Assembly: GCA_027487835.1 (NCBI GenBank) | Contig: JAIYCU010000012.1 | Coordinates: 21,718-85,717 of the forward strand | Direction of reading: 5' to 3' | Length of the DNA stretch: 64,000 bases | Origin: Bacteroidota bacterium | GTDB lineage: Bacteria > Bacteroidota > Bacteroidia > UKL13-3 | Shown: piece by piece, positions 1 through 64,000 of the stretch | Layout of the letters: each line of letters begins with the position of its first letter | Position numbering within the stretch: the stretch's first letter is position 1 | Made by a program: the position numbers and the translations under genes | The notes under the pieces: generated by a model | Databases searched by the model: none | Seen by the model: only the letters and a program-made list of their open reading frames with translations | Told to the model about the DNA's origin: nothing

Positions 1-400
1 TATTGATTAAACCAGCAAAATCATGTGTGTAAATTGGGCCCAATGAACTTGGGTAAAAGAAAACACAATTAGTGATTAAGAAAAAAGCAATTGAAGAGGC
101 TACAGAGGCAAAACCTACATTGTACCAAGTGATATTTTTTCTCAATTGAGTGCCTATAAAAATAGAGGCAACAAAACCAGCGTAGGTGATTAGCATTTCT
201 GGGCCGTAAAAACCTAAAAATAAATCGCTAATTAACATAGCAGCCAGTGGAAGGATATAAGCCAAAATACGTTTGCTAAGATAAGCGCCTCCAAATAAAG
301 CGATGGCTCCGATGGGAGAAAAGTTTGGTGCGTGTGGCAACAAACGCAGCAAAGCCGCACTAAAAATGAGTGCTGCAATGGTTAATAATCTATTGTTCAT
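1..400 (-). CDS. partial CDS (N-terminal ~133 aa; gene continues beyond position 1): small multi-pass membrane protein, ECF-S-component/DUF6580-like
   Basis: ATG at 398-400 on minus strand; uninterrupted hydrophobic translation MNNRLLTIAALIFSAALLRLLPHAPNFSPIGAIALFGGAYL... to window edge; absent from ORF track because truncated. Confidence 0.4.
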   Translation of the reverse strand, partial: MNNRLLTIAALIFSAALLRLLPHAPNFSPIGAIALFGGAYLSKRILAYILPLAAMLISDLFLGFYGPEMLITYAGFVASIFIGTQLRKNITWYNVGFASVASSIAFFLITNCVFFYPSSLGPIYTHDFAGLIN

Positions 401-589
401 GATTTGTGTTTTCCGTATGCGAAAATAAAAAGCTTTTTCTTTAAACCAAAAACAAAGCAGATAGTTGTTAACATCTTAATGGGAAAACTAAAAAAATGCC
501 GTTCTCCAAAAAAATCCTCCTTTTAAATAATGTGTTGTAGCACTCGATATAAAATCCTTAAATTGCGTCATTAATCAATCTAAAATCCA

Positions 590-3496
590 ATGAAAAAAGG
601 ACTTTTACTTGCCGGTTTCTTAGCATTTTCAGGAATAGTATCTCAAGTAGGTGCGCAAACTCCTGTTGCTACTGCCGCTAACCCTAACCAAACCCAATTA
701 CTTGAAAAAGTAACCTCTACCCCTGGCGAATTAAAAATTTCGTACGAAAAGTACATTATGCCAAACGGGCTAACCTTAATTATTCACGAAGATCATTCAG
801 ATCCAATTGTACATGTGGAAGTAACCTACCATGTTGGTTCTGCAAGAGAATCGGCTGGTAAATCTGGATTTGCTCACTTTTTTGAGCACATGATGTTTCA
901 AGGTTCTGTGAATGTAAATGATGAAGAGCATTTTAAAATTGTTTCGGGTGCTGGTGGACAAATGAATGGTACTACTAATCGTGATCGTACCAATTATTTT
1001 GAAACAATGCCTGCAAACTATCTTGAAACAGCCTTATGGTTAGAAGCAGATAGAATGGGCTTTTTATTAGATTCTGTTACGCAAAAGAAATTTGAAGTAC
1101 AGCGTGCTACCGTAAAAAATGAAAAAGGTCAACGTGTTGATAATGTTCCTTATGGCAAAGTAGATGAAATTAAGGATGCAGCTTTATATCCAAAAGGACA
1201 TTCTTATAATTGGCCAACAATTGGGTATTTAGAAGACCTTGATAGAGTTAATGTTGAGGACCTTAAAAACTTTTTTATGCGTTGGTATGGTCCAAACAAT
1301 GCATGTTTAGTAGTTGCTGGTGATGTTGTTCCAGCAGATGTAATTAAATTAGCTGAAAAATATTTTGGTTCAATTCCTCGCGGTCCAGAAGTTAAGCCTA
1401 TGCGCTTAGAGCCTGTTAGATTGCCAGATACACGTTACAGTAGTTATCCTGATAATGTTTTTGCACCAATGCATATGTTTGTTTGGCCTACACCAAAATC
1501 ATATGCTGCCGATGAGCCAGCTTTAGATGTATTAGGTTATGTATTAGGAACAGGTAATAACTCTATCATTTACAAGACTTTTACCAAACCTGAAAAAGCA
1601 TTCCAAGCCTACAGTTATAATTACGGTTCTGAGTTAGCAGGGGAGTTTGCAATCGCATTTATTGCAAATCCATTTTTTGATGGCGAAAATAATTTTGAGA
1701 AAAACTTACAAGCCATGTTTACTGATTTTGATACCAAAGGAATCTCTGATGATGACATTAGCCGCGCCAAAGGTCAATTTGAAACCTCTATATATAGCGT
1801 TATGAATAGTGTTGGTTCAAAAGCTTCAATCCTTAGTCAAACTTGGTATTTAAGCCATGGCAATCCAAGATTAGATAAAAATTACAACTTAAATGACGAA
1901 TTAGCACGTTACCAAAAAGTAACCAAAGAAGATGTTATGCGCGTATTCCGTCAATACATTAAAGATAAAAATTATGTGATGGTAACTGCTTTCCCTAAAA
2001 GCTCAAATGCTGCTGTTGGTAAAGAAGAAACTAAAGAAACTACAACTTCTGGTGTAGCGGTAAAAACAGAATTAGAATACAAAGGATTAAGCTATACAAC
2101 TCCAAAAGATAATTTCGACAGAAGCAAAAGGCCAGTACCAGGAGCTACAAAAATCACAAATGTGCCAGATTTTTACACTGCAAACTGGACTAATGGTATT
2201 AAAGTAATTGGAACCGCAACCAGCGAAACCCCAATGATTACTATTTTATTAAGCATGAAAGGTGGAAATATTGCAGCAGGCGATCCTGCTAAAGCTGGAT
2301 TAGCTGCCATTACCGCTAATATGATGCAAGAGGCAACGCTTAATTATACAAGTGAAGCTTTTGAAAATGAACTATCTAAATTAGGTGCCTCAATTAATTT
2401 TGGTGCGGGTACAGACAATCACTATATGCAAGTGGTTACTCCTAAGAAGAACTTAGATGCTACCTTAAAGTTAGTAGAAGAAAAAATAATGCGTCCTAAG
2501 TTTAATCTTGATGAATTTAAACTAAATCAATCTCAAGCATACCAAGGCGTTAATGCAGAAAAATATGATGCTGCCTCTACCGCAGATTTAGCTTTTGCTA
2601 AATTGGTTTATGGTAAATCTATTGCTGCTGAGCCTGTTGGTGGAACCTTAAAAACGATAAAGTCTTTCACGTTAAAAGATGTTCAAAACTTTTACGATCG
2701 TTATTATGCACCAGATTTTGCTACTTTAACCATCGTTGGGGATGTAAGTGAGCAAGATATTTTACCTAAGTTGAAGTTTTTACAAGATTGGAAAAAGAAA
2801 AGTGTAGTTATTCCTGCTGTTCCGGCACCAGTTGCAGTTGCTGGTTCTAATAAAAATGTATTGTTAGTTGACAAATACAAAGCAGCACAATCTGAAATTC
2901 GTGTAGGTATGTTAGGCCAAAAGTATGATTATAATGGTAAGTTCTTTAAAACCGCTGCTATGAATTTCCCATTGGGAGGTGCATTCAATAGCCGTTTAAA
3001 TTTAAATCTTCGCGAAGACAAAGGATTTACTTATGGTATTCGTTCATTTAATTCTGGCTACAAAGACCGTGTAGGTGTATTTGAAATTGCAACAGGCGTT
3101 CGTACATCTGCAACAGATAGCGCCTTGCGTGAAATTATGAACGAAGTTTCAAATTATAGAGATAAGGGTATCACAGACGAGGAACTTCAATTTATGAAGA
3201 ACTCTATCACCCAAAGTGATGCTTTACGTTATGAATCAAATTTCCAGAAAGCATCATTCTTAAATCGTTTGGTTGAGCTAGAATTACCAAGAGATTACAT
3301 CGCACAACAAAATGCAACAGTAAAATCATTAACCAAAGAAGAAATTAATGCCTTAGCAAAAGAAGTTTTAAAGCTTGAGCAAATGACAATTCTAATTGTA
3401 GGTGATAAAGAAAAAATTAAAGCACCTTTAGAAAAATCTGGCTACAAGATTGTTGATTACAAAGAAGTAGAAGTTGCCTCATACGAGAAAAACTAA
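590..3496 (+). CDS. M16 family zinc metallopeptidase (insulinase/pitrilysin-like), secreted
   Basis: 968 aa ORF; N-terminal signal peptide; inverted zinc motif HFFEHMMFQGS (HxxEH) plus downstream NGTTNRDRTNY; two-lobed M16 length. Confidence 0.85.
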   Translation: MKKGLLLAGFLAFSGIVSQVGAQTPVATAANPNQTQLLEKVTSTPGELKISYEKYIMPNGLTLIIHEDHSDPIVHVEVTYHVGSARESAGKSGFAHFFEHMMFQGSVNVNDEEHFKIVSGAGGQMNGTTNRDRTNYFETMPANYLETALWLEADRMGFLLDSVTQKKFEVQRATVKNEKGQRVDNVPYGKVDEIKDAALYPKGHSYNWPTIGYLEDLDRVNVEDLKNFFMRWYGPNNACLVVAGDVVPADVIKLAEKYFGSIPRGPEVKPMRLEPVRLPDTRYSSYPDNVFAPMHMFVWPTPKSYAADEPALDVLGYVLGTGNNSIIYKTFTKPEKAFQAYSYNYGSELAGEFAIAFIANPFFDGENNFEKNLQAMFTDFDTKGISDDDISRAKGQFETSIYSVMNSVGSKASILSQTWYLSHGNPRLDKNYNLNDELARYQKVTKEDVMRVFRQYIKDKNYVMVTAFPKSSNAAVGKEETKETTTSGVAVKTELEYKGLSYTTPKDNFDRSKRPVPGATKITNVPDFYTANWTNGIKVIGTATSETPMITILLSMKGGNIAAGDPAKAGLAAITANMMQEATLNYTSEAFENELSKLGASINFGAGTDNHYMQVVTPKKNLDATLKLVEEKIMRPKFNLDEFKLNQSQAYQGVNAEKYDAASTADLAFAKLVYGKSIAAEPVGGTLKTIKSFTLKDVQNFYDRYYAPDFATLTIVGDVSEQDILPKLKFLQDWKKKSVVIPAVPAPVAVAGSNKNVLLVDKYKAAQSEIRVGMLGQKYDYNGKFFKTAAMNFPLGGAFNSRLNLNLREDKGFTYGIRSFNSGYKDRVGVFEIATGVRTSATDSALREIMNEVSNYRDKGITDEELQFMKNSITQSDALRYESNFQKASFLNRLVELELPRDYIAQQNATVKSLTKEEINALAKEVLKLEQMTILIVGDKEKIKAPLEKSGYKIVDYKEVEVASYEKN

Positions 3497-3519
3497 TTCT
3501 TTTTTAAATTTTTAATAGA

Positions 3520-3556
3520 GGGTCGGCAAACAATTGCCGACCCTTTCTTATTTTTA
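3520..3556 (+). terminator. Rho-independent terminator after M16 peptidase gene
   Basis: 10-bp GC-rich stem gggtcggcaa/ttgccgaccc followed by a tttcttattttt tract. Confidence 0.55.
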
Positions 3557-3560
3557 TAGG

Positions 3561-5999
3561 GTGTCCATTCACGAATTAAATACTTGGTTCAAACAGAACA
3601 ATAAAGAACCTTTCTCTTTTCAAACAGCGACTTGGAACGCTTTTATGGACGGAAAAAGTGGTCTGGTAAACGCACCAACAGGTAGCGGAAAAACCTTTGC
3701 CTTAGCACTGCCAATAATCATGCATTGCAAGGATCAAAAGCAAAAAGGGCTAAAAGCGATTTGGATTACACCGATTAGGGCTTTAAGTCAAGATATTGCC
3801 AATGCATTTACAAGTGCTGCTGCTCATTTAGCACCGAATGTTACGATTGAGGTTAGAAATGGAGATACCTCAACAAAAGATAGAAAAAGGCAAAAGGAGC
3901 AAATGCCAGATATTCTTATTACAACCCCAGAAAGCTTGCATTTGTTAATCTCGTCTAAGTCTAGCTATTCCGATTTAAAATCGGTTCAAACCGTAGTAAT
4001 TGATGAATGGCATGAATTATTAGGTAGCAAAAGGGGCGTTCAAATTGAATTGGCTTTAGCTTGGCTAAAATCTTGGTTGCCAAACTTACAAGTTTGGGGA
4101 ATAAGCGCCACAATTGGCAACTTAGCGCAAGCAATGGAAGTTTTGTTGGGTCAACATACAGCTTCATCACAAGCTGTTCTTATAAAGGCAACGCATAAAA
4201 AGAAGATTGAAATTATAAGTGTGCTGCCGCATGCAATTGATGAATTGCCTTGGGCGGGACATTTAGGCATCAAGTTGTTGGCGCATGTTATGCCTTTATT
4301 ATCTGAAGCAAAAACTACCTTATTATTTACCAATACTCGTGCTCAAACTGAGATTTGGTATCAAGCAATTTTAGAACAAATGCCAACTTTGGCAGGGCAA
4401 ATTGCTATCCATCATGGCTCATTAAGTCAAGAAATAAGAAATTGGGTAGAAGCACAAATACATGAAGGAAGTTTAAAACTAGTAGTTTGTACTTCTAGTT
4501 TGGATTTAGGGGTAGATTTTAGACCAGTAGAACAAATTATTCAGATTGGAAGTCCAAAAGGAATTGCAAGATTTTTGCAAAGAGCAGGTAGAAGTGGGCA
4601 TCAACCTGGCGCAGTTTCCCGAATTTATTTTGTACCCACGCACACCATTGAATTATTAGAAGTTGAGGCCATAAGAGAGGCAGTAGAAAATGAATTTATT
4701 GAAAGTCGCACTCCTCTTATACGTTCTTTTGACGTGCTTTCGCAGTTCTTGTTAACCCTTGCCATTGGGCCGGGTTTTGAGGCTTCCGAAATGTATAATA
4801 TAGCTAAATCTGCTTATGGTTTTAAAGAATTGGAGCCACTAGAATGGAATTGGTTGATGCAATATTTAGTAGCAGGAGGAAAAAGTTTAGAGGCTTATGA
4901 TGAATTTTCAAAATTAGAGAAAGATTCAAATGACAGGTGGATAATTAGGGGCAGAAAGGAAGCCATGCAACATAGATTGAGCATGGGAACTATTGTTGGA
5001 AGCAATGCCATGCAAGTTAAATTTTTGGGTGGAGGTAGTTTAGGAACCATTGAGGAATATTTTGCTGCCAACCTTCAAGTAGGCGATATTTTTGGCTTTG
5101 CAGGACGTAATCTAGCATTTATTCAATTAAAGGAAAATTCTGTTTTAGTAAGAAAATCTGAATCGAAAGCCACTAAAATTCCAAGCTGGCAGGGGGGGAG
5201 AATGCCATTAAGTTTAGAACTAGGCAATTTGTTAAGAGATAAATTTAGGCTGAACCGAAGCCAACAGTCAAGAGAATTTGAACTTGTGCGGCCAATTCTT
5301 GAGATGCAAAAAGAGATTTCCTTTTTACCACAACCTCATCATTTTTTAGTGGAACAACTAGCTAGTAAAGATGGGTATCATTTGTTTTTTTACCCATTTG
5401 AAGGAAGATTAGTGCATGAAGGACTATCTGCCTTAATTGCCTATCGAATAGCCAAGCAAATTCCAATAAGTATTTCGATGGCAATGAATGATTATGGGTT
5501 TGAAATATTAAGTGACCAGTTGTTAGAAGCCGAAGAAATTTTAAGCCTAGATATTTTTTCTGAAGATAATTTACGCAATGATTTGCTCAATAGCCTTAAT
5601 TCTGGTGAAATGGCGAAACGTAAATTTAGAGATATTGCTCATATTGCAGGTCTAATTTTTAGAGGATACCCAGGAAAGCCAGTTAAATCTAGACATTTGC
5701 AAGCCAATAGTAGTTTGTTTTTTGAGGTCTTTAAAACCTATGAACCTGAAAATTTGCTATTTCAACAAGCATTTGAAGAAGTTTTGGAGCAACAATATGA
5801 AGAGATTAGATTGCGTTCGACCCTAAATAGAATTTCTAAAAGCGAAATAATAATAAAAAAAATAGAGAAACCCGGCCCCTTTGCATTTCCAATTTTAGTA
5901 GATAGGTTGCGACAAAGCGTTACTTCAGAAACGCTTGCCGATAGGGTAAAAAAATTAGAGTTGAGTTTTGTTAGCAAAAAAGAGAAAAAGAAAAAGTAG
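3561..5999 (+). CDS. lhr: Lhr-core DEXH-box ATP-dependent helicase (ligase-associated DNA-damage-response type)
   Basis: Walker A NAPTGSGKTFA, DEWHELLGSKRG (DEXH box), SAT-like ISATIGN, helicase C motifs QRAGRSG; ~810 aa typical of Lhr-core. The track start TTG at 3534 lies inside the upstream terminator hairpin, so GTG 3561 is preferred. Confidence 0.75.
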   Translation: MSIHELNTWFKQNNKEPFSFQTATWNAFMDGKSGLVNAPTGSGKTFALALPIIMHCKDQKQKGLKAIWITPIRALSQDIANAFTSAAAHLAPNVTIEVRNGDTSTKDRKRQKEQMPDILITTPESLHLLISSKSSYSDLKSVQTVVIDEWHELLGSKRGVQIELALAWLKSWLPNLQVWGISATIGNLAQAMEVLLGQHTASSQAVLIKATHKKKIEIISVLPHAIDELPWAGHLGIKLLAHVMPLLSEAKTTLLFTNTRAQTEIWYQAILEQMPTLAGQIAIHHGSLSQEIRNWVEAQIHEGSLKLVVCTSSLDLGVDFRPVEQIIQIGSPKGIARFLQRAGRSGHQPGAVSRIYFVPTHTIELLEVEAIREAVENEFIESRTPLIRSFDVLSQFLLTLAIGPGFEASEMYNIAKSAYGFKELEPLEWNWLMQYLVAGGKSLEAYDEFSKLEKDSNDRWIIRGRKEAMQHRLSMGTIVGSNAMQVKFLGGGSLGTIEEYFAANLQVGDIFGFAGRNLAFIQLKENSVLVRKSESKATKIPSWQGGRMPLSLELGNLLRDKFRLNRSQQSREFELVRPILEMQKEISFLPQPHHFLVEQLASKDGYHLFFYPFEGRLVHEGLSALIAYRIAKQIPISISMAMNDYGFEILSDQLLEAEEILSLDIFSEDNLRNDLLNSLNSGEMAKRKFRDIAHIAGLIFRGYPGKPVKSRHLQANSSLFFEVFKTYEPENLLFQQAFEEVLEQQYEEIRLRSTLNRISKSEIIIKKIEKPGPFAFPILVDRLRQSVTSETLADRVKKLELSFVSKKEKKKK

Positions 6000-6079
6000 G
6001 TTTGAACCAAGTAAAGAATCCGATTACTTTTGCAACTAAATAATTTTTAAATTTGACTTATAATAATAAACGTTCATAC

Positions 6080-7465
6080 ATGAAGAAACTGATGTTACTT
6101 GCGCTATTGGCAATAAGCCTAGGCGCTTTTGCCCAAACCAATCGCGTAAACGATGCGGCAATTTATTTACGTAATGGTGAAATTGAAGAAGCCAAAAAAG
6201 CAGCCGAGGAGGCAATTGCTCATCCAGATACCAAAGCAGATGTGAAAGCATGGTATTATTATGTATCAATCTTAGATACTATTATTAAGAATCCTGCAGC
6301 TTACAGCAATCTAGCAGAAAATATTAATGAAAAGTTTTATGGAGCCTGTTTAAATTGTGTGAAGTATGATGCTAAAAATAGGTATGAATATTATTGCAAG
6401 GAACAAGCCTTAATAAATAGTGCATTTTTAAGCTTTAATGCGGGTATTGCGGCATACGATGCCAAAGATTTTAACAAGGCAATTGAATATTATCAAATGG
6501 TTTTAGATGTTGTTCCTTATGATAAAAATGAAGATTTAAAAAAGAACAACTTATCAGAAAAAAATATTTACCTCTATATGGCTTATGCTGCTGTTCAATC
6601 AAATAACAATGCAAAAGCAAAAATCTACCTTGGTAAATTAATTCAAATGAATTACGACGATCATTTGATCTTCTTGCAAATGGTTAACATTCATTTAGAA
6701 GAAGGGGATACTACTAAAGCTTTAGGCGTTTTAGAAGATGCCCGTAAGCGTTATCCATCTGAAAAGGATTTAATCAACCAAGAGTTAAATATTTATTTAG
6801 CTATGGGTAAACAGGATTTATTAGTAGATAAAATCACTGCAGCTTTAGAATTAAATCCAGAGGATGCAACCTTATTGTATGTAAGAGGAAATATTTTTGA
6901 CAATTTTAGCAACGACTTCAACAAGAAATATAAAAATCAAAGAGACTCAGTAAGTATTTGGAAGCGTAAAGCCAATATCGAGAAGGTACCTGGCAAAAAA
7001 ACCATATACTTAACAAATGCAGCAAACTGCCAGAAAAAAGCTGATGATTTCTTTAAAACCAATAAAGAATATGCATTAAAGGCAGAAGCTGATTATAAGA
7101 AAGTGGTAGAATTAAACCCAGATTATATTGATGCCTTTTACAATTTAGGTGCTTTAACAAATAATAAGAGTACGGAGATAGTTGAGAAAATAAACAATTT
7201 ACCTAACAATATATCCCAAGCAGAGTACGATAAAAGATTGGCTCCTTTAAAGAAGGAACAAACTGAAATCTTAAATCAAGCTTTAGCCTACTTTAAACAA
7301 GCTTTGGTAATTGCTGAAGCAAAACCCGAAGATAAAGAAGCAGCTAAAAAAGAAAAGTATGCCTATATGAGAGATATTTTATATAGTATTCAGCAGGTTT
7401 ACGCCAATTTAGGTGACGAAAAGAAAACCATGGATACAATGAACAGGCGTAAAGAATTTGAATAA
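6080..7465 (+). CDS. TPR-repeat protein with signal peptide
   Basis: ATG at 6080 gives MKKLMLLALLAISLGAFAQ signal; multiple TPR-like A/Y/L-rich repeats; the 27 nt upstream in the track ORF are probably not translated. Confidence 0.55.
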   Translation: MKKLMLLALLAISLGAFAQTNRVNDAAIYLRNGEIEEAKKAAEEAIAHPDTKADVKAWYYYVSILDTIIKNPAAYSNLAENINEKFYGACLNCVKYDAKNRYEYYCKEQALINSAFLSFNAGIAAYDAKDFNKAIEYYQMVLDVVPYDKNEDLKKNNLSEKNIYLYMAYAAVQSNNNAKAKIYLGKLIQMNYDDHLIFLQMVNIHLEEGDTTKALGVLEDARKRYPSEKDLINQELNIYLAMGKQDLLVDKITAALELNPEDATLLYVRGNIFDNFSNDFNKKYKNQRDSVSIWKRKANIEKVPGKKTIYLTNAANCQKKADDFFKTNKEYALKAEADYKKVVELNPDYIDAFYNLGALTNNKSTEIVEKINNLPNNISQAEYDKRLAPLKKEQTEILNQALAYFKQALVIAEAKPEDKEAAKKEKYAYMRDILYSIQQVYANLGDEKKTMDTMNRRKEFE

Positions 7466-7487
7466 GAATAGGTTCAATAATTTAACA

Positions 7488-7526
7488 AAAAGGGATGTTT
7501 GTAAATGCAAACATCCCTTTTTTATT
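7488..7526. terminator. bidirectional intrinsic terminator between convergent TPR gene and lacI-family gene
   Basis: stem aaagggatgtttg / caaacatcccttt with T-tracts on both sides. Confidence 0.6.
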
Positions 7527-8519
7527 TTAATCAACTAAGGGCGTTTCAATAAAGAAATTCCCTTTCAATATTTTTTGTTCTTTAAGCTGCTGCATGAGCA
7601 ATTGAGCTGCTTTTTTGCCAAGGTCAAAGCCTGAAGTTTTTACATATGGAATTTTAAATTGGCAAATATTAGGTAAGAAGCCATCGCTCATAGATATCGT
7701 TTTTAATTCTCTCGATAGGCTAAGTCGCAATTCATATGCGGCTTTAATAACCCCTTGCAAAATTTCATCACTCATAATAAATAGCCCTTCAGGTCTATTT
7801 TTACCAGCCCATAAATACTTAAAAACTTCCTCAGCATCTTCGGAGCGGTAGGCAAAATGTATTAAGCCAGGGCCAGGTTTAATGCCATGGTCAAATAACG
7901 CTCTTCTAAATCCACTTAATCTATCTTGGGTTATAGAGAGTCGCTCATCTCCAAAAATGCCTGCAATTCTTTTAATATTTTTATTGTTATTAAGCAAATA
8001 ACTAATACCATCATATGCAGCCTGTTCGCCAGGAATAGATACTTTACAGGTATCTGAATCTTGCTTAATTTTATCAAAGAATACCATTGGAATTCCTCTT
8101 GAAATAAGTTCTTTAAAATGTTCTAATTCAGAACTCTCTTTGCATAATGAAACTAAAATACCATCCACACCTAAACGTACACATATTTCGGCATTTTGCT
8201 TTTCTCTCAAATAAATATCATTTGAGTTTAAGATTAGCAATTGGTAGCCTTCAGCGTGCATAATTTCTTCCACAGCCTTAATTACATTCGGGAAAAAGTA
8301 GTTGGCAACTTCCGGAATGATTAAGGCTATAATACCGCTTCGGCCTTTTCTTAAGTTAATTGCTGTAACATTTGGCTGATAGCCTAACCTTTCAGACAAT
8401 TCTACAATAGAAGCTTTGAGAGCTTTGCCAACATCAGGATGATCTCTTAGGGCTCTAGAAACCGTAGATGGATGAATATCTAGGTATTTAGCGATGTCTT
8501 TTATTGTAACTTTACTCAT
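7527..8519 (-). CDS. LacI family transcriptional regulator
   Basis: N-terminal HTH MSKVTIKDIAKYLDIHPSTVSRALRD; periplasmic-binding-protein-like sugar-binding fold; divergent from the TBDR/transporter/GH operon. Start set at the MSKVT ATG. Confidence 0.85.
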   Translation of the reverse strand: MSKVTIKDIAKYLDIHPSTVSRALRDHPDVGKALKASIVELSERLGYQPNVTAINLRKGRSGIIALIIPEVANYFFPNVIKAVEEIMHAEGYQLLILNSNDIYLREKQNAEICVRLGVDGILVSLCKESSELEHFKELISRGIPMVFFDKIKQDSDTCKVSIPGEQAAYDGISYLLNNNKNIKRIAGIFGDERLSITQDRLSGFRRALFDHGIKPGPGLIHFAYRSEDAEEVFKYLWAGKNRPEGLFIMSDEILQGVIKAAYELRLSLSRELKTISMSDGFLPNICQFKIPYVKTSGFDLGKKAAQLLMQQLKEQKILKGNFFIETPLVD

Positions 8520-8650
8520 AAATTGTAAGTACAAGGTAGTAATTAGCACTTAATTATCAACAACAATCGATTGCGCAAACCATTGCGTAGTTTGGTTTGA
8601 ACCAACTCGTGTGTTAAAATATAATTTCGATTCACCAAAATAAATCAACT

Positions 8651-11287
8651 ATGAGAAATTTTTACAAGCAAATGCTTTTGAGTCTGGGTCTGGGACTTAT
8701 TGCCAGTCTATCCATGGCTCAAGTTCGTCAATTTAAGGGTATTGTCACAGATGATGGCAATATTCCTATTCAAGGTGCAGTAGTAATGGTAGATGGGAAA
8801 AACGCGGGTTCGGTTACTGATGCACAAGGAAATTTTAAATTTACCTTTGATGTGGATGGCAAGTCAGAGGTAATAATTACAGCAAACATGGTGGGTTATG
8901 AAAAAGTAAAATCAACTGTTAATGCTACGGCAGATCCAGTTGTTAAGAACTTTACTTTACGCCAAGATCAAATGGGTTTAAAAGAAATGGTTGTAACAGG
9001 GGTGTCCAATCCAAAATCTAAAATCGAATCTAGTGTTTCCATATCCACCTTAAGGGCGGATCAAATCAATCAATCTGCGCCAAGAACTACTGCAGAAATT
9101 TTCAGAGCCATTCCAGGTATTAGGTCAGAAGCCTCTGCAGGTGATGGAAATACAAACATCACAGTGCGTGGAGTTCCAATTTCTTCTGGTGGATCAAAAT
9201 ATTTACAATTGCAGGAAGACGGACTACCAGTTTTACAGTTTGGAGATATAGCTTTTGCTACTTCTGACATATTTTTACGTGCCGACCAATCAATTTCTAG
9301 AATTGAAGCCATTCGCGGTGGCTCTTCTTCAACAATGGCAAGTAATGCTCCAGCAGGTATCATTAACTTTATTAGTAAAACTGGTGAACAGGAGGGAGGC
9401 AGTCTTGCAAATACATTTGGCTTGGATTACCAAACCTACCGCACTGATTTTGATTATGGAAGTCCTATTACAAAAGACCTTAGTTTTCATATTGGTGGTT
9501 TTTACAGAACAGGCGAAGGTGTAAGAACAGCTGGATATAATGCCAATAACGGAGGACAAATAAAGGCAAGTCTTACCAAAAAATTTAATAATGGCTATGC
9601 GCGTATGTATGTGAAATTATTAAATGATAGAGCCGCTGCATACATGCCAATGCCAATTGAAGTTAGCGGAACCAATAGCAATCCAATTTATAAGTCATTA
9701 AACAATTTTGATGCATTACATGGAACCTTGCATACTCCGTATTTACAACAAAATGTAGGAAGTGGAAGCAATGGAGAATTAAGAAGAAGTGATGTTGCTG
9801 ATGGGATGCACCCAACTAGCAAAGCCATAGGCTTTGAATTTGGATTTGATTTAGGAGATGGATGGAACGTAGAAAATAGAGGAAGATTTTCTGCAAATAA
9901 TGGAAGATTCTTAGCCCCATTTCCTGCAAATGTTGGGAATACCAACGACATGGTTAACGCCATTGCTGCTGCACAAGGTTGGACTTTAAGCAATCCAACA
10001 TTAACTTATGCAGATAACGGCGAAGCATTTAAAGGCGATAAGGCAATGATCATTCATATGTTTGATACTGAATTGAGAAATTTCAATTTGTTTGCAAATG
10101 ATTTTAAAATTAAAAAGAAAATTAATGAGAAAATTTCAATAAATGCAGGTTTATATAAAGCAAACCAAACAATTTCAATGGCATGGTTATGGAATTCTTA
10201 CCTAAGTGAAGTAAATGGCGATGGTGCTAGGTTAATTAATATTGATACAGGTGCAACACGTTTAACTCATAATGGTCAAGTTGCTTATGGTGTGCCAGTT
10301 TGGGGTAACTGCTGCCAAAGAAGTTATGATACTAAATATGATATCATTGCACCTTATGCTGGAGCAAGTTTTGATTTGAAAGATTTATCAGTTGATGCAA
10401 GTATCAGATATGATATTGGTAATGTAAGTGGAACTTTTGCGGGCAGTTCACAAAGTGCTAAAGACATGAATGGAGATGGAACAATTTCTGCCAACGAATT
10501 AAGCGTTTCAAGTATCGACTATGCTAAATCAAGTGCTGTAAATTACACCTATAAATATTTGTCTTATTCTGCAGGTGCTAATTACAAGTTAACCGAATCT
10601 GATGCTGTATTTGCAAGGTATAGTACTGGTGCCTCAGCAAAAGCAGATCGTATTTTATTTAGCAGTTCTATACTAGCTGGTGGAGATGCAAGAGCCACTT
10701 ATGATGAAATTGCACAAGGTGAATTTGGTTATAAAATGCGCAGAAACAAGTTAGGTTTATTTTTAACTGGATTCTATGCAAACGTTAACGAACAAGGTGG
10801 TTATGAGGCAACAACTCAGAAGGTAATTGAGAACGATTATAGATCATACGGACTTGAAACTGAATTAACTTACGTGTTAAATAAAAAGTTTGATGTAAGA
10901 GGAAGTTTCACTTATACTAATTCTCAAATTACAAGTGGTGCAAATGAAGGTAAAACACCTAGGAGACAAGCTCCATTTATTTATAATTTTTTCCTTAACT
11001 ATAAATTTAATAAGCATGCTGCAGGTTTAAACGTGATTGGTACTGCTAAATCATTTGCGCAAGATGACAACAAATTGGTGATGCCAGCTTATATGATTAC
11101 AAATGCTTATGTAAACTTTGCTTTAAGCAAAAGTTTAAATCTATCATTGAATGCAAATAACCTTCTTAATATGTTAGGAATTACAGAATCTGAGGAGGGT
11201 GCAATCGTAGAAAATCAAGCAAATATTATTAGAGCAAGATCAATTATGGGCAGGTCGATTTCTGCTACTATAAGGTTAGTTTTTTAG
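8651..11287 (+). CDS. TonB-dependent receptor (SusC/RagA-like N-terminal carboxypeptidase-regulatory domain), no adjacent SusD
   Basis: 878 aa; signal peptide; GIVTDDGNIPIQGAVVMV CarbopepD_reg-like domain; plug and beta-barrel composition. The next gene is a transporter, not SusD. Confidence 0.8.
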   Translation: MRNFYKQMLLSLGLGLIASLSMAQVRQFKGIVTDDGNIPIQGAVVMVDGKNAGSVTDAQGNFKFTFDVDGKSEVIITANMVGYEKVKSTVNATADPVVKNFTLRQDQMGLKEMVVTGVSNPKSKIESSVSISTLRADQINQSAPRTTAEIFRAIPGIRSEASAGDGNTNITVRGVPISSGGSKYLQLQEDGLPVLQFGDIAFATSDIFLRADQSISRIEAIRGGSSSTMASNAPAGIINFISKTGEQEGGSLANTFGLDYQTYRTDFDYGSPITKDLSFHIGGFYRTGEGVRTAGYNANNGGQIKASLTKKFNNGYARMYVKLLNDRAAAYMPMPIEVSGTNSNPIYKSLNNFDALHGTLHTPYLQQNVGSGSNGELRRSDVADGMHPTSKAIGFEFGFDLGDGWNVENRGRFSANNGRFLAPFPANVGNTNDMVNAIAAAQGWTLSNPTLTYADNGEAFKGDKAMIIHMFDTELRNFNLFANDFKIKKKINEKISINAGLYKANQTISMAWLWNSYLSEVNGDGARLINIDTGATRLTHNGQVAYGVPVWGNCCQRSYDTKYDIIAPYAGASFDLKDLSVDASIRYDIGNVSGTFAGSSQSAKDMNGDGTISANELSVSSIDYAKSSAVNYTYKYLSYSAGANYKLTESDAVFARYSTGASAKADRILFSSSILAGGDARATYDEIAQGEFGYKMRRNKLGLFLTGFYANVNEQGGYEATTQKVIENDYRSYGLETELTYVLNKKFDVRGSFTYTNSQITSGANEGKTPRRQAPFIYNFFLNYKFNKHAAGLNVIGTAKSFAQDDNKLVMPAYMITNAYVNFALSKSLNLSLNANNLLNMLGITESEEGAIVENQANIIRARSIMGRSISATIRLVF

Positions 11288-11317
11288 TGTTTTTTAGTTT
11301 AATTGGTAGTAAGTTCC

Positions 11318-11342
11318 TGGTTTGCATATTGCAAACCAGGAC
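11318..11342 (+). terminator. intercistronic hairpin (partial terminator/attenuator) between TBDR and symporter genes
   Basis: perfect 11-bp stem cctggtttgca tat tgcaaaccagg, 30 nt after the TBDR stop and 13 nt before the symporter ATG; no strong U-tract. Confidence 0.4.
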
Positions 11343-11354
11343 TTCTTTTAGCTT

Positions 11355-12941
11355 ATGGAAATAAATACAATCGATCTCTCTATTATTCTGATTTACGTAA
11401 TTGGAATTATCTATTACGGAATTCGTTCCGGAAAAAAATCTACCTCCGAAGAATACTTTCTAGGAGGAAAATCTATGACTTGGCCAGTAATTGGCCTTTC
11501 TATGTTTGCTGCTAATATCTCTAGTAATTCTTTAGTAGCTATCACAGGGGGTGCTTATATCAATGGCATTTCTGTATTTAATTATGAATGGATGGCATCA
11601 GTTGTGCTGGTTGTTTTTTGTATTTTTATTTTGCCATTCTATTTAAACACTGGCATTTATACAATGCCTGAATATTTTGAAAAAAGATTCGATGCAAGAA
11701 GTAGAGTCTACTTTTCCATCATCACATTAATTGGGAATATATTCATCGATACCGCTGGAACCTTGTATGCGGGATATAAAACTATTTCATTTGTCGCAGT
11801 TGACTTAAATCCATACTTAGTAGTTGGATCCTTGGCAGTTTTTGCCGCAAGCTATACCATATTAGGTGGGCTTTCAAGCGTAATGAAAACTGAAGTAGTA
11901 AACACCATTATTTTACTTTTTTCTGCACTAGTGCTTTCTATTTTAATTTATAATCATGGTGGCAGTTGGGAGCAAATTAAAAGTGCTGCTGAAGTAAAGG
12001 GTGAACACATGACACACCTTGTATTACCTAATTCAAATCAAAGTATGCCTTGGTTAGGCTTACTATTTGGTGTGCCTATTTTGGGTTTTTATTTTTGGTG
12101 TAATAATCAATTTATTGTACAAAGAGCCCTCAGCGCACAAAATAAAGATGAGGCAAGAAAAGGTGCATTATTTGCAGGGTTATTAAAACTTCCTGTAATG
12201 TTCTTATTGGTAATTCCAGGCATTATTGCCATTCAATTGCTTCCAAACTTAAAAGATAGCAGTGAGGCATACCCAAGAATGATGTTTGAATATTTACCAA
12301 CAGGATTGTTAGGTTTAACAATAGCAGGCTTTCTTGCGGCTATGGCATCTGCAGTGAGTGCCACCTTAAATTCAGCTTCAACACTTGTTAGTATGGATTT
12401 AATTAGAAAAATTAAGCCAGAAATAAGCTCGCAATCCCTTGTTAAGAGTGGACAAATTTCAACAGTCATATTTATGATTATCGCTGTGCTTTGGGCGCCC
12501 CAAATAGCCAAGGCAACCTCTTTTATGGATTATATGCAAGGTGTTCTTTCACTTATTTCACCGCCTGTTGTAGCTGTATTTTTAGCAGGTTTGTTCTTTA
12601 AAAGAACTACTGCAAATGGTGCATTCTATGGTTTAATGGCTGGCTTAGCTTGTGGAATATTCATCGTAGTTTGTTCTTTGTACGATGTTCCTCAAATAAA
12701 TAGCATTCCGTTTCTATTAAAAGCGCCAATCATTTTTGCAATTTGCTTTTCAATCACAATGATTATTTCATTGTTAGAAAAAGCGCCTGATGCAATTAAA
12801 ACAGATGATTTGGTATGGTCTTTAAAAATGTATCAACAAGAAACAATTGAAATGAAAGCTGTGGTTTGGTATAAAAATTACAGGGTTCTAAGCTTATTGT
12901 TATTAATAGCAACCTTTTTATTGGTTTTTGCATTTAGATAA
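11355..12941 (+). CDS. sodium:solute symporter family (SSS/SGLT) sugar transporter
   Basis: 528 aa, about 13-14 TM segments, SSS-family GGxxM-like patterns; operon position between TBDR and GH. Confidence 0.8.
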   Translation: MEINTIDLSIILIYVIGIIYYGIRSGKKSTSEEYFLGGKSMTWPVIGLSMFAANISSNSLVAITGGAYINGISVFNYEWMASVVLVVFCIFILPFYLNTGIYTMPEYFEKRFDARSRVYFSIITLIGNIFIDTAGTLYAGYKTISFVAVDLNPYLVVGSLAVFAASYTILGGLSSVMKTEVVNTIILLFSALVLSILIYNHGGSWEQIKSAAEVKGEHMTHLVLPNSNQSMPWLGLLFGVPILGFYFWCNNQFIVQRALSAQNKDEARKGALFAGLLKLPVMFLLVIPGIIAIQLLPNLKDSSEAYPRMMFEYLPTGLLGLTIAGFLAAMASAVSATLNSASTLVSMDLIRKIKPEISSQSLVKSGQISTVIFMIIAVLWAPQIAKATSFMDYMQGVLSLISPPVVAVFLAGLFFKRTTANGAFYGLMAGLACGIFIVVCSLYDVPQINSIPFLLKAPIIFAICFSITMIISLLEKAPDAIKTDDLVWSLKMYQQETIEMKAVVWYKNYRVLSLLLLIATFLLVFAFR

Positions 12942-12946
12942 ACAGT

Positions 12947-14119
12947 ATGATGATTTCAGATAATGCCTATCAAATAGCTATTCAAGTTTTAAAGGAAGCC
13001 TCCTTTGAACATGGCTTTTTGGCATCGGTTCAAAACGAAGCAAATTATAAAAGGGTTTGGACAAGAGATAGTGTCCTTTGCGGTTTAGCTGCTCTTCAAA
13101 CAGGAGATAATTCTTTGGTTCAAACCTTTAAAAATGCTTTGATTACAATTTTTGACCACCAACATGAGGCTGGATTTTTTCCTTCAAATATTGGTATCGA
13201 AGATAAACATGTAAGCTTTGGAGGACCAGTTGGGAGAACAGATAATACCTCATGGGCTATTATAGGTATGTGTAAGTTTTTGATTCAATGCCCAGATTCA
13301 AATTTCGCAGAAAAGTATTATGCAAATATTTGTAATGGCTTTAAAGTTTTAGAAGCATGGGAATTTAATGGGAAAGGCCTCATTTATGTGCCTCAAAGCG
13401 GTAATTGGGCTGATGAATATTATCAACACGGGTATCTTTTGATGGACCAATTACTTAGGGTTTGGGCCTTAGAATTGGCAGCCAAAGTTTATAATATGGA
13501 CCGTTTTAATCACAAAGCTATCGCCATAAGAGCCATAATTGAAGAAAACTTTCATAGCTCAAAGCTTTCACAAAAGCCCTATTTGCCACTTTTAGAAAGG
13601 TCAAAATCCAATTTTCCAAACAACTATTGGGTAGGAGGTTTTAATCCATCTGCAGTTTATACAAACTTTGATCTGTTAGCTAACGCCTTAGCTATTTATC
13701 TTCAATTAGGTTCAAGCCAAATACAAAACCAATTGATTTCTTACTTAAGACAATCAATTAGTCAAAATGAGTTCATGATTCCTTCATTTTCTCCAACTAT
13801 TGAAATCGCTGAACCAGATTTTAATATCCTCATGAATTTGCACAGTTTTAAGTTTAGAAATTTTCCTCATCAATTTCACAATGGTGGATTATGGCCTGTT
13901 TGGAATGGTTTTTTGGCAGGAATAATTTTAAATATCGATGAAAGTCTAGCAAATGAAATTGGGAAAAGGGTAGAGCTGGCTTGTAAGTTGGGAACAAGTG
14001 AACAACCTGAATGGGACTTTAATGAATGTTTTAATGGATTGACAAATAAACCTCAAGGCATCTCAAGATGTAGTTGGTCGGCAGCAGGTTTGATCCTAAG
14101 CAAAAGCGCATTTTTATGA
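12947..14119 (+). CDS. (alpha/alpha)6-barrel glycoside hydrolase, neutral/alkaline invertase (GH100)-like; family assignment tentative
   Basis: 390 aa cytoplasmic protein; motifs RVWTRDSV, GNWADEYYQHGY, WNGF resemble six-hairpin glycosidases of the GH100/GH63 type; operonic with fructokinase. Confidence 0.45.
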   Translation: MMISDNAYQIAIQVLKEASFEHGFLASVQNEANYKRVWTRDSVLCGLAALQTGDNSLVQTFKNALITIFDHQHEAGFFPSNIGIEDKHVSFGGPVGRTDNTSWAIIGMCKFLIQCPDSNFAEKYYANICNGFKVLEAWEFNGKGLIYVPQSGNWADEYYQHGYLLMDQLLRVWALELAAKVYNMDRFNHKAIAIRAIIEENFHSSKLSQKPYLPLLERSKSNFPNNYWVGGFNPSAVYTNFDLLANALAIYLQLGSSQIQNQLISYLRQSISQNEFMIPSFSPTIEIAEPDFNILMNLHSFKFRNFPHQFHNGGLWPVWNGFLAGIILNIDESLANEIGKRVELACKLGTSEQPEWDFNECFNGLTNKPQGISRCSWSAAGLILSKSAFL

Positions 14120-15027
14120 AACAGAAAAAAGTAATAGCAATTGGTGAATTGTTAGCAGATTTAATCAGTACAAACTTTGTAAATGATTTAAGTGAAGCAA
14201 AATCATATCATGTTTTTCAGGGAGGAAGCCCTGCTAATTTTTGTGGCAATTTATTATGGCTTAATACCCAAGCACAGCTTATATCAACAGTAGGAAATGA
14301 CGGCCTTGGAAAATTTTTGTTGAACCAAGTGAAGGAAATTGGTTTAAATATTGATCAAATTAATATTGAAGAAGGGATTCCAACTTCACTTATTTTAGTT
14401 GGAAAAAGCAAAGCTACACCTGATTTCTTAGCTTATAGAATGGCCGACAGATTTATAAAAATAAAAAATATGAATTGGCTAGATGAGGTTAGTGTATTGC
14501 ATACTAGTGCGTTTGCATTAAGTTTAGAGCCAGCACGAAGCATCATTATAGACGCAATAAAGTTGGCAAGTAAGAATGGAATTACAATTTCTGTAGACTG
14601 GAATTATGCAGAAGAAATATGGACATTAGGTGGCGGCACGAAAGTTTTTGACCAATTAGTAAATTACAATCCAATGCTCAAAATTAGCTTAGATGACTAC
14701 CGAAGGTTTTCAGGGCTGAACCAAGCGAGTGCAGAAGATGCTAAAAAGTTTCTTAATAAATATACACTAAAGTTTTGTTGTTTAACTTGCGGTGCTGAAG
14801 GTGTTTGGTACCGACATAAAAATGAGGAATGGGTTTTTGAAAAGGCCAGGCTTGTAAATAAAATTACAGATACAACTGGAGCAGGAGATGCTTTCTGGGC
14901 TGGTTTCATTTCAGGTTGGCTGGAATTTGATTCAATACAGAAGGGTATAATGCTTGGACTAGATATAGCAGCAAAAAAAGTTGAAACCTTAGGACCATTA
15001 TATTTAAATAATAATAATTCTATTTAA
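14116..15027 (+). CDS. PfkB-family carbohydrate kinase (fructokinase-like)
   Basis: ATG overlaps the upstream stop (ATGA at 14116-14119); GG di-glycine motif, C-terminal DTTGAGDAF anion-hole motif of ribokinase/fructokinase. Confidence 0.8.
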   Translation: MKQKKVIAIGELLADLISTNFVNDLSEAKSYHVFQGGSPANFCGNLLWLNTQAQLISTVGNDGLGKFLLNQVKEIGLNIDQINIEEGIPTSLILVGKSKATPDFLAYRMADRFIKIKNMNWLDEVSVLHTSAFALSLEPARSIIIDAIKLASKNGITISVDWNYAEEIWTLGGGTKVFDQLVNYNPMLKISLDDYRRFSGLNQASAEDAKKFLNKYTLKFCCLTCGAEGVWYRHKNEEWVFEKARLVNKITDTTGAGDAFWAGFISGWLEFDSIQKGIMLGLDIAAKKVETLGPLYLNNNNSI

Positions 15028-15079
15028 CATAATATTAATTATAGGATTATTTAAATTCTGTAGAATGCTGCTTTTAATC

Positions 15080-16423
15080 CTAAATAAACTTAAAGTTAGA
15101 TCCAATAACATCAGCTTTAGAGCCTTCTTTGATGGTGAAAGTTATCTTTGTTCCTTTTCCCAATTCACTTTCGACAGAAATCTTACCACCATTGACTTCA
15201 GTAAACATTTTACAAAGCTTTAAACCCAAACCTGTACCTTTTTCTTTTTTAGTCCCATCTGTGGTTTTACCCACTACAAATATTTTGCTCAATTGTTCTT
15301 CTGTCATTCCAATGCCTTCATCAATAACCTGAATTTCAATTTCGCCTCTAAAGTTTTTAAAGGCATTAATAGTAATAATAGCTCCGGTATTAGAAAACTT
15401 AACAGCATTATTAATTAAGTTTCTAAGTATAATTAGAAATAAATCTTTATCCCCGTAGGCATACATCAAATTAGATGCATTGCTTTGAATGAATATTTTC
15501 TTATTTCTAATAAAGTTAAAACTACCATCAATAACGGCCTGAATGGCTGAATTAATTTCAAAATGTGAATTATTTAAGTGAAGACCACCCATTTGGCTTC
15601 TTGCCCAAAACAAAATATTTTCTACTAACGCAGCAGTCTCTTCCATTTGCGAGCTAGCCACCTTTATCAGATCTTCCTTTTGGACTTTTGAAATTTCATC
15701 ATCCATCAATAAATCAAACAATCCTTTTGCATTATTAATAGGCCCACGTAAATCATGTCCCAATGTTGCAAAAATGCTGTTTTTGTAGGTATCTAAATCT
15801 TTTAATGCATTAAATTGAAGTTGAATGACTTCATTTTTTGATTCAATTTCATTCTTTACTCTATTGTTTTGCTCTTTAAAGTATATTGAAAATTCCCCTA
15901 AAATTATACCTGCAATTAGGATAGAAATAAAGACATCAATTAACTGAACATCCGGATTGGCATAAGGAATAATTTCTTCTGGATGAAAATGATAATAATA
16001 CAACATCCCAAATAACCCTGCATACACAAATGAAATCATTATGTAGTAAGATTTCCTATTTAGAAAATAAGCTAAATAGACTGGAATAGAAAGGAAATAA
16101 AGCAGTATAGGGCCTTCAAATCCCCCATTAATCGGCCAAAAAAGGATGAGAAAAAACATAACTGAAACGGCCAACATTACTCCATCGATATTTTTTGCCT
16201 TTCCTTTTTTTCTAACCTTGAAAAAATAAGTTGTTGTAATGGCAGTAATAATCCCACAATAAATGCTTAACCTAAAATCAAAACCTAACAGGTAATTTGT
16301 AAATGTTCCAGAAAAGGCAGCAACTGAAATAGCAGAAGAAACTATCAAAAAGATTCTAGTAGTAACATCGTCTTGCGATATACCATTATAGAACCACTTA
16401 GCGAAAGTTTCTTTTGCCTTCAA
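15080..16423 (-). CDS. sensor histidine kinase (membrane-anchored, orphan: no adjacent response regulator)
   Basis: N-terminal polytopic membrane region; H-box ATLGHDLRGPIN; HATPase_c motifs NLINNAVKFS, DEGIGM, GTGLGL. Confidence 0.8.
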   Translation of the reverse strand: MKAKETFAKWFYNGISQDDVTTRIFLIVSSAISVAAFSGTFTNYLLGFDFRLSIYCGIITAITTTYFFKVRKKGKAKNIDGVMLAVSVMFFLILFWPINGGFEGPILLYFLSIPVYLAYFLNRKSYYIMISFVYAGLFGMLYYYHFHPEEIIPYANPDVQLIDVFISILIAGIILGEFSIYFKEQNNRVKNEIESKNEVIQLQFNALKDLDTYKNSIFATLGHDLRGPINNAKGLFDLLMDDEISKVQKEDLIKVASSQMEETAALVENILFWARSQMGGLHLNNSHFEINSAIQAVIDGSFNFIRNKKIFIQSNASNLMYAYGDKDLFLIILRNLINNAVKFSNTGAIITINAFKNFRGEIEIQVIDEGIGMTEEQLSKIFVVGKTTDGTKKEKGTGLGLKLCKMFTEVNGGKISVESELGKGTKITFTIKEGSKADVIGSNFKFI

Positions 16424-16435
16424 AATATTAATTTA

Positions 16436-18949
16436 TTATTCAGGTGTATCTATAATAGGGTCAATGTTTCCATCAACTGGTTCTTCTAACCCTTCTTCTT
16501 CCTCTTCTCCTGGTATATAATTGATTTTTGCAACACTTGCGATTTCATCTTTCTCTCCAATATTAATCAATCTTACACCCTGAGTTACCCTACCTAAAAT
16601 CCGAAGTTCTTTTACACTCAATCGAATAGTGATGCCACTTTTGTTAATAATCATGATGTCATTTGTATCATCAACATCTTTAATGGTTACTAACTTGCCA
16701 GTTTTATCTGTTACTTTCATGGCGCTCACGCCTTTTCCACCTCTGTTAGTGATTCTATAATCTTCCACTTCTGAGCGTTTGCCCATTCCGTTTTCAGTTA
16801 CTACAAGTACATTGGTTTTTGATGCATCTTCAATAGATGCCATACCAATTACCTCATCCCCTTCATCTAGCCTGATAGCCCTCACTCCTGTTGCATTTCT
16901 GCCCATTGGCCTTACCGTACTTTCATTGAATCTAATGGCTTTACCTTCTCTGCTTGCAATGATAATTTCGCTGGTACCATTGGTTAGCCTTGCTTCAACT
17001 AGGTTATCTCCTTCTCTTACATTAATTGCATTAATACCATTGGCTCTTGGTCGGCTATAGGCTTCCAAAGTAGTTTTCTTAATGGTACCTTTTTGTGTGA
17101 CCATGATGATATTATTCTGGTTGATATACTCCTCATCTACTAAAGTTCTCACGCACAAGAATGCTTTAACTTTTTCTTCAACTGGGATATTAATCAAGTT
17201 TTGAACGGCCCTTCCTTTGGTGTTCTTTTCACCTTCTGGAATTTCATAAACTCTTAACCAGAAACAACGACCTTGCTCTGTAAACAACATAAGGTAATTA
17301 TGGTTGGTTGCCATGAAAATATGTTCAACAAAATCTTCTTGACGTTTAGCTACTCCCCTGCTACCTCTTCCTCCTCTAGCTTGGGTGCGATATTCATTCA
17401 ATGAAGTACGTTTAACATAACCCAAATGTGAAATGGTAATTACCACTTCTTCATCCGGTATTAAGTCTTCCATACTCATTTCATTGCCTGCCATTTCTAT
17501 TACAGATCTGCGCTCATCGCCATATTTGCTCTTCATTTCGGCTAATTCATCCTTAATGATTTGCATTCTAAGTGGTTCGTTCGATAATATTTCGTTCAAC
17601 CTTGCAATTAACTCCATGATTTGCGCATACTCTTCCTTTATTTTGTCGCGCTCTAAGCCTGTTAAACGTTGTAAACGCATATCAAGAATGGCCTTAGATT
17701 GAATTTCAGAAAGTTTAAACCTTTCCATTAATCCATTTTTTGCCTCATCTGGTGTAGTGGCAGCTCTAATTAAAGCAATTACTTCGTCTAGATGATCTAA
17801 AGCAATTAATAAACCTTCTAAAATATGGGCTCGCTTTTGTGCCTCCTCCAAATCGTATTGAGTGCGCTTAATAACAACTTGATGCCTATGCTCTACAAAG
17901 TGAACAATTAAGTCTTTTAGGTTTAAAGTTTCAGGTCTTCCTTTAACTAGCGCAACATTATTTACACTGAAAGAAGTTTGTAGTTGTGTGTATTTAAAAA
18001 GTTTATTAAGCACCACATTTGGAACCGCATCTCTTTTTAAATCAAAAACCATACGCATCCCATCTCTATCACTTTCATCTCGCACATCACTGATGCCTTC
18101 AATCACTTTTTCATTTACTAAATCAGCAATTTGCTTGATAAGGGTAGCCTTATTAACTTGATAAGGGATCTCATGCACAACAATTTGGTCTTTCCCAGTT
18201 TTTGAGGTTTCAAAACCAGCTTGTGCGCGCATTACAATTCTACCTCTTCCCGTTTCTAAGGCTTGCTTAACCCCTTCATATCCGTAAATTATACCTCCAG
18301 TTGGAAAATCTGGCGCTTTAATGTACTTCATTAATTCAGGAATGGTGATTTCGCGATTGTCTATATAAGCAACAATTCCATCTACCACTTCAGATAAATT
18401 ATGAGGAGCCATATTGGTGGCCATACCAACTGCAATTCCAGAAGCCCCATTCATTAATAAATTAGGCACCTTTCCAGGAAGTACAGTAGGCTCAGTTAAG
18501 CTGTCATCAAAATTCGACCTAAAATCGACGGTATTTTTTTCTATGTCTGTTAAAAGTTCTTCTGCAATTTTTCTTAATCTGGCTTCTGTGTAACGCATTG
18601 CAGCTGGTGGATCGCCATCCACAGAACCAAAGTTACCTTGACCATCTACCAACATATAACGCATATTCCATTCTTGCGCCATCCTAACCATGGTATCATA
18701 AACCGAACTATCTCCATGGGGATGGTACTTTCCTAGTACCTCTCCTACAATACGCGCGCTCTTTTTGTAAGGTCTATTTGAGGCCAAGCCCAATTCTGTC
18801 ATTCCGTACAAAACCCTGCGATGTACAGGTTTTAATCCATCTCTTACATCTGGTAATGCTCTACTCACAATAACCGACATCGAATAATCGATGTAAGCGG
18901 TTTTCATTTCATCTTCAATGTTAATCTGTATAATTCTGTCTTCTGCCAT
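16436..18949 (-). CDS. gyrA: DNA gyrase subunit A
   Basis: 837 aa; canonical N-terminus [30 protein letters not shown], active-site Tyr region, C-terminal beta-pinwheel repeats. Confidence 0.93.
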
Positions 18950-19112
18950 AATTCTTTTCTAAATAACAATTGCTATGCTTAACTTTTATTTAATGCTATA
19001 AATCATTGCAAAATAAGGATTACGCAATGATTTATTCATATAAAATTCCCACAAAAGTTGAAAGGATTGTGGATAATAAATTACTGCTTTTTCTCTTTAT
19101 ATTTGAAGGAGT

Positions 19113-21467
19113 ATGAGTACAAAAACAAAGTCTCTTTTATTTGCCGCTTTTTTCATATTTTTAAACTTAAACATAAGTGCACAACGCATTGATTCTATTG
19201 ATGTATTGCATTATAATTTAAACCTTAAGTTTCAAAATTTTTCAGCCAAGAAAATGAGTGGGGTTGCATACCTTACCTGCCAATCAAAATTTTTCGGTTT
19301 GAACCGATTTCTGTTAGACCTACAAAAGCTAAAGGTAGATAGCATTTTATTGAACTACAAAAGTGTTTCTTTCTCAACTTCTGATTCAACAATTTTGGTT
19401 CAAACAGAAACCACATTAAATGCAAACGATACTTTTAACTTACAGGTTTATTATGCCGGCTCGCCTGTTACCGACCCGCGTTGGGGAGGTTTCTTCTTTA
19501 GTGGAAATTATGCCTATAATATGGGTGTGGGAATGGGCTCAAGTCCACCTAATTTTGGTAGATGCTGGTTTCCTTGTCTCGATAATTTTGTAGATAGAGC
19601 CACTTATGAATTTCATATAACCACAGATTCAGGATTTATGGCTGTTTGCAGTGGCTTACAATGGCCTGCTACTAACAATCCAGATGGTTCTATTACTTGG
19701 AACTGGCATTTATCTCAATCAATTCCTACCTATATTGCCAATGTGGCCATTAGTAAATATGTACTTATTAATAGTTCATATGTAGGTTTGCAAAGAAATA
19801 TACCTATTACGCTAGCCGTAAATCCAGCTGATTCTGCAAAAGCCATTTCTTCTTTTGTGCGATTGGCTAATGCAATGAAGTGCTTTGAAGATAAGTTTGG
19901 GCCCTATTTGTTTGATCGTGTAGGTTTTGTTGGGGTTCCTTTTAATTCAGGTGCAATGGAGCATGCATGTAATATTTCTTATCCCTTATACGCAGTTGAT
20001 GGGGCTTCCACCTATGAAACTTTAATGGCTCACGAACTTTCTCATCATTGGTGGGGAAATTTAGTTACAACCAGAACTGCATCTGATATGTGGCTTAACG
20101 AAGGTTGGGCTAGTTATTGCGAGGCATTATTTTTGGAATGTGTTTATGGAATTAATGATTACAATACAAAAATTGAATCAGAATTATTTGATGCCCTTAG
20201 AAATGCTGCTGTAAGAGACCAAGGATATAAATCTGTTTCAGGCGTTCCTCTTGCCCAAACTTATGGCACTCATGTTTATACCAAAGGTGGCTTAATGGTA
20301 CATAACCTTAGGCTTTTAATGGGTGATGCCAACTTTTTTGCGGCATGTAAGAGTTATCTCAATTTGTATAAGTTTAAAGATGTTAGTTCTAATGATCTTA
20401 AAAATGAGTTCCAAAAGTTTACTTCAACCGACCTTACTTCATTTTTTAATTCATTTATTTTTGACAAAGGGCACCTAGATGCTCAATTTTCTAGTGCCTT
20501 AGCAACAGATGGCAAATTCTTGGTGAGGGGCAATATCATGTCGAGGTACAAAAGCAATTTCTCTGATAAACTAGTTTTGCATTGTGGAGTTTATGCAAAG
20601 GATGGTACTAAAAAAGTTTACCCATACACTGTTTCTGCCCCTAAAAGTGCAGGTCCAATAGAATTTGCTATCCCCAATATTGATACAAATAAGGTAGCTT
20701 TTGTTGTTTTAAATGAAAATTCAGGTATGGCTTTAGGAAGTATAAGCGAACAAAAGTGGCTAAAAACAAATGGCGTTAATAACTTTAGCAAAGTGCAATT
20801 TACTGCAACGGTTTTGGCAAATGGCGATTCGAGTTTATTGCATGTTCAACACCATTATGCGCGTCCATGGATAGCCGAAAACCAACTTCCTAAAAATGTA
20901 ATTGTAAGCAGCGAAAGATATTGGGAGATTAAGGGTATTTTAACCAATGAGTTTAAGGCAACTGCTTTTTTTAATTATGATGGCACCTTGAATACGCGTT
21001 TAGACAATGAGCTAATTACTTTTTCGGAGGATAGTTTAGTTTTACTTTACAGGCCATCTTCAATGGATGCATTTGAAATTGAAAGTGATCTTACCTTTCA
21101 AACTGGGCCAAGCAAAACGGATAAGGTTGGAAGATTTTGGGTCAATAATTTAAAAAAGGGTGAGTATGTTTTTGGTTATAAAGATGCTTCTGCTGGTATT
21201 AATCCAGAAATAAATATAAATAATACCTTGCTTGTATTCCCTAATCCCTCGGTAACTGGTAAATTCAATGTTACACTTCCCATCTTGGATAAAACTGCCC
21301 GTCTTGAAGTATATTCCAATAATGGGAGTCTTATTTTAACCAAAAATGTTAAAAGAAATCTTAGTAGTTTAGAAATAGATTTGGGCGTAGAGAACAATTC
21401 CCAATTTTATTATTTGATTTTAATTACCGGTGATAAACAATATAAAGCTACTTTATTAAACAAATAA
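19113..21467 (+). CDS. M1-family (aminopeptidase N-like) zinc metallopeptidase with T9SS C-terminal sorting domain
   Basis: signal peptide; GAMEH (GAMEN variant) and HELSHHWWGNLVT...E zinc motif; last ~80 aa resemble Por/T9SS CTD (KFNVTLPILDKTARLEVYSNNGSLILTK...YYLILITGDKQYKATLLNK). Confidence 0.75.
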   Translation: MSTKTKSLLFAAFFIFLNLNISAQRIDSIDVLHYNLNLKFQNFSAKKMSGVAYLTCQSKFFGLNRFLLDLQKLKVDSILLNYKSVSFSTSDSTILVQTETTLNANDTFNLQVYYAGSPVTDPRWGGFFFSGNYAYNMGVGMGSSPPNFGRCWFPCLDNFVDRATYEFHITTDSGFMAVCSGLQWPATNNPDGSITWNWHLSQSIPTYIANVAISKYVLINSSYVGLQRNIPITLAVNPADSAKAISSFVRLANAMKCFEDKFGPYLFDRVGFVGVPFNSGAMEHACNISYPLYAVDGASTYETLMAHELSHHWWGNLVTTRTASDMWLNEGWASYCEALFLECVYGINDYNTKIESELFDALRNAAVRDQGYKSVSGVPLAQTYGTHVYTKGGLMVHNLRLLMGDANFFAACKSYLNLYKFKDVSSNDLKNEFQKFTSTDLTSFFNSFIFDKGHLDAQFSSALATDGKFLVRGNIMSRYKSNFSDKLVLHCGVYAKDGTKKVYPYTVSAPKSAGPIEFAIPNIDTNKVAFVVLNENSGMALGSISEQKWLKTNGVNNFSKVQFTATVLANGDSSLLHVQHHYARPWIAENQLPKNVIVSSERYWEIKGILTNEFKATAFFNYDGTLNTRLDNELITFSEDSLVLLYRPSSMDAFEIESDLTFQTGPSKTDKVGRFWVNNLKKGEYVFGYKDASAGINPEININNTLLVFPNPSVTGKFNVTLPILDKTARLEVYSNNGSLILTKNVKRNLSSLEIDLGVENNSQFYYLILITGDKQYKATLLNK

Positions 21468-21468
21468 T

Positions 21469-22287
21469 ATGATTAAAGCGCCTGTTGCTTCAATAGCCAT
21501 TGTTAAATATACTGAAAGTGATTACTTGCAAACCCAGGATTTGCTTGCAGTTGAAGAACCAATGGAAATTAGGTTGCAATTTGGTGAAGGCGATTTACGA
21601 AAAGAGATTCCAATTTCTGTAACGATGCGCACCCCAGGCAATGATTTTGAGCTAGCCTTGGGTTTTTTATTTACTGAAGGCATCATCACAAAAATAGCTG
21701 ATGTAAGCCAAATTAGTTATTGTAATTCTGCACCAGAAAATGGTCAAAACATTATAAAAGTAAGTTTAAATGATAATTTAGAAATTGATTTACAAAAATT
21801 ACAAAGAAATTTCTATACTAGCTCTAGCTGCGGTGTTTGCGGAAAAGCAAGTATTGATGCTATAAAACAGCATTGCAACAGAATAGAAATTCAAGGTTTG
21901 CGGGTTGATCCAAACTTACTTTTAAGCTTACCTGACAAACTCGCTTCGGTTCAAACCGTATTTAAACATACAGGAGGCATACATGCAAGTGCTTTATTTG
22001 ATTGGGAAGGGAACTTACTTATACATAGAGAGGATGTAGGAAGACATAATGCTTTAGATAAACTCATAGGTTATTTAATTAGCAATATTCAAATAAAGAC
22101 CGAGGCTTCCATTTTATTATTGAGCGGTAGGGCTAGTTTTGAGTTGGTACAAAAAGCAGCAATGGCTAGAATTCCTATAATTGCTGCGGTGGGCGCACCC
22201 AGCAGCTTGGCGGTTGAAACAGCTAAAAACTTTGGCATTCAACTGTTTGGATTTCTAAGAGAGAATAGATTCAATAAATATGCTTAA
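21469..22287 (+). CDS. fdhD: formate dehydrogenase accessory sulfurtransferase FdhD
   Basis: 272 aa; hallmark SSCGVCGKASID cysteine motif and GGxHA region typical of FdhD; no fdh catalytic gene in window. Confidence 0.8.
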   Translation: MIKAPVASIAIVKYTESDYLQTQDLLAVEEPMEIRLQFGEGDLRKEIPISVTMRTPGNDFELALGFLFTEGIITKIADVSQISYCNSAPENGQNIIKVSLNDNLEIDLQKLQRNFYTSSSCGVCGKASIDAIKQHCNRIEIQGLRVDPNLLLSLPDKLASVQTVFKHTGGIHASALFDWEGNLLIHREDVGRHNALDKLIGYLISNIQIKTEASILLLSGRASFELVQKAAMARIPIIAAVGAPSSLAVETAKNFGIQLFGFLRENRFNKYA

Positions 22288-22297
22288 ACACGTAAGC

Positions 22298-24181
22298 CTA
22301 AACTAACTCTTCCTCCAAATCTTCTTCATAAACACTATCCTTTTCAATTCTAAGGTTATCGATGATGAAGTTTTGTCTATCCATTGTATTCTTACCCATG
22401 TAGTATTCTAGCATTTTTTGAATAGATAATTCTGGATTTAAGACAACAGGCTGCAAACGCATATCCTCGCCAATAAATAAACCAAACTCTTCAGGTGAAA
22501 TTTCACCTAAACCTTTAAATCGGGTAATTTCTGGCCTTGCGCCCAATTTGGTAATGGCTTTTTGCTTTTCTTCTTCACTGTAACAATAAAATGTTTTTTG
22601 CTTATTTCTAACCCTAAATAAAGGAGTATCAAGAATAAACAAGTGGCCATTTTTGGCTAAGTCTGGAAAAAATTGCAAGAAAAAGGTAAGTAAAAGCAAG
22701 CGAATATGCATTCCATCCACGTCGGCATCAGTTGCAATTACAATTCTATTATACCTTAAATCTTCAATACTTTCTTCAATATTGAGTGCATGCTGAAGCA
22801 AGTTGAATTCTTCGTTTTCGTATACAATTTTCTTGGTTAGTCCATAGGAATTTAAAGGCTTACCTCTTAATGAAAAAACAGCTTGTGTTTCTACATTTCT
22901 ACTTTTTGTAATTGAACCACTTGCCGAATCTCCTTCAGTAATGAACAAGGTAGATTCTAGTTTCTTTTCCTCATTTTTTCCTTCATTTAAATGAAGTCGG
23001 CAATCTCTCAATTTTTTATTATGCAAGTTGGCCTTCTTAGCTCTTTCATTGGCAAGCTTTTTAATGCCTGCCATTTCTTTTCGCTCTCTTTCGCTTTGGT
23101 TTATTCTTCTTAATAAAGCGTCTGCCGCCTCTGGGTGCTTATGAAGATAATCATCTAAACTCTTCTTCATAAAGTCCATCACAAATTGCTTTACAGTTGG
23201 TGATTCAGTTGGCGCCATGTTTATTGAGCCAAGTTTTGTTTTGGTCTGACTTTCAAACACTGGTTCCTGAACCCTCAAACTAACTGCGGCAATGATACTT
23301 GCGCGGATATCTGCTAAATCAAAATCCTTCTTGTAAAAATCTCTAATGGTTTTGGCAAAGGCTTCTCTAAAGGCATTTAAGTGCGTTCCACCCATGGTGG
23401 TGTGCTGTCCATTAACAAATGAGTAATAATCCTCACCATATTGATTTTCGTGGGTAATAGCTACTTCAATATCCTCCCCTTTTAAATGAATAATTGGATA
23501 TTTAAGTTCTTCCTCGGTAGTTTTGCGTTTGAGCAAGTCTAGTAAGCCATCCTTAGAAAAATATTTTTTATCGTTGAACCATATTGTTAAACCGGAGTTA
23601 AGATAAACATAGTTCCAAAGTAAGTTTTCAATGTATTCATTGACAAACCGAAAATGCTTAAAAATAGTATCATCTGCTATAAATGATATAGCAGTGCCAT
23701 TTGGCTCAATAGTATCTTGTAATTTATGCTCTTGTGAAAGTTGACCTTTTTCAAATTCGGCTATTTTAGTTTTGCCTTCCCTAAAACTTTGCGCTTTAAA
23801 ATAAATAGATAAAGCATTAACAGCTTTGGTACCCACCCCGTTTAAGCCTACTGATTTCTTAAACGCAGCCGAATCATACTTTCCTCCTGTATTAATTTGA
23901 GAAACACACTCAATTACTTTTCCTAATGGAATTCCCCTACCATAATCTCTTACTGTAACCTTATTATCTACAATTTTTATATCGATTTGCTTCCCATTAC
24001 CCATTACAAACTCATCAATGGAATTGTCTATTATTTCTTTTAATAGAATATAAATACCGTCATCCATGGCACTGCCATCGCCAAGCTTACCAATGTACAT
24101 TCCTGGCCTTAACCTAATATGCTCCCGCCAATCAAGGGACTTAATACTGCTTTCGTCGTATTTTACTACTTCCTCTGCCAT
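22298..24181 (-). CDS. parE: type IIA topoisomerase B subunit, topoisomerase IV ParE-like (627 aa; shorter than GyrB)
   Basis: GHKL ATPase motifs ([23 protein letters not shown]), TOPRIM EGDSASG, PLRGKPLN motif; length and lack of the GyrB insertion favour ParE. Confidence 0.75.
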
Positions 24182-24251
24182 AACTAAAATAAAACGTAAA
24201 AATACAAATCAATTACCTTTCCTTTCGCATCTCTTATTCACAAAACCTGTG

Positions 24252-24288
24252 GAAAACAAAAAGCCCCATCCAAATTGGACGGGGCTCT
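24252..24288 (-). terminator. intrinsic terminator downstream of lipoprotein gene 24308..26038
   Basis: stem gccccatcc/ggacggggc; U-tract on the minus strand (plus-strand aaaacaaaaa). Confidence 0.55.
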
Positions 24289-24307
24289 TAAATAAATATA
24301 AGCTTTA

Positions 24308-26038
24308 TTAGCGTATAGCTGCTTGAAATAATGGGTTTTTGAAGAAGTTTCTAAATTCTAAATCTTCTTTTGCCATATTTCTTGCATCATTACTTAATTG
24401 AACTGCTTTTGCTAAATTAGAGGTACAAACATCTTGGTTATTCATACGAGCACCAGCAATTGCTCTTACATAATAGTGTTTCCAAGTTAATTCATCTGGG
24501 TTAACACCATCAATGGTGTTTTTAGCACCATTTGCGTTTCCATTTAATAACTGGGCTAATGCTAAATTATAAGGGCTTTTTCCGCTTTTTGTTAAGTTAT
24601 TAACTGCTGAGGCGTAATTACCACGTTTGATATCCATTAAACCTTTATTTAAAGAAACGTTTGCGCCATTGCTTTCTGCATTTGCAAAATACTCATTGGC
24701 TTTTGCCATATTTCCCTGTGAACGAGCTAAAGATCCAAGATTAACTAAAACGATACCATTGTTAGCTGAATTTGAAAGTGCTTTTTCAAAGTTAGCCGAT
24801 GCATCTGCATTTTTACCTTGTGCCATTTGTAATAAAGCAAGATCGTTAAAACCTCTCCAATCAGCTGCAAATAGACTGTTATACGCGTTTAATACTTCTT
24901 CTTTTTTAGATAAATCTGTTGTAATTCTAGCTAAGTGATATAATTCCATTTGACTTAACTCTGCGTATTTACCATAAAAGTTTAACAAGGTTGCATCATC
25001 TTTAAATGGCTTACCACCAATTACTAGCAATTCTGAACGGCGTAATTTTGGAAGAATATTTTCCGCTGCAAATTTCCAAGAATTTTCATGATTTCTGCGC
25101 AATAAGCTTTCACGTTCTTCATCACTAATACCTTTGTTGTTAATGATTTGTAGCATTGCATCTTTATCTGCAAGTGTAGAAGCTGAAACCAATTCTCCAA
25201 AGCCCTTCCAGTCTTCAGCTAACATATAACCCATGCTAAAGTTAGAATCATTTACCTCTGAGAAACCTAATTTTTTAAGCTCTTTGCGGAAATAAGCAAA
25301 AGTGCTAGTAGAACGTCCGCTTGATAAGTTGTTATTACGACCCAACTCACCATCAGGAGAAGCGAAAGCATTAATTGAAATGCCTTTTACTACCCAATTA
25401 GGATCCTTCTTTAATAAGTTCTTTAATTCCGTAATTTGATTTTTGTTGCTAAGTTTTTTACCAACTTTTAAGTTAGGGTTAAATTTCTCAACATCCATAG
25501 GAAAATAAATACTTACAGATTTCGGATTCAACTCTTGTTTGTAAATATCTTCAGAAATTTGAGTCTCGTTATTGTATTGAACCAAGTTGGCTGTAGTAAT
25601 AGTACCTAGTACCATTATACTATCAGGAACTGGTAATACTTTACCTTCAAATGAGAACTTAGGCAATAACTTTACATTTTTTAAATCTGCAGTATAAGGA
25701 ATTTTATCAGTGTAAGTTACTGAACCGCCAGTTTTACTATTTACGGTGTAATCAGCACTACCTTCTGCTTTTTCTCCTTTAAATGTCACCTCCTTTAATG
25801 GGATCTCCTTTCCATCAGGTGTTTTTAAATAAGGTTGAAAACTAACTAATGCTTTAGCTTTCATTGATTTCTCCGGAATGTTGCCGGTAATAGTTACCAA
25901 AACCGAATCTCCTTTTAATTCTAATGGATCTGGAGTTACGGAATAGTTGTTTTTCGAGAAGTTAACCGTTCCACATGCAGATGCAAAAATTGAAAAGGCT
26001 AAACCAAGAGGGAGAACTTTTTGTGAAAAATCCTTCAT
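24308..26038 (-). CDS. lipoprotein with OmpA-C-like and TPR-like regions (hypothetical)
   Basis: lipobox FASAC; central ...AFASPDGELGRNNNLSSGRSTS... resembles the OmpA_C peptidoglycan-binding core; C-terminal TPR-like repeats. Confidence 0.45.
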   Translation of the reverse strand: MKDFSQKVLPLGLAFSIFASACGTVNFSKNNYSVTPDPLELKGDSVLVTITGNIPEKSMKAKALVSFQPYLKTPDGKEIPLKEVTFKGEKAEGSADYTVNSKTGGSVTYTDKIPYTADLKNVKLLPKFSFEGKVLPVPDSIMVLGTITTANLVQYNNETQISEDIYKQELNPKSVSIYFPMDVEKFNPNLKVGKKLSNKNQITELKNLLKKDPNWVVKGISINAFASPDGELGRNNNLSSGRSTSTFAYFRKELKKLGFSEVNDSNFSMGYMLAEDWKGFGELVSASTLADKDAMLQIINNKGISDEERESLLRRNHENSWKFAAENILPKLRRSELLVIGGKPFKDDATLLNFYGKYAELSQMELYHLARITTDLSKKEEVLNAYNSLFAADWRGFNDLALLQMAQGKNADASANFEKALSNSANNGIVLVNLGSLARSQGNMAKANEYFANAESNGANVSLNKGLMDIKRGNYASAVNNLTKSGKSPYNLALAQLLNGNANGAKNTIDGVNPDELTWKHYYVRAIAGARMNNQDVCTSNLAKAVQLSNDARNMAKEDLEFRNFFKNPLFQAAIR

Positions 26039-26098
26039 TGTTAATTATGTTTGTTGCGGCAAAAGTAAGTTTTTAAGCTCAAAAAAGAAATAAATACT

Positions 26099-26296
26099 TT
26101 GTACATCATTAAAATCAAAGGCAAGGCAAAAATTCCTGATTACCTTCAAGTAAGGGACGATAACTTTACGCTTATCGCTTATACAAGAACGGATCGTCCG
26201 GAAAAGGCTTTGGAAAAATGTGGTCTAGGAGACCAGATTGAAAAAATTAAAGCCCTAATGAATGAAATTCCATTTGGCAAAATGACTAAACTATAA
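26099..26296 (+). CDS. small hypothetical protein immediately upstream of ftsE
   Basis: 65-aa ORF ending 4 nt before the ftsE start; no recognisable motif. Confidence 0.3.
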   Translation: MYIIKIKGKAKIPDYLQVRDDNFTLIAYTRTDRPEKALEKCGLGDQIEKIKALMNEIPFGKMTKL

Positions 26297-26300
26297 CGCT

Positions 26301-26975
26301 ATGAGTCAGGGTGAAAGCATAATTAAATACCACGAAGTTAGTTTGTTTCAGCAAAATAATCTCGTGTTGTCAGAGGTAAATTTATCTATTTTGCCAGGTG
26401 AGTTTGTTTACTTAATAGGCTCCACAGGCAGCGGTAAAAGCACCTTATTAAAATCAATGTATGCCGAAATTCCAGTTGAAAGAGGTGAAGCGAACATTGC
26501 AGGATACAATTTAAAGAGCCTTAAAAAATCAAATATTCCCTTTTTAAGACGAAAAATTGGCATCGTTTTTCAAGATTTTCAGCTTTTATTCGATCGAGAT
26601 GTAGAGGATAACTTGGATTTTGTGCTAACTGCAACTGGTTGGAATAACCTTTTGGATAAGAACCATAGAATTTTAGAAGTGCTTAATTTAGTTGGATTAT
26701 CAACCAAACTACATAAAATGCCAAATGAATTAAGTGGCGGAGAACAACAAAGGCTAGTGATTGCAAGGGCTTTATTAAATAAGCCTGCTTTGATTTTAGC
26801 CGATGAACCTACTGGAAATTTAGATCCTTCTACCAGTGATGAAATACTAAATTTACTACATCAAATTAGTAGAGAAGGAACAAGTGTATTAATGGCTACT
26901 CACGATTATAGAATCCTTGAGAAATTCCCAGCCAAGGTTATAAAATGTAATGATGGGTTTGTAGAGGTTGTTTAA
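26301..26975 (+). CDS. ftsE: cell-division ABC ATPase FtsE
   Basis: 224 aa; Walker A GSTGSGKST, signature LSGGEQQR, Walker B ILADEPTGNLD, H-loop; FtsE-typical size. ftsX is not adjacent. Confidence 0.75.
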   Translation: MSQGESIIKYHEVSLFQQNNLVLSEVNLSILPGEFVYLIGSTGSGKSTLLKSMYAEIPVERGEANIAGYNLKSLKKSNIPFLRRKIGIVFQDFQLLFDRDVEDNLDFVLTATGWNNLLDKNHRILEVLNLVGLSTKLHKMPNELSGGEQQRLVIARALLNKPALILADEPTGNLDPSTSDEILNLLHQISREGTSVLMATHDYRILEKFPAKVIKCNDGFVEVV

Positions 26976-28081
26976 GAAATGGTTTGAACCAATTTTTGAG
27001 CGTTTTTATTATTATCAAATCTACTTCCCACTATTTCTTTTCTTTTCGCGATATCCTCATCATTGAACGTTTTTTGCATTAGATCATCTAATTTTTCTGC
27101 CATTTCCTGCCCTGTATCGGCTAAGATAACTGCTGCTTGCAATCCTGCTGCCTCTACCATTTGTGTATTGGCTAATAAATGCTTACCTAGAAAAAGGCAA
27201 TTAATCAATTTTAACTTTATGCCTGTGGGTTGAAAGGTTGGCAAAATATTAACGCACGCCTTTTTAATTAGTTGATCTATTTCTTGTGGTGATAAACCCT
27301 CCAATAAGCTAACATTTGAATGTTTTGCAATTAAATTTCGGAGACTTTCTTTTGCCCCATCCCCTGCAATCACAAGCCTTTTATTGGAATGCGGCATTAC
27401 CTCTTTTAGCAAAAACATAGCAGATACATGATTTTCTACCACACTTAATTTACCATGGTAAAAAGCAAAATCTTCGAAGGTTTTACCTATCTCCACTTTT
27501 GATTGAGCATGAAAAGGAGAAAGCAAGGTAACTTTATCTCCATACCTAGATTTTAATTCAGTTTCATCCTTTTCAGATATAGCAAAAATCTTATCTGCCT
27601 TATTTAAAATTGGTTCAAACCGACTTAATAAAAAACCCTCTATTGCTAAATAGATTTTCTTAAATAATCGCTCCTCTCCTTTTGCTAAAAGTTTGTAATA
27701 ATCATGCTCAATATTATGCATTCTTACTAATTTCAATCTTCCTTTCAAGGCTGGATGGTCTAAGTAATAGCAGCAATGTAAAGCTTCAAATAAAATTGGA
27801 TAATCATTAGATCTCAAATTTTTTAATAAATGCGTGTCTCCCCTGCTACTTACAATGAAAGGCTTTAATGAAAATTTAAAATTACTTCGTTTATAGTAAA
27901 AAACCTTTTCGCAATAATTTTCTAATTCATTAGTCTCTTGCCTGTTTCCATAAATGAAAGTGTGAAGGATGATTTTTACTCCCGCTTCATGCAAGGCTTT
28001 AATTTTATAAAAAACATCTATTACCCCTCCATAATTGGCAGGAAATGGAACATCAAAACATACAATATTTATGAACTTCAA
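26972..28081 (-). CDS. glycosyltransferase (GT1/GT4-like fold)
   Basis: 369 aa; N-terminal Rossmann-like acceptor domain, C-terminal nucleotide-sugar-binding-like region; overlaps ftsE stop by 4 nt. Confidence 0.5.
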   Translation of the reverse strand: MKFINIVCFDVPFPANYGGVIDVFYKIKALHEAGVKIILHTFIYGNRQETNELENYCEKVFYYKRSNFKFSLKPFIVSSRGDTHLLKNLRSNDYPILFEALHCCYYLDHPALKGRLKLVRMHNIEHDYYKLLAKGEERLFKKIYLAIEGFLLSRFEPILNKADKIFAISEKDETELKSRYGDKVTLLSPFHAQSKVEIGKTFEDFAFYHGKLSVVENHVSAMFLLKEVMPHSNKRLVIAGDGAKESLRNLIAKHSNVSLLEGLSPQEIDQLIKKACVNILPTFQPTGIKLKLINCLFLGKHLLANTQMVEAAGLQAAVILADTGQEMAEKLDDLMQKTFNDEDIAKRKEIVGSRFDNNKNAQKLVQTIS

Positions 28082-28084
28082 CAG

Positions 28085-29176
28085 TTAAATAGCTTTATAA
28101 ATTTGAATCAATTTTACTGATTCGCGCTGCAAATTATATGCTTTAGCGGCCATTCTGCAATTATTTTCTAGTTTTTTGTATAATTCTTGGTCGTTTGCCA
28201 AATTATTTAAGGTGGAAGCTATCTCTTCCACCTTAGCTTGACAAATAATAGCAACTTCAAATTTATTATTAATGCTTATATATTCTGGGAAAGGCGGACA
28301 AAGCTGAGGTACTTCGGCATGGATATAATCAAAGAATTTATTGGCTAAAGAAAAGTAATAGCTTTTGCTTTCAGGTTCTAATAAATTGTATCCTAACCAA
28401 GCCTTTTGTGTGTATTGTTGCAATTCTGCAGGTCTTATCCATCCTGCAAATTCAACTTTTTCATTAAGTTTTTCGGTTTGAACCAAAAGTCTGAGAGAAT
28501 CACTTAAATCGCCCTCTCCAATGACTAATAATTTACCTTCAAACAATTTCATAGCAAGTATTAAAGGTTCTAGCGCTCTTCCCTTATTTAATGCACCTTG
28601 GTAAACAATTAATCGTGGAGTTTTCATTGCCAAACTTTGATTTGTATTGAGCGGTGGTACATTTTGGATAAATCCAAATGGTTGATTGTACTTTAAACTT
28701 AACTCAGCAGCCAATGCCTCACCAACCGTATAAGATTTAGCAGCGTATGGGATACAAATTTTTGCAATCTCATTCCAAATTGCTTTAATATCAGACCTAT
28801 TCACCAATTCAGGAACTTCAGTAAAATATTCATGTGAATCAAATGTCAATTTCGTAGATTTTAAAATAGCAGCTAAGGTGTTTGGCAAGAGTGTATCTAA
28901 ATCCACTGCCAAAAATAAAAATGGCGACTTTCCCAATAAAAAGATTAAAAGTCGAAGATTGAATTCTAAATAAAATAATTTCCCTTTTTCAAAAATGCAG
29001 TTAATTCTTTTTTGTCCGAAAACTTCTTCTTGTAAAGGCAAAGAACTGCTTTTTAGTCGACCTACCAAAAGCACCTCAAAACCTGCATTAACGAGAATTG
29101 TCGCATGCCTTCTCATTCTTTGATCGAAGTTTAAGTCGTTACTTACGCTTATTATTATTTGTTTTCTTTTGTCCAA
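28085..29176 (-). CDS. glycosyltransferase family 4-like
   Basis: 363 aa; C-terminal RLIVYQGALNKGRALEPLILAMK...EGKLLVIGEGD pattern typical of the GT4 donor-binding domain. Confidence 0.5.
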   Translation of the reverse strand: MDKRKQIIISVSNDLNFDQRMRRHATILVNAGFEVLLVGRLKSSSLPLQEEVFGQKRINCIFEKGKLFYLEFNLRLLIFLLGKSPFLFLAVDLDTLLPNTLAAILKSTKLTFDSHEYFTEVPELVNRSDIKAIWNEIAKICIPYAAKSYTVGEALAAELSLKYNQPFGFIQNVPPLNTNQSLAMKTPRLIVYQGALNKGRALEPLILAMKLFEGKLLVIGEGDLSDSLRLLVQTEKLNEKVEFAGWIRPAELQQYTQKAWLGYNLLEPESKSYYFSLANKFFDYIHAEVPQLCPPFPEYISINNKFEVAIICQAKVEEIASTLNNLANDQELYKKLENNCRMAAKAYNLQRESVKLIQIYKAI

Positions 29177-31080
29177 TGAATTTCTTGTTTTTCATTAATA
29201 GTTAAATCGCCTTTATCTGCCAAATATCTGCAAACTATTAATAAATCTTCAGTATTTACCGCTTTTAATAGTTTGACTAAATCCTTAATAGAAATTGGTT
29301 TATCCCAATTTAGGTTTACCAACTCTTTTTCAATTTTCACAAATTTCTGAGCAGATAAAGGATCTGTATTTTTTCGCATGCACACATCACATGCGCCACA
29401 ATCTATTATGTCTTTCTCTCCAAAATAAGTTAAAATGAGTCTACTTCTGCAAATATCTTTTGTATGCCCATAATTAATTATAGCTTCTAGCTTCTCTTCT
29501 TGTTCAACTTTTCTATTTTGAATTAATTTATAATTTATAGGCAGGTGGTCTTTAACAATGCGCGGATGTAAAAAAGTTATTTTCGATAATTCATCTTTGG
29601 GTTGAAAATCAATAATTCCATTTTCCATTAATTTTATCAATTCTTCTAAAAGCTTTTGTTCACTTACATTTGCCTTCATCGCTAAATCATTAAAGGCAAT
29701 TGATGTTAAATTTTCAAAGACACCCCCATGCATTCTAACTACTACTTCAAGAATGCGATGCCATAGTTCATTCACGGTTTTTAAATCAAATAAATCAGAA
29801 TGCCTTAATAGAATTCTAATTTTATCACTTGTAAATACCCCTTCTGAAATATGAATTATTTCCGATTGCGACAATAGTTTTAACGCATTTTGAACCTTGA
29901 TTGGATTTTGATTTGTATATTTAGAGAAACCAATTAAATCAAATGGAAAATCTGTTTCAATATATTTACCAATTGGGATATTATAGAAGTGGTTTAACTT
30001 ATCAAAAATAAACTTTAAATAAGTTGAATCAGGATATTGCTGAAGTAACTTTGCCTTAGCTTGCAATGCATCCGACTCATGGTATAATAATAAACAATAG
30101 GCATTTTTGCCATTACGGCCAGCTCTTCCTGCCTCTTGGTAATAGGCTTCTAGGCAATCTGGAATTTCAAAATGTACCACCAATGCACAATCAGGTTTAT
30201 CGATACCCATTCCAAATGCATTCGTGCAAACCATTATTTGAACTTTATTTCGAATCCAATCTTCTTGCCTTTTCTCTCTAATCTGTGCTGCAAGGCCTGC
30301 ATGATAAAATGATGCGATAATCCCATTTGAAACCAAGTAATTGGCAATTTCCTCTGTCATCTTTCGATTTCTAACATACACCAATCCACTCTGTTTAATT
30401 TTGGAAATGCTTTCTAATAATTTACCATATTTATCTTCAGTATGTCTAACGATATAATGTAAGTTTTTTCGTTCAAAGCTTTTCTGGTAAACCAGTGGCA
30501 TTTTAAAATCCAATTGAACCATTATATCCTCAATAACCTTTGGGGTTGCACTTGCAGTTAATGCTAATACAGGAACATTAGGAAGTAAACTTCTAATTTC
30601 TTTTAATTTTCTATATTCCGGTCTAAACTCATGTCCCCACTGACTAATACAATGGGCTTCATCAATAGCTAATAATGAAACTGGAAGTTGATGTAAGTTA
30701 TCTTTAAAAAGTTCGGTTGTTAATCTTTCAGGCGATAAATAAAGAAATTTTGCTGCTCCAAATTGACAATTTTCAAAAATCACTTTTATTTCCTGTCCGC
30801 TCATACCGGAATAAATTGCATAGGCCTTTATACCTTTAGCTTTTAAATTCTCGACTTGGTCTTTCATCAGTGCAATGAGCGGTGAAACTACAATACAAAG
30901 GCCAGGTTTTGCCATGGCTGGAACTTGGAAACAAATAGATTTTCCACCACCAGTCGGCAGTAATGCTAAAACATCTAAATTGGCTAAACTTGACTCAATT
31001 ATTTTATCTTGAGGCGTTCTAAAAGTATCAAATCCCCAATAGGTTTTTAGAATTTCATGTATATTAACTTTATTGCTCAA
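29155..31080 (-). CDS. recQ: ATP-dependent DNA helicase RecQ family
   Basis: Walker A PTGGGKS, DEAHCISQWGHEFRPEY, helicase C, RecQ zinc-binding cysteines (CDCGACDVC), winged-helix; 641 aa. Confidence 0.85.
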   Translation of the reverse strand: MSNKVNIHEILKTYWGFDTFRTPQDKIIESSLANLDVLALLPTGGGKSICFQVPAMAKPGLCIVVSPLIALMKDQVENLKAKGIKAYAIYSGMSGQEIKVIFENCQFGAAKFLYLSPERLTTELFKDNLHQLPVSLLAIDEAHCISQWGHEFRPEYRKLKEIRSLLPNVPVLALTASATPKVIEDIMVQLDFKMPLVYQKSFERKNLHYIVRHTEDKYGKLLESISKIKQSGLVYVRNRKMTEEIANYLVSNGIIASFYHAGLAAQIREKRQEDWIRNKVQIMVCTNAFGMGIDKPDCALVVHFEIPDCLEAYYQEAGRAGRNGKNAYCLLLYHESDALQAKAKLLQQYPDSTYLKFIFDKLNHFYNIPIGKYIETDFPFDLIGFSKYTNQNPIKVQNALKLLSQSEIIHISEGVFTSDKIRILLRHSDLFDLKTVNELWHRILEVVVRMHGGVFENLTSIAFNDLAMKANVSEQKLLEELIKLMENGIIDFQPKDELSKITFLHPRIVKDHLPINYKLIQNRKVEQEEKLEAIINYGHTKDICRSRLILTYFGEKDIIDCGACDVCMRKNTDPLSAQKFVKIEKELVNLNWDKPISIKDLVKLLKAVNTEDLLIVCRYLADKGDLTINEKQEIHWTKENK

Positions 31081-31732
31081 TGATGCCGTCTTTGATAATC
31101 AATTGCCTATCACTCCTAGCAGCAAGTGCCTGGTTATGTGTAACTATTACAAATGTTTGATTAAATTGCAACCTCAATTTAAAGAAAAGTTCATGCAACT
31201 CATTGGCTGCTTTAGAATCCAAATTTCCAGAAGGTTCGTCAGCTAAAATTACTGAAGGATTATTAATTAAGGCTCTTGCTACAGCAACGCGCTGTTGTTC
31301 TCCACCGCTTAAAGCAGCAGGTTTATGGTTAATTCGGTTTTCAAGCCCTAACAAATTAAGTAATTCTAAACTCTTAATTTTTACATCTTCATTCTTCTTT
31401 CCTCCTATCCATGCAGGAAGGCAAACATTTTCCCAAGCATTAAATTCTGGCAATAATTGATGAAATTGAAAAATAAAACCAATGTGTTGGTTTCTAAATT
31501 TGGCTAATTTATTGCCACTTAATTTCGTAACATCCTCATTGGCAATTTTTAAAATACCTTTATCAGCTTGGTCTAGGGTACCTAAAATTTGTAATAAAGT
31601 TGTCTTTCCCGCACCTGAGGCGCCTACAATTGAGATAATCTCTCCTTTTTCAATTTTAAGGTTGATACCTTTTAGCACAGGTAAACCATTGTACGACTTA
31701 AATATATCAACCGCTTCAATCATATTGTTCAA
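31070..31732 (-). CDS. ABC transporter ATP-binding protein, LolD/MacB-type
   Basis: 220 aa; GASGAGKTTLL, LSGGEQQRVAVARAL, ILADEPSGNLD; permease partner not adjacent. Confidence 0.75.
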   Translation of the reverse strand: MNNMIEAVDIFKSYNGLPVLKGINLKIEKGEIISIVGASGAGKTTLLQILGTLDQADKGILKIANEDVTKLSGNKLAKFRNQHIGFIFQFHQLLPEFNAWENVCLPAWIGGKKNEDVKIKSLELLNLLGLENRINHKPAALSGGEQQRVAVARALINNPSVILADEPSGNLDSKAANELHELFFKLRLQFNQTFVIVTHNQALAARSDRQLIIKDGIIEQ

Positions 31733-31902
31733 TATTACAAAAAGACAAGGAATTTTGATTGCCTAAAGGTGTTTCTTACAAATAAAAATGGCATAATTAC
31801 CACTTGAAATTCTATAAATATTTAGTATATCGCAACAACTTTCAACCAAAAAGAAAATATGGATTTCAATTACAATAAAATTAAAATCACAATAACTATC
31901 TA

Positions 31903-33921
31903 ATGAAGAAAATTATAATGTATTCAGCCTTATTGGCCTATATTGGAATGGGTTCAGCCATGATTTATAAAAACCTCAAAGGAATTGATGAAAATGCCAT
32001 CGATAAAACCATAATACCTGGTGAAGATTTTTATCGGTATGCCAATGGTACTTGGTTAAAAAATAATCCTGTTCCTGCAAGTGAAAGCAGATGGGGAAGT
32101 TTTAATCAGGTAACTGAAAGAAATAATGATGTTTTAAGACAAATTCTTGAAGCAGCTTCTGCCAATAAATCAGCAAAAATTGGTAGCGCTGAACAAAAAG
32201 TTGGAACTTTTTATAGACTTTTTATTGATACATTAAAAAGAGATAAGCAGGGAATCGAACCAATCTTACCTCTACTTTCCGCAATCAATAAAATAAATAA
32301 TACAACAGAACTCATGTCTGTTGTTGCTGATTTAAACAAAAAAGGAATTCGTAGTTTTTTTGGTTTTTATGTGTCTCAAGATTTAAAGAATAGTAAATCA
32401 TATATTCCTTACATCTCACAAGGCGGTTTGGGTTTGCCCGATCGCGACTATTATTTGAAGGATGATGCTAAGTCGAAAAAAATTAGGGAAGAATACCTTG
32501 CGCATGTGAAAAATATTTTTTCTCTTTGTGGTTATGGTGCTGAAAGTAATGAAGAACTAATCCTAACTATAGAAACTGAATTAGCAAAGGCATCTATGTC
32601 TAGAACTGAAAGAAGGAACCAAGAAAAGCAATACAATAAGCGAGCATTGACAACATTTCTAAGTACCTACCCAAGTTTAAATTTTCAAACATACCTTCAA
32701 CAAATTCAAATTAGTCAATTTGATAGCCTCATTATTTCACAGCCCGATTTCTTTGCTCAATTAAATCAAGTTTTTAACACCCATTCAATCAATGATTTAA
32801 AAATTTATTTAAGATGGTGTTTATTTAATCAAAGTGCCCCTTATTTAGATTCAAAATTAGAAAAGCAGAATTTTCATTTCTATAGCACGGTTTTAACCGG
32901 TGCCAAAGAACAAAAGCCTCTATGGAAAAGAGGAATTGCTGCTGCCAACGGAACCGTTGGAGAACTATTAGGACAGCTTTTTGTGGCTAAAGTTTTTACT
33001 CCTGCCTCCAAGCAGCGTGTAAATGCAATGGTTGATGACATTGTCGCAGCTTTCAGAATTCGAATAAACAACTTAGCATGGATGAGTGCTGAAACAAAAA
33101 CTAAAGCATTAGAAAAGCTGGCTTCTTTTAATAGGAAATTTGGTTACCCAGATCAATGGAAGGACTATAGTTTACTAGAAATTAAAGAAGATTCATATAT
33201 CGAAAATGTAATTAGAGCCAGTACTTTTAGTTTTAATGATAATATTAACAACCTAGGAAAGCCAATAGACCGCAACCGTTGGGGAATGTTGCCTCAAACA
33301 GTAAATGCTTACTACAGCCCTACCCTAAATGAAATTGTTTTTCCAGCAGCAATAATGCAACCTCCATTTTTTGATGCCAACGCAGATGATGCAGTAAATT
33401 ATGGCAGTATTGGCGCTGTAATTGGACATGAACTTACCCATGGCTTTGACGACCAAGGTGCAAAATATGGCCCTGATGGGAATTTGAAAAGTTGGTGGAC
33501 TGAAGAAGATAAAAAACAATTTGAAGCGAGAACAAAAGTATTAGTGGATCAATTCAATGGATATTTTGTAAGTGATAGTTTACATATCAATGGAGAGTTA
33601 ACTTTAGGTGAAAATATTGCAGATTTAGGCGGACTTACCATAGCATTTGAAGCGTTTAAAATACGTCAATTGAAAAATCCAGGTAAAACTATTAATGGAT
33701 TTACGCCAGAACAAAGGTTCTTTATTGGCTTTGCCCAAATATGGAAAAATAATGTAAGACCAGAAGCCTTAAGGCAGTTAATTCTAACCGACCCACATTC
33801 GCCTGGTGAATTTAGAGTTTTAGGTACTTTAGGAAATATGCCACAGTTTTATGAAGTTTTTAGTGTAAAAGAAGGCCAAAAAATGTATCGAAGTGCGGAA
33901 ACAAGGGCTAATATTTGGTAA
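31903..33921 (+). CDS. M13 family metallopeptidase (neprilysin/PepO-like)
   Basis: 672 aa; HELTHGFDDQG (HExxH), ENIADLGG (ExxxD), NAYY motif; signal/anchor at N-terminus. Confidence 0.85.
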   Translation: MKKIIMYSALLAYIGMGSAMIYKNLKGIDENAIDKTIIPGEDFYRYANGTWLKNNPVPASESRWGSFNQVTERNNDVLRQILEAASANKSAKIGSAEQKVGTFYRLFIDTLKRDKQGIEPILPLLSAINKINNTTELMSVVADLNKKGIRSFFGFYVSQDLKNSKSYIPYISQGGLGLPDRDYYLKDDAKSKKIREEYLAHVKNIFSLCGYGAESNEELILTIETELAKASMSRTERRNQEKQYNKRALTTFLSTYPSLNFQTYLQQIQISQFDSLIISQPDFFAQLNQVFNTHSINDLKIYLRWCLFNQSAPYLDSKLEKQNFHFYSTVLTGAKEQKPLWKRGIAAANGTVGELLGQLFVAKVFTPASKQRVNAMVDDIVAAFRIRINNLAWMSAETKTKALEKLASFNRKFGYPDQWKDYSLLEIKEDSYIENVIRASTFSFNDNINNLGKPIDRNRWGMLPQTVNAYYSPTLNEIVFPAAIMQPPFFDANADDAVNYGSIGAVIGHELTHGFDDQGAKYGPDGNLKSWWTEEDKKQFEARTKVLVDQFNGYFVSDSLHINGELTLGENIADLGGLTIAFEAFKIRQLKNPGKTINGFTPEQRFFIGFAQIWKNNVRPEALRQLILTDPHSPGEFRVLGTLGNMPQFYEVFSVKEGQKMYRSAETRANIW

Positions 33922-33922
33922 C

Positions 33923-34702
33923 ATGAAAAAAATACAAACCTTCCCCTTAATTTTAATTGTTTTATTTTTAAGTTCATGCGGCAATTCATGGATTCCATTG
34001 AGCTTGGATGAAACTTTTGGTAGTCAGAGTGCTTCTCAAATTAATGATGGCATATCTGACATGCAGGTTCTTGATCAATCTGAATACCCAAAAGCCTATG
34101 AATATTTAAATGAGTTAAAAGATAAAATACTTGCCTCAGGAAAAGTAGAGCATGCCAAGGATTTTAAGTGGGAACTTAGAATAATTGAAGATGATTCTGT
34201 TTTAAATGCATTTTGTTTACCAGGTGGCTATATTTATGTTTATACAGGCTTGATGAAGTACTTAGATTCCGAACATGCTTTGGCTGGCGTACTTGGACAT
34301 GAAATGGCTCATGCGGATTTAAGACATGGGACTTCTCAATTAGTTAAGAATATGGGCCTCAGTCTTGCCTTGCAACTTATTTTTGGCGGGGATGCCTCAC
34401 AATTGGTAAATATTGGAGCCAATTTAGTGTCACTATCATTTAGCAGAGATGACGAAAAAGAAGCAGATATGAAATCTGTGGAATATTTGTATCAAACAGA
34501 ATTAGATGCAAGAGGTACAGGCGTATTTTTTGAAAAGTTAAAATTGGATAATAAAGACCCAGAAATTGTAGAATTTTTAAGTACGCATCCAAATCCAGAG
34601 AACCGCGTAGAGGAAATTAATAAAAAATGGAAAGAACTTGGTGGTAAAAGTGGAAAGATAAATAAAAGTAGTTACCAAGAAATGCTTGAAGATTTGCCTT
34701 AA
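33923..34702 (+). CDS. M48 family zinc metalloprotease lipoprotein
   Basis: ATG at 33923 gives the MKKIQTFPLILIVLFLSSCG lipobox; HEMAHADLRHG (HExxH) and downstream E. The track start 33893 overlaps the M13 gene. Confidence 0.75.
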   Translation: MKKIQTFPLILIVLFLSSCGNSWIPLSLDETFGSQSASQINDGISDMQVLDQSEYPKAYEYLNELKDKILASGKVEHAKDFKWELRIIEDDSVLNAFCLPGGYIYVYTGLMKYLDSEHALAGVLGHEMAHADLRHGTSQLVKNMGLSLALQLIFGGDASQLVNIGANLVSLSFSRDDEKEADMKSVEYLYQTELDARGTGVFFEKLKLDNKDPEIVEFLSTHPNPENRVEEINKKWKELGGKSGKINKSSYQEMLEDLP

Positions 34703-34738
34703 TAACTTACAAATAATCAACGTATTAAATTTTAATAT

Positions 34739-35197
34739 TTAATCTCTTAGTTTAAATTCTATATTTTTGTTTATAGCAGCAAGTTTAATCTTTAAATCTG
34801 ATGTTATACTTTGATTTTCTATCAAAAGTTGGTCTAAATCATTTAGGTAGCTAATTTCTCGATGTACTATTTTGTGGTAGGCAAGCACTTGCTCAGTACG
34901 CTGTTCAATAGCTACTAAACAATCTTTAATTAGCTCTATTTCAGCTATAATTCCATTAAAATTAGGCTTTTCAACCGCACTTCTTTTCATAGTGCCAACA
35001 CCTAGAATTAACCAATCAGGATTTATCTCTGGAAACTTTATTAATATTTTTTGAATCAGTTCTAAACCAGGCTTATTCCTGCCTGTGCTAATGTGCGTTA
35101 GCATAGGCAATGATATTTCTAATAGGCTAGCAAATCCGCTTTTCGTAAGTTGCTTGCCATCCATTATACTTAACACACGTATATTTATCTCATCCAT
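34739..35197 (-). CDS. putative DNA-binding protein with XRE-like HTH (hypothetical regulator)
   Basis: 152 aa; N-terminal segment KQLTKSGFASLLEISLPMLTHISTGRNKP resembles an HTH; divergent from the ACAWWTGT-rich intergenic region. Confidence 0.4.
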   Translation of the reverse strand: MDEINIRVLSIMDGKQLTKSGFASLLEISLPMLTHISTGRNKPGLELIQKILIKFPEINPDWLILGVGTMKRSAVEKPNFNGIIAEIELIKDCLVAIEQRTEQVLAYHKIVHREISYLNDLDQLLIENQSITSDLKIKLAAINKNIEFKLRD

Positions 35198-35234
35198 GTA
35201 AATAACTGATTAACAATAGTAAAATGCGAATATA

Positions 35235-35453
35235 AACATTTGTTTATACAAATGTAAAGCTAATAAACATAAGTTAATAAGGTCTAAAACAAATGTTAAC
35301 TAACTGTATTGATATAAACTTTAGATTTTTTGTCCTAAACGATTCATATTTAATTGTTTATAGGTAAATACATTGTACGTTAAAACATATGTAAACAAGC
35401 TTAAACAATTGTATAATCACTCATTTTTAAGGTAATCCAAACAATTGTTAGGT
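35235..35453. promoter_or_regulatory. cluster of seven ACAWWTGT palindromic operator-like sites in divergent promoter region
   Basis: acatttgt, acaaatgt (x2), tacaattgta-like acattgt, acatatgt, acaattgt (x2), most with AAAC 5' flank, within ~220 bp between genes 34739..35197(-) and 35458..35925(+). Confidence 0.5.
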
Positions 35454-35457
35454 GAAA

Positions 35458-35925
35458 ATGCTTTATACAATTATGAAAGAAAAGGTATTAGAATACGAGA
35501 CAATAATTGCACGTCCTTTAAATGAGGTTTTTGATTTTTTTAGTAAAGCAGAAAATTTAGATGCCCTAACCCCACCGCATTTAAAGTTTAAAATTATTAC
35601 TCCAACCCCTATTCCAATGTTTATTGGTCAATTGATTAAGTATCGAATTTCTTTTTTTGGTATTCCATTTTACTGGAAAACACGCATCACCGAATGGGTT
35701 CCAGGGAAGAAATTTGCAGATGAGCAATTAAGTGGTCCTTATACCAAATGGTATCATGAGCATTTTTTCGAGGAAAGGGATGGATCAACTTATATGATTG
35801 ATAGGATTACCTATCTTTCTAAGGGATGGATACTCGCTCCCTTTTTACATTGGTTATTTGTTGACAAGAATGTAAAGCAAATATTTGAATTTAGAGAAGA
35901 ACAACTAAAGAAGCTGTTTAAATAG
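35458..35925 (+). CDS. SRPBCC (START/Bet v1-like, polyketide-cyclase/dehydrase-type) family protein
   Basis: ~155 aa, pattern KVLEYETIIARPLNEVFDFFSKAENLDALTP typical of SRPBCC ligand-binding proteins; ATG 35458 preferred over track GTG 35452. Confidence 0.55.
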   Translation: MLYTIMKEKVLEYETIIARPLNEVFDFFSKAENLDALTPPHLKFKIITPTPIPMFIGQLIKYRISFFGIPFYWKTRITEWVPGKKFADEQLSGPYTKWYHEHFFEERDGSTYMIDRITYLSKGWILAPFLHWLFVDKNVKQIFEFREEQLKKLFK

Positions 35926-36799
35926 TACTTTTAAACGTTGTATGGTAACTAAATTCTAATTGTGATCCCGGCTCTGCGCAACAAATCCCTTCTTTTTCAT
36001 TAAAACCTCCTAGAAAAGAGCTGCTATCAGCGATTCCTGCCCATGGTTCTAGGCACAGAAATTTTTGATGTGGGTATTTAGTCCATATACCAAAAAATGG
36101 AAAGTTTTCAAACTGCATTTGAATTTCCCAATTTGTTTTTCTGTGTTTAAGAGATATTTTGTCTGATTTCAAGTGTTTAAATACAATTGCATCTTTACTA
36201 AAGCTACTTGAGTCTAAATCCAATTGTTGGCCTTGGTTTATAAGTATTTTTTCAGTTTTCCCCGTTAAAAGTCCACTTTCAATTAAATGACTTTTCAAAT
36301 TTTCTTCAATTTGATTAAATTCAATATAGAACTCTTCCAATTTTGGGTTTGGTAAAATAAATCCTGGGTGCGCTCCAATAGAAAAATATAAATTTTCAAC
36401 CCCGGGGTTATGAACTGTATATTTTGTGGTAAGTCGATTATCCGTTATTTTGTATTCTATAAATAATTTAAATTGGAAGGGGTATTTTTTTAATGTATTT
36501 GCATCACTTTGCAGCATAAACCGCATAAAATCTGTATAAATTTCAACTACTTCAAAATTTAAATCCCTAGCAAATCCGTGTTGGGTCATTCCAAATGAAT
36601 TGCCATTATATTGATATTTATCTTGATTTAAGCGACCAACAATTGGAAATAAAATTGGGGAATGCCGATTCCAAATTGTGTTTTCTGCATTCCAAATAAA
36701 TTCTTCCCCACTTTCGATTTCCTTCAATGAGCATAATTCAGCGCCCATTTCAGAGAATGTAGCAACATGTGAATTTGATTTGATTTGATATTGTGTCAT
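35918..36799 (-). CDS. aldose 1-epimerase family protein (YihR/galactose mutarotase-like)
   Basis: 293 aa; motifs PILFPIVGRL, SFGMTQHGFARD, GAHPGF typical of the aldose epimerase superfamily. Confidence 0.7.
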   Translation of the reverse strand: MTQYQIKSNSHVATFSEMGAELCSLKEIESGEEFIWNAENTIWNRHSPILFPIVGRLNQDKYQYNGNSFGMTQHGFARDLNFEVVEIYTDFMRFMLQSDANTLKKYPFQFKLFIEYKITDNRLTTKYTVHNPGVENLYFSIGAHPGFILPNPKLEEFYIEFNQIEENLKSHLIESGLLTGKTEKILINQGQQLDLDSSSFSKDAIVFKHLKSDKISLKHRKTNWEIQMQFENFPFFGIWTKYPHQKFLCLEPWAGIADSSSFLGGFNEKEGICCAEPGSQLEFSYHTTFKSTI

Positions 36800-36913
36800 T
36801 GTGATCCTAAATATGTACTAAAATAGATTTTTTTAAATGAATGCGGAAAAATTAGGGTTAATTTTATTTTCAGGCATTTAATTTATCTGTATTTTTGACC
36901 TTTATTTAAAACC

Positions 36914-37054
36914 ATGGCACAAGTTCTACGATTTCTTATGGTTATATTAGTAACCATTTTATTGGTGGTAATTGTAACAGATTTTGAAGCTGTTACGAGT
37001 GGTTTCAGTTCCTTTGTTGACGGCGTTTCTTCCCTGTTAGGAAGAGGCAATTAA
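36914..37054 (+). CDS. possible unannotated 46-aa hydrophobic small protein
   Basis: ATG 36914 to TAA 37052-54: MAQVLRFLMVILVTILLVVIVTDFEAVTSGFSSFVDGVSSLLGRGN; one predicted TM helix; below the ORF-track cutoff. Confidence 0.2.
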   Translation: MAQVLRFLMVILVTILLVVIVTDFEAVTSGFSSFVDGVSSLLGRGN

Positions 37055-37102
37055 TTTTTATTTGGGTATTTTATTCAAAGCACGCATCTTCGCGTCCCTA
37101 TT

Positions 37103-37186
37103 GCCGTGGTGGTGAAATTGGTAGACATGCCATCTTGAGGGGGTGGTGCTCGCAAGGGCGTAGGAGTTCGAGTCTCCTTCACGGCA
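37103..37186 (+). tRNA. tRNA-Leu (anticodon GAG)
   Basis: manual cloverleaf: acceptor GCCGTGG/TCACGGC, D-loop with GG, anticodon stem CCATC/GGTGG, loop TTGAGGG (anticodon GAG, G37), long variable arm, T-arm AGGAG TTCGAGT CTCCT; 84 nt; CCA not encoded. Confidence 0.85.
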
Positions 37187-37193
37187 CAAAAAA

Positions 37194-37230
37194 AAGGCTG
37201 TTTGATTTTTCAAACAGCCTTTTTTTATTT
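37194..37230 (+). terminator. intrinsic terminator after tRNA-Leu
   Basis: stem aaggctgtttg / caaacagcctt followed by tttttttatttt. Confidence 0.7.
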
Positions 37231-37266
37231 TGTCCTATTAAAACCCTGTAAAGTCATTTCTACTCC

Positions 37267-37307
37267 AAAATAAAAGCAAAAAGGCCGTTCTGTGAAGAAC
37301 GGCCTTT
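37267..37307 (-). terminator. intrinsic terminator for minus-strand speA/small-ORF transcript (possibly bidirectional)
   Basis: stem aaaggccgttc / gaacggccttt; minus-strand U-tract (plus aaaataaaagcaaaa); plus side also followed by ttttttg. Confidence 0.65.
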
Positions 37308-37332
37308 GAATTTTTTGCAGTTGAAAACAGAA

Positions 37333-37470
37333 TTAATCGATGATTTGAGTGCGCTCAGTGTTTGGCGACTTAATCTTAACTAATTGGGTGTTAACTTTAA
37401 TTCTAGTATTACGAAGAACTGAAGTAACTTTATTTCTTCTGTCTTTTCTTTTTAAACGGGTGGTTGCCAT
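37333..37470 (-). CDS. small highly basic protein (45 aa), function unknown
   Basis: ATG at 37468-70 gives MATTRLKRKDRRNKVTSVLRNTRIKVNTQLVKIKSPNTERTQIID (about one third K/R); lies between speA stop and the terminator. The track TTG start abutting the speA stop is unlikely. Confidence 0.35.
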   Translation of the reverse strand: MATTRLKRKDRRNKVTSVLRNTRIKVNTQLVKIKSPNTERTQIID

Positions 37471-37515
37471 AAAATTAATTTTGTGCGAAAATAGTCTATT
37501 TTTCTTTTCCTGCAA

Positions 37516-38922
37516 CTAATATCCTAAAATATTTAACATACTTTCAGGTTTTTGCTCTTCAGCAAATACCTCATAACTAAATTTACCTTCAGAATCTTTA
37601 TCGATGAGAATGTGCTTTGGGGCTGGTATTAAACAATGTTGAATACCTCCATAGCCACCTAAGCTTTCTTGGTATGCACCTGTATGAAAAAATCCCATAT
37701 GTAAAACATCTCCTTGCTTTAACTTTGGCATAAAAACTTGGTTGGAATTGGTATCAGAATTATAAAAATCTTGAGAGTCACAAGTTAAGCCGCCTAAATT
37801 TATGCGCTGAAATTCCTTATCCCATTGGTTTACGGCAAGCAATATAAATTTCTGGCCAATGCCCCAAGTATCTGGCAAAGTGGTGATAAAGGAGCTATTT
37901 ATCATATACCACAATTCTTTATCATTTTGTTCCTTTTGCCCTATAATTGAATACAAACTTCCCCCGCTCTCTCCCACTGTAAATGAGCCAAACTCGGTAA
38001 AAATATGCGGTTCTGAAACGCCTCTGCTTTCACAAATCGTTTTGATATAATATACAATTTGATCAATCATGTATGCATAATCAAGCTCAACACCTAATGA
38101 AGTGTAAATTGGCATACCACCTCCAATGTCTAAAGTGTCTAAGTCTGGACATACCTCCTTAACATCACAGTAAACATTAACTAAGCGCGTAAGTTCACTC
38201 CAAAAATATGTCGTGTCTTTAATGCCAGAATTAACAAAAAAATGCAATAATTTCAGTTTGAAATTAGGGTGATTTTGAATTTTAGCTTGGTATAAGTCAA
38301 CTATTTTTTTACTACTCATCCCTAATCTCGAAGTATAAACTAAAAAATTAGGTTCCTCTTCTGTTGCAATTCTAATTCCTAAATTGGTATGTGAACTTGT
38401 TTTAGATTCAATTAGGTCGAATTCTTCTGGATTATCAAGTACGCAAACTAAATTATTGTATCCATCTTTAACCATGTTAGCCATGTTTTCTGCATAAGTT
38501 TCTGTTTTAAAACCATTGCAGATAATGTATTGATTTTTGTTAAACTGGCCCTTTTCTTCAAGTCTTCTAACAATAGATAAATCAAAAGCCGAACTTGTTT
38601 CAATATCAACTTTATTCTTTAAAACTTCTTTTAATACGAAGCTAAAATGAGAGCTTTTCGTACAATAGCAGTAATTATAGTTGGCTTTATATTGGTGTTT
38701 TTCAAAGGCATCTTTAAAATAATCACGTGCTTTATTTATTTGTGAACCAATTTTAGGTAAATAAGTAAATTTTAATGGTGTGCCATATTTTTCAATTAAG
38801 CCCATTAAATCTATATCATGAAAATATAGTTGATTTCCTTTTTCCTCAAAACCATGGCGTGGAAAGAAAAATGTCTGATGAATCAGATCAGTGTATCTGT
38901 TTTTTAAATTTATCTTATTCAA
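37516..38922 (-). CDS. speA: arginine decarboxylase (SpeA-like, PLP-dependent fold-III decarboxylase)
   Basis: 468 aa; N-terminal IDLMGLIEKYGTPLKFTYLPKI pattern of biosynthetic ADC, TIM-barrel/PLP-binding region, C-terminal beta-sandwich; shorter than enterobacterial SpeA. Confidence 0.65.
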   Translation of the reverse strand: MNKINLKNRYTDLIHQTFFFPRHGFEEKGNQLYFHDIDLMGLIEKYGTPLKFTYLPKIGSQINKARDYFKDAFEKHQYKANYNYCYCTKSSHFSFVLKEVLKNKVDIETSSAFDLSIVRRLEEKGQFNKNQYIICNGFKTETYAENMANMVKDGYNNLVCVLDNPEEFDLIESKTSSHTNLGIRIATEEEPNFLVYTSRLGMSSKKIVDLYQAKIQNHPNFKLKLLHFFVNSGIKDTTYFWSELTRLVNVYCDVKEVCPDLDTLDIGGGMPIYTSLGVELDYAYMIDQIVYYIKTICESRGVSEPHIFTEFGSFTVGESGGSLYSIIGQKEQNDKELWYMINSSFITTLPDTWGIGQKFILLAVNQWDKEFQRINLGGLTCDSQDFYNSDTNSNQVFMPKLKQGDVLHMGFFHTGAYQESLGGYGGIQHCLIPAPKHILIDKDSEGKFSYEVFAEEQKPESMLNILGY

Positions 38923-39032
38923 GGTTAACTAATTTTCTACAAGATTAAGCAAACTAAAACTTTCTTATATCAATAAATGATGAAGTAAATGCGAAAAGCT
39001 ATATTTGCTGCCCACCGTCCTATGGAGGTTTT

Positions 39033-39980
39033 GTGAAAAATGTTGAAATAATAACCATTGAATCAGATTTTGGAGCAGGAAAAAAAGGAGCTAACCTTGG
39101 CCCTCAAGCATTTCTTAAATGCTTCAACCAAGAGTTAAATTTAAATCTACCCCATACAAGAATTGAAAGTAATCACTTGGAAGAGGAAGAACCCTATCCA
39201 GGTAATTTCGCCAAAAACATAGAATCAATTGTTGAAATACAAAAACTTGCCTTGCAAGCAATCGCAGAAGTAATTGATAAAAAGTCATTTCCGTGGATTA
39301 TTAGCGGGGATCATAGCAACGGCTTAGCGGGTATTAGTGCTTATAAAGATTTATATCCCAACAATACCCTCGGAGTTATTTGGATTGATGCGCATGCCGA
39401 CCTTCATACGCCTTTTACATCGCCAAGTGGCAATATGCATGGTATGCCGCTTGCTGCAGCACTTGGCTTAAGAAAAACCACTTCTGGTAAAAACAACTTG
39501 GATAAGGACACTATGCTACTTTGGGACAACCTTATCAATTTAGGTTCAAACCGAATTAGCCCTAAAATAAACCCTGAACAACTTGTTTTTCTGGAGTTAA
39601 GAGATTTAGAATCAGAAGAAATTGAATTGTTAAATTCATTAGAAATAAAGAATTATACACCAGAACAACGCAAAGCTATTGGCTTGAACCAATTATTAGC
39701 TGAAATTAATAAACAATTAGAAAATTGCGATCATATTCTGGTTTCATTTGATGTGGATAGCCTTGATCCAACCATTTCCTTTGGAACAGGCACCCCAGTC
39801 CCTGGTGGGCTTTTATGGGACGAAGCAGTAGATTTATTGAGCGCATTACTACAATTGCCCAAGCTAGTAGCTTTTGAAATTACTGAAATTAATCCCTTAT
39901 TAGACCGAGCAAATCCAATGGAGGAAGTTTCAGCGAAATTAATAAAAGAAGTTTTTGAAAAGTCTGGCTTTTTAAGCTAG
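39033..39980 (+). CDS. arginase/agmatinase/formiminoglutamase-family ureohydrolase (agmatinase candidate by context)
   Basis: Mn-binding motifs GDHS, WIDAHADLHTP, SFDVDSLDP; GTG start; divergent from speA. Confidence 0.75.
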   Translation: MKNVEIITIESDFGAGKKGANLGPQAFLKCFNQELNLNLPHTRIESNHLEEEEPYPGNFAKNIESIVEIQKLALQAIAEVIDKKSFPWIISGDHSNGLAGISAYKDLYPNNTLGVIWIDAHADLHTPFTSPSGNMHGMPLAAALGLRKTTSGKNNLDKDTMLLWDNLINLGSNRISPKINPEQLVFLELRDLESEEIELLNSLEIKNYTPEQRKAIGLNQLLAEINKQLENCDHILVSFDVDSLDPTISFGTGTPVPGGLLWDEAVDLLSALLQLPKLVAFEITEINPLLDRANPMEEVSAKLIKEVFEKSGFLS

Positions 39981-40979
39981 ACTTTTCAAAAATGAAAGGG
40001 TATCAATCCCATCTGCATAATCCCATAATTCGGGTTGCTGACTTTTACCAAAATCCACCAAGTATTCTGCCTTGCCTACGCCGCACTGTATCACTTGTTC
40101 ATTTTCTTTTAAATATTGTTTAACGTCTGCCTCCGTATCATAAAAAGCAAATAAAAGTACACTTAAAGGCGATGCTAAACCATCATCTTGTTTCAATATT
40201 AAGAAGCCATTATCCAAGTGTGGCGTTAGATTCATCAAGAAAATAGCCTTGTGATAGGTGTAATTATTAGCATACTTATTATGGTTAATAATATCTTTAT
40301 ACTTCTCCAATGCTTGAAACAAGGGTTCTAAGTTATACCCTCGTGGGAGTAAGAGTTTAGAGACATTGCGACAACCCAATCCGAAGTAAAAAAACACATC
40401 ATCTGCCAGCGCATCTAATTCCTGTACTGTCTCTGTACCTGTAACAACAGCCACGCTATTTCTGCTTCTTCGCAATAAATTAGGCTTGTCCTTAAAGTAA
40501 AATTCAAAATATCTATTGCTATTGTTACTTCCCGTTGCTATTACAACGTCAAAATTTTTCAATTGTCTTTCTTCCACAAACGAAATATATTCAGAAAAAC
40601 CTGGTTCAATTTCGATAAGTTTTTCAATAGCCCATTTCATTAATTCTGTATCATCTGAAGAAAGTTTTACTACCGCTTTATGTCCAACGATAAGCACAGA
40701 TAATAAATCATGAAATCCAACCAAGGGGATATTTCCTGCCATAATTATCGCTACCATTTTGGGTTCGGTTTGAACCGAAAGCTCATAAGGATTTAACCAC
40801 TTTGTCAAATTTTCTTGATTTAGCAATTTTCCCCAGGCATGAAGGGCTTGCAATTGCATTTGAATCGTGAACCATTGATTCCTGATAAAAGCCTGATTTA
40901 ATATGGCCAAATCTGCGTCAGCTTGGGTAAAAGTGTCTCCAAGTTTTGAAAATGCTGCTATTCTTTGTGTATAATTCAT
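39972..40979 (-). CDS. LuxC-like acyl-CoA reductase family protein (tentative)
   Basis: 335 aa; resembles the acyl-CoA reductase proteins common in Flavobacteriia/Sphingobacteriia (pattern AIIMAGNIPLVGFHD, GLGCRNVSKLL); family call from memory only. Confidence 0.4.
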   Translation of the reverse strand: MNYTQRIAAFSKLGDTFTQADADLAILNQAFIRNQWFTIQMQLQALHAWGKLLNQENLTKWLNPYELSVQTEPKMVAIIMAGNIPLVGFHDLLSVLIVGHKAVVKLSSDDTELMKWAIEKLIEIEPGFSEYISFVEERQLKNFDVVIATGSNNSNRYFEFYFKDKPNLLRRSRNSVAVVTGTETVQELDALADDVFFYFGLGCRNVSKLLLPRGYNLEPLFQALEKYKDIINHNKYANNYTYHKAIFLMNLTPHLDNGFLILKQDDGLASPLSVLLFAFYDTEADVKQYLKENEQVIQCGVGKAEYLVDFGKSQQPELWDYADGIDTLSFLKSLA

Positions 40980-41064
40980 ACTATTTAGACTAGTTCTATT
41001 TTTTTGATTCTGTCAACAAAGCTAAACTTGCAGTTGTTATTAAACTAAAATAATTTATTGAAAT

Positions 41065-41409
41065 ATGGCTATAATGATTACAGACGAATGCATCAATTGT
41101 GGTGCATGCGAACCAGAATGTCCAAACAATGCAATTTACGAAGCAGGTGCAGAGTGGGCATGGGCAGATGGAAATAACTTGTCAGGTGCACTTACTATTG
41201 ATGGAGATTCAGTACAAGTGACCCATAGATTTGGACCAAAATCTGATGATACCTATTATATTGTGACAGGTAAATGCACTGAGTGCGTTGGATTCCATGA
41301 AGAACCTCAATGCGCTGCGGTGTGTCCAGTTGATTGCTGTATAGCAGATCCTGATAATGTAGAAACGCAAGAAATTCTCTTAGAAAAGAAAAATAGAATG
41401 CATTTGTAA
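41065..41409 (+). CDS. 4Fe-4S dicluster ferredoxin
   Basis: 114 aa; [12 protein letters not shown] and [22 protein letters not shown] cysteine clusters. Confidence 0.75.
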
Positions 41410-41410
41410 C

Positions 41411-41440
41411 AAAAAGCCCTGAAAAGGGCTTTTTTATTTA
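41411..41440. terminator. bidirectional intrinsic terminator between ferredoxin (+) and SRAP (-) genes
   Basis: aaaaagccct gaa aagggctttttt. Confidence 0.7.
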
Positions 41441-42175
41441 TAATAATTTGGTTTGAGCATCTACAAAGGGCAATAATACTTGTGGCACATTGCTGCCTTT
41501 ATGCCCTATTAAATTGCTTATTTTATAGGCAAGCATATTTTCTTCCGCTAATGGATTAATAGTGTTTATCAATTCGCTTGCATCAATTGTTTGGTTCAAC
41601 CATAAAACTTCTGCTTCTTTAGGTAAAATCAAAGGCATTCGTTTTTTAGTATTATGAATTGTTGCCATCAAAGGATTTGCCTCAGTAGTTAGAATAGAAA
41701 ATGTATTGTAAACTGTTTTATCAGCTGGGTTTACCCAACTATCAGTAATGCCAGCAACAGAAAAGATATTTTTGTCTTTTAAGGAAATAAAATAAGGCTG
41801 TTTTACTTTAGGGTTTAATTGTTGCCATTCAAAAAAACCGGTCATGGGCACCAAGCATCTTTGGGAAAGTATTGGTATTTTAAAGGACGGCTTCTCAAAA
41901 ATGGTTTCAATTTTGGCATTTAAGGTATTAACTTTTATTTTATCAGCCTCATCCAAATTCTTTATCCAAGAAGGAATTAGCCCCCAACTTGCAAAAGAAA
42001 ATGCTTTTGAATTTGCCTGGGAAAGGATTGGTAGAAGCGGGAAGTTAAATCCATTTATATGATAGCCAACGATGCTTGTTGGCGAAAAAAACGAAGGAAA
42101 CTCGCCTTCAAAAGGTTTTTGATAGTGCTGTGACACTTGTTCGAAAGTGGCAGCAACAGAGGCGTGGTAGCACAT
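41438..42175 (-). CDS. SOS-response-associated peptidase (SRAP/YedK/HMCES family; abasic-site DNA-protein crosslink former)
   Basis: 245 aa starting MC (Cys2 nucleophile), PMTGFFEWQ (catalytic Glu), IHNTKKRMPLIL (His + RMP motif). Confidence 0.7.
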   Translation of the reverse strand: MCYHASVAATFEQVSQHYQKPFEGEFPSFFSPTSIVGYHINGFNFPLLPILSQANSKAFSFASWGLIPSWIKNLDEADKIKVNTLNAKIETIFEKPSFKIPILSQRCLVPMTGFFEWQQLNPKVKQPYFISLKDKNIFSVAGITDSWVNPADKTVYNTFSILTTEANPLMATIHNTKKRMPLILPKEAEVLWLNQTIDASELINTINPLAEENMLAYKISNLIGHKGSNVPQVLLPFVDAQTKLL

Positions 42176-43347
42176 TATAAAGAAATTAATATAGTGATAA
42201 TCAAATCTAGGATTAAGGTAAGTACTACTAAAACAGGCGTTAAAATCCTAACTGTATAATTCAGGTTGTCTAAAGAATGTACCGCATTCAACTCTTTATA
42301 GTGGTAATACCGAAAAATTTTAATGATGATTAATCCAAACAAAATGGTTCTCATTTCGGCAAAAAACCAATGGCTCACATCTGACTGTTTGTTGGCCATA
42401 AAAACAATAAATAGAATTAACAATCCAATGATGCCAAAGAATTGAAAAATTGGAATCACTTTGTTTTCAAATGGCAAGTGCCAAGGCTCTCCAGTTGGAA
42501 TTTTTTCATCTAATATTGTATTAACCTCCTTAGTTTCTTGTTCTTCAAAGCTATAATCATTGGCAATGTTTAAAGGATTTTGCCTCAATAAATGGCACAA
42601 ATGCCAATAAACATCAGGCAACTCCTCGCTAAAAGATTTTGGTACTTCAAAAAAATTTTCAATGCAAACGGAAAAAAATTCAGCTTTGTTTTCACCCGCA
42701 TATTCTCTAAAAAAATCTTCATTTCCATGCCTGATGCGTTTAAAAACCTCGTAACCATTTGCTTCCCAATCGTCAAAATAGTTCACCAATCTAGCATCAA
42801 ACCCTTCACCTTTTAAGGCCTGTAAGCGAAGCATATGTGCGAATTCATGTAGTCCTAAGTTATACGTAGCGGTTGAAAAATGGTATCCTTCTTCAAAATC
42901 TTTCCAACTAATAAAAACCACGCCATTGCCTAAAGCTAAACCCTTGACCCAATTTTCTGCTAATCGGCTATAAAAGATTCCAGGAAACACTACTACCCCC
43001 TTAAGAAAAGGCATTACTGGTTTATTAAAACCAAAAGTTAATTGGGTAATGCATGCACAAATGAGGGTTCTCACTTCTTTGGTAATTTCAAAGTCTTCTC
43101 TACCCTGAATTTGAATGGCGCTTTTTACAAACTTTAACCTGCCTTGAAATTTCACCTTACCCAAATAAGATAAGCCTGCATAATATGGGTTTTTAGCGCT
43201 AATTAAAGCATCAATTTCATTAAAGTTACTTGCAGTGTAATAGTTTGGATTTTGTTTTTCAAATTCGCTTTTTGGCTTCCAAACAAAGTATTTAAGGTAT
43301 TGCCAAACAGTTAATAAAACGTAAAAAGTAAACTCAGAAATCCGCAT
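42175..43347 (-). CDS. M90 (MtfA-like) zinc metallopeptidase with extra N- and C-terminal transmembrane segments
   Basis: NLGLHEFAHML (HExxH) and AEFFSVCIENFFEVP matching the MtfA EFFAV.SE.FF..P motif; hydrophobic stretches at both ends; its stop overlaps the SRAP start (TAATG at 42173-42177). Confidence 0.55.
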   Translation of the reverse strand: MRISEFTFYVLLTVWQYLKYFVWKPKSEFEKQNPNYYTASNFNEIDALISAKNPYYAGLSYLGKVKFQGRLKFVKSAIQIQGREDFEITKEVRTLICACITQLTFGFNKPVMPFLKGVVVFPGIFYSRLAENWVKGLALGNGVVFISWKDFEEGYHFSTATYNLGLHEFAHMLRLQALKGEGFDARLVNYFDDWEANGYEVFKRIRHGNEDFFREYAGENKAEFFSVCIENFFEVPKSFSEELPDVYWHLCHLLRQNPLNIANDYSFEEQETKEVNTILDEKIPTGEPWHLPFENKVIPIFQFFGIIGLLILFIVFMANKQSDVSHWFFAEMRTILFGLIIIKIFRYYHYKELNAVHSLDNLNYTVRILTPVLVVLTLILDLIITILISL

Positions 43348-43353
43348 GAGCGA

Positions 43354-44862
43354 TTACTCAGCAGTTTTACTAGAATTATCCAAATTTTCTGGCTTCTCCT
43401 CTCCTTTTAAATAGCTTGGCAAGTTTAATCCAGCCATATTAAAAAGGTCATTTAAAGGTGGAACAGTTTTCATCATGTTAGAGACAAAGTTTGAGGTACT
43501 ACTTCCCCCATTTTCTGCATTATTACCAGAATCCCAAACAGTAATCTTATCAATCTTAATATTCTTAACTGCTTCCACTTGAGTTTTAACCAACTCAGGT
43601 AATTTCTCAATAAGCAATAATTGGAAGGCTTTGGTTGGATCTCCACCAGCTGCCTTCACCACTTGCTCGTATCCTTCGGCTTGTTTGGTTAGAATTTCAA
43701 ATAAACCTTTTGCTTCTGCTTCCATTTTAGAATAAATGGCATCTGCTTGGCCTTTTGCATTTTCTCTAATTCTCTCAGCCTCAGCCTGAGCTTCTATTAT
43801 GGCGCGTTCTTTGGCAATTTCTGCCGGTATAATGATATTGGCAATTTGGGTAGAACGTTCTCTTTCAGAGCGAGCCAATTCGGCTTTTTGCTCTGCAACA
43901 TAGGCTTCTTCTAAAGCTTTTGCTTGTTGAACTTTTTCAGCGGTTATGGCAATTCTTAATGATTCTGCTTCCTTCTCCCTTCTTAAAGCTTCTGAATTGG
44001 CAATTGCAATTTTTGCTTCATTCTCTCCTTTTATGGCAATTGCATTTGCTTCAGAAGTTTTAATCCTTGTATCTCTCTCAGCCTCTGCTTTACCAATAGA
44101 TTCATCTTTGGAAGCGGCGGCAATACTCACTTCTCTATCTTTTTTTGTAATGGCAATCTTAACATCACGGTCGCGATGAGTTTCTGCAATTTGAGTATCC
44201 TTTTCTCTATCTGCTATCGCTTTACCAGTCTCACCAATTTTCTCTTGTTCAGCAACCGAAACTTTTGCCTCATTAATGGCTTTAGCTGCAGCTTCTTTTC
44301 CCAATGCCTCAATATAACCAGATTCATCTTTGATATCGGTAACGTTTACATTGATAAGTTTTAGTCCAATTTTCTTCAACTCGCTATCCACGTTCTTAGA
44401 AATATTATCAAGAAACTTGTCACGATCAGAATTGATTTCCTCAATGGTCATGGTAGCAATTACCAAACGTAATTGTCCAAAAAGAATGTCTTTTGCAAGT
44501 TCTTGAATTTGCTCTGAAGTTAAGCCTAATAAACGCTCTGCTGCAGTATTCATGCTATCTGGCTCTGTAGAGATGGCAATTGTAAATCTACAAGGAACAT
44601 CTACTCTAATGTTTTGGCGACTTAACGCGTTTGTTAAATTTGCCTCAATTGAAATTGGCTTTAAATCTAAAAATGCATAATCTTGAATTACAGGCCAAAT
44701 AAAAGCTCCACCACCATGAATACATTTGGCAGAGGTACCTCCGGTTTTTCCATAAACTACTAAAATCTTATCAGAAGGACATCTTTTATACCTGTTTATA
44801 ATGGCATAAATAGTTACAAATGCAACTGTAACAAAAATCAAAATGAGAATAAATGGCGACAT
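43354..44862 (-). CDS. flotillin-like SPFH/band-7 protein
   Basis: 502 aa; N-terminal TM, SPFH domain, long EA-rich coiled-coil (AEQKAELAR, AEAERIRENAKGQADAI). Confidence 0.8.
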   Translation of the reverse strand: MSPFILILIFVTVAFVTIYAIINRYKRCPSDKILVVYGKTGGTSAKCIHGGGAFIWPVIQDYAFLDLKPISIEANLTNALSRQNIRVDVPCRFTIAISTEPDSMNTAAERLLGLTSEQIQELAKDILFGQLRLVIATMTIEEINSDRDKFLDNISKNVDSELKKIGLKLINVNVTDIKDESGYIEALGKEAAAKAINEAKVSVAEQEKIGETGKAIADREKDTQIAETHRDRDVKIAITKKDREVSIAAASKDESIGKAEAERDTRIKTSEANAIAIKGENEAKIAIANSEALRREKEAESLRIAITAEKVQQAKALEEAYVAEQKAELARSERERSTQIANIIIPAEIAKERAIIEAQAEAERIRENAKGQADAIYSKMEAEAKGLFEILTKQAEGYEQVVKAAGGDPTKAFQLLLIEKLPELVKTQVEAVKNIKIDKITVWDSGNNAENGGSSTSNFVSNMMKTVPPLNDLFNMAGLNLPSYLKGEEKPENLDNSSKTAE

Positions 44863-44868
44863 ATAAAT

Positions 44869-45432
44869 TTATTTTTTTACTAATAATAATCCTGTTTCAT
44901 CGGCTTTGATTACAGTAACCAAGGAGCCTGTTTCAATACCTTCTTCTTCGGTATAGGCATCTAATTCATGGGTTGAACCCTTAACACTAATAAGAACTTT
45001 TCCTTTTCCAGATTTGTGGGCAGGTATTTTAAGATATACTTCGGCTGTTTTGCCTATTGTTTCATGATATACAAATGAATTATCCTCTGCAAGCTTGCTA
45101 ACCTGCATAAGTATAAAAACAAATACCAACATAAAAACTACACCTACTAAAAACGAAACCAAAACCAATAGCCACATGGCATTAATTTGATGGTAAAAGG
45201 TAATACCCGACCATGAAAATCCTAATAGAAAATTGATTAAATTCCTGAAAGTAAATAATTGAAAGGGCATATCCCCTTCTAAATTGCTATCAAAGTCGGC
45301 TACCGCACCATCTGTGGCATCTCCTCCAAAAAAAGTCATAATGGTTTGACCCAAAAAAATTAAACTCACAGGTATTGCTATGTACCAAAGCGTTCTAAGG
45401 CTTGGCTCAAGTTGATTTAAATATTCTAACAT
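44869..45432 (-). CDS. NfeD-like membrane protein (flotillin-associated)
   Basis: 187 aa; TM helices then C-terminal OB-fold (GKGKVLISVKGSTHELDAYTEEEGIETGSLVTVIKADETGLLLV); immediately upstream of flotillin in the same orientation. Confidence 0.7.
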   Translation of the reverse strand: MLEYLNQLEPSLRTLWYIAIPVSLIFLGQTIMTFFGGDATDGAVADFDSNLEGDMPFQLFTFRNLINFLLGFSWSGITFYHQINAMWLLVLVSFLVGVVFMLVFVFILMQVSKLAEDNSFVYHETIGKTAEVYLKIPAHKSGKGKVLISVKGSTHELDAYTEEEGIETGSLVTVIKADETGLLLVKK

Positions 45433-45546
45433 GGCTATGGTTGATTAAAATATCAAATAGTAAGGTGAATAAAGCTTCAAAATAGTAATTTATCGAAGGT
45501 AAGAAATAATGTGAAATTTAGAAATGGTGACCATTATAGAAAATAA

Positions 45547-46344
45547 TTATTTTTTAAATGGGTTGAACACAAACACCAAATCTGCTATTCCATCTTCCTT
45601 ACCTATTTGCAAAGTATCTAAACTATTTTTATAAAACTGAGCATTTTCTAATAATTGAAACATGGCTTTCTCTTGATCAATTTCAGGGCAGCTTTTTCGG
45701 GTTGATCCAACTTTTCCAATCTTAAGTTTTAGAGAAGATTCAAGTTGATAAGTACCAAAAAATGAGTTGCAAAATCCTTGACCTTCAAATTTATTTAAAG
45801 AATTATCAAATTGAATAAAGGGTGTTTTTACGTTTAAAGGTCCATTAATGTTAACGCCCATCATTTCAGTTAATTCCCAGTATTTATTATTAATATCATT
45901 TTCTAATTTAGAGAATTTATATTGTTCAGCATTATCACCAGTTTGCTCAATTGCATTATAATCTAATTGCATAATACCTGCTGGGATTATTTTATAGTAA
46001 ACAGCTTTTTCACCCAAAACGGGGTCGCCAATTCTAAATATCTCACCTTCTGTTTTCCATTCAAAGGTTCCTTTAAACTCAATAATTTCTGAGCTTTTAC
46101 CACTATAACAATAGCGATTAGTATAGCTTAAATCTTCATTTAATTGCAACATTGTGATAAGTCCATCGCAGTTATTGCAAGGCAATGTTGCTAAGTACCT
46201 ACCAGTCCAGTTGGGTTTTGTTTGATAGATTTCCTTCATATTTGGTGCTACAGGTCCGGTTGCACTGATATTTCCTGTATTTTCACAAGAGACGAAAATA
46301 AAAAGGAAAAGCTGCCCTATCAAAAGGAATATGAATTTCTGCAT
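45547..46344 (-). CDS. lipoprotein fusing NlpE(CutF) N-terminal-like domain and META/HslJ-like domain
   Basis: lipobox FVSC; GRYLATLPCNNCDGLITMLQLNEDLSY resembles the NlpE N-domain CxxC region; C-terminal WELTEMMG...FCNSFFGTYQ resembles the META (DUF306/HslJ) domain. Confidence 0.55.
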   Translation of the reverse strand: MQKFIFLLIGQLFLFIFVSCENTGNISATGPVAPNMKEIYQTKPNWTGRYLATLPCNNCDGLITMLQLNEDLSYTNRYCYSGKSSEIIEFKGTFEWKTEGEIFRIGDPVLGEKAVYYKIIPAGIMQLDYNAIEQTGDNAEQYKFSKLENDINNKYWELTEMMGVNINGPLNVKTPFIQFDNSLNKFEGQGFCNSFFGTYQLESSLKLKIGKVGSTRKSCPEIDQEKAMFQLLENAQFYKNSLDTLQIGKEDGIADLVFVFNPFKK

Positions 46345-46406
46345 GAAGGTTATTTTTTGCGTGAAATATACAAAATCCAGTACTTTTTCATATTACCTTC
46401 GCTTTC

Positions 46407-47528
46407 ATGTATATTGTCATCAATACTCGACTTTTGATTAAAGACAAATTAGATGGAATTGGTTGGTTTACCTACCACACAGTTAAACGTTTGGTTCAAA
46501 ACCACCCAAGTATTAAGTTTACTTTTTTATTTGATAGACCCTTTGCGCCAGAATTTATCTTTAGTGAAAATGTAAAGGCTATTGTGCTCTCTCCTCCTGC
46601 TAGGCATCCATTACTATATATCTTATATTTTGAAGTTGCAGTGAAACGATTTCTTAGAAAAACTAAACCTGATTTGTTTTTTAGTACCGATGGTTTTTTA
46701 GTTTTAAATTCCAATACAAAGCAGCTTGCTGTCATGCATGATATTAATTTTTTGCATCATCCAAACGATTTGAAATATGCCTTTAGAAAATATTATAATT
46801 ACTTCTTTCCAAGGTTTGCTAAAACTGCGATAAGAATTGCTACAGTAAGTAAATACAGTAAAAGCGACATTGCGAAAAACTATCAAATTGCACCTGAAAA
46901 AATTGATGTAGTCTATAATGGCATCAATGATGGTTATCATGTTTTGGATTCAAATCTAATAGAGCCTATTAGGCAAAAATACAGTCAAGGAAAGCCTTAT
47001 TTTTTATTTGTTGGCTCGCAAAGTCCACGTAAAAATTTACAACGTTTGATTCTTGCCTTTACGCAATTTAGGGAATTGCATTCAGTCGAATTTCATCTGG
47101 TATTAGCTGGAAGTTCTTTTTGGGGGGATGCTGCTTTAAAAGCAACTTGGGAACAATCTTCCGTTAAAGATTGTATTCATTTTACAGGAAGGGTTAGTCA
47201 GGAAGAATTAACCCAAATTGTTGGTGCAAGTTATGCTATGAGTTTTATCCCATACTATGAAGGTTTTGGTATTCCTATGATTGAAGCCATGGCATCAGGT
47301 GTGCCAGTAATTGCGGCTAATACCTCATGTTTACCAGAAATTGCAGGAGAAGCTGCGCTATTTGTAAATCCATATGATGAAAGAGCTATTGCTGAAGCCA
47401 TGTTAAAATTGGCTAGCGACCCAAGTTTAAAAGCCTCGTTGATAGCAAAGGGTTTGGTTCAAGCCGAAAAATACAGTTGGGACAAAACCGCGACCTTGCT
47501 ATGGGAAAGCATTCAAAAGGCACTATAA
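46407..47528 (+). CDS. glycosyltransferase family 4
   Basis: 373 aa; C-terminal EGFGIPMIEAMASGVPVIAANTSCLPE typical of GT4 (E-x7-E). Confidence 0.8.
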   Translation: MYIVINTRLLIKDKLDGIGWFTYHTVKRLVQNHPSIKFTFLFDRPFAPEFIFSENVKAIVLSPPARHPLLYILYFEVAVKRFLRKTKPDLFFSTDGFLVLNSNTKQLAVMHDINFLHHPNDLKYAFRKYYNYFFPRFAKTAIRIATVSKYSKSDIAKNYQIAPEKIDVVYNGINDGYHVLDSNLIEPIRQKYSQGKPYFLFVGSQSPRKNLQRLILAFTQFRELHSVEFHLVLAGSSFWGDAALKATWEQSSVKDCIHFTGRVSQEELTQIVGASYAMSFIPYYEGFGIPMIEAMASGVPVIAANTSCLPEIAGEAALFVNPYDERAIAEAMLKLASDPSLKASLIAKGLVQAEKYSWDKTATLLWESIQKAL

Positions 47529-47530
47529 TT

Positions 47531-49765
47531 TTACAAGCTGAAGCCTAGTGTTAAATAAAAACTTCTTGCATCGGAAGGAATTATACCTGGCCCTGGATAA
47601 GCGTCTGCCCTTCTTGTAAAATAATATTGATTGCCTAAGTTATTACAGCTAAACTCAAAGCTATATCGTTTAAACTTATAACTTAAAGAAACATCGGCAA
47701 CAGTATAAGCAGGAATAATTCCATTTACACCACCGCTCACTTTTTCTGCGTTGGTGGCATCGGTAAAATGTGCAGCAACTTTATTCATTTGAAATGTGCT
47801 TGCAAATCTTTTGTATTTATAACTTAAACCAACTCTTCCCATAAAAGGTGCAGCCATTTCTACTTGATTTCCCTCAAGAGATTTGTCTTTTGCATTGATA
47901 TATATAGCATTTACGTAAGCTAAATTAAAGAATATGTTTAATTTAGATTTGGCCTTTTTGCCTTTTATTAAATACCAAATGTCTGTCTCTAAAAAACATT
48001 CTACCCCCGTATTTCTAGAATTTGCAATGTTTGTTCTAAACCGATAATCTTGAAAAAGTGGTGGAACATCGGCACGAATAATTTGGCCAATTCTGTCTTG
48101 ATAGGATAAAAGAAAAACACTCATATCAAAATTTAAAATGCCATTATAATCCCCCCTAAGTCCCCAATCGCTGCTAAATCCATGTTCATCTTTAATATTG
48201 GCATCAACTTTCACATTTGGATTAACAATTCTAAGGTCGTTAAAATTTACGGCACGGTAATTTTGTGTAAAATTGGCATAGGTTTCTAACCAAGTATTTA
48301 TTTTATAACTAAGTCCAATACCAGCAAATACAAAGGATCTAACCGATTTTTGATAATCATAAACACTGGTATCAGCAATTATATTTCCAGCAAAGTCTTT
48401 GCTTATAGTTCTGTAAAAGCCAGTAGAAGAAGTATTAATATATTCTGCTCTAATGCCAGGCGTCAGGCTCCAGCGTGCATTGATTCGGAAGATATTTTCT
48501 GCAAACCAAGCAGCGTTAATATTGGTAAAAAGGTAATCAGAATTTTCTGGCTTTGCGGGGATAATCAACTTAAAATCTGGTCCACTTGAATTATTTCCAT
48601 CACCTTGAATGGAGCGAGTTGAACCAACATATATGCGGGTTCCCGTTAAAACAGTTTGTGGTTTTTGAAAAAGCTGATAATGCGCCAATAATCGGGTTTC
48701 GTTGCCAAGGTTTAAAAATCTCCCATCAATCAAAGTTCTATTAAAACCTAAGTCTGCCACATTTGGGCTACTTAAATTCCCTATCGAAAGTCTTTGAGAA
48801 GAAAGGCCAAATGTTTTTGAACTTAATTTAACTTTATCATTAAACTTATAGATTGCTTCTAAGGAGGCAAGGTTCCAACTAACTTTAAACCAATTTCTTC
48901 CTCTCAGGGATTGCTGAGGATTACTTAAAAACTGTGCATCTGTAAGTCCACCGGGTTGTTGCGCTAAGTAGTTCATGTGGGTATAATCTGCATGAATGCT
49001 AAGTTTGGCATTGATTTGATAAGACACAGCTGCATAATAAGTTTGCACTGTAAACGCTGAATTTGGTCGCCAACCATTGCTTTGTTTTCGGTTATAAAAA
49101 CTGTAATAGTTAAGTTTTTTCTTAAATAAAGTTCCGCCTATACTATTAAAAGTGCCAAAAAAACCAAAGGAGCCTGCGGTTTGCTTGGAGACTAATGAAA
49201 ATGGCTTGTTTACAATACCTTTTTTCATAACAAAATTGAGCATGCCACCAAATTGGGTTCCAAATTGCAAAGCTGAGGCGCCACGAACAAGCTCAATTTC
49301 TTCTAGGGCTTCAACAGGAGGCGTATAATAACTCTCTGGGTATCCAAGTGCATCAGCACTGATGTCATACCCATTTTGACGGGTATTAAAGTTTGAAGTT
49401 CTATTTGGACTTAAGCCTCTTCCACCAACGCCAAGTTGTAAACCGGCTTGGTCGCTTTCCCAAATATTAATGCCTGGTACTTTCCCAAAAATTTGACGTG
49501 CGTTATTGGTTGCTAAATTAGCTTGCAAGTCTTTTAGCACGATGCGTTCAGACTTTTTTGCTTCAAAAATTCCAAAACCACTTATGCTGTTAAGTCGGCC
49601 AATGCCATTGGTTTCGCGCTTGATTTCAGTAACAATAAATTCTTGCAAATAATTCATTTTGTTGTTTCTAAGGCTGTCTTTTTGCAAATGCAAAGAATCT
49701 GATTGAGCAAACATTTTTTGGCTCAAACAGTAACAAAATAGAAAGATATAAAATTTAATTTTCAA
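47531..49765 (-). CDS. TonB-dependent outer-membrane receptor (siderophore/haem-type size)
   Basis: 744 aa, signal peptide, plug-domain motifs (IEVVRGASALQFG), beta-barrel repeat composition. Confidence 0.8.
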   Translation of the reverse strand: MKIKFYIFLFCYCLSQKMFAQSDSLHLQKDSLRNNKMNYLQEFIVTEIKRETNGIGRLNSISGFGIFEAKKSERIVLKDLQANLATNNARQIFGKVPGINIWESDQAGLQLGVGGRGLSPNRTSNFNTRQNGYDISADALGYPESYYTPPVEALEEIELVRGASALQFGTQFGGMLNFVMKKGIVNKPFSLVSKQTAGSFGFFGTFNSIGGTLFKKKLNYYSFYNRKQSNGWRPNSAFTVQTYYAAVSYQINAKLSIHADYTHMNYLAQQPGGLTDAQFLSNPQQSLRGRNWFKVSWNLASLEAIYKFNDKVKLSSKTFGLSSQRLSIGNLSSPNVADLGFNRTLIDGRFLNLGNETRLLAHYQLFQKPQTVLTGTRIYVGSTRSIQGDGNNSSGPDFKLIIPAKPENSDYLFTNINAAWFAENIFRINARWSLTPGIRAEYINTSSTGFYRTISKDFAGNIIADTSVYDYQKSVRSFVFAGIGLSYKINTWLETYANFTQNYRAVNFNDLRIVNPNVKVDANIKDEHGFSSDWGLRGDYNGILNFDMSVFLLSYQDRIGQIIRADVPPLFQDYRFRTNIANSRNTGVECFLETDIWYLIKGKKAKSKLNIFFNLAYVNAIYINAKDKSLEGNQVEMAAPFMGRVGLSYKYKRFASTFQMNKVAAHFTDATNAEKVSGGVNGIIPAYTVADVSLSYKFKRYSFEFSCNNLGNQYYFTRRADAYPGPGIIPSDARSFYLTLGFSL

Positions 49766-51110
49766 GCGGTTTGATCCAAGATTTAGAGGCCCAAGTATCA
49801 GTAAGATTTAATAAATTTTGATTTGGCTTAATAAGCAATTGACTAGGCCTTCCGTTTAAAGTAACATATACTTCTGCCCTTACCGTGTTTACCTTTAAAC
49901 CTTTTGCTTCATACTGTTTTTTGAGAAATTGAGCAAATTGTAGAATCATATCTGGCTGCATGGCCATTTGTTTTTCTTGATGAGGGTTTAAAAAATCAGA
50001 ATTAACAACAACGCCTTCTCTTTGGGTGTTTTCATCAAATACATAAAAGGTAGCAGTTCCGGCTTTTTCAAACAGCATTACTCGCCAACCAAAGCGGTAG
50101 CCTTGTTCTGTCCAAAGGTGATTGCCATGGTAAAGCAAGTATCTCCAAGGGAAGAGCAAATGGAAAGAGATCCAAATCAATAAGCTTAGCTTTATAAATA
50201 ATTTATTATCGGCTTGGGTAATACGTTCTTGGTTTGGTTCAAACCGAAAAAAAGGAATAAACCTTGCAAAAAACTGAATGAATTTTAAGTGAAACTGATT
50301 GCTAAAAAAGATGAGTGTAGAAAATGTCATCACCAAAGGGAAAACCCCAATTTGAAACAAGTATCCAGTAAGGCTATGGAACAAAACAATGCAAAGCCAA
50401 GCCCAAATTCTAGTGCTTGAAAAAAGTAAAAAAAATCCAACAAAGATATCAAACAGCATACCTGCCCAACTAAACAAATAAGCAGTAGTTTCGTAAGTAA
50501 AAATTGAACCCAATATTGGCATGTCGCTATTGGCAGGCAACCATATTTTTAAGGGCATTGCAAGTATTAGCCAATCATAGTTTATTTTAGCAATACCTGC
50601 GTAAAAATACACCAGAATCAATTGAAATTTGAGAAGAAAAAGCATGTATGATTTTACTGTAGGGCACGACTTACTTTGCTGTTTTTTTGCATCAAAAGCA
50701 TAGGCTTTATTGGCAGGTAAAAACATCATCAAAAAGGCGATAAGGCTAACAAAATAGTAGTGGTTTAAGTAATAGGTTATATCAATTAACTCGCACCAGG
50801 TAAAACAAATGAAAAAGGCAATGCTGGCAATCCTGTAGTATGCCCCTAAGAAAACCCCGATGCTGGCCAAAAGCATAATACCATGAAGTACATACATGTA
50901 AAATTCGGGCAAGAGAGGTACCCATTCAAAGCCAAAATATTTGAATTGGATTTTTGTTTCAACAAAGTGAAGATTTACCCAATCTAAAAGAATAAAGCGA
51001 AAGGTGCTAAGAAAGGTGGTGAGGCCAAAAATAATTCTAAAGCCAATTAAAGGTAGAATTGATACCTCACGAAAAAGGAATTGACTAAATTTATTTTCCT
51101 TAATCGCCAT
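49755..51110 (-). CDS. HTTM-domain (vitamin-K-dependent gamma-carboxylase-like) polytopic membrane protein
   Basis: 451 aa, 8+ TM helices, N-terminal HTTM-like region, C-terminal soluble part; start overlaps the upstream gene by 11 nt. Confidence 0.6.
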   Translation of the reverse strand: MAIKENKFSQFLFREVSILPLIGFRIIFGLTTFLSTFRFILLDWVNLHFVETKIQFKYFGFEWVPLLPEFYMYVLHGIMLLASIGVFLGAYYRIASIAFFICFTWCELIDITYYLNHYYFVSLIAFLMMFLPANKAYAFDAKKQQSKSCPTVKSYMLFLLKFQLILVYFYAGIAKINYDWLILAMPLKIWLPANSDMPILGSIFTYETTAYLFSWAGMLFDIFVGFFLLFSSTRIWAWLCIVLFHSLTGYLFQIGVFPLVMTFSTLIFFSNQFHLKFIQFFARFIPFFRFEPNQERITQADNKLFIKLSLLIWISFHLLFPWRYLLYHGNHLWTEQGYRFGWRVMLFEKAGTATFYVFDENTQREGVVVNSDFLNPHQEKQMAMQPDMILQFAQFLKKQYEAKGLKVNTVRAEVYVTLNGRPSQLLIKPNQNLLNLTDTWASKSWIKPLEN

Positions 51111-52194
51111 CTCCGCTGCTGTAGGTAATTGCTATGCCAATGAGGCTAGAAAGGTCGCTTTTAAAGAAGCGTGTATGTTTTTGTAATTCGGTATGAACCA
51201 CATTTACTTTTTCAAAATCATCTTGAATATTTTTTGACAAAGGTTTATGTGGAATGTTACCAAAGGCTTTATCAATTTGAGCCATTTGAATCTCAGTAGC
51301 TTCAATTAATGCATTTCCACCACTGATGGTGGCAAGATAATCTTTAAATCCGATACCCTTTTTTCCATTTAAACCTCTGCCCTCCCAGATGTTTTTCAAC
51401 TGACTCCAATGAGCAAAGGCCAATTCTAAAGAATATCCACTATAATAGGCTTCAACTTTTTCTGGAGCCACCGCCGTTTGCCCAGGCCTTAGTCCGAGTG
51501 GAATGCCAAACTTAAAGTTTTTTAGCCCCTCATAACTTTTAAGAAACTCATTATAAAAAGAAGAAATAGAACTCCCAATATCGGTTCCTGAATTTGATTT
51601 AAACTCATTGATAAAAGAGCCATTCCAAGCGTTGTAAACTTGTCCTATTTGTTGATTTAGTTTATTTACACAGGCTTTCAGATAATCTCTTCTAAATGGA
51701 CTTAAAGCATAATCTTTGGTGATTTCAGTAAGGTTTTGATTTAAGCCAAACAATAAAAATTCGATGGCATAGATACCTCTAGCATCTCTATCAAAGTTAT
51801 TAAAGCTGGTGTCGTTAGCTAGAATATAATTCTCAATTTTAGTGGTGTTAACAGGAAAGGTTCCAGCCTCTTCATTTAAAGATTTGTTTACTCCCATTTC
51901 ACCAGCTGGACCAAAGTTAAACATGTTTATGTTTTGCCAATTAGAAGCCATTAATTTCCATTTTTCTTGCGCAATTAGCAGATTTGACGCAGTTGGATTG
52001 CTTATAAAATCAGTAGTAGCATTTTGAAGATTAAAAGCAGTCATGTATGTGGCTTCCATAGCTGGCATGATGATATTGTCTGCCGCCTGAGCTAGCAATT
52101 CTGCTCGGTTAAAGTTATTGTCTTTAACATCCCCCACTTTCTGTTGACAGGCAAACAAGAAAAGAATACCTAAAGTCAAAAATGCTCTTTGCAT
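51100..52194 (-). CDS. imelysin-family lipoprotein (IrpA-like)
   Basis: lipobox LFAC; two-repeat imelysin-like architecture with the GIYAIEFLLFG motif (G-x-H/Y-x-x-E-x-L-L); the start overlaps the HTTM gene end. Confidence 0.6.
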   Translation of the reverse strand: MQRAFLTLGILFLFACQQKVGDVKDNNFNRAELLAQAADNIIMPAMEATYMTAFNLQNATTDFISNPTASNLLIAQEKWKLMASNWQNINMFNFGPAGEMGVNKSLNEEAGTFPVNTTKIENYILANDTSFNNFDRDARGIYAIEFLLFGLNQNLTEITKDYALSPFRRDYLKACVNKLNQQIGQVYNAWNGSFINEFKSNSGTDIGSSISSFYNEFLKSYEGLKNFKFGIPLGLRPGQTAVAPEKVEAYYSGYSLELAFAHWSQLKNIWEGRGLNGKKGIGFKDYLATISGGNALIEATEIQMAQIDKAFGNIPHKPLSKNIQDDFEKVNVVHTELQKHTRFFKSDLSSLIGIAITYSSGDGD

Positions 52195-52198
52195 GGAA

Positions 52199-53332
52199 TT
52201 ATCTATTTTGATCGTTTACCCAATTCTTTTTAAATTCTTCAATTTCAATATTTGAGAAATTGTATTCGGTTTGAACCAAAGAAATAATTTGATTAAGTTT
52301 ATTTACTTGGTTTACGCGATCACTAATGAACAATAAAGGATTGCCAAGTGCATCTGGTTTGGCTTGCAAAAGGCTTAGGATTTGCATAGATTCATCAAAA
52401 CTAATAGATTTTCTTGCCATACTGGCCCAACCCATTGTAAACCCGGCACATTCTGCAAGGGAATGTAAAGTTGCTGCTTTTTGTGCAGGTGTCATTTCTG
52501 TTTGAGACATATTTGAAATGGCTGAATGGCAATAATTTATTACTGTTGCAAAAGTGGCTTTTTCTAGAATGGATTTAATGGCCTCTCTAGCCTCATCTCT
52601 TTCTTTATTAAATTTGGCTCCTGCTTTAAGTGCTGCTTGTAACTTTAAGAAGTTGAATTTAATTTGAGAATAGAAGCCATTTCCATCATTTTTATCGCGT
52701 CGCGCAAGGTAATTAGCCATATATCTATCTGCATAAACGCCATGTTTTGTGGCACCGCTATTTTTAAATTGTGGTGTTAATCCTATCAAGAAAAGCGCTT
52801 GGTCTAACGTTTTTAGGTTGGGTTCATTTATGATTAATAATTGCAAAGCCATTTTGACGCAATAAGAGCCAAACATATCCTTTTCAACCATTTGTTCTGG
52901 CTCATGTCCATTTGCGGTAAAAAGGTATCCACCATATGTTCCACCTATTTTGTTAGTTGAATCTGGGTTAAATACATTTCCAGAAGCCATTTCAGCTTTC
53001 TCCAACCAACCATTTGACATGCTTAATATAAAATCTACATTATAAGAATTCATATTGGTATAAACTGAAACACCATTATTATTGGTTAGAAAATTCCTCA
53101 TTTTATATGCCGCTAACTGTACGTCAGTTGTTCTCCCCTTTTTCATTTCCACCACCAATGCATCAAATGATTGCGTATAAGGCAGCAATTCAGAGATGTT
53201 GTTGGTATAATTTGTTGAATCATAATTTGCTTCAATGACTAAATTGGCAGTGGAATCTTCCTCCTTTTTACAAGCTGCAAGGTTGGCTATGACTGCAAAT
53301 AAAATCAAGGTTTTAGTTAAGCTATTTTTCAT
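52199..53332 (-). CDS. lipoprotein, DUF4856-like (imelysin-associated), hypothetical
   Basis: 377 aa, lipobox LAAC; the position upstream of imelysin/HTTM/TBDR matches a cluster I recall in Flavobacteriia/Sphingobacteriia; family call from memory. Confidence 0.4.
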   Translation of the reverse strand: MKNSLTKTLILFAVIANLAACKKEEDSTANLVIEANYDSTNYTNNISELLPYTQSFDALVVEMKKGRTTDVQLAAYKMRNFLTNNNGVSVYTNMNSYNVDFILSMSNGWLEKAEMASGNVFNPDSTNKIGGTYGGYLFTANGHEPEQMVEKDMFGSYCVKMALQLLIINEPNLKTLDQALFLIGLTPQFKNSGATKHGVYADRYMANYLARRDKNDGNGFYSQIKFNFLKLQAALKAGAKFNKERDEAREAIKSILEKATFATVINYCHSAISNMSQTEMTPAQKAATLHSLAECAGFTMGWASMARKSISFDESMQILSLLQAKPDALGNPLLFISDRVNQVNKLNQIISLVQTEYNFSNIEIEEFKKNWVNDQNR

Positions 53333-53545
53333 GTGCTTTTATTTAGAATAATTTTAAATAATTGACATTGCAAATCTAACAAGCGTTAAATAAGATACAA
53401 GATTAAATGTAGATTAATTCTAAATAGCATTTTTAATACACTGATAATAAGATATTAAAAAAGGTGATATTGATGGAAATCTGACAAAAATCATGAACAA
53501 CGAATTAGATTCATGTGGATTGACTTGCTTTTATTTTCTTTGCAG

Positions 53546-54550
53546 ATGATGAGCAAAGAAACAATTGTAAGTGGTATTCGCCCAACTGGAAATTTACATT
53601 TAGGTAATTATATGGGGGCAGTAAACAATTTTGTGCGCATGCAGCATGCGCATAATTGTTATTTTTTCATTGCCGATTATCACAGTTTAACTACGCATCC
53701 CAATCCTAAAGATTTGCATCAAAATGTGCGACAAGTTTTAGTGGAATATTTGGCTTGTGGCTTAGATCCGGAGGTATGTACCTTATATGTGCAGAGTGAT
53801 TTACCGCAAATTCCTGAGTTGTACATGTTAATGAATATGCATGCTTATTTGGGTGAGTTGGAAAGAGTGAGTTCTTTTAAAGAAAAAGCACGCACGCAAC
53901 CAAATAATATAAATGCTGGATTATTAACCTACCCTGTATTAATGGCGGCAGATATTATTATTCATAAAGCTACTAAAGTTCCGGTGGGCAAAGACCAAGA
54001 GCAGCATTTAGAAATGGCCAGAACTTTTGGTAATCGATTTAACAGAATGTATGGGCAAGAAATATTCCCAGAGCCTTATGCCTTTAATTATGGAAAGGAA
54101 TTGGTAAAAATTCCGGGTTTACAAGGTGGAGGAAAAATGAGTAAGAGTGATGGCGATAATAATGTAATAAACCTAATTGATTCGCCTGAAGTCATAAGAA
54201 AGAAAATGAGCAGGGCTGTAACAGATACGGGACCTACAGAGCCAAATACGGCGCCTTCGGCGCCTGTCCAAAACCTATTCGACCTCATGACAATCGTTTC
54301 TTCAGCGGAAAAACTTTCCTTTTACCAACAAGCTTATGCTAGTTGTAGCATTCGCTATGGCGATTTTAAGAAAGACTTGGGTGAAGATATGGTTACTTTT
54401 CTAACACCCGTGCGTGAAAAAATTGCAGATATTGAATCGAATAATGAGCTCTTGAAAAAAGTAGCGAAAACTGGCCGCGAAAAAGCGGCTGAAAGTGCAG
54501 ATAAAACCCTTAAAGAATGCAGGGAAATAATTGGATTTAGAGGGTTTTAG
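53546..54550 (+). CDS. trpS: tryptophan--tRNA ligase
   Basis: class I motifs HLGNYMGA (HIGH) and KMSKS; ~335 aa; start at the MMSKE ATG rather than the track start. Confidence 0.9.
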   Translation: MMSKETIVSGIRPTGNLHLGNYMGAVNNFVRMQHAHNCYFFIADYHSLTTHPNPKDLHQNVRQVLVEYLACGLDPEVCTLYVQSDLPQIPELYMLMNMHAYLGELERVSSFKEKARTQPNNINAGLLTYPVLMAADIIIHKATKVPVGKDQEQHLEMARTFGNRFNRMYGQEIFPEPYAFNYGKELVKIPGLQGGGKMSKSDGDNNVINLIDSPEVIRKKMSRAVTDTGPTEPNTAPSAPVQNLFDLMTIVSSAEKLSFYQQAYASCSIRYGDFKKDLGEDMVTFLTPVREKIADIESNNELLKKVAKTGREKAAESADKTLKECREIIGFRGF

Positions 54551-54551
54551 G

Positions 54552-54773
54552 TCACTTTTTTGGCAACAACTTTGGCAACAAAGCTTCTTTACCTTCCTTT
54601 TTCATTTTGGCAGCCTCCTGAATTACCTCCTGTTCGATGGTTTTATCAACCTCTTGTTGTAGCAGGTCAACTAAATCAACATCTGCCACTATAAGTATTA
54701 TGGCAATAATGCATAAAAAGCCAATGCTTGCCAAGGTTAGCAATAATTTTGCTGCTTGTTTTTTTTGCTCCAT
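54552..54773 (-). CDS. small single-pass membrane protein (73 aa), hypothetical
   Basis: MEQKKQAAKLLLTLASIGFLCIIAIILIV TM helix then acidic/EQ-rich tail; convergent with trpS. Confidence 0.35.
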   Translation of the reverse strand: MEQKKQAAKLLLTLASIGFLCIIAIILIVADVDLVDLLQQEVDKTIEQEVIQEAAKMKKEGKEALLPKLLPKK

Positions 54774-54776
54774 ATC

Positions 54777-56033
54777 TTATGTTTTTTTTTTTTTTTTTTG
54801 CGCAGAAGGAAACAATACATTATTTAAAATCAGCCTATATCCTGGCGAATTTGGATGCAGGTTTAAATCAGTAGGTGGCTCTCCTACTTGGTGCTGGTAA
54901 TCTTCTGGGTCGTGCCCGCTGTAGAAAGTCCAAGTGCCTTTGCCTGCAGTACCATGTATGTACCTTGCCTCATTTAAAGATTTATTCTCACCTAATATAA
55001 GCACTTCAGATTTTATATAGGGTTTTCTAAAAGCGGTGGTTTGACCCCAAAATCCTTTAATAGTGCTGGTATGGTTTTGATTAAGCATGGTTGGCACCAT
55101 ATCCCATTTTGCACTAAACTCAAATAAAGTAAAAATGTCATTTTCTTCAGTAACTGGCCTAGTGCCTTGCATCGCGTCGATGTAGCTATGTTCGTAAACC
55201 ATTGGGTCGAGATAAAGCTTATAATCTTTAAAGGCAAAGCTTTTGCTAAAATCAAGTTTTTTATCAGCCGACCAATCTGCAGGATCATTGTCAAAAACTT
55301 GGTCGCAGATATCAATTCCATCTGCAGCCATGGCAATATCCCATGTATCGGTGGCACTGCACATGGCAAACATAAAACCACCTCCAATTACATAATCTCT
55401 AATTTTTTTTGCCACCGCAAGTTTTAGTTCGCTTACTTTAGAAAAACCGTGTTTTGCGGCCATGGCCTCGGCTTCTCTTACCTCCGCCTGATACCAAGCA
55501 GTATGTGCAAAGTTGGAATAAAATTTACCATATTGACCAGTAAAATCTTCATGATGAACATGCAGCCAATCATACAATGGCAACTTATTTTCTAAGACTT
55601 CATCGTCATAAATAACATCGTAAGGAATTTCAGCATAGGTTAAAACTAAGGTAACGGCATCATCCCAAGGTTGCTTTGTTTTAGGACTATAAACAGCAAT
55701 TTTGGGAACTTTTAACAACTTTACCAATTCCATATTTACGTCGGGTTTAGCAATTTGAAGGAGAATTTCTGAAACCTGCCCTTCGCTAATCACCTCATAA
55801 CTTAAACCTCTTATTCGGCATTCTTTTTCAATGGCGTCATTCAGCATAATCATAAAGCTTCCACCTTTATAATTTAACAGCCAATCAACTTCTAAATCTT
55901 GTTTTAACACCCAAAAGGCCAAGCCATACGCTTTAAGGTGATTTTTTTGCGCTGCATCCATTGGAATGAGAATCCTTGTTGCATTAGCAAGACTGGCAGA
56001 AGAAAGCAAAAGCAAAAAGAATAATTTACGCAT
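54777..56033 (-). CDS. secreted hypothetical protein (possible class-I glutamine-amidotransferase/ThuA-like fold) with C-terminal poly-Lys tail
   Basis: 418 aa; signal peptide MRKLFFLLLLSSASLANA; GGGFMFAMCSATD nucleophile-elbow-like segment; C-terminus QKKKKKT encoded by the homopolymer. Confidence 0.55.
   Translation of the reverse strand: MRKLFFLLLLSSASLANATRILIPMDAAQKNHLKAYGLAFWVLKQDLEVDWLLNYKGGSFMIMLNDAIEKECRIRGLSYEVISEGQVSEILLQIAKPDVNMELVKLLKVPKIAVYSPKTKQPWDDAVTLVLTYAEIPYDVIYDDEVLENKLPLYDWLHVHHEDFTGQYGKFYSNFAHTAWYQAEVREAEAMAAKHGFSKVSELKLAVAKKIRDYVIGGGFMFAMCSATDTWDIAMAADGIDICDQVFDNDPADWSADKKLDFSKSFAFKDYKLYLDPMVYEHSYIDAMQGTRPVTEENDIFTLFEFSAKWDMVPTMLNQNHTSTIKGFWGQTTAFRKPYIKSEVLILGENKSLNEARYIHGTAGKGTWTFYSGHDPEDYQHQVGEPPTDLNLHPNSPGYRLILNNVLFPSAQKKKKKT
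54782..54801. repeat. poly(T) homopolymer, 18-20 nt (poly(A) on the coding minus strand)
   Basis: 20 consecutive T as displayed; the ORF-track translations (...SAQKKKKKT on minus, ...VFFFFFC on plus) imply 18 T followed by an extra AT at ~54838, so the tract length is ambiguous. Confidence 0.85.
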
Positions 56034-56045
56034 GATTCAAATATG

Positions 56046-56813
56046 CTAATTTGTTGCGATACTTTTAGAAATCAAATCATAAATTTCTAATAATTTTGGT
56101 TCATTTGCCATTATTTTTCGATGAATTTCCAAGCTGTTTTCATCTCCTCTGCTTGCAGGCCCAGTCTGCGCATCCTTTGGACTTAGCACTTGTAGCTTTT
56201 CGGCAGTTTCATTGATTAGAGGCAGTAAATATTTGAAATCAAGTTGGTTTTTGCCCAAAAAATCATGCATCAATGAAAACAGATGATTGCTGAAATTATT
56301 TACAAATACTGCAGCCAAATGCAATTGTTGCCTTTGTTTTTCTGAAACAAAAATGGCGCTATGTCCCATTGCATCAGCCAATACTTCTAAAATCCTTTTA
56401 TTTTCTTCATTGTTGGCTTCAATAGCAATGGGTATATCTTTAAAAACCACTTCTCTTTGGGCACTGAAGGTTTGGATCGGCCAAAAAATACCGAAATTAT
56501 CATGTTTATTAAGCACTTCACTTGATAAAATTCCAGAGCAATGCACAACAATGGCATTGGTATCACATTGTGCAGAAATTTCAGCCACTGCAGCATCAGA
56601 AATTGCTAAGAAAATAAGGTCGGTTTGAACCAAAGCCGTCTGCAGTGAATCTGCTAATTGAACTTTGTAAATATTAGCTAATTCACTTGCCTTCTGCGTA
56701 TTTCTAGCCCATAAAGAAGTAACTTCAAAATTAGATTGTAAGCATGCACGTAATAAATTTTGCGCCATCTTTCCACTTCCAATAATTGTTATTTTTATCA
56801 TGTATAGGTTCAA
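56046..56813 (-). CDS. Rossmann-fold NAD(P)-binding protein, DUF2520-like (ProC/ketopantoate-reductase-like)
   Basis: 255 aa, N-terminal ITIIGSGKMAQNL dinucleotide-binding motif; TTG start. Confidence 0.5.
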   Translation of the reverse strand: MNLYMIKITIIGSGKMAQNLLRACLQSNFEVTSLWARNTQKASELANIYKVQLADSLQTALVQTDLIFLAISDAAVAEISAQCDTNAIVVHCSGILSSEVLNKHDNFGIFWPIQTFSAQREVVFKDIPIAIEANNEENKRILEVLADAMGHSAIFVSEKQRQQLHLAAVFVNNFSNHLFSLMHDFLGKNQLDFKYLLPLINETAEKLQVLSPKDAQTGPASRGDENSLEIHRKIMANEPKLLEIYDLISKSIATN

Positions 56814-56911
56814 AACTATATAATTAAATGAAATCTTACTAGTTAAGTAAATTCTATTACTTAAAATATGTGTATATTTTCCTTATTTCATTAGCCTAAA
56901 TTTAAATATTA

Positions 56912-57727
56912 TTGAAGTTTAATATAGCATTTATGATAAGTAACCATGAAATAGACTTTCGCATTTTTGGAAGTGAAATGCAATGTGTAGAAATTGAATT
57001 AGACCCAAATGAAACCGTAATGGCAGAGCCTGGTTCATTTATGATGATGAATGATGGTGTTCAAATGAATACCATTTTTGGAGATGGCTCTCAACAACAA
57101 AGCGGCATTTTTGGCAAATTAATGTCGGCCGGAAAGCGCTTACTCACCGGCGAAAGCTTATTTATGACGGCTTACACCAATATGGGTTCAGGCAAAAAAA
57201 CAGTAACATTTGCCTCTCCATATCCAGGAAAAATCATTCCCATAGATCTTAGCAAAATGGGAGGCAAAATGACTTGCCAAAAAGATTCATTTTTGTGCGC
57301 AGCCAAAGGAGTTAGTGTAGGCATAGAGTTTCAAAAGAAACTAGGCACTGGCTTATTTGGTGGAGAAGGTTTTATTATGCAAAAACTAGAAGGTGACGGA
57401 ATGGCCTTTGTGCATGCAGGCGGGCATGTTGAGGAAAGAGAATTAATGCCTGGCGAAATATTAAAAGTAGATACAGGTTGTATTGTTGCCTTTACCAAAG
57501 AAATTGATTATGATATTCAATTTGTAGGTGGGATTAAAAACACCTTGTTTGGTGGTGAAGGTGTTTTCTTTGCAACACTAAGAGGGCCAGGAAAAGTATG
57601 GATTCAATCTTTACCAATTAGCAGGTTGGCTGGTAGAATATTGCAATATGGCAGCGTTGGCGGCAGACGTGAAGAAGGCGGAATATTAGGCGGATTAGGA
57701 AATATTTTGGATGGCGATGGGTATTAA
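56912..57727 (+). CDS. AIM24/TIGR00266 (DUF124) family protein
   Basis: 271 aa; characteristic pattern [21 protein letters not shown]...G..M..F and a Gly-rich C-terminal tail. Confidence 0.65.
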
Positions 57728-58736
57728 AAAAATTGACGTCCATGCGCATATTCTTCCCGAGTTTATGCCCAACCTTAAAGATAGGTATGGCTATGGAAAT
57801 GAGTTTATTTATTTAGACCACTTTCAGCCAGGAAGGGCCAATATGATGAAGGCAGATGGAACTTTTTTTAGAACCATTGATGAACTTTGTTGGAACCCAG
57901 AATCCATTATTGAGCACATGGATAAACATGGGGTTGAACTAATGGCCTTATCTATTGTTCCGGTATTGTTTTATTATTGGGCAAAGCCAGAACATACACA
58001 CGAGTGGGCGCAGTACTATAATAACCATGTTTCTAAAATTCAGGAAACCTACCCCACTCGTTTTGTGGGATTAGGCACCTTGCCCATGCAAGACATTACA
58101 AGAGCCTGTGAAGAATTGTCGCGTTGTAAATATGAGTTGAACCTACCTGGTGTTGAAATTGGAACACATATAGAACATAGAAATTTGGACGATCCTTATT
58201 ACTACCCTTTCTATGAAACTGCAGAGAAGTTGGGCATGTGCATTTTTGTGCATCCTTGGGATATGATGGGGCAAGAAAAAATGCCTAATTACTTTTTACC
58301 TTGGTTGGTGGGAATGCCAGCCGAAACTTCTTTGGCCATTTGCAGCATGATGTTTGGTGGTATCTTTGATAAGTATCCAAAACTAAGGGTATTATTTGCC
58401 CATGGAGGCGGCTGTTTCCCTCAAACAATTGGCAGAATTAGCCATGCTTATCATGCAAGACCAGATTTATGCAATGTTCATAAGGTGGCTGATCCAAGAA
58501 CCTATACCGATAAATTCTATATCGACTCTTTGGTGCACGACGACGAAACCTTTGAATTCTTATTGAAAATGTTTGGGCCAGGAAAAATCGCCATGGGTTC
58601 TGATTTTCCATTTCCATTGGGAGATTTAGAACATGGTAAGTTTATTGAGTTAATGAAAGAGCTTCCAGAGGATACTAAACTAAAATTACTAAGAACTACT
58701 GCACTAGAATGGTTGGGGATTGATGTGGGGGAATAA
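57717..58736 (+). CDS. metal-dependent amidohydrolase (amidohydrolase_2 / ACMSD-like decarboxylase family)
   Basis: [12 protein letters not shown]-terminal metal-binding HxH, internal H and D residues typical of ACMSD-like TIM-barrel hydrolases; ATG 57717 overlaps the last 11 nt of the AIM24 gene. Confidence 0.7.
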
Positions 58737-58770
58737 GGTGTTTATTTGGAAGTAACCTCAAATTAACCCA

Positions 58771-59097
58771 ATTCATTGAAAGTATTATGAATTTGGTAAT
58801 ACTTTCAACCAAATTCATTAAACGTATCGTGTTTTTGGTAATACTTTCAACCAAAATCATTGAAAGTATTATGTTTTTAGTAATACTTTCAACCAAATTC
58901 ATTGAACGTATCGTGTTTTTGGTGATACATTCAACCAAAATCATTGAACGTATTATGTTTTTAGTGATACTTTTAATCAAAATTATTGAACGTATCGTGT
59001 TTTTGATGATACTTTCAACCAAAATCATTGAACGTATCGTGTTTTTAGTAATACGTTCAACCAAAATCATTGAACGTATTATGTTTTTTGTTGAAGC
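58771..59097. repeat. tandem array of ~7.8 copies of a 41-43-bp hairpin-forming repeat (consensus ATCATTGAACGTATYRTGTTTTTRGTRATACTTTCAACCAAA)
   Basis: units at 58771, 58813, 58856, 58897, 58940, 58982, 59024 and a partial at 59066; each half-unit TTGAAMGTATYR is the inverted complement of the GTAATACKTTCAA half, giving 12-bp stems within and between units. The track ORFs 58696..59070(-) and 58787..59167(+) are repeat artefacts. Confidence 0.9.
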
Positions 59098-59222
59098 TAT
59101 AAACCTTCACTCCAAACTGCCTTTCTCTGCACACAATCGTTCAAACTTTAGCGACTTTGTTTTTTAAATTTAAAATTAAAGCATGATTATTGAAACTATA
59201 AATACATCTAAAATATCTAATT

Positions 59223-60176
59223 ATGAATACACCAGAAAAAATTGAATGCCTAATTGTAGGTTCAGGGCCTGCAGGATATACTGCAGCTATATACGCCGCG
59301 CGTGCCGATATGAAACCAGTTATGTATGCAGGAATGCAACCTGGCGGACAACTTACCATTACTACAGATGTGGAGAATTACCCTGGATATCCTGATGGTA
59401 TCATGGGGCCAGAAATGATGGAACTGTTTCGCAAACAAGCTGAACGCTTTGGAACGGATGTTCGTTATGGTATGATTACCTCGGTTGACTTTAGCGGCAA
59501 ACCTCCCTTTAAATTGATTGCAGATGAAAATCATGAAATTTTGGCCGAGACTGTCATTATTGCAACTGGCGCAAGTGCCAAATGGTTAGGTATTCCTTCA
59601 GAAGAAAAATTAAATGGTCGTGGTGTGAGTGCCTGTGCTGTTTGTGATGGATTTTTCTTTAGAGGTAAAGACGTTGCCATTGTAGGGGCTGGTGATACAG
59701 CTTGTGAAGAAGCTTCATACCTTGCAAAAATTTGTAGCAAAGTATACATGATTGTGAGACGTGATGAGTTTAGAGCTTCTAAAGCTATGCAACATCGCGT
59801 TTTAAATACACCAAATATTGAGGTCATTTTCAACGCAGTTACAGACGAAATCCTTGGAGAAAACGCGGTGGAAGGTGCACGAATTAAAATAGGTTCAAAC
59901 GGAGAAACCAGAACCATTGACGTAAAGGGATTCTTTGTTGCCATTGGCCATCAGCCTAATACAGGTATATTTAAAGATTTTTTAGATATGGATGAAACTG
60001 GATATTTGTTAACTACTCCTGGCACCACTAAAACCAATGTAGAAGGTGTATTTGCTTGTGGCGATGCCCAAGATAAAGTATACAGACAAGCTGTGACAGC
60101 TGCAGGTAGTGGTTGTATGGCTGCATTGGATGCTGAGCGCTATTTAGCCGCTAAACATTCCCCTGTTGAGGCCTAA
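59223..60176 (+). CDS. trxB: thioredoxin-disulfide reductase
   Basis: 317 aa; FAD motif GSGPAGYTAAIY, redox-active CAVCDG, NADPH motif GAGDTACEEA. Confidence 0.9.
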   Translation: MNTPEKIECLIVGSGPAGYTAAIYAARADMKPVMYAGMQPGGQLTITTDVENYPGYPDGIMGPEMMELFRKQAERFGTDVRYGMITSVDFSGKPPFKLIADENHEILAETVIIATGASAKWLGIPSEEKLNGRGVSACAVCDGFFFRGKDVAIVGAGDTACEEASYLAKICSKVYMIVRRDEFRASKAMQHRVLNTPNIEVIFNAVTDEILGENAVEGARIKIGSNGETRTIDVKGFFVAIGHQPNTGIFKDFLDMDETGYLLTTPGTTKTNVEGVFACGDAQDKVYRQAVTAAGSGCMAALDAERYLAAKHSPVEA

Positions 60177-60179
60177 ATT

Positions 60180-60518
60180 ATGAATTGGATCGTTCTTTCT
60201 GAAATGAGTCAATTGGATTATATTGATGAACTCAGTGCAACCAAACCAGTTTTGATATTTAAGCACAGCACACGATGCAGCATTAGTTCTACTGCTCTTT
60301 CTCGGTTTGAAAGAAACTATAATGTTGATGATGAACCCACGATGCTTGCTTACTATTTAGATTTGATAAAATTTCGCAGTATTTCAAATGAAATAGCTAG
60401 TAGGTATCACATTGAACATCAATCGCCACAAGCCTTGCTAATTAAAAATGGCAAATGCGTGCATGATAGTTCACATTTTGAAATCGATTACCAAGAAGTA
60501 ATTCAATTAATGAAATAG
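60180..60518 (+). CDS. ytxJ: YtxJ-like monothiol thioredoxin-fold protein (DUF2847; bacillithiol-system-associated family)
   Basis: 112 aa; LIFKHSTRCSIS monothiol TxCS motif characteristic of YtxJ; 3 nt after the trxB stop. Confidence 0.6.
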   Translation: MNWIVLSEMSQLDYIDELSATKPVLIFKHSTRCSISSTALSRFERNYNVDDEPTMLAYYLDLIKFRSISNEIASRYHIEHQSPQALLIKNGKCVHDSSHFEIDYQEVIQLMK

Positions 60519-60520
60519 AA

Positions 60521-60548
60521 AAAGGGGCCAAATGGCCCCTTTTTTATG
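60521..60548. terminator. bidirectional intrinsic terminator between ytxJ (+) and parC (-)
   Basis: aaaggggcca aa tggcccctttttt. Confidence 0.75.
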
Positions 60549-60568
60549 AATTCAAATTCACTTTAATT

Positions 60569-63271
60569 TTAAAATAATTTGGGTTGATCCGAATCCGGCT
60601 TACCCGTTTTCTTTGATTTGTCAGAAGATTTAGGCTTATCAAATTCTTCTTCGTCTGCCAGTAACTTTTTTATCCGTTCTTCTTCCTGTTGAAACAAATC
60701 TAGGTTAACTGATATTTCTTCTGACTCAATAGATTCTTGAACCTGTTCTTCCATTTCATCTTGCGGATCTGGTGGTAGTAACTCAATTTGGTTCAAATCT
60801 GAACCACAAAACTTATTTCCAATCGCTTTCCATCCTTTTACCTCAATGGCCTCGGCTAAATTGATTTGTTCATCTTTGATTGCCTTCCCTTTGCCTGAAG
60901 AAAGTATGACTACCGGATTTTTAAAATCAGTTGCCAATAAAATATAATTGTCTTTTTCTTCAGGAATACACATAAATTTCTTGTTCATCGTAAGCGTTTC
61001 AATTAAAAATCGCTTTAGATTAAATTGTTTAGCTTTTGCATCAAAATAGACCAAAGTAATGGGTCTACTTGGCTTAAACTTGCTAATGTGCAATAATTGG
61101 TCGGCCTCAAAATGATTAGAGACATCAAAATTAGTTAGCTCATAATTACCATCTTTATAAAGGGAAATAATTTGATCAGCCCCACTAAAGTTTCCAATAA
61201 AATTTCCATGTTGATTTACATTTAGCCTGCCAATAGCTGGGTCGTACCAAATGTCTATGCCCCCTAAAGTTGAAATTCCTTTAGATTTTAGCTTTATTCC
61301 TTTTACCAAATATTTGCTTACAATATTTCCTTGTACACTTCTTCCCTTGATGGCGAGTTCTGTGAAGTCGAAATCAAAACTAAGTTTACGGGCATGGCTT
61401 AAAGGGCTTAGTGTAATGGCAACCACTTCGGCTTCTCCGCTTGGATTGGCAGTAAAGTATAGGATACGTGAGCCAGTTGAGCCTTGGGTCAAATCATATT
61501 CTTTATCTCTTGTAATTCCTGTAACAGGAAAACGCTTTGCATAACTTACTTTGGTTTTACCATCTAAATAAATCATGTTGTAGATTCTACGTTCATCATT
61601 TTTTCTAAAAACATCTACATGTAAGATATCCTTACCCATAAAGGCTTTATCTTGTACTTTACTCACCACCATGGTACCATCTTTTCTAAACACAATGATG
61701 TCATCAATATCTGAGCATTCTGTAACAAAATCATCCTTTTTCAATCCAAAACCAACAAAACCTTCTGCTTTATTTACATAAAGTTTCTGATTAGCAATGG
61801 CAACTTGTTTGGAATCGATATTATCAAAGGTTCTGATTTCTGTGCGTCTTTCTCTGCCTTTACCATATTTTTTAAGTAGATTTTCAAAATATTTAACGGC
61901 ATAAACCCGCAGATTTTCAAGGTTATTTTTAACTTCCTCTAGCTGATTTTCAAGGCCACGCATAATGTCGTCTGCCTTAAAAGAATCATATTTACTAATA
62001 CGTTTAATTTTAATTTCAGTTAAACGTAAAATATCATCCTCTGATAACTCTCTCCTAAATAGCTTTTTAAATTTATTCATACCTTTCCAAATGGTATCAA
62101 TCACTTCTTCAAAGCTTTCACAATCTTCAATGTCTCGATAAATTCTTTTTTCGATAAATATTTTTTCGATGCTGCTATAATGCCATTGTTCTTCAAGTTC
62201 TTTTTGCTTTATCTCAAGCTCTTGTTGCAATAGCTCCTTGGTTTTTTCTGTGGAGATTTTAAGCAATTCATCCACCCCAACAAACATGGGTCGGTTGTCT
62301 ACAATTATGCAAGCATTTGGAGAAATGCTTACTTCGCAATCTGTAAAAGCATACAGCGCATCTATGGTTTTATCAGGGGAAACACCCGCTGTGAGTTGAA
62401 CTTCAATTTCTACCTCTTTCGCGGTATTATCAATTACCTTTTTAATTTTAATTTTTCCAGAATCATTTGCCTTTATGATTGAATCAATCAATTGATTGGT
62501 AGTTACACCAAAGGGTACATCCTTTATAAATAGGGTTTTATTGTCTTTCTCTTCTATTTTAGCCCTGACCCTAATCTTCCCTCCCTTTTTCCCTAAGTTA
62601 TAATTGGTTACATCTACCAATCCTCCTGTTAGAAAATCGGGATATAAATCAAAAGGTTTTCCCTTTAGGTAATCGATGCTAGCCGTTAGTAATTCACAAA
62701 AATTATGTGGCATAACCTTAGTAGCTAAACCTACTGCTATACCTTCAACCCCTTGCGCAAGTAGCAAAGGGAACTTCATTGGCAAAGTAATGGGTTCCTT
62801 TTTTCTGCCATCATAAGAGTTTTGCCAAAAAGTAGTTTGCTTATTAAAGGCAACCTCTAATGCAAATTTAGAAAGCCTTGCTTCAATGTATCTTGGAGCA
62901 GCAGCAGAATCCCCTGTCCTATTATCCCCCCAATTTCCTTGGGTTTCTATTAATAGTTCTTTTTGACCCAAATTAACCATGGCATCTCCAATAGCAGCAT
63001 CTCCATGTGGGTGATATTGCATAGTTTGCCCAATAACATTGGCCACTTTATTAAACCTTCCGTCATCCATTTCCTTCATAGAATGAAGGATTCTACGTTG
63101 CACAGGTTTAAGTCCATCTTCTATAGCTGGAACTGCCCTTTCTAAGATTACATAGGAGGCATAATCTAAAAACCAGTTTTGGTACAAGCCACTTACCTGT
63201 GTAATATGGTATTCTCCTCCAGTTGCATCCGTTTGGCCTTCAGGATTTTCATTAAATTTATTGTCTTCCAT
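60569..63271 (-). CDS. parC: type IIA topoisomerase A subunit, topoisomerase IV ParC-like (900 aa)
   Basis: N-terminal YASYVILERAVPAIEDGLKPVQRRILHSM, catalytic Tyr region, long C-terminal domain ending in an acidic/lysine-rich tail; distinct from gyrA at 16436..18949. Confidence 0.8.
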   Translation of the reverse strand: MEDNKFNENPEGQTDATGGEYHITQVSGLYQNWFLDYASYVILERAVPAIEDGLKPVQRRILHSMKEMDDGRFNKVANVIGQTMQYHPHGDAAIGDAMVNLGQKELLIETQGNWGDNRTGDSAAAPRYIEARLSKFALEVAFNKQTTFWQNSYDGRKKEPITLPMKFPLLLAQGVEGIAVGLATKVMPHNFCELLTASIDYLKGKPFDLYPDFLTGGLVDVTNYNLGKKGGKIRVRAKIEEKDNKTLFIKDVPFGVTTNQLIDSIIKANDSGKIKIKKVIDNTAKEVEIEVQLTAGVSPDKTIDALYAFTDCEVSISPNACIIVDNRPMFVGVDELLKISTEKTKELLQQELEIKQKELEEQWHYSSIEKIFIEKRIYRDIEDCESFEEVIDTIWKGMNKFKKLFRRELSEDDILRLTEIKIKRISKYDSFKADDIMRGLENQLEEVKNNLENLRVYAVKYFENLLKKYGKGRERRTEIRTFDNIDSKQVAIANQKLYVNKAEGFVGFGLKKDDFVTECSDIDDIIVFRKDGTMVVSKVQDKAFMGKDILHVDVFRKNDERRIYNMIYLDGKTKVSYAKRFPVTGITRDKEYDLTQGSTGSRILYFTANPSGEAEVVAITLSPLSHARKLSFDFDFTELAIKGRSVQGNIVSKYLVKGIKLKSKGISTLGGIDIWYDPAIGRLNVNQHGNFIGNFSGADQIISLYKDGNYELTNFDVSNHFEADQLLHISKFKPSRPITLVYFDAKAKQFNLKRFLIETLTMNKKFMCIPEEKDNYILLATDFKNPVVILSSGKGKAIKDEQINLAEAIEVKGWKAIGNKFCGSDLNQIELLPPDPQDEMEEQVQESIESEEISVNLDLFQQEEERIKKLLADEEEFDKPKSSDKSKKTGKPDSDQPKLF

Positions 63272-63372
63272 TTCACTATTTCACTCGAACACAAATTTAT
63301 TTATAAATACCAAGAGACTATCCACAAATTCAAGTGGAAATTTGAAAAAATTTATAATTTTGAAAAAAACGC

Positions 63373-63822
63373 ATGAAAACAGCCACTAATGTCGACCAAT
63401 ATGTTGAATCTTTAACCGAAGACCGAAGATTTGCCATTGAAAAATTAAGAGAAATTTGTAAAGCAGCCCTTCCAGATGCCCAAGAATGTATAAGCTATGG
63501 GATGATAGGATATGTGGTACCCTTTTCTAGATACCCAGATGGCTACCATTGCGATACTTCATTGCCTTTGCCTTTTGTGGGTTTAGCCTCCCAAAAAAGT
63601 CATATTGCCTTGTATCACATGGGGGTTTATGCTAAGCCAGAACTTTTAAGTTGGTTCGAAACAGAATTTCCAAAGCATTCTAAGCGCAAATTGGACATGG
63701 GTAAGAGTTGCATTCGGTTCAAAAAACCTGAAGAAATTCCTTTTGATTTTATGTCGGAGTTCCTAAAAAAAATGTCAGTTAAGGAATGGATCGAAATCTA
63801 TGAGGCAAACTATAAGAAATAA
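63373..63822 (+). CDS. DUF1801 (YdhG/YdeI-like) domain protein
   Basis: 149 aa; pattern DQYVESLTEDRRFAIEKLREI...ECISYGMIGY typical of DUF1801. Confidence 0.5.
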   Translation: MKTATNVDQYVESLTEDRRFAIEKLREICKAALPDAQECISYGMIGYVVPFSRYPDGYHCDTSLPLPFVGLASQKSHIALYHMGVYAKPELLSWFETEFPKHSKRKLDMGKSCIRFKKPEEIPFDFMSEFLKKMSVKEWIEIYEANYKK

Positions 63823-64000
63823 CTATCTCAACAAAAATCTTTTATAGGTTATTCCATAACCAGTAAAGGATCCAATGGCACCAGTTATATTTGATTTTAC
63901 AGCAACTGGGGTTGAAAATGGTCCGCCATTATTTGCAGCATTTCTAAAAGAATCCCAAAATAAATACTCTTGACGACCAATTTCGGCCATGTAAATATGC
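63823..64000 (-). CDS. partial CDS (C-terminal ~58 aa in window; gene begins beyond 64000), unknown function
   Basis: minus-strand frame ...HIYMAEIGRQEYLFWDSFRNAANNGGPFSTPVAVKSNITGAIGSFTGYGITYKRFLLR then TAG (63823-25). Confidence 0.3.
   Translation of the reverse strand, partial: HIYMAEIGRQEYLFWDSFRNAANNGGPFSTPVAVKSNITGAIGSFTGYGITYKRFLLR

Follow-up and report, generated by a model that had tools for sequence, protein, structure and literature searches.

A lineage-restricted, hyper-abundant 12-13-nt word in freshwater Bacteroidota, with dialects in sister species: a possible DNA self-recognition tag

The DNA analysed here, a stretch of 64 kb to which we refer as the window, is housekeeping chromosomal DNA from a freshwater lineage of Bacteroidota that has not been cultured. 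Scattered through its helicase, peptidase, glycosyltransferase and other genes, and in the DNA between genes, the 10-mer GGTTTGAACC and its reverse complement occur as 14 exact copies (Table 1). The 13 exact coordinates given in a preliminary description of this DNA were all correct, and a 14th copy, at 13117 on the minus strand, had been overlooked. Copies with a single mismatch are also in excess (17 versus 5.4 expected), with mismatches that cluster at positions 1-3 and a TGAACC that is mostly kept. Of the near-matches listed earlier, we recovered 19397, 39681, 46493, 47457, 56808, 59893 and 60789 to within 1 nt, while 3596 and 49760 had been misplaced (they lie at 3586 and 49768) and 41449, 41594, 63655 and 63715 were weak, being two or more changes or indels away from the motif.

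Table 1. Exact and one-mismatch copies of GGTTTGAACC in the window, with strand, context and conservation in relatives (L numbers).
Feature	Position	Strand	Context
Exact copy	3983..3992	-	S-V-Q-T on coding strand; ligase-associated DEXH helicase gene; conserved in L003
Exact copy	5999..6008	+	Intergenic; starts on last base of helicase stop codon; conserved in L003
Exact copy	8594..8603	+	Intergenic, between a LacI-type regulator gene and the divergent TonB-receptor gene; conserved in L004, with one mismatch in L005
Exact copy	13117..13126	-	L-V-Q-T in CDS 12947-14119; conserved in L005; one mismatch in L004
Exact copy	19296..19305	+	G-L-N in M1 peptidase gene
Exact copy	21948..21957	-	S-V-Q-T in FdhD-like gene; conserved in L003, L004, L005, L006, L012
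Exact copy	26981..26990	+	3' end of glycosyltransferase CDS, L-V-Q-T-I-S-stop; window only
Exact copy	27612..27621	-	R-F-E-P in glycosyltransferase CDS; conserved in L003, L004, L005
Exact copy	28475..28484	+	L-V-Q-T-E in glycosyltransferase CDS; conserved in L004, L005; one mismatch in L011
Exact copy	39543..39552	-	G-S-N in arginase-family CDS
Exact copy	40767..40776	+	S-V-Q-T-E in LuxC-like CDS
Exact copy	50236..50245	-	R-F-E-P in HTTM-domain CDS
Exact copy	52268..52277	+	L-V-Q-T-E near 3' end of CDS 52199-53332
Exact copy	56622..56631	+	L-V-Q-T-D in DUF2520 oxidoreductase CDS
One-mismatch copy TGTTTGAACCaa	19397..19406	-	Canonical flanks
One-mismatch copies, first part	3586, 13027, 13709, 14087, 19397, 32889, 39681, 44970, 45343		
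One-mismatch copies, remainder	46493, 47456, 49768, 51190, 55038, 56807, 59892, 60790		

The number of exact copies lies far above chance. The comparison with a Markov expectation of order 3 or higher, which the preliminary description had proposed for the whole genome, was run on the window and came out as 14 copies against 0.12-0.50 for orders 1-5, or 0.12-0.22 for models trained with the motif copies masked. Dinucleotide shuffles of the window contained 0.19 copies on average (maximum 1), shuffling the codon order within its genes gave an expectation of 0.08, and resampling synonymous codons while keeping the proteins gave 0.52, to be compared with the 12 copies in coding sequence. Relative to these null models, the 10-mer is therefore enriched ~30-70-fold. 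For GGTTTGAACCAA, the enrichment exceeds 200-fold (9 observed versus 0.04 expected).

The shared extended flanks that had been described were borne out and could be sharpened: Of the 14 copies in the window, 10 have C at -1, 13 have R at +11, and all have A at +12. The full word is thus (tt)C-GGTTTGAACC-R-A, i.e., 12-13 specified nucleotides carrying ~24 bits, and its excess over chance amounts to ~60-fold across the window lineage and its closest relatives. The word is asymmetric, with an invariant A at +12 (40/40 copies in clade A, which comprises the window lineage and its closest relatives), a weaker mirror T at -2 (24/40), and a 5' C as opposed to a 3' A flank. Beyond -4 and +13 the flanks carry no information, and homology does not extend past ~16 nt, so the word is not a mobile repeat; a dispersed family with homology beyond 14 nt, which the preliminary description had named as a refuting outcome, was not found.

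As had been described, the copies at 5999 and 8594 are intergenic (the former sharing one base with a stop codon), and the other 12 of 14 (86%) lie inside unrelated coding sequences. The word occupies all five stop-free combinations of frame and orientation, plus intergenic DNA. The earlier statement that copies fall in different frames on the two strands holds, but does not tell the whole story: (L/S)-V-Q-T, spelled GTT CAA ACC, is encoded by 8 of the 12 coding copies, since a motif placed the other way round in that frame would create a TGA stop. The VQT peptide is 5-fold over-represented in the window (10 versus 2 expected), and 8 of these 10 occurrences are spelled GTTCAAACC versus 1.1 expected. 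Codon resampling, the VQT spelling, and the five frames agree that the constraint acts on DNA rather than protein, as previously claimed, and that the word is written into unrelated genes by codon choice. Clade A showed no significant intergenic excess, with 3 of 40 sites in the 4% of its bases that lie outside ORFs, and motif-rich metagenome contigs, an ascertained sample, had 22 of 57 sites (39%) in the 11% of their bases that lie outside ORFs (P = 4e-8).

Ordinary causes retain hardly any probability in light of these data, whether the word is taken for a motif of peptides or RNA, for a mobile repeat (MITE/REP) that has dispersed, or for an artefact of assembly. The prevalence of (L/S)VQT among the coding copies speaks for such a cause. 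Against it stand the fixed codon spelling, the occupation of five frames in both orientations to transcription, the short homology, the substituted sequence of similar length, with no element-sized insertion, that relatives without the word carry at the site, and the recurrence of the same sites in independently assembled MAGs and metagenomes. We likewise rejected a REP/MITE-type dispersed repeat, given the 86% of copies in coding sequence, the lack of long homology, and substitution in place of insertion, as well as the operator of a transcription-factor regulon, given that 12 of 14 sites lie inside unrelated genes, at relative positions that are uniformly spread.

Comparison of orthologous positions, another check proposed earlier, revealed strong retention of the sites. 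At aligned positions, the window sites are intact in 5 of 6 cases in L003 and in 5 of 7 in both L004 and L005 (71-83%), compared to 9-13% of all aligned 10-mers, at an overall nucleotide identity of 76-80%. At 19296, CGGTTTGAACCGATT is identical in all three relatives within 300 bp of surrounding sequence that is only 69-72% identical, and at 21948, non-motif sequence is found in L007, L009, L011, L016, L013, L014, and L019. The alignments further show that copies are created by point substitutions, including parallel and purely synonymous gains. In the conserved M1 peptidase peptide GVGM-GSN-PPNF, for example, GSN is spelled GGT TCA AAC, yielding the motif, in L003, L004, L006, and L011, and GGC TCT AAT, GGC TCA AAT, or GGT TCC AAT in other relatives. 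Site 26981 occurs in the window only and is therefore probably a recent gain.

The word is dense only in clade A, at 0.22-0.40 per kb and with an enrichment of 30-140-fold; the density is 0.22 per kb in the window, and 78 kb from the closest relatives contain 26 copies; the next sister clade and every more distant relative compared contained zero copies. All 40 clade A copies have TG/CA at the centre, and none has a palindromic one. Sister branches carry other spellings, including CG, CTGAACCAA, and TGTTTGAACC, with a core YGAACCRA common to all dialects: L013-L015 have a CG centre and thus the perfect palindrome GGTTCGAACC, whereas L007, L008, L009, L011, L012, and L016 have CTGAACCAA or the non-palindromic GCTGAACCAA, a spelling enriched in related species. 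At one orthologous site, L013 19428, the change between CG and TG/CA is seen in situ against L003 and L009. As to the spread of the word across the genome, low-GC metagenome contigs found by motif seeding, two of which are 75-77% identical to the window, contained 27 extra copies in 231 kb, as opposed to 0 in 232 kb of high-GC control contigs that had matched by chance.

The dialects bear directly on the symmetry of a putative reader. The preliminary description took the near-palindromic core to suggest a dimeric reader, a suggestion that is weakened for clade A, with its asymmetric word and the non-palindromic GCTGAACCAA in relatives, but favoured in the sister species, where the perfect palindrome TTYGGTTCGAACCRAA (10-16 bp, central CpG; 20 sites in 248 kb versus ~0.1 expected) points to two-fold recognition. 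In one relative, L170, an inverted motif pair (1172/1204) forms a terminator stem, with a folding energy of -30.4 kcal/mol (z = -8.6) and a T8 run after it, ~80 nt past an ORF. A second close inverted pair occurs in L139.

A close rival to the uptake-tag reading developed below, somewhat unlikely in our estimation, is a HIP1-like, genome-wide site array for a two-fold-symmetric chromosomal protein, which might be either a factor that organises the nucleoid or chromosome or an orphan DNA methyltransferase with its partner. Site-by-site selection would maintain such an array, and the dialects would reflect co-evolution with the binder. The sister-species palindrome supports this reading, as does the fact that the window word differs from it only by CG to TG/CA, as observed in situ at L013 19428; moreover, frequency, enrichment, conservation within and between ORFs, and lineage-specific replacement variants are all as reported for HIP1. 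Conversely, the clade A word is asymmetric in centre and flanks, with 0/40 palindromic copies, and GCTGAACCAA, which is no palindrome, is enriched in related species. In addition, TTCGAA and TCGA are not depleted and are otherwise unremarkable in clade A, and thus give no hint of methylation or restriction acting generically on the centre. Recent preprints tie HIP1 to transformation and horizontal transfer, so that this rival partly merges with the uptake-tag reading.

The word could also lack a function and result from mutation or repair that is biased toward this sequence, for instance through a very-short-patch-type or methyl-directed ratchet that turns near-matches into matches; we consider this improbable. 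Such a bias would account for copies that arise by point substitution at prior near-matches, in parallel in some cases, for the enriched one-mismatch neighbours, and for a difference between dialects, CG to TG/CA, that resembles deamination of 5-methylcytosine. The 12-13 nt of the word are, however, far longer than known VSP or methyltransferase contexts, and the gains include transversions and involve several positions and not one mismatch type. The TG form has stayed intact across 20-25% divergence and is apparently still arising (26981; L003 9388), and is therefore unlike a decaying deamination relic; the ordinary frequency of TTCGAA again does not fit.

Two further rivals invoke recognition systems of other kinds. 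That the word is a polar signal on the chromosome, of the Chi (RecBCD/AddAB) or KOPS/AIMS kind, is disfavoured to the point of being very improbable. The ~1 copy per 4.5 kb resembles the density of E. coli Chi, and lineage-specific spelling is typical of Chi, but the exact copies, 8 on the plus and 6 on the minus strand, are interleaved over 64 kb (binomial P = 0.79), the asymmetric CTGAACCAA dialect in L011 displays no strand skew either, and neither Chi nor KOPS comes near this degree of enrichment. The earlier claim of no strand bias thus stands, with its count of 8 forward and 5 reverse corrected. A role as the target or self-mark of a defence or DNA-modification system (Type III or ISP restriction, BREX, or Dnd phosphorothioation at GAAC/GTTC) is scarcely more plausible. 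The word does contain GAAC/GTTC, a Dnd phosphorothioation context, of which the palindrome holds two sites, and a change of dialect between close relatives is typical of specificity switching. Nevertheless, restriction and modification targets are normally avoided or neutral, unlike this word with its conservation and its 30-70-fold enrichment; known recognition sites are far shorter, no such genes lie within the 64-kb window, and in viral contigs the word is at chance level, with neither enrichment, avoidance, nor mimicry detectable.

From these observations, we infer for the word C-GGTTTGAACC-R-A both a putative reader protein and a putative uptake or transformation process. We tentatively favour, at a probability just below 0.4, a reading in which the word, in the manner of DUS and USS, tags self DNA for uptake and recombination. 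These bacteria would possess a DNA-binding protein specific for (tt)C-GGTTTGAACC-R-A, such that fragments bearing the word would be preferentially bound, taken up, and recombined. Near-matches, whether genic or intergenic, would gradually become matches through point mutation followed by biased fixation, existing copies would be shielded from loss, and shifts in reader specificity would yield the dialects of sister species. The preliminary description had likened the element to DUS, USS, and HIP1, and it does behave as these do, being hyper-abundant and lineage-restricted, with orthologous sites that are kept and dialects that share a common core. Competence genes (comEC, comF, dprA, or a ComP/ComN-type minor pilin) were absent from the 64-kb window; comEC and dprA are near-universal and hence do not discriminate for the uptake-tag reading. 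Other points also count against that reading: A palindrome with a central CpG, as in the sister species, is more typical of dimeric binders, methyltransferases, and HIP-type elements, the window density falls short of that of classical DUS and USS, the intergenic excess in clade A is not significant, and site conservation and dialects are predicted equally by selection on a binding-site array.

The word appears to be undescribed, as does any DUS/USS/HIP1-type element in Bacteroidota. Genomic words that are hyper-abundant and keep their positions are known from only a few families (DUS, USS, HIP1), and each has been informative on how DNA exchange, repair, and chromosome organisation shape genomes. 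An independent example in another phylum adds a series of asymmetric, perfectly palindromic, and shortened half-site spellings, which can reveal the bases that a reader needs and can help to find it, if dialect is related to gene content or protein specificity across MAGs. Bacteroidota transform with atypical machinery, as described for Riemerella (PMC8459023), and Riemerella columbina prefers its own DNA in transformation competition, although no tag was identified (PMC7965970); if the word is an uptake tag, it provides a concrete candidate sequence. It is conceivable, if rather doubtful, that the word extends DNA uptake or self-recognition sequences beyond Proteobacteria for the first time, with an unknown receptor other than a type IV minor pilin and with dialects acting as recombination barriers between sister lineages. 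Should it prove to be an array of binding or methylation sites, it would constitute a non-cyanobacterial counterpart of HIP1. In addition, the word offers a compositional marker with which DNA of these abundant lake bacteria can be binned and foreign DNA recognised.

Among known systems, the 16-bp ParB/Noc sites (parS, NBS) and the SlmA sites (SBS) are palindromes read by dimeric proteins, with specificities that diverge between paralogues. The resemblance lies in 14-16-bp palindromes with a central CG that are often intragenic; however, those arrays comprise tens of regional sites per genome and are not 30-70-fold enriched genome-wide, whereas several hundred sites are implied here and the window form is asymmetric. 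As with Neisseriaceae DUS (AT-GCCGTCTGAA and its dialects) and Pasteurellaceae USS, we find a hyper-abundant word of 10-13 nt that shows no skew between the two strands, lies in intergenic DNA as well as in several frames of unrelated genes, is gained by point substitution, and stays at orthologous positions, with inverted pairs that can be terminator stems, as in L170. The dialects are phylogenetically structured around a short invariant core, here YGAACCRA, much as DUS dialects conserve CTG plus A (PMC3630211). Unlike DUS and USS, which are not palindromic, the word is quasi-palindromic, and fully palindromic in the sister species; it occurs in Bacteroidota and not Proteobacteria, its sequence is unrelated, and its density is lower than the ~0.8-2.4 per kb of classical DUS/USS.

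Cyanobacterial HIP1 (GCGATCGC) is likewise unrelated in sequence and phylum: It is an octamer as opposed to 12-13 nt, the window form is no palindrome, and the word has no embedded GATC or CGATCG methyltransferase site. HIP1 occurs at 0.2-2.7 per kb with 16-317-fold enrichment and GGGATCCC and TCGATCGA variants (PMC5861425), and its site conservation and lineage variants are documented while its function is still open (PMC5861425, PMC4390886). Taking ~0.2 per kb and ~16-fold as the lower thresholds for a HIP1-type element (PMC5861425), the word here lies above both. The two are also alike in frequency and enrichment range and in conservation within and between ORFs, and just as HIP variants (GGGATCCC, TCGATCGA, CAGGCCTG) replace the canonical palindrome in particular lineages, with extensions past the core that keep the symmetry, so does the CG dialect here.

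An exact search of the 64-kb window for the 10-mer GGTTTGAACC or its reverse complement returned 14 copies, 8 on the plus strand and 6 on the minus strand. The preliminary description had listed 13 exact copies, all at correct positions, and missed one minus-strand copy at 13117; some of the variant coordinates that it gave are slightly off, and others are weaker matches with two differences. Every null that we calculated was far lower: dinucleotide-preserving shuffles of the window gave an expected count of 0.19 (maximum 1), Markov models of orders 1-5 gave 0.12-0.50 (about 0.2 with motif copies masked in training), shuffling of the codon order inside genes gave 0.08, and resampling of synonymous codons from the window codon usage, with the proteins kept, gave 0.52, compared to the 12 copies observed in coding sequences. 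Orders 1-5 on motif-masked sequence and the codon-aware nulls replaced the maximal-order Markov expectation, which is uninformative because its sub-words themselves consist of motif copies. In an unbiased scan of the window for over-represented k-mers, the word and its overlapping extensions headed the lists of 10- to 12-mers and ranked high among 8- and 9-mers. One-mismatch copies numbered 17 versus 5.4 expected, with the mismatches located mostly in bases 1-3. The repeated word is thus genuine and well supported as a phenomenon. A candidate for a second dispersed motif was rejected, since ATACGTTCAATGA and TTGGTTGAAAGT both belong to a single local tandem array of 42-bp units (about 58.7-59.1 kb; see table).

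We aligned 40 copies from the window and its closest relatives (clade A) by their central TG and obtained the consensus (t)(t)C-GGTTTGAACC-R-A. Position -1 was C in 29 copies, position +11 was A or G in 35, and position +12 was A in all 40, while its mirror, position -2, was T in just 24. The window word is asymmetric despite its palindrome-like look, and its centre read TG/CA in 40/40 clade A copies, with CG or TA in 0. Outside positions -4 and +13 the flanks of these copies carried zero information, and a general repeat search found no extended homology around them, which rules out a dispersed mobile repeat and leaves a word of 12-13 nt with an information content of ~24 bits.

The window is ~94% coding, and 12 of the 14 copies reside in unrelated coding sequences, the remaining 2 being intergenic. 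Eight of the 12 coding copies are read as (L/S)-V-Q-T, spelled GTT CAA ACC, a non-random preference that arises because the reverse orientation in that frame gives a TGA stop. Among the coding copies, 38 from the clade and 62 from metagenome relatives, each of the five frame-orientation combinations free of stops was in use (VQT, GLN, RFEP, GSN, and WFKP), and the sixth never occurred. The VQT tripeptide occurred 10 times in the window versus 2.0 expected, a five-fold excess, and was spelled GTTCAAACC in 8 of these 10 cases, compared to 1.1 expected from codon usage. From this excess and the fixed spelling it follows that the DNA word drives the peptide and not the reverse. An mRNA signal was ruled out, as both orientations relative to transcription occur. 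No Rfam family matched in the window, where a tRNA scan found one tRNA-Leu only, and a likeness of the related spelling GGTTCGAACC to the tRNA T-arm was dismissed as superficial. Peptide, RNA, mobile-element, or artefact causes, taken jointly, thus retain a negligible probability.

The window is ordinary housekeeping chromosome, with gyrA, parC-like and gyrB/parE-like genes, recQ, and a ligase-associated DEXH helicase, as well as TonB-dependent receptors, a T9SS sorting-domain protein, trpS, and tRNA-Leu; no methyltransferase, Vsr, or competence genes were found within the 64 kb. GyrA places it in an uncultured freshwater Bacteroidota lineage, represented by MAGs from lakes and ponds only. We surveyed about 22 kb around gyrA in each of 80 species, and the word was dense (0.25-0.40 per kb) solely in L003-L006 and L046, relatives with GyrA at least 94% identical. 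It was sparse at ~90% GyrA identity, occurred once each in L023 (87%) and L030 (82%), and was absent in every surveyed neighbourhood below about 80%. When metagenomes were scanned with the 16-mer TTCGGTTTGAACCAAA, the contigs retrieved fell into two groups: high-GC contigs with single chance matches and 0 additional core copies in 232 kb, and low-GC ones, in which 231 kb held 27 additional copies, frequently with 2-4 inside 1.6-4 kb. Two of the low-GC contigs aligned to the window at 75-77% identity, which puts them in the same clade. Accordingly, the hyper-abundance is not peculiar to the window or to the gyrA region. Viral contigs yielded 22 single TTCGGTTTGAACCAAA matches, about chance by a rough estimate from an assumed, not computed, collection size, and no motif-rich phage was found among them.

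Along the window the two orientations interleave without skew, unlike Chi or KOPS, and a polar signal of that type is therefore very improbable. The spacing variation was unremarkable (coefficient of variation 0.8, 13 gaps). Sites do not mark rearrangement breakpoints, as a 7.5-kb indel between the window and L003 does not end at them; the cassette involved displays a normal motif density and hence seems native to the clade. In L170, a metagenome contig from a relative of the window organism, two inverted copies 32 bp apart fold into a hairpin in which the word itself forms an intrinsic terminator. The motif-rich metagenome contigs are a 16-mer-seeded and multi-copy-selected sample; in them, DNA outside long ORFs makes up 11% of the bases and holds 39% of the copies (P = 4e-8), nearly all of these non-ORF copies being the full TTCGGTTTGAACCAAA. 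In the unselected clade A loci, 3 of 40 sites fall in the 4% of non-ORF bases, an excess that is not significant. A sigma-70-like promoter match at the 8594 copy is probably meaningless, because regional matches are at shuffle level and Bacteroidota promoters are not of the sigma-70 type. The 42-bp array, the terminator hairpins, and further features of the window and of related loci are collected in the table.

Coordinates of motif-associated and other repeat features in the window, in gyrA neighbourhoods of relatives (L024-L027) and in metagenome contigs (L139, L170)
Feature	Sequence	Coordinates	Strand	Description
Terminator hairpins	Window	7487-7528; 37190-37231		Similar strong hairpins (AAAAAGGGATGTTTG...CAAACATCCCTTTTTT), 79% identical; second directly 3' of tRNA-Leu (37103-37187)
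7.5-kb cassette	Window	7533-15013		Present in window, L004, L005; absent from otherwise syntenic L003; LacI-type regulator, TonB-dependent receptor, SSF transporter, GH100-like protein, PfkB kinase; word at 8594 and 13117 plus three one-mismatch copies
Promoter-like match	Window	8597-8625		TTGAAC in 8594 copy scores as sigma-70-like -35, 17 nt from TATAAT, upstream of TonB-receptor gene
99-nt inverted repeat	Window	26730-26828; 31214-31312		75% complementary; between opposed ABC-transporter ATPase genes; probably reflects paralogy
ABC-transporter ATPase gene	Window	26301-26975	plus	
ABC-transporter ATPase gene	Window	31070-31732	minus	
Run of about 18 T	Window	54783-54800		A on minus; 3' end of ORF 54777-56033 (minus; no Pfam match); could be a slippage-prone tract or lysine-rich tail
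Word copy with DUS-like neighbour	Window	56622-56643		Copy at 56622 followed directly by AAAGCCGTCTGC, resembling Neisseria DUS core GCCGTCTGAA; single occurrence, taken to be coincidence
42-bp tandem array	Window	58723-59133		About 7-8 units (14 codons) with ATACGTTCAATGA...TTGGTTGAAAGT, 68-91% mutual identity; source of second and third most over-represented words in window; within overlapping ORFs 58787-59167 (plus) and 58696-59070 (minus)
Inverted word pair	L170	1160-1225		17-bp stem, -30.4 kcal/mol (z = -8.6), then T8; about 80 nt downstream of ORF 20-1087
Inverted word pair	L139	942/976		Second close pair, without clean T-tail
~180-bp tandem repeats	L024	13562-14108		Motif-free sister clade; with TGCGACCCTGAAGGGGTCGAATTG, after gyrA
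~180-bp tandem repeats	L027	12809-13664		As L024
~180-bp tandem repeats	L025	8583		As L024
7-bp microsatellite	L026	6500-6590		(CGATGTA)n, ~13 units

The most informative result is that relatives at 89-93% GyrA identity show an excess of spellings that are akin to the word yet different, i.e., of dialects of the word. A perfect palindrome, GGTTCGAACC, extended to TTYGGTTCGAACCRAA, is the form in L013, L014, and L015: two 22-kb loci have 5 sites each, the overall count is 20 in 248 kb versus about 0.1 expected, and these three loci contain no TG copies. CG and TG forms are mixed in L009, L011, L012, L016, and L019; CTGAACCAA or GCTGAACCAA is enriched in L007, L008, L009, L011, L012, and L016 (e.g., 16 vs 0.6); and L030 displays the spelling TGTTTGAACCAA alongside its exact copy. 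All spellings have the asymmetric core YGAACCRA in common. Placed on a neighbour-joining tree of GyrA, the family of motifs is almost restricted to two sister clades, namely A, and B with its relatives, and outside these it occurs in L030 only; neither the next sister clade nor any more distant genome in the tree set has it. That sister species have a perfect palindrome centred on CpG speaks for a HIP1-like array, whose sites would be bound by a chromosomal protein or methyltransferase with two-fold symmetry, and the frequency, enrichment, conservation, and variant behaviour match those of HIP1, the cyanobacterial highly iterated palindrome, quantitatively (PMC5861425, PMC4390886); we regard such an array as possible, if tentatively so. 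Clade A has TTCGAA and TCGA as often as expected, and the TG centre thus did not result from a generic process, be it CpG methylation, deamination, or methylation or restriction avoidance at TTCGAA. That the word is the site of a defence or modification system appears improbable. Two apparent further dialects, GAAGGGGTCGAAT in L024 and L027 and CGATGTACGA in L026, were rejected as local tandem repeats: these arrays, together with that of L025, had first looked like alternative dispersed motifs.

Sites persist in sequence that has otherwise diverged. Nucleotide identity between the window and L003, L004, and L005 is just 76-80%, yet 5/6, 5/7, and 5/7 of the alignable window sites, respectively, are intact, whereas for aligned 10-mers in general the figure is 9-13% (P about 1e-4 for each of the three comparisons, which are not phylogenetically independent). 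At site 19296, three relatives share the 15-mer CGGTTTGAACCGATT without a change, within surroundings (300 bp) that are about 70% identical. In more distant relatives the orthologous positions hold non-motif sequence of about equal length, and copies therefore arise by substitution, not by insertion. Site turnover continues: site 26981 was found in the window only, and degraded sites were observed at 13117 in L004 and at 8594 in L005. In the M1 peptidase peptide GVGM-GSN-PPNF, the GSN is encoded by the motif (GGT TCA AAC) in L003, L004, L006, and L011, and by GGC TCA AAT in L005, GGT TCC AAT in L012, and GGC TCT AAT in L009, changes that are parallel and purely synonymous, converging on the word. 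One orthologous site has the CG form in L013 and L014 and CA in L003 and L009, such that dialects can interconvert in place. These data show a directional force, selection or drive, on the DNA itself and, in clade A, specifically on the TG spelling, which argues against the word as a decaying deamination relic of a palindrome. A pure by-product of repair or mutation bias is unlikely as well, as the word is too long and the substitutions are too varied.

It is thus established that a sequence-specific force generates an asymmetric DNA word of 12-13 bp across the genome of one clade and maintains it there, and that related words are in use in related clades. The long specification and the discrete dialects would imply a macromolecular reader, almost certainly a protein, and a MAG set with different dialects makes a comparative search for it straightforward. 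As for the function, we infer that the word may be an uptake or recombination tag of the type of the DNA uptake sequences of Neisseria and Pasteurellaceae (DUS/USS), with a probability of about 0.38. Like these, it combines an asymmetric shared core and variable flanks with dialects congruent with phylogeny, a lack of strand skew, use of whatever frame is tolerated, gain by substitution together with stable positions, and, in one related contig, a terminator pair. The tag is ranked slightly ahead of the HIP1-like array because the window form is asymmetric, one dialect is clearly not a palindrome, and an active process maintains the TG spelling. The two may not be mutually exclusive, since recent preprints tie HIP1 to transformation and horizontal transfer; the defence, Chi/KOPS, and peptide, RNA, mobile-element, or artefact readings are disfavoured or refuted. 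Natural transformation occurs in some Bacteroidota, with an atypical machinery in Riemerella (PMC8459023), and R. columbina prefers its own DNA, with no tag found there (PMC7965970). In the full-text literature, GGTTTGAACC, GGTTCAAACC, GGTTCGAACC, CTGAACCAA, and TTTGAACCAA turned up just as incidental primer or construct sequences; we found no description of the word or its dialects as a bacterial repeat, nor, for Bacteroidota, any report of a word of the uptake or HIP type. On present features the word cannot be assigned to either known family: HIP1 is defined by a perfect palindrome with embedded methyltransferase sites, a structure that the window word does not have, and DUS/USS are defined by an uptake bias with a cognate receptor, whereas the window word is described here at the level of sequence. 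By its behaviour, it is an element of one kind with DUS, USS, and HIP1, as the preliminary description had proposed, and the dialects, the conservation, and the parallel synonymous gains go beyond what that description showed.

Follow-up and report, generated by a model that had tools for sequence, protein, structure and literature searches.

An array of ACAWWTGT sites conserved upstream of a small XRE-type regulator gene in Bacteroidota, probably its own operators

The 64-kb stretch of Bacteroidota DNA analysed here (the window) contains an AT-rich gap between two divergent genes, one encoding a small HTH protein on the minus strand and one encoding an SRPBCC protein on the plus strand. The features of the locus are listed below, with site positions given relative to the start codon of the HTH gene and L numbers denoting the loci with which the window was compared.

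33893-34702, plus strand: M48 metallopeptidase gene with a lipoprotein-type signal peptide, convergent with the HTH gene (28 loci)
34739..35197, minus strand: XRE (Cro/CI-type) HTH gene, 152 aa with a C-terminal 70-residue helix, the proposed binder of the array
35198..35472, no strand assigned: divergent intergenic region with the site array, 275 bp, 22.5% GC
35213..35220, no strand assigned: degenerate site ACAATAGT with one mismatch, reading TTTACTATTGTTAA on the minus strand, about -24 from the HTH start
35236..35243, no strand assigned: site ACATTTGT at -46 from the HTH start; L001 and L002 also have a -46 site
35248..35255, no strand assigned: site ACAAATGT at -58, reading TTTACATTTGTA on the HTH strand; the most widely conserved position
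35267..35274, no strand assigned: degenerate site ACATAAGT with one mismatch at -77; exact in orthologues at -77/-78
35289..35296, no strand assigned: site ACAAATGT at -99; most loci have a site at -99/-100
35370..35376, no strand assigned: 7-mer aatACATTGTacg (ACATTGT, ACA-N-TGT), outside the ACAWWTGT pattern and not counted as a site
35385..35392, no strand assigned: distal site ACATATGT at -195; many loci keep a site at -195/-196
35405..35412, no strand assigned: distal site ACAATTGT at -215; L001 likewise has a -215 site
35441..35448, no strand assigned: distal site ACAATTGT at -251, 25-32 nt upstream of the SRPBCC ATG
35473..35925, plus strand: SRPBCC / Polyketide_cyc gene, a possible target (Pfam PF03364, E = 9.6e-07)

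The window contains nine exact copies of ACAWWTGT, six of which lie inside the gap and span 213 bp. The first-pass annotation had described seven copies of an 8-bp palindrome in a 254-bp gap. The cluster it pointed to is real, but it consists of six exact copies, as the one at 35370 is a 7-mer of the form ACA.TGT, which matches once in the gap and seven times in the whole window and has no positional conservation in L001. True palindromes are limited to ACAATTGT and ACATATGT, whereas ACAAATGT and ACATTTGT carry inverted ACA/TGT arms flanking a non-palindromic centre. The length of 254 bp applies if the SRPBCC gene starts at GTG 35452, as in the ORF list; a public gene call places the start at ATG 35458 (155 aa), and only ATG 35473 (MKEK...) is conserved among SRPBCC orthologues, from which the gap measures 275 bp. 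The AAAC 5' flank that had been noted at most sites was borne out, with AAACA present at five of the six sites on the plus strand.

The same annotation had placed the clustering far above chance, and this held. Using 20,000 shuffles of the gap's own composition, we obtained an expectation of 0.047 copies per 275 bp, with a maximum of 2, compared to the six observed (Poisson P(>=6) ~1e-11). Of the ten further AT-rich stretches in the window (GC <= 0.27), nine had no copy and one had a single copy, so the cluster also passed the test for a compositional artefact. Together, these results confirm that the cluster is real and not compositional. The three exact sites outside the gap (2156, 31149, and 53561) are all intragenic, in ORF 584-3493, an ABC ATPase gene, and trpS, and one-mismatch matches outside the gap do not exceed background (74 in all compared to 83 expected), such that no regulon members were found in the window. 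The rest of the window has 3 exact copies, with ~7.75 expected for the whole window. An RNA element in the gap was also considered and rejected, as an Rfam scan of 35000-35700 by E-value matched no family.

The AlphaFold (AF2) model of the HTH protein (pLDDT 90.6) contains a five-helix Cro/CI-type domain at residues 1-65 (helices 3-14, 19-25, 30-38, 45-54, and 60-65), followed by a linker and a continuous helix from 81 to 151. The HTH domain model superposes on 434 repressor, P22 c2, DdrO, and C.AhdI at 1.8-2.6 Å, and the protein has the five-helix fold of XRE proteins. Its match to Pfam HTH_3 (PF01381) scored 14.5 bits (E = 0.038), under the gathering cut-off of 23, yet seven more distant homologues (P0024, P0026-P0029, P0032, and P0033) have a precomputed PF01381 match. 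For this reason, the protein is a divergent member of the XRE family rather than a non-member. It has no ligand-binding domain. Across the family, hydrophobic residues recur along the long, amphipathic helix with a strong period of 3.5 residues, as expected of a coiled coil, and the predicted recognition helix, ...LTHIS(S/T)GRNKPG..., is invariant, which fits the invariance of the DNA motif described below.

We found 33 homologues of the HTH protein in a large protein database. The wider HTH subfamily numbers 11,052 representatives with E <= 1e-3, of which 3,428 reach E <= 1e-10 and correspond to ~3,400 clusters counted at 50% identity. The full-length architecture is much less common, with only 16 representatives reaching E <= 1e-30. 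The family is restricted to Bacteroidota, and a literature search found no published description of it or of its motif in Bacteroidetes. A phage or mobile origin was rejected, as IMG/VR viral contigs held no relatives of the HTH protein and 50,697 phage records gave only one weak, HTH-only match. Four subfamily members, P0037 (546 aa), P0043 (349 aa), P0048 (507 aa), and P0050 (211 aa), contain 2-6 tandem HTH copies with the repeat signature ...GRNKP...DWLL.GEG, and such multi-HTH proteins might read phased site arrays with a single chain. We also considered a bHLH/E-box system. CAWWTG, which the motif contains, has the form of an E-box, and a MYC2 bHLH profile marginally matched the C-terminal helix (E = 0.0097). 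This idea was rejected, as the protein has no basic region, the AF2 model has one continuous helix, and the similarity looks to be of the generic coiled-coil type.

For comparison across orthologous loci, we collected 49 loci from GTDB species representatives by a pattern-plus-tblastn scan. The sequences come mostly from metagenome-assembled genomes, and nearly all are labelled as Bacteroidota MAGs. Protein identity to the window HTH protein ranged from 34 to 69%, except for one truncated 62-residue match at 71%. The 400-bp regions upstream of the 49 HTH orthologues (18.9 kb) contained 212 copies of ACAWWTGT, compared to 19 in the remaining 266 kb. This corresponds to 11.2 and 0.07 sites per kb, respectively, a ~157-fold difference across 49 loci that are phylogenetically non-independent. 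Outside the upstream regions, the motif was depleted relative to dinucleotide shuffles (19 copies compared to 34.4 +/- 5.5). The scarcity of ACAWWTGT away from HTH upstream regions may reflect avoidance of spurious sites.

The sites recur at fixed positions relative to the HTH start codon, chiefly -100, -78, -58, and -36, with further recurring sites at -135, -161, -173, -196, -215, and -251. The window's sites at -46, -58, -99, -195, -215, and -251 match the site positions in L001, its closest relative, which has an exact site at -77, where the window copy carries one mismatch. When the window is aligned with L001-L004, the islands of invariant sequence correspond to the sites and are separated by diverged spacers; CTAACAATTGTTTG at the -251 site is invariant in all five sequences. 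The block TTTACTATTGTAAATCA at the degenerate 35213..35220 site is conserved in L001-L003. The array lies upstream of the same small HTH gene in ~60 Bacteroidota genomes. The loss of the sites at orthologous loci had been named as an outcome that would undo the operator proposal; instead, the conservation check was strongly passed, with ~157-fold enrichment, fixed positions, and diverged spacers.

A separate conserved block, AGGAGGG...ATTGTTTT...CTG(C/A)CA...TTTAC, was observed in L005, L011, L015, L018-L028, and L042. It lies at approximately -290 to -215 of the HTH start, between the distal sites and the SRPBCC start codon, and contains no full ACAWWTGT site.

Across the 212 sites of the 49 loci, the consensus with flanks is T-W-W-ACAWWTGT-W-W-W, with a distance of 5 bp between the centres of the ACA and TGT arms. 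An A directly precedes ACA in 84 of 212 sites. The flanks are asymmetric, with T at -2 in 172 of 212 sites and A at the mirror position in only 99. Neighbouring sites are 19-23 bp apart in 96 of ~180 intervals, with minor spacing classes of 12, 41, 61-63, 96, and 107 bp, and the distal group lies 96 bp, or ~nine helical turns, from the proximal group. All pairwise distances together follow a 10.7-bp period with a phase near 0 (Rayleigh R = 0.58, from phylogenetically non-independent counts), which places the sites on one face of the helix.

The array was retained with the HTH gene in at least five genomic contexts, as defined by clustering of flanking ORFs. Only 28 of 50 loci have the SRPBCC gene as divergent neighbour, frequently with two small membrane or zinc-ribbon genes behind it, and the array is also present in loci without SRPBCC (L013, L021, L030-L039, and L041). 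L013 and L021 instead have an aldose epimerase gene upstream of the HTH gene and in the same direction, and in L030-L034 and L035-L041 the array is present in other surroundings (an XRE-S24 gene, or Nfu and DUF4442). Control of the SRPBCC gene by the HTH protein, as originally proposed, is therefore only partly supported: the two genes are divergent neighbours in just over half of the loci, but the array persists without SRPBCC.

Two side observations concern these neighbours. The 272-aa XRE-HTH + Peptidase_S24 (LexA/CI-like) gene of L030-L034, a single clade, lies 0.8-2.8 kb downstream of the HTH orthologue and may encode one of the non-canonical Bacteroidetes LexA proteins (PMC8565304). In another clade (L006, L007, L009, and L017), a single ACAAATGT precedes the aldose epimerase gene by 99 bp. 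We rejected aldose epimerase as a regulon member, as there was no sign of selection: the four loci are near-identical and the site is degenerate in L010.

The association extends to more distant relatives, in which the motif takes the form TTTAC-N4-GTAAA. Six distant homologues (L043-L048) were picked by protein similarity; they are ~110-135 aa long and have different C-termini. In five of the six, 2-3 TTTAC-N4-GTAAA sites (0-1 mismatch, 20-23 bp apart) lie within 63 bp of the ATG, and none were found elsewhere in the ~6 kb inspected for each of these five. In the AT-rich sixth locus, L047, a single upstream site of this kind lies at -104, and six more occur in other parts of the locus. In a pattern scan of metagenomes for triple arrays, which gave at least 120 matches, those listed were mostly minisatellites and plasmid iterons, so that the scan neither delimits a regulon nor speaks against other contexts. 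Of the 42 non-tandem matches listed, 10 carry a more distant HTH homologue (33-53% identity; hmmsearch E 1e-3 to 3e-24, nine at <=1e-11) with a 3-site array 4-40 bp from the start codon. Four metagenome contigs (L070, L107, L121, and L155) carry plasmid-like iterons with a 22-bp period that contain ACAWWTGT and adjoin genes resembling Rep_3 or RepL by eye. Since these arrays share the motif, the triple-site pattern is not specific to the HTH family.

The proximal sites overlap a candidate promoter of the HTH gene. The Bacteroidetes -7 consensus is reportedly TAnnTTTG, with a -33/-7 spacer said to be ~19 nt. A candidate -7 box matching this consensus, TACATTTG, is located inside the -58 site (35256..35249, minus strand), and TAnnTTTG falls inside the -58 and/or -36 site in 40 of 43 close loci, as a consensus match only. 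The orientation of the site at -58 is fixed, with 20 copies of ACATTTGT to 1 of ACAAATGT, while at -100 it is reversed (1:18 in the same order). The 20:1 bias at -58 is not needed by a symmetric dimer site alone. A generic sigma-70-style scan identified TTTACA-18-TATATT at the -58 site, with 10 of 12 positions matching. No clear -33 element was found at canonical spacing for the proposed HTH promoter.

We hypothesize that the adjacent XRE protein represses its own gene through the sites as a multi-operator array, the distal members of which lie over the SRPBCC 5' region, and place the probability of this reading, drawn from sequence comparison, at roughly three in four. The first-pass annotation had proposed that the sites are operators for the adjacent HTH protein. 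This proposal is supported by the way the array follows the HTH gene and by its enrichment upstream of orthologues and distant homologues, and in orthologues and different contexts alike the motif stays upstream of the gene for the regulator itself, the pattern seen in multi-operator autoregulation. Because the array is kept upstream of the HTH gene in ~60 genomes, its sites are most likely the regulator's own binding sites. From this co-localisation we infer binding by the 34739..35197 product; repression rather than activation, cooperativity or looping, and SRPBCC control are likewise parts of the model that we infer.

In the proposed mechanism, the HTH protein would most likely dimerise or form higher oligomers via the 70-residue C-terminal coiled coil. 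The four to five proximal operators, from ~-24 to -100 and mostly 19-23 bp apart, would cover the regulator's promoter. As the -58 operator holds the -7 box TAnnTTTG, bound protein would exclude RNA polymerase, and this occlusion would therefore amount to cooperative negative autoregulation. The distal operators at -195, -215, and -251, over the SRPBCC 5' region, would probably co-regulate that gene, for which co-repression is plausible, and the distal group may loop to the proximal group. Among the observations that count against this model, the 5-bp arm spacing is unusually tight for a Cro/CI-type dimer, the flanks are asymmetric (T in 172 compared to A in 99 of 212 sites), and the core ACANNTGT is that of the published BlaI/MecI/CopY operator (PMC7253601). 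We regard as doubtful a more elaborate version, in which ACAWWTGT and TTTAC-N4-GTAAA phased at two turns would be the common recognition code of the large Bacteroidota-specific XRE subfamily, including its members with 4-6 tandem HTH copies, and a higher-order, looped or filament-like complex assembled by the coiled-coil protein over 6-8 phased sites would switch the HTH gene and the SRPBCC operon, possibly with the lipid/ligand-binding SRPBCC protein as the signal sensor.

The shared operator core raises the alternative that a different trans-acting regulator, such as a winged-helix protein of the BlaI/MecI/CopY type, binds the array, with the HTH gene as its target. The sequence TACANNTGTA is the cop box and the BlaI/MecI operator core of winged-helix repressors, a published, tight palindrome proven for the BlaI/CopY family, with an extended cop-box form RNYKACANNTGTMRNY and a 10-mer KACANNTGTM (PMC7253601). 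The core is present at all sites in the window, and TACAAATGTA at 35247-35256 fits the 10-mer exactly; both flanks occur only there, as the other five of six sites read AACA... and/or ...TGTT. Searches with phmmer, a weak test, detected no BlaI/MecI-like ORF in the window or the 266 kb of flanks, and no PF03965 winged-helix repressor gene at the locus, covering the window and the L001-L049 flanks at low sensitivity. Because the 10-mer flanks fail at five of six sites and these low-sensitivity searches found no cognate gene at the locus, this is probably not a cop-box system. In addition, the motif is absent or depleted except upstream of the HTH family and follows the HTH domain through contexts and C-termini, and the tracking of a motif with a domain through unrelated contexts is a classic signature of autoregulation. 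Thus, we consider binding by a separate regulator unlikely.

The overlap with the candidate promoter suggests another explanation, that the repeats are themselves promoter elements, either reiterated -7 boxes (TAnnTTTG) or tandem promoters with -35-like TTTACA. Such elements would account for TACATTTG inside the -58 and/or -36 sites in most loci, for the sigma-70-style match, and for the position-specific site orientation. However, only the T-preceded ACATTTGT form yields TAnnTTTG, and ACAAATGT, ACAATTGT, and ACATATGT, which make up 134 of 212 sites, lack it in that orientation. The inverted ACA/TGT arms are invariant, which is not required of promoters, successive TTTG and TA elements are 11-14 nt apart compared to a -33/-7 spacer of ~19 nt, and six to eight promoters for a 152-aa gene are implausible, so we judge this explanation improbable. 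There is even less to recommend the idea that the array is a replication origin of the iteron type, or a partition/centromere-like site, for which the HTH protein would be initiator or adaptor, and this idea is largely refuted. The ~21-22 bp periodicity in AT-rich DNA resembles iterons, and the metagenome matches listed include plasmid iterons with ACAWWTGT beside Rep_3-like or RepL-like genes, but iterons are whole ~20-bp direct repeats beside a Rep or initiator gene. Here, only an 8-14 bp core is conserved, spacers vary within and between loci, and the chromosomal locus shows conserved synteny of housekeeping genes (M13 and M48 peptidases, aldose epimerase), has no Rep gene or GC-skew switch, and is without relatives in viral contigs beyond the one weak phage match. 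That the motif is merely frequent in AT-rich intergenic DNA could be suspected from its own AT-richness and from the 22.5% GC of the gap, compared to a window mean of 35%; this compositional explanation is refuted by the gap shuffles, the ten AT-rich stretches, and the depletion of the motif elsewhere.

Among these explanations we favour autorepression by the adjacent XRE protein, a conventional autoregulatory mechanism in a regulator family so far uncharacterised. To our knowledge, very few transcription factor/operator pairs are known in Bacteroidota outside carbohydrate utilisation. The analysis offers a concrete regulator-operator pairing for a family conserved in many freshwater and environmental Bacteroidota, and it specifies the motif, the two-turn phasing of the proximal sites, a distal group ~nine turns off, and the candidate promoter overlap. 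The sharing of the motif by distant members of the HTH subfamily could allow operators to be annotated for thousands of genes. The pairing also cautions against taking the cop-box core ACANNTGT as diagnostic of BlaI/CopY regulators.

Several known systems share parts of this arrangement. SinR of Bacillus subtilis, lambdoid repressors, and C-protein circuits are functionally alike in combining an XRE HTH with helical oligomerisation and several operators over divergent promoters. SinR and the window protein both join an XRE HTH to a C-terminal helical oligomerisation domain, and SinR binds several sites at the eps/tapA promoters. There is no sequence similarity between the two beyond the fold, and the SinR motif is GTTCTYT, not ACAWWTGT. 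The C-terminus of SinR is a helical hook, whereas the window protein has a single 70-residue helix, and SinR has the antagonist SinI, while no SinI-like gene is evident here. The lambdoid, 434, and P22 repressors and the C proteins of restriction-modification (R-M) systems use two or three sites, compared to six to eight in this array, and, unlike those systems, the window locus is chromosomal, without phage or R-M context. The 434 operator is ACA-N8-TGT, whereas the half-sites abut here (ACA-N2-TGT), and, in contrast to lambdoid repressors, the window protein lacks an S24 or other cleavable or sensing domain.

The BlaI/MecI operator, (K)ACANNTGT(M), has an 8-bp core identical to that of the array, with one perfect site in the window, and BlaI/MecI/CopY systems likewise have at least two operators upstream of an autoregulated operon. 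They differ in that their regulators are winged-helix proteins while the adjacent protein here is XRE, the K/M flanks are lost at five of six sites, no PF03965 gene or BlaR1/CopA-type partner lies nearby, and their arrays are much shorter. The best sequence and structure matches to the window protein are to the XRE fold of DdrO/ImmR-type proteins, which are also small repressors without a ligand domain that autoregulate through palindromic sites. These act with a partner metalloprotease, whereas no COG2856/ImmA/IrrE-type gene adjoins the window HTH gene. The M48 peptidase gene next to it, which shares 29 bp with the end of the M13 peptidase gene (31903-33921), is unlikely to supply a cytoplasmic partner because of its lipoprotein signal peptide and convergent orientation, and is probably unrelated to control of the repressor. 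The motif also sets the two apart, as ACAWWTGT is unrelated to the Deinococcus RDRM.

What the first reader, a model, noticed from the sequence alone, without database searches (positions are those of the whole stretch)
41438..45432. Translationally coupled MtfA-like membrane Zn-peptidase and SRAP (abasic-site crosslinking) gene pair beside a flotillin-NfeD operon
The M90/MtfA-like HExxH peptidase gene (42175..43347) ends in TAA overlapping the ATG of the SRAP/YedK-family gene (TAATG at 42173-42177), implying co-translation. The peptidase carries extra N- and C-terminal hydrophobic segments absent from soluble MtfA. SRAP proteins covalently trap abasic sites in ssDNA and must later be removed, by proteolysis or reversal. 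A dedicated, coupled protease partner is not a described arrangement, to my knowledge. Immediately upstream, in the same orientation, are nfeD and a flotillin (SPFH) gene, a membrane-microdomain scaffold pair that often organises proteases. The four genes share a strand with gaps of 0-7 nt and may be a single transcription unit.
Basis: inference. Interest (0 to 1): 0.5.

Follow-up and report, generated by a model that had tools for sequence, protein, structure and literature searches.

The report
Chance-linked peptidase and DNA-repair genes
The four genes are real and probably share one transcript. However, the membrane zinc peptidase is an optional gene that close relatives have deleted without losing the DNA-repair (SRAP) gene, so it is unlikely to be SRAP's dedicated protease.

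Summary
On the minus strand lie an NfeD-like gene, a flotillin, a membrane-anchored M90 (MtfA-like) zinc peptidase and an SRAP gene. Gaps are 6, 6 and -1 nt (TAATG), and the only convincing terminator follows SRAP.

The functional reading is not supported. Among 160 M90 loci from Bacteroidota (80 species genomes, 80 metagenome contigs), SRAP lies next to M90 only in one clade. There it always sits on the same backbone: GT4 | X | SRAP | ferredoxin | LuxC | arginase | ODC. Slot X varies: empty, M90, flotillin-like–M90, NlpE–NfeD–flotillin–M90, or NlpE–NfeD–flotillin.

Two genomes about 97% identical in flanking DNA differ by exact loss of the M90 gene, with SRAP intact. A third genome keeps deletion scars of flotillin and M90. 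Fifteen other species carry the same peptidase with no SRAP within 6 kb.

So the pairing arose once, was inherited with general synteny, and was broken at least five times. YedK crosslinks also reverse on their own.

The peptidase domain is predicted to face the cytoplasm, so topology does not exclude the idea. A weaker lead remains: two different flotillin-type genes sit directly upstream of this peptidase in separate lineages.

The parts
41438..42175 (-). SRAP (YedK/HMCES-family abasic-site crosslinking protein), 245 aa. It is a fixed member of the conserved backbone.
   Evidence: PF02586 scores 164.6 bits against a cut-off of 27.1. The best solved relative is 2F20 (E=2e-53). Cys2 is present, and the Glu (FFEW) and His (IHN) align with the HMCES FYEW and IHH motifs. 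The gene is present and full length in every backbone locus that covers it, with or without M90.
42175..43347 (-). Membrane-anchored M90 (MtfA-like) zinc peptidase, 390 aa. It has an N-terminal helix, a cytoplasmic catalytic domain and three C-terminal TM helices. It is an accessory gene.
   Evidence: PF06167 E=4e-30. H167, E168, H171 and E223 are invariant in 30 family members. The AF2 model has pLDDT 88; the top fold matches are Klebsiella MtfA 3DL1/3KHI with TM 0.76. The K/R distribution predicts a cytoplasmic catalytic domain. The gene is absent from close relatives L081, L087 and L088.
42173..42177 (-). TAATG stop/start overlap between M90 and SRAP.
   Evidence: Read directly from the sequence. 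It is kept in L084 (CTAATG). L001 has a 1-nt gap. More distant members of the clade have gaps of about 12-24 nt.
43354..44862 (-). Flotillin-type SPFH protein, 502 aa (FloT/YqiK-like).
   Evidence: Band_7 E=1e-31. The NCBIfam FloT model scores 205.8 bits, below its equivalog cut-off of 700. It is 96-99% identical in L001, L081 and L084.
44869..45432 (-). NfeD-like membrane protein, 187 aa, the usual upstream partner of flotillin.
   Evidence: Pfam NfeD gives only E=0.12 over residues 123-179. There are 1901 homologues; some are named 'NfeD family protein' and two carry PF01957. It sits directly upstream of a flotillin in unrelated Bacteroidota contexts.
45547..46344 (-). NlpE-N/META-domain lipoprotein, same strand, 114 nt upstream of nfeD. 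It travels with the nfeD-flotillin insert in this genus.
   Evidence: Pfam META E=4e-19 and NlpE E=5e-14. It is present in L001, L081, L084 and L087 but not in the more distant backbone loci.
41411..41434 (.). G+C-rich hairpin with T runs on both sides. It is a likely bidirectional terminator shared by SRAP and the convergent ferredoxin gene.
   Evidence: Terminator scan: 10-bp stem, 4-nt loop, and the sequence itself. No comparable site lies between the four genes; three weak 5-7 bp candidates inside them were discounted.
41065..41409 (+). Ferredoxin gene, convergent with SRAP. Backbone neighbour.
   Evidence: Pfam Fer4. It is adjacent to SRAP in every backbone locus that reaches it.
46407..47528 (+). 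GT4 glycosyltransferase. It marks the other edge of the variable slot.
   Evidence: The ORF is. Orthologues flank the slot in L001-L004, L081, L084, L087, L088, L090 and L096.

Best explanation
The cluster is a lineage-specific juxtaposition of three independent modules. These are an nfeD-flotillin pair (with an NlpE/META lipoprotein gene), a stand-alone membrane-anchored M90 zinc peptidase, and a housekeeping SRAP gene. They sit in a variable slot of a conserved backbone: GT4 | slot | SRAP | ferredoxin | LuxC | arginase | Orn/Arg decarboxylase.

The genes are probably co-transcribed, ending at the hairpin after SRAP. M90 came to lie upstream of SRAP once, in the ancestor of one uncultured Bacteroidia clade. 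It has since been inherited along with the rest of the synteny.

M90 is an accessory gene. It is a catalytically intact peptidase whose active domain is predicted to face the cytoplasm while tethered to the inner membrane. Its most likely role is membrane-proximal proteolysis of unknown substrates. SRAP works as in other bacteria: it crosslinks through Cys2 to abasic sites in ssDNA and is released by self-reversal. It does not depend on M90.

Shown here: gene identities, conserved catalytic residues, the comparative pattern and the deletions. Inferred: co-transcription, topology and the peptidase's role.
For: (1) M90-side survey. tblastn of the window proteins against 80 species-representative loci finds SRAP next to M90 only in L001-L004 and L022, always with ferredoxin and, where the contig reaches it, LuxC. 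Fifteen further species (L005, L008-L020) and the L006/L007/L021 group have the full-length peptidase with no SRAP within 6 kb. A Pfam scan of same-strand downstream neighbours gives SRAP in 4 of 47. Eighty metagenome loci add one more case, L094.

(2) One origin. The SRAP-linked loci form one clade in the M90 tree. They all sit on the same backbone.

(3) Losses with SRAP kept. L081 has flotillin, then 31 nt, then SRAP. L087 has nfeD, then 144 nt, then SRAP. L088/L089 have GT4, then about 100 nt, then SRAP.
- L084 (M90 present) and L081 (M90 absent) are 96.8-97.5% identical over 13.5 kb of flanks. They differ by replacement of the 1185-nt M90 segment with 41 nt.
- The L087 spacer holds a 55-nt flotillin remnant (44/55 identical) and a 26-nt remnant of the M90 3' end (20/26).

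(4) Other breaks. A GNAT gene is inserted between M90 and SRAP in L002. In L006, L007, L021 and L095, M90 stays with its upstream flotillin-like gene but has no SRAP.

(5) Control. The convergent ferredoxin gene is adjacent to SRAP in every backbone locus that reaches it. Synteny here is therefore generally high and is no sign of function.

(6) nfeD-flotillin pairs elsewhere in Bacteroidota have neither M90 nor SRAP downstream.

(7) The YedK crosslink reverses enzymatically with a half-time of 2-4 h, so no protease is required (PMC9436759).

(8) Published SRAP neighbourhoods are UmuCD, ImuA-ImuB-DnaE2, DinB, Ku/ligase and a RecD-like helicase, not M90 (PMC3765255).
Against: - The adjacency has survived to about 45% M90 identity in at least eight lineages, mostly with tight spacing (-1 to about 24 nt), which is more than a fleeting accident.
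- The catalytic domain is predicted to be on the same side of the membrane as SRAP.
- I could not check whether genomes that lost M90 at this locus keep a copy elsewhere.
- Co-transcription itself is untested.
- The peptidase's real substrates are unknown, so 'membrane-proximal proteolysis' is a default, not a finding.
Confidence: 0.7

Rival explanations
1. One reading: the M90 peptidase is a dedicated protease, translationally coupled to SRAP. It degrades SRAP once SRAP is crosslinked to an abasic site, as a bacterial counterpart of SPRTN or the proteasome acting on HMCES.
For: - TAATG overlap in the window and in L084.
- The adjacency is kept in eight lineages of one clade.
- The catalytic residues are invariant.
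- The catalytic domain is predicted to be cytoplasmic.
- No such partner has been described in the searched library.
Against: - The adjacency has a single origin on one syntenic backbone.
- SRAP stays intact after M90 deletion, even within a species.
- Most orthologues of the peptidase are unlinked to SRAP.
- A GNAT gene is inserted between the two in L002.
- Pfam detects only the M90 domain, with no DNA-binding domain.
- Four membrane helices tether the enzyme away from most of the nucleoid.
- SRAP crosslinks self-reverse.
Confidence: 0.08
2. The M90 peptidase is a flotillin-associated membrane protease. It would be a client or partner held in flotillin microdomains, in the way SPFH proteins partner FtsH (HflK/C) or the NfeD-ClpP protease (stomatin). 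SRAP would be a bystander at the end of the operon.
For: - Two very different flotillin-type genes occupy the position directly upstream of M90, with 4-6 nt gaps, in two sub-clades. One is the 502-aa FloT-like gene with nfeD (window, L001, L084). The other is a 639-aa gene with an SPFH domain and EA-rich repeats (L002, L006, L007, L021, L094, L095).
- The 639-aa gene and M90 stay together off the backbone, where SRAP is absent.
- Both proteins are predicted to expose their bulk to the cytoplasm (flotillin topology is from general knowledge of FloT/YqiK).
Against: - Only 5 of 44 same-strand upstream neighbours of Bacteroidota M90 genes are SPFH, all within this one clade.
- Sister clades of the same peptidase have no SPFH neighbour.
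- nfeD-flotillin pairs elsewhere lack M90.
- L081 keeps flotillin after losing M90.
- There are only two events, so chance in a variable slot cannot be ruled out.
Confidence: 0.2

Closest known systems
MtfA (Mlc titration factor A), peptidase family M90; solved structures 3DL1/3KHI from Klebsiella pneumoniae
   Same: Same catalytic fold (Foldseek TM 0.76 on the target). Same HExxH motif plus a downstream Glu.
   Different: - The sequence match covers only about residues 136-269.
- It scores 45.6 bits against the MtfA equivalog cut-off of 400.
- It carries an N-terminal helix and three C-terminal TM helices that soluble MtfA lacks.
- Nothing here suggests Mlc binding.
YedK (E. coli), BT_1218-like 2F20 and HMCES: the SRAP family
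   Same: Full-length SRAP domain with Cys2 and the conserved Glu and His. The expected chemistry is a thiazolidine crosslink to abasic sites in ssDNA, with self-reversal (PMC9436759).
   Different: It is not in any of the described SOS, translesion-polymerase or Ku contexts (PMC3765255). Here it is a backbone gene next to ferredoxin and LuxC.
nfeD-flotillin operons (B. subtilis yuaF-floT, E. coli yqiJ-yqiK; SPFH2 class of Hinderhofer et al. 2009, PMC2636767)
   Same: A small NfeD-like membrane protein gene lies directly upstream of a roughly 500-aa flotillin. This pair recurs in varied Bacteroidota contexts.
   Different: In this genus the pair is followed on the same strand by M90 and SRAP, and preceded by an NlpE/META lipoprotein gene.
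HMCES crosslink resolution by SPRTN or the proteasome (eukaryotes)
   Different: M90 is unrelated to SprT/Wss1-type proteases, has no detected DNA-binding domain, and is membrane-anchored. Its linkage to SRAP is not conserved.
SPFH-protease pairs: HflK/C-FtsH and stomatin with NfeD-ClpP (PH1510/PH1511)
   Same: An SPFH scaffold gene lies next to a membrane protease gene (PMC2636767).
   Different: The protease family is different (M90). The link is seen only in two sub-clades and is untested.

Membership tests
SRAP (PF02586; YedK/HMCES) | Full-length SRAP domain above the curated threshold | tested here: met
   164.6 bits against a cut-off of 27.1, covering model positions 1-212 of 214.
SRAP (PF02586; YedK/HMCES) | N-terminal Cys2 nucleophile plus the catalytic Glu and His | tested here: met
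   The protein starts M-C-Y-H. FFEW aligns with HMCES FYEW, and IHN aligns with HMCES IHH. The residue roles come from PMC9436759.
SRAP (PF02586; YedK/HMCES) | Covalent crosslinking to abasic sites in ssDNA | not testable with these tools
   This needs biochemistry.
Peptidase M90 (PF06167) | M90 domain above threshold, with HExxH and a downstream Glu ligand | tested here: met
   105.5 bits against a cut-off of 26.2. H167, E168, H171 and E223 are invariant in 30 sequences. The fold match to 3DL1/3KHI has TM 0.76.
MtfA proper (NCBIfam NF011939 equivalog) | Score above the equivalog cut-off; a soluble, roughly 265-aa protein | tested here: not met
   45.6 bits against a cut-off of 400. The protein is 390 aa with four long hydrophobic helices.
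Flotillin (SPFH2; FloT/YqiK-like) | N-terminal membrane anchor, SPFH domain and a flotillin-type C-terminal region | tested here: met
   Band_7 E=1e-31 over residues 29-208. The FloT model aligns over residues 7-484. The N-terminal hydrophobic stretch is visible in the translation. Related flotillins carry a weak Flot domain hit.
Flotillin (SPFH2; FloT/YqiK-like) | FloT equivalog score | tested here: not met
   205.8 bits against a cut-off of 700. It is flotillin-like, not a FloT orthologue.
NfeD family | NfeD C-terminal OB-fold domain (PF01957) above threshold | tested here: inconclusive
   Pfam gives E=0.12 and 13.1 bits against a cut-off of 29.1, and there is no PDB sequence match. However, homologues are named NfeD family, two carry PF01957, and the gene always precedes a flotillin.
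Dedicated SRAP-protease pair (hypothetical; analogy HMCES-SPRTN) | Linkage conserved across lineages and arising independently more than once | tested here: not met
   There is one clade and one backbone. M90 was lost three times with SRAP kept, once within a species. Most orthologues are unlinked.
Dedicated SRAP-protease pair (hypothetical; analogy HMCES-SPRTN) | Protease active site in the same compartment as DNA | tested here: met
   The positive-inside rule applied to 30 sequences gives mean K/R counts of 3.0 after helix 1 against 0.17 in the N-tail, and 4.2 in the TM3-TM4 loop against 0.6 in the TM2-TM3 loop. The catalytic domain is therefore predicted to be cytoplasmic. This is a prediction only.
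Dedicated SRAP-protease pair (hypothetical; analogy HMCES-SPRTN) | DNA-binding module in the protease | tested here: not met
   Pfam and NCBIfam detect only the M90 domain. The rest of the model is membrane helices.
SPFH scaffold-membrane protease module | Recurrent operon linkage of the protease with an SPFH gene | tested here: inconclusive
   Two different flotillin-type genes lie directly upstream of M90 in two sub-clades. There is no such link in the sister clades or in other nfeD-flotillin operons.

The most novel reading that the evidence does not exclude
In this Bacteroidia clade, the membrane-tethered M90 peptidase would be an optional bacterial protease that clears SRAP-DNA crosslinks. 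It would be a functional analogue of SPRTN acting on HMCES, possibly working at flotillin-organised membrane sites. Strains that lost it would fall back on SRAP self-reversal.
Probability: 0.08. Interest if true: 0.7.

Novelty: new member of a known kind. Interest (0 to 1): 0.2.

Why it matters
The evidence instead shows a gene order inherited from one ancestor and easily lost, so the cluster should not be used to infer such a pathway.

Two smaller points remain useful:
- A membrane-anchored branch of the MtfA/M90 peptidase family exists in Bacteroidota. I found no paper on it in two targeted co-occurrence searches.
- Its repeated placement just downstream of flotillin-type genes is a cheap lead for anyone studying bacterial flotillin clients.

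Tried and rejected
- **Sigma-70 promoter scan:** 22 sites against 19.9 expected, so it is uninformative. It is also the wrong promoter type for Bacteroidota.
- **Bacteroidota -7 motif TAnnTTTG:** 106 matches against 108 expected in the window. The copy 27 nt upstream of the SRAP start (42202-42209) is not kept in L084 or L001. There is therefore no evidence for an internal SRAP promoter.
- **PADLOC defence models:** no hit for any of the five proteins. A defence-island reading was dropped.
- **PDB sequence search with the NfeD-like protein:** nothing, even at E=10.
- **Cluster look-up and exact-protein look-up to name the organism:** no taxon name was obtained. They showed only that the window's genes recur in pond metagenome runs.
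- **Literature:** no paper holds SRAP/YedK together with MtfA, and none of the listed top hits holds MtfA together with flotillin, SPFH or NfeD.
- **Considered and rejected:** that M90 was inserted in L084 rather than deleted in L081. L087 carries remnants of both flotillin and the M90 3' end. More distant relatives (L003, L090) already have M90-SRAP.

Full report
**Observation**

- an NfeD-like gene, 45432..44869;
- a flotillin, 44862..43354;
- an M90 peptidase, 43347..42175;
- an SRAP gene, 42175..41438.

Pfam confirms Band_7 (E=1e-31), Peptidase_M90 (E=4e-30) and SRAP (E=3e-48). The M90 stop and the SRAP start share one base (TAATG). The other two gaps are 6 nt.

The NfeD-like protein does not reach Pfam's threshold (E=0.12) and has no PDB sequence match. 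It does have 1901 homologues. Some are named NfeD family, two carry PF01957, and the gene always lies directly upstream of a flotillin.

The only convincing terminator-like hairpin follows SRAP (41411-41434). It faces the convergent ferredoxin gene. The scan also lists three weak minus-strand candidates inside the genes (5-7 bp stems). Seven sites were found against 4.1 expected, and I discounted the weak ones. One transcription unit is plausible but untested.

**The two proteins at issue**

SRAP looks ordinary and intact.
- Its best solved relative is the Bacteroides structural-genomics protein 2F20 (E=2e-53).
- Cys2 is present.
- The conserved Glu and His align with those of HMCES.

The peptidase is a real but divergent M90 member.
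- H167, E168, H171 and E223 are invariant in 30 family members.
- An AF2 model (pLDDT 88, pTM 0.82) matches Klebsiella MtfA 3DL1/3KHI with TM 0.76.
- It is not an MtfA orthologue: it scores 45.6 bits against a cut-off of 400.
- It has long helices at 3-32, 292-318, 322-350 and 359-389.

I applied the positive-inside rule to the 30-sequence alignment.
- Mean K/R counts are 3.0 after helix 1 against 0.17 in the N-tail.
- Mean K/R counts are 4.2 around the TM3-TM4 loop against 0.6 around the TM2-TM3 loop.
- Both halves agree on N-terminus out, catalytic domain in the cytoplasm, C-terminus out.

**Survey from the M90 side**

A scan of one genome per GTDB species returned 80 Bacteroidota M90 loci.
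- tblastn with the window's proteins finds SRAP beside M90 only in L001, L002, L003, L004 and L022. Ferredoxin follows in all five, and LuxC wherever the contig extends far enough.
- Fifteen further species (L005, L008-L020) have the same full-length membrane-anchored peptidase with no SRAP within 6 kb. So does the L006/L007/L021 group.
- In the fifteen, the downstream gene is usually convergent and unrelated: a glycosyltransferase, OmpA-family protein, tryptophan dioxygenase or polyketide cyclase. In L006 and L007 it is a histidine kinase.
- A Pfam scan of all same-strand downstream neighbours gives SRAP in 4 of 47. Peptidase_M24 appears in 14 of 47, next to a different M90 subfamily.
- Eighty metagenome loci add one more M90-SRAP case, L094.
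- In a neighbour-joining tree of the peptidase, all SRAP-linked loci fall in one clade.

**Survey from the SRAP side**

Looking up close and middling SRAP homologues shows a conserved backbone:

GT4(-) | X | SRAP(+) | ferredoxin(-) | LuxC(+) | arginase(-) | Orn/Arg decarboxylase(+)

Only slot X varies:

| Slot X content | Loci |
|---|---|
| empty | L088/L089 |
| M90 | L003, L004, L090-93, L096 |
| 639-aa flotillin-like gene + M90 | L094 |
| 639-aa flotillin-like gene + M90 + GNAT | L002 |
| NlpE/META-NfeD-flotillin-M90 | window, L001, L084 |
| NlpE/META-NfeD-flotillin | L081 |
| NlpE/META-NfeD | L087 |

The convergent ferredoxin gene cannot share a transcript with SRAP. Yet it is adjacent to SRAP in every backbone locus that reaches it, which is more constant than M90. 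Persistence of adjacency in this clade therefore reflects generally high synteny, not function.

**Deletions**

- L084 (M90 present, TAATG overlap kept) and L081 (M90 absent) are 96.8% and 97.5% identical in DNA over 5.8 and 7.7 kb of flanks. That is species-level similarity.
- They differ by replacement of the 1185-nt M90 segment with 41 nt.
- In L087, the 144-nt spacer between nfeD and SRAP holds a 55-nt flotillin remnant (44/55 identical). It also holds a 26-nt remnant of the M90 3' end (20/26). This is a deletion scar.
- SRAP is a full 245 aa in all of these.

M90 is therefore an accessory gene. It was lost at least three times while SRAP was kept. It was separated from SRAP in the L006 group and split from it by a GNAT gene in L002.

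**Literature**

- YedK and HMCES reverse their own crosslink. For YedK the half-time is 2-4 h, and reversal depends on Glu105 (PMC9436759). A protease is therefore not a necessity.
- The published SRAP neighbourhoods are translesion-polymerase, Ku/ligase and helicase operons. The metallopeptidase noted there is DUF955, linked to ImuB-C, not M90 (PMC3765255).
- No paper in the library holds SRAP/YedK together with MtfA.

**Conclusion on mechanism**

The most likely account is a juxtaposition of independent modules in a variable slot, probably read as one transcript. SRAP acts as usual. The peptidase is a dispensable, cytoplasm-facing, membrane-tethered zinc peptidase of unknown substrate. Confidence is 0.7. 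The dedicated-protease model is left at about 0.08.

**A lead that remains**

Two very different flotillin-type genes sit 4-6 nt upstream of this peptidase in two sub-clades.
- One is the 502-aa FloT-like gene with nfeD.
- The other is a 639-aa protein with an N-terminal TM helix, an SPFH domain at residues 241-454 and EA-rich repeats.
- The second pair stays together where SRAP is absent (L006, L007, L021, L095).

This fits the known theme of SPFH scaffolds working with membrane proteases (PMC2636767). Three points count against it:
- These are only two events.
- nfeD-flotillin pairs elsewhere lack M90.
- L081 keeps flotillin without M90.

I give it about 0.2.

**Novelty and score**

All four genes belong to known families, and the arrangement is lineage-specific. 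The membrane-anchored M90 branch is uncharacterised but is not a new kind of system. Interest is 0.2.

Noticed in passing
L002:4050-5969; L006:4062-5978; L007:4005-5978; L021:97-2013; L094:229-2124; L095:1032-2945: A 639-aa flotillin-like protein lies 4 nt upstream of the membrane-anchored M90 gene, or overlaps its longest ORF, in six loci. It has an N-terminal TM helix, a roughly 210-aa extension with repeated PE(G/D)KIGL motifs, an SPFH domain and EA-rich repeats. It is about 91% identical across loci whose M90 proteins are only about 47% identical. The pair occurs both on and off the SRAP backbone.
   Followed up: partly
L053-L080 (for example L056:7216-8508, L067:7222-8514): A different Bacteroidota M90 subfamily (about 395 aa, one hydrophobic segment near residue 270) is followed on the same strand by an Xaa-Pro aminopeptidase gene (Peptidase_M24 + AMP_N). 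This holds for 14 of 47 scanned downstream neighbours.
   Followed up: no
window 42176-46406 (between SRAP at 41438..42175 and GT4 at 46407..47528), compared with L001-L004, L081, L084, L087, L088, L090: The interval between the divergent GT4 gene and SRAP is a variable slot in an otherwise rigid backbone. Its content ranges from nothing to four genes across relatives.
   Followed up: yes
L021:2018-3189: The M90 gene is split into two overlapping ORFs (205 and 196 aa). This is either a frameshifted pseudogene or an assembly error.
   Followed up: no
L066:5836-8558: Two M90-family genes lie in tandem (476 aa and 431 aa), the second overlapping the first by 4 nt.
   Followed up: no
L178:5001-8772 and L179:5001-8772: In a Flavobacteriales lineage, the nfeD-flotillin pair is followed 157 nt downstream, on the same strand, by Ada-like (HTH_AraC + methyltransferase) and AlkB-like (2OG-Fe(II) oxygenase) DNA-repair genes. 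This is a second case of a DNA-repair gene trailing a flotillin operon. It may be coincidence.
   Followed up: no
window 45547-46344 (-): An NlpE-N + META domain lipoprotein gene sits 114 nt upstream of nfeD on the same strand. It is present only in the genomes that carry the nfeD-flotillin insert, which suggests a three-gene envelope-related cassette.
   Followed up: partly
window 43354-44862 compared with 42175-43347 and 41438-42175: Evolutionary rates are very uneven within the cluster. Against L001, L081 and L084, flotillin is 96-99% identical, while M90 is 67-74% and SRAP is 62-72%.
   Followed up: no

Follow-up and report, generated by a model that had tools for sequence, protein, structure and literature searches.

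What is an array of tandem, palindrome-containing repeats doing immediately upstream of a thioredoxin reductase gene? The question is raised by a 64-kb stretch of DNA from an uncultured Bacteroidota bacterium, hereafter the window. An earlier reading of the bare sequence (the sequence-only reading) had suggested a structured RNA or leader of the trxB-ytxJ operon, a protein-binding array or a REP/BIME-like element. We analyzed the architecture of the array, its genomic context in related organisms, its distribution and its possible functions.

Architecture of the tandem array

The array is located between an Amidohydro_2 family gene on its left (57711-58736, + strand) and a right flank (59223-60518, + strand) composed of trxB (thioredoxin reductase, Pyr_redox_2; 59223-60176) and brxC/ytxJ (60180-60518). 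Pfam assignments of Amidohydro_2, thioredoxin reductase and BrxC/YtxJ agree with the genes named previously. Tandem Repeats Finder detected one array, at 58765-59088 (no strand assigned), with a period of 42, 7.7 copies, 85% matches and a score of 445, essentially the same as the approximately 7.8 copies at 58771-59097 described from the sequence alone. It is the single substantial tandem array within the whole 64-kb window, and its 42-bp unit has the consensus AACCAAAATCATTGAACGTATTATGTTTTTGGTAATACTTTC, as also seen in register print-outs and pattern counts. A period of 84 gave a better fit than 42 (3.9 copies, 89% matches, score 494), the 84-bp dimers being 'TA...AG' units that alternate with 'CG...GG' units. 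A 27-nt degenerate pattern derived from the unit had seven matches in the window, compared with 0.00 expected from 100 shuffles.

In register, each unit contains a left arm TTGAAMGTATYR, a 9-nt linker TGTTTTTRG, a right arm YRATACKTTCAA and a second 9-nt linker CCAAAWTCA. Fifteen 12-nt arms are present in the region 58776-59081 (no strand), with left arms at 58776 + 42n and right arms at 58797 + 42n, and the orientation of the arms flips every 21 bp along the array. These print-outs confirmed that left and right halves of the unit are inverted complements of each other. Perfect 12-bp stems were found in exactly the places listed before: two inside single units (1 and 3) and two across neighboring units (2/3 and 7/8). 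Units diverge from each other by 7-26%, and alignment identified a degenerate terminal unit (59059-59106, no strand; AACCAAAATCATTGAACGTATTATGTTTTTTGTTGAAGCTATAAACC) at the edge of the array. The AA/TT 10.5-bp periodicity, a possible sign of intrinsic curvature, had a power of 3.2 in the array versus a background mean of 0.28; however, it is just one of the harmonics of the 42-bp repeat, and not the strongest of them.

The view that the array is not a CRISPR was borne out, as the units abut without spacers and no Cas family was found by Pfam among larger ORFs of the window. The same Pfam scans of larger ORFs detected no cas, par, rep or transposase genes, and the genes identified in this way were housekeeping only, including gyrA, parC/parE-like genes, peptidases, TonB receptors, a tRNA synthetase and others.

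Assembly by de Bruijn graph is expected to end on meeting a tandem repeat. Logan contigs encoding an identical TrxB break exactly inside the last unit of the array (three contigs, with SRR16126855 and SRR16126877 as examples), and because these assemblies are independent, the array is not an assembly artefact. Exact-protein look-ups of the window amidohydrolase and its 418-aa neighbor, which might have revealed contigs entering the array from the left, returned no record.

The amidohydrolase-trxB junction in related organisms

Homologs of TrxB place the organism in an uncultured Bacteroidota (Bacteroidia) lineage, and the same junction could be compared in a number of its relatives. In L023-L032, whose TrxB is 93% identical to that of the window, the amidohydrolase gene leads straight into trxB with 16 nt between the called genes; the same arrangement, with 27 nt between called genes, is found in L048, a member of the 90%-identity TrxB cluster of the window. 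The distance from the amidohydrolase gene to trxB in the window is 486 bp. Other relatives have cargo genes at this site: a T9SS-tail protein (Por_Secre_tail) and an AAA_14/DUF4143 ATPase in L017-19 (TrxB 98% identical), and two small genes (196-aa and 81-aa) and AAA_14 in L046 (TrxB 97% identical). Within the 90% TrxB cluster, a T9SS-tail protein (Por_Secre_tail), antitoxin/PemK and AAA_14 were found in L049, uncharacterised genes and AAA_14 in L047, and an internally deleted AAA_14 in L054/55. The AAA_14/DUF4143 gene is intact (374 aa) in L017, L046, L047 and L049. The amidohydrolase-trxB junction was ancestrally tight, and it became a swap site for cargo genes in this clade.

The limits of the DNA that is private to the window were defined by blastn break-points. 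Homology to relatives stops at 58742-58758 (58758 for L046) and resumes at 59133-59135, more precisely at 59134-59135 for L017, L046, L047 and L049 and at 59133 for L054; homology to L023/L024 resumes at 59173. The private segment (58759-59133, no strand), which is missing from the amidohydrolase-trxB junction of every relative, is 375 bp long, of which 342 bp are array, and it ends with 27 nt (59107-59133) that follow the array. Blastn and alignment revealed that the next 34 nt (59134-59167, + strand) are the very end of an AAA_14/DUF4143 ATPase gene (a 3' remnant, ...NRSNFSDFVF stop). A trxB-proximal upstream stretch of 50 nt (59173-59222, + strand) is shared by all relatives, even where the junction is empty. 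In the window, cargo is gone from the junction, only the final 34 nt of the AAA_14/DUF4143 gene are left, and the 375 bp stands in place of what was lost.

The array thus occupies a hypervariable swap site, from which cargo and the AAA_14 gene have been lost. We searched for the origin of the unit in the cargo of relatives and in the AAA_14 gene, and no similarity was detected beyond the 34-nt remnant. The 42-bp array is missing at this junction in relatives whose TrxB is 93-98% identical to that of the window. Since organisms with a nearly identical TrxB lack it, the array is not a conserved part of trxB control, and the proposal that it forms a leader of the trxB-ytxJ operon is unlikely. A second tandem array, with a period of 21/42/84, is present at the same amidohydrolase-trxB junction in L047. 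Its local alignment with the window array scored below column-shuffled controls, which ruled out homology between the two arrays.

A homologous array elsewhere in a sister species

A phmmer search with the - strand ORF of the array yielded mostly unrelated proteins with 14-residue repeats, and also P0146 (67 aa, 65% identical), which proved to be a translation, in the frame chosen by the gene caller, of a homologous 42-bp array. This array (L060; GCA_027487655.1, contig JAIYDE010000050.1) has 6.4 copies with 89% matches and is 75-79% identical to the window array (blastn, E down to 9e-68). At this locus, a 159-aa gene with a GC-rich terminator precedes the array, which is followed by a PIN toxin-antitoxin pair, a DDE transposase fragment and further small genes. 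Both arrays terminate in one shared degenerate unit, ...ATTAKGTTTT(T)WKGTTGAAG..AACC, and beyond the array and this one edge unit the flanks of the window and of L059/L060 diverge at once and share nothing. A search of L060 for long inverted repeats was negative. In GCA_027487655.1 itself, the trxB junction (L049) is occupied by cargo and lacks an array. Flanking DNA of this genome and of the window is 85-89% identical, and we read the genome as that of a sister species. Its homologous array, decayed edge unit included, is thus at a locus unrelated to the junction, with a PIN toxin-antitoxin pair and a transposase fragment as neighbors.

The same locus was also available in a Logan assembly (L059), presumably built with k = 31, whose flanks are 98-99% identical to those of L060. 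Here the array has 3.4 copies, three units fewer. The comparison of copy number proposed in the sequence-only reading thus gives a difference between 6.4 and 3.4 copies, which is either real variation or the collapse of repeats in a short-read (k-mer) assembly.

A block of approximately 27 nt, GTRATACKTTCAACCAAAWTCAYTGAA, is conserved between the window array and the sister array. The interior arms of the sister array (CTGAAAGGATGG versus TGATACGTTCAA) are paired at 6-9 of 12 positions, and their hairpins are mostly -2 to -4 kcal/mol; the decayed edge unit of this array still has a window-like arm, TTAAACATATTA. Because the interior arms have decayed while the edge unit keeps such an arm, the palindrome looks ancestral and unmaintained, and appears to have been lost inside the sister array. 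We infer that each array was homogenised internally, i.e., that it underwent concerted evolution.

Distribution of the array family

An nhmmer profile of 13 units, run against the window and approximately 60 fetched loci, detected no solitary or diverged copy (the best non-array match had E = 4.7), and a pattern search of the 64-kb window found no second copy. A scan of 185,579 GTDB species-representative genomes with the palindrome pattern revealed neither a related array nor a multi-copy Bacteroidota genome. The matches, 14 DNA stretches on 13 contigs, were scattered over unrelated taxa and were single sites, except for three in one Eubacteriales MAG contig; they were rejected as relatives of the array, since independent elements among them are no more numerous than expected by chance. 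Scans of JGI metagenome contigs and IMG/VR viral sequences with a linker plus an arm also found no array: 11 matches represented one coding motif (...STTKIIESI...) in homologous marine sequences and two others were isolated singles. The private 375 bp had no blastn match in plasmid and phage records, and a profile search of a set of 5.8 billion proteins with the translated arrays yielded no further related array.

The array family is therefore low-copy and lineage-restricted, with a per-genome count that is uncertain given that 64 kb of this genome was searched and that short-read assemblies break at, and under-represent, such arrays. Searching related genomes for the unit, as had been proposed, was expected to distinguish a unique locus from a common dispersed family; as far as the searches extend, the unit is neither, two loci being known. 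The idea of a dispersed REP/BIME-like element is thus supported insofar as a second, unrelated locus exists, but the family is low-copy and has no further member in the 64 kb.

Coding potential, arm pairing and RNA structure

One frame is open on each strand over the array, 58787-59167 (+) and 58696-59070 (-), because 42 is divisible by 3, and a gene caller did annotate the corresponding frame of the sister array as P0146. However, we regard it as extremely improbable that either frame encodes a protein of 14-residue repeats. The + strand ORF has no homolog among 5.8 billion proteins, and its last codons are the fossil C-terminus left behind by the deleted AAA_14 gene; the only genuine relative of the - strand ORF is the translation of another 42-bp array, its other matches being unrelated proteins with a 14-residue period. 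A Pfam scan gave no match for the ORFs of the array. In addition, substitutions among units at codon positions 1/2/3 number 13/5/11 and are not concentrated at third positions. The earlier description of these ORFs as generated by the repeat is therefore well founded.

That the arms form inverted repeats was confirmed: over 13 units from the two homologous arrays, 81% of arm cells are standard pairs, compared with 30-42% when the partner was slid by 1-3 columns. Selection on the hairpin had been argued from apparently compensatory substitutions, and this argument did not survive closer analysis. Adjacent arms pair at 10.1 of 12 positions within units and 10.0 of 12 between units, whereas the mean over every possible combination of a left and a right arm is 10.05 (P = 0.25 by permutation); neighboring arms thus pair no better than random ones. 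The covariation score over the 13 units was equal to that of shuffled controls (reached by 232 of 500 shuffles). A C is present at arm position 6 in six of the eight left arms, and the matching G in only one of the seven right arms. Energies of single hairpins across the window units range from 0 to -13.7 kcal/mol, and arms of the sister array, as described above, are poorly paired. There is no sign that pairing of the arms is being maintained, and no constraint was detected.

These results bear on the possibility that the array is a multi-hairpin RNA, either an intercistronic leader or 3'-UTR that stabilises or attenuates mRNA in the manner of REP/BIME elements, or a small RNA that targets trxB-ytxJ. 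In silico folding, which had been proposed as a check, did show that either strand of the whole region gives a much more stable fold than shuffled sequence (+ strand, z = -6.5; - strand, z = -7.8), but a strong fold is a trivial consequence of an inverted repeat that is itself repeated. The between-unit hairpins are followed by UGUUUUU; the best hairpin with a U-run is at 59049-59081, followed by TGTTTTTTG (-10.9 kcal/mol). The array is located between co-oriented genes that abut in relatives, which makes read-through transcription plausible. The absence of the array in relatives with a nearly identical TrxB, the lack of covariation, the range of hairpin energies and the loss of structure in the sister array argue against a functional RNA. 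An Rfam search, likewise suggested before, gave no family at the gathering threshold in the whole window, and a scan of the array region with an E-value threshold found nothing credible (best match 26 bits versus a gathering threshold of 89 bits). We consider a structured RNA very unlikely.

A scan for sigma-70 promoters and terminators produced only consensus-level matches, which lay within the arms and were no more frequent than in shuffled sequence; the sigma-70 consensus is not appropriate for Bacteroidota. The -7 motif of Bacteroidota promoters is TAnnTTTG, and no + strand match to it was found between 58700 and 59230.

Comparison with known repeat systems and competing explanations

The array resembles BrickBuilt, REP/BIME and sopC elements and has the defining features of none of them; an ordinary bacterial minisatellite, or VNTR, is the closest fit. 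Its imperfect units are arranged head to tail without spacers and fall within the 10-100 bp typical of such loci. Mycobacterial MIRUs are bacterial VNTR/minisatellite loci, and the array shares with them intergenic head-to-tail repeats of approximately 40-100 bp between co-oriented genes, a unit length that is a multiple of three, imperfect repeats and edges of greater degeneracy. As in MIRUs, the number of copies may vary (6.4 in L060 versus 3.4 in L059), although the variation seen here possibly reflects k-mer assembly collapse of repeats.

REPs are individually palindromic, typically occur in more than 100 copies per genome and are associated with the RAYT transposase (PMC2817692, PMC3333891). 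Like REP/BIME elements, the array has extragenic palindromes with regular spacing, alternating orientation and two linker types, and it is found between genes of one orientation, a setting in which hairpins could stabilise mRNA or attenuate it. However, the 12-nt arm is not itself a palindrome, and it takes two arms to form one. In addition, neither the pattern nor the unit profile revealed another copy in the 64-kb window, and no RAYT (Y1 transposase) was found among the genes of the window.

An element with precedent in the same phylum is BrickBuilt of P. gingivalis, which is composed of tandem 23-nt repeats with leader and tail segments, occurs in 19 copies per genome, always between genes, and has bidirectional promoter activity (PMC4596501). 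By analogy, the array could be a MITE-like mobile element with a minisatellite core, inserted between genes and perhaps carrying promoter or terminator activity. The similarities are a Bacteroidota host, a spacer-less intergenic core of imperfect tandem repeats, degenerate flanking segments, presence at more than one locus and spurious ORF calls; moreover, the same array with the same decayed edge unit is found in two unrelated contexts, both intergenic, in two species of one genus. On the other hand, the 42-bp unit with its 12+9+12 palindrome is unlike the 23-nt repeat and has no sequence relation to it, and two loci in two species contrast with 19 copies per genome. We detected no leader or tail, no terminal inverted repeats, no target duplication and nothing shared at the ends beyond one degenerate unit. 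No extra copy was present in the 64 kb or in the approximately 60 fetched loci, and no transposase is linked to the array in the window. Mobility of this kind is rather improbable.

The main rival to the minisatellite reading is a protein-binding platform, in which the phased arms would be sites for a dimeric DNA-binding protein, as in a sopC-type centromere, an iteron or an operator array, and the array would be a relict or still active part of a mobile or plasmid-derived accessory cassette. The sopC site of plasmid F consists of 12 direct 43-bp repeats, and SopB binds the 16-bp inverted repeat that each of them contains (PMC3177203); its architecture is almost the same as that of the 7.7 x 42 bp in the window, where tandem units of nearly 43 bp each contain an inverted repeat and 12-nt arms recur every 21 bp in alternating orientation. 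Spacing of 21 bp corresponds to two helical turns, and this phasing, together with the block of approximately 27 nt conserved between both arrays, is what would be expected of a binding platform and counts against the minisatellite reading. Both arrays also have toxin-antitoxin and transposase genes around them, and such genes are characteristic of maintenance modules. However, there is no sequence similarity to sopC and no sopA/sopB-type gene adjacent to the array: its flanks are amidohydrolase, trxB, brxC and parC-like genes, without ParA/ParB-type partition genes, and no par, rep or other partner gene adjoins it in what is, by the genes scanned, a chromosomal housekeeping context. The inverted repeat is largely lost in the sister array, and plasmid and phage collections contained no match. 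A palindrome of the same form, TTGAAAGTATGA-N9-TCATACTTTCAA, occurs nine times beside TTGACA boxes in a phage contig, and such a site can be a repeated operator; but the phage is of Firmicutes type and the resemblance is within chance for a 20-nt AT-rich pattern. We treated this phage operator as an analog and rejected it as a homolog. Taken as a whole, a binding platform is unlikely.

The array in L047 deserves separate mention. That an unrelated array at this very junction shares the 21/42/84-bp periodicity is poorly explained by pure chance, and it keeps alive the reading of these arrays as binding platforms of mobile cassettes. In this more specific form, which we consider doubtful, 21-bp-phased arrays (the 42-bp family and the L047 array) would be candidate binding platforms of undescribed small mobile cassettes in this genus, the amidohydrolase-trxB junction would be one of several hot spots that the cassettes repeatedly target, and the window array would be the orphaned cis-site of a lost cassette. 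If true, this would represent a new kind of integration/maintenance module in environmental Bacteroidota.

Origin and fate of the array

In our assessment, the array is probably, though by a cautious judgment, a non-coding minisatellite belonging to a small family of one uncultured Bacteroidota genus and resident in its accessory-gene hot spots. A minisatellite of this type may have reached the junction by recombination, either with accessory cassettes or between them. It would then grow and shrink by replication slippage or unequal exchange in 42- and 84-bp registers and be homogenised by concerted evolution. The 12+9+12 palindrome would be an ancestral trait of the seed unit, perhaps a former operator or terminator, that is now unmaintained.

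The effect of the array in this genome may well be incidental: it would at most act as a passive spacer between the amidohydrolase gene and trxB or as a weak hairpin barrier, placing AT-rich hairpins, several followed by a U-run, in any read-through transcript. The conserved 50 nt directly upstream of trxB are retained. Close relatives can dispense with the array, which is of little import for the biology of trxB. The extent of divergence among units (7-26%) indicates that the array is not very young, and its persistence could reflect some use, a point against a purely passive minisatellite.

The locus is a small and clean example of a tight housekeeping junction that turns into a swap site for accessory cassettes. 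It also illustrates how a minisatellite family may relocate between such swap sites and evolve in concert, with the palindrome decaying in one copy, and how arrays of this kind break short-read assemblies and give rise to spurious ORF calls.

Tandem arrays and remnants at the amidohydrolase-trxB junction

A second tandem array was identified at the amidohydrolase-trxB junction of a relative that belongs to the same 90% TrxB cluster as the window (L047:1007-1300; JGI 3300077578, Ga0643544_0000046). Like the window array, it has periods of 21, 42 and 84 bp, with 88% matches at the 84-bp period. It is built of a 21-bp unit, CWACGGAGATGYAATTTGTAT, mixed with palindrome-forming TTAAATAAATACAAAACATGA units, and there was no detectable sequence similarity between the two arrays.

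The junction in the window also carries a gene fossil (59134-59167): an AAA_14/DUF4143 ATPase gene that is whole in relatives (374 aa) is represented there by its final 11 codons. In these relatives, a palindromic region resembling an operator, ATCTACAAATTTGCGTKAATTTGTAGAT, is conserved upstream of the intact gene (L017, about 2740-2840; L046, about 2700-2800), and another relative's locus retains this region alone (L054:4320-4390). Comparison of window positions 59183-59225 with relatives showed that their trxB calls are 13 codons longer (329-330 aa), as they begin at an ATG further upstream. The window has this codon too, at 59183, but a 1-nt indel leaves it in a different reading frame from the ATG at 59223. 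Because the indel breaks this frame, the start of the shorter 317-aa form (MNTPEKIE...) is probably the true start throughout the clade.

Similar patterns in other sequences

Pattern scans detected a palindrome, TTGAAAGTATGA-N9-TCATACTTTCAA (12+9+12), whose geometry matches that of the window unit and which directly adjoins a TTGACA box. It occurs nine times in a 40-kb viral contig (IMGVR_UViG_3300047200_000362; L056/L057) and three times in an Eubacteriales MAG contig (CAYNMU010000008.1; L010/L011), and this recurrence gives it the appearance of a repeated phage promoter/operator. Its likeness to the window unit is probably that of a chance analogue. The 22-nt linker plus arm pattern was also present inside a conserved coding motif, ...STTKIIESI..., in homologous marine sequences from 11 contigs, ten of them metagenomic and one viral (L033-L041, L043, L045). 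These matches were rejected as array relatives, as the pattern arose there by chance and has no connection with the array.

Short-read (Logan) contigs end within 42-bp arrays (L001:1-40, L002:1-40 and the end of L061); it follows that the assembled metagenomes searched systematically under-represent arrays of this type.

Genomic context

The contig with a homologous array, from a probable sister species (L060:1-4635; GCA_027487655.1, JAIYDE010000050.1), is small and contains many accessory genes, including those for a secreted 284-aa protein and for a PIN toxin and its 74-aa antitoxin, two unrelated 159-aa genes and a DDE_Tnp_1_6 fragment. Its terminal 145 bp showed weak similarity (70-74%) to parts of Myroides and Chryseobacterium plasmids that carry no annotation.

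No Rfam match at the gathering threshold was found in the window. Its gyrA (16436-18949), GyrB/ParE-type subunit (22298-24181) and second topoisomerase IV/gyrase A-type (60569-63271) genes, all inside 47 kb, represent an ordinary chromosomal housekeeping context. The single tRNA gene in the window is tRNA-Leu (37103-37187).
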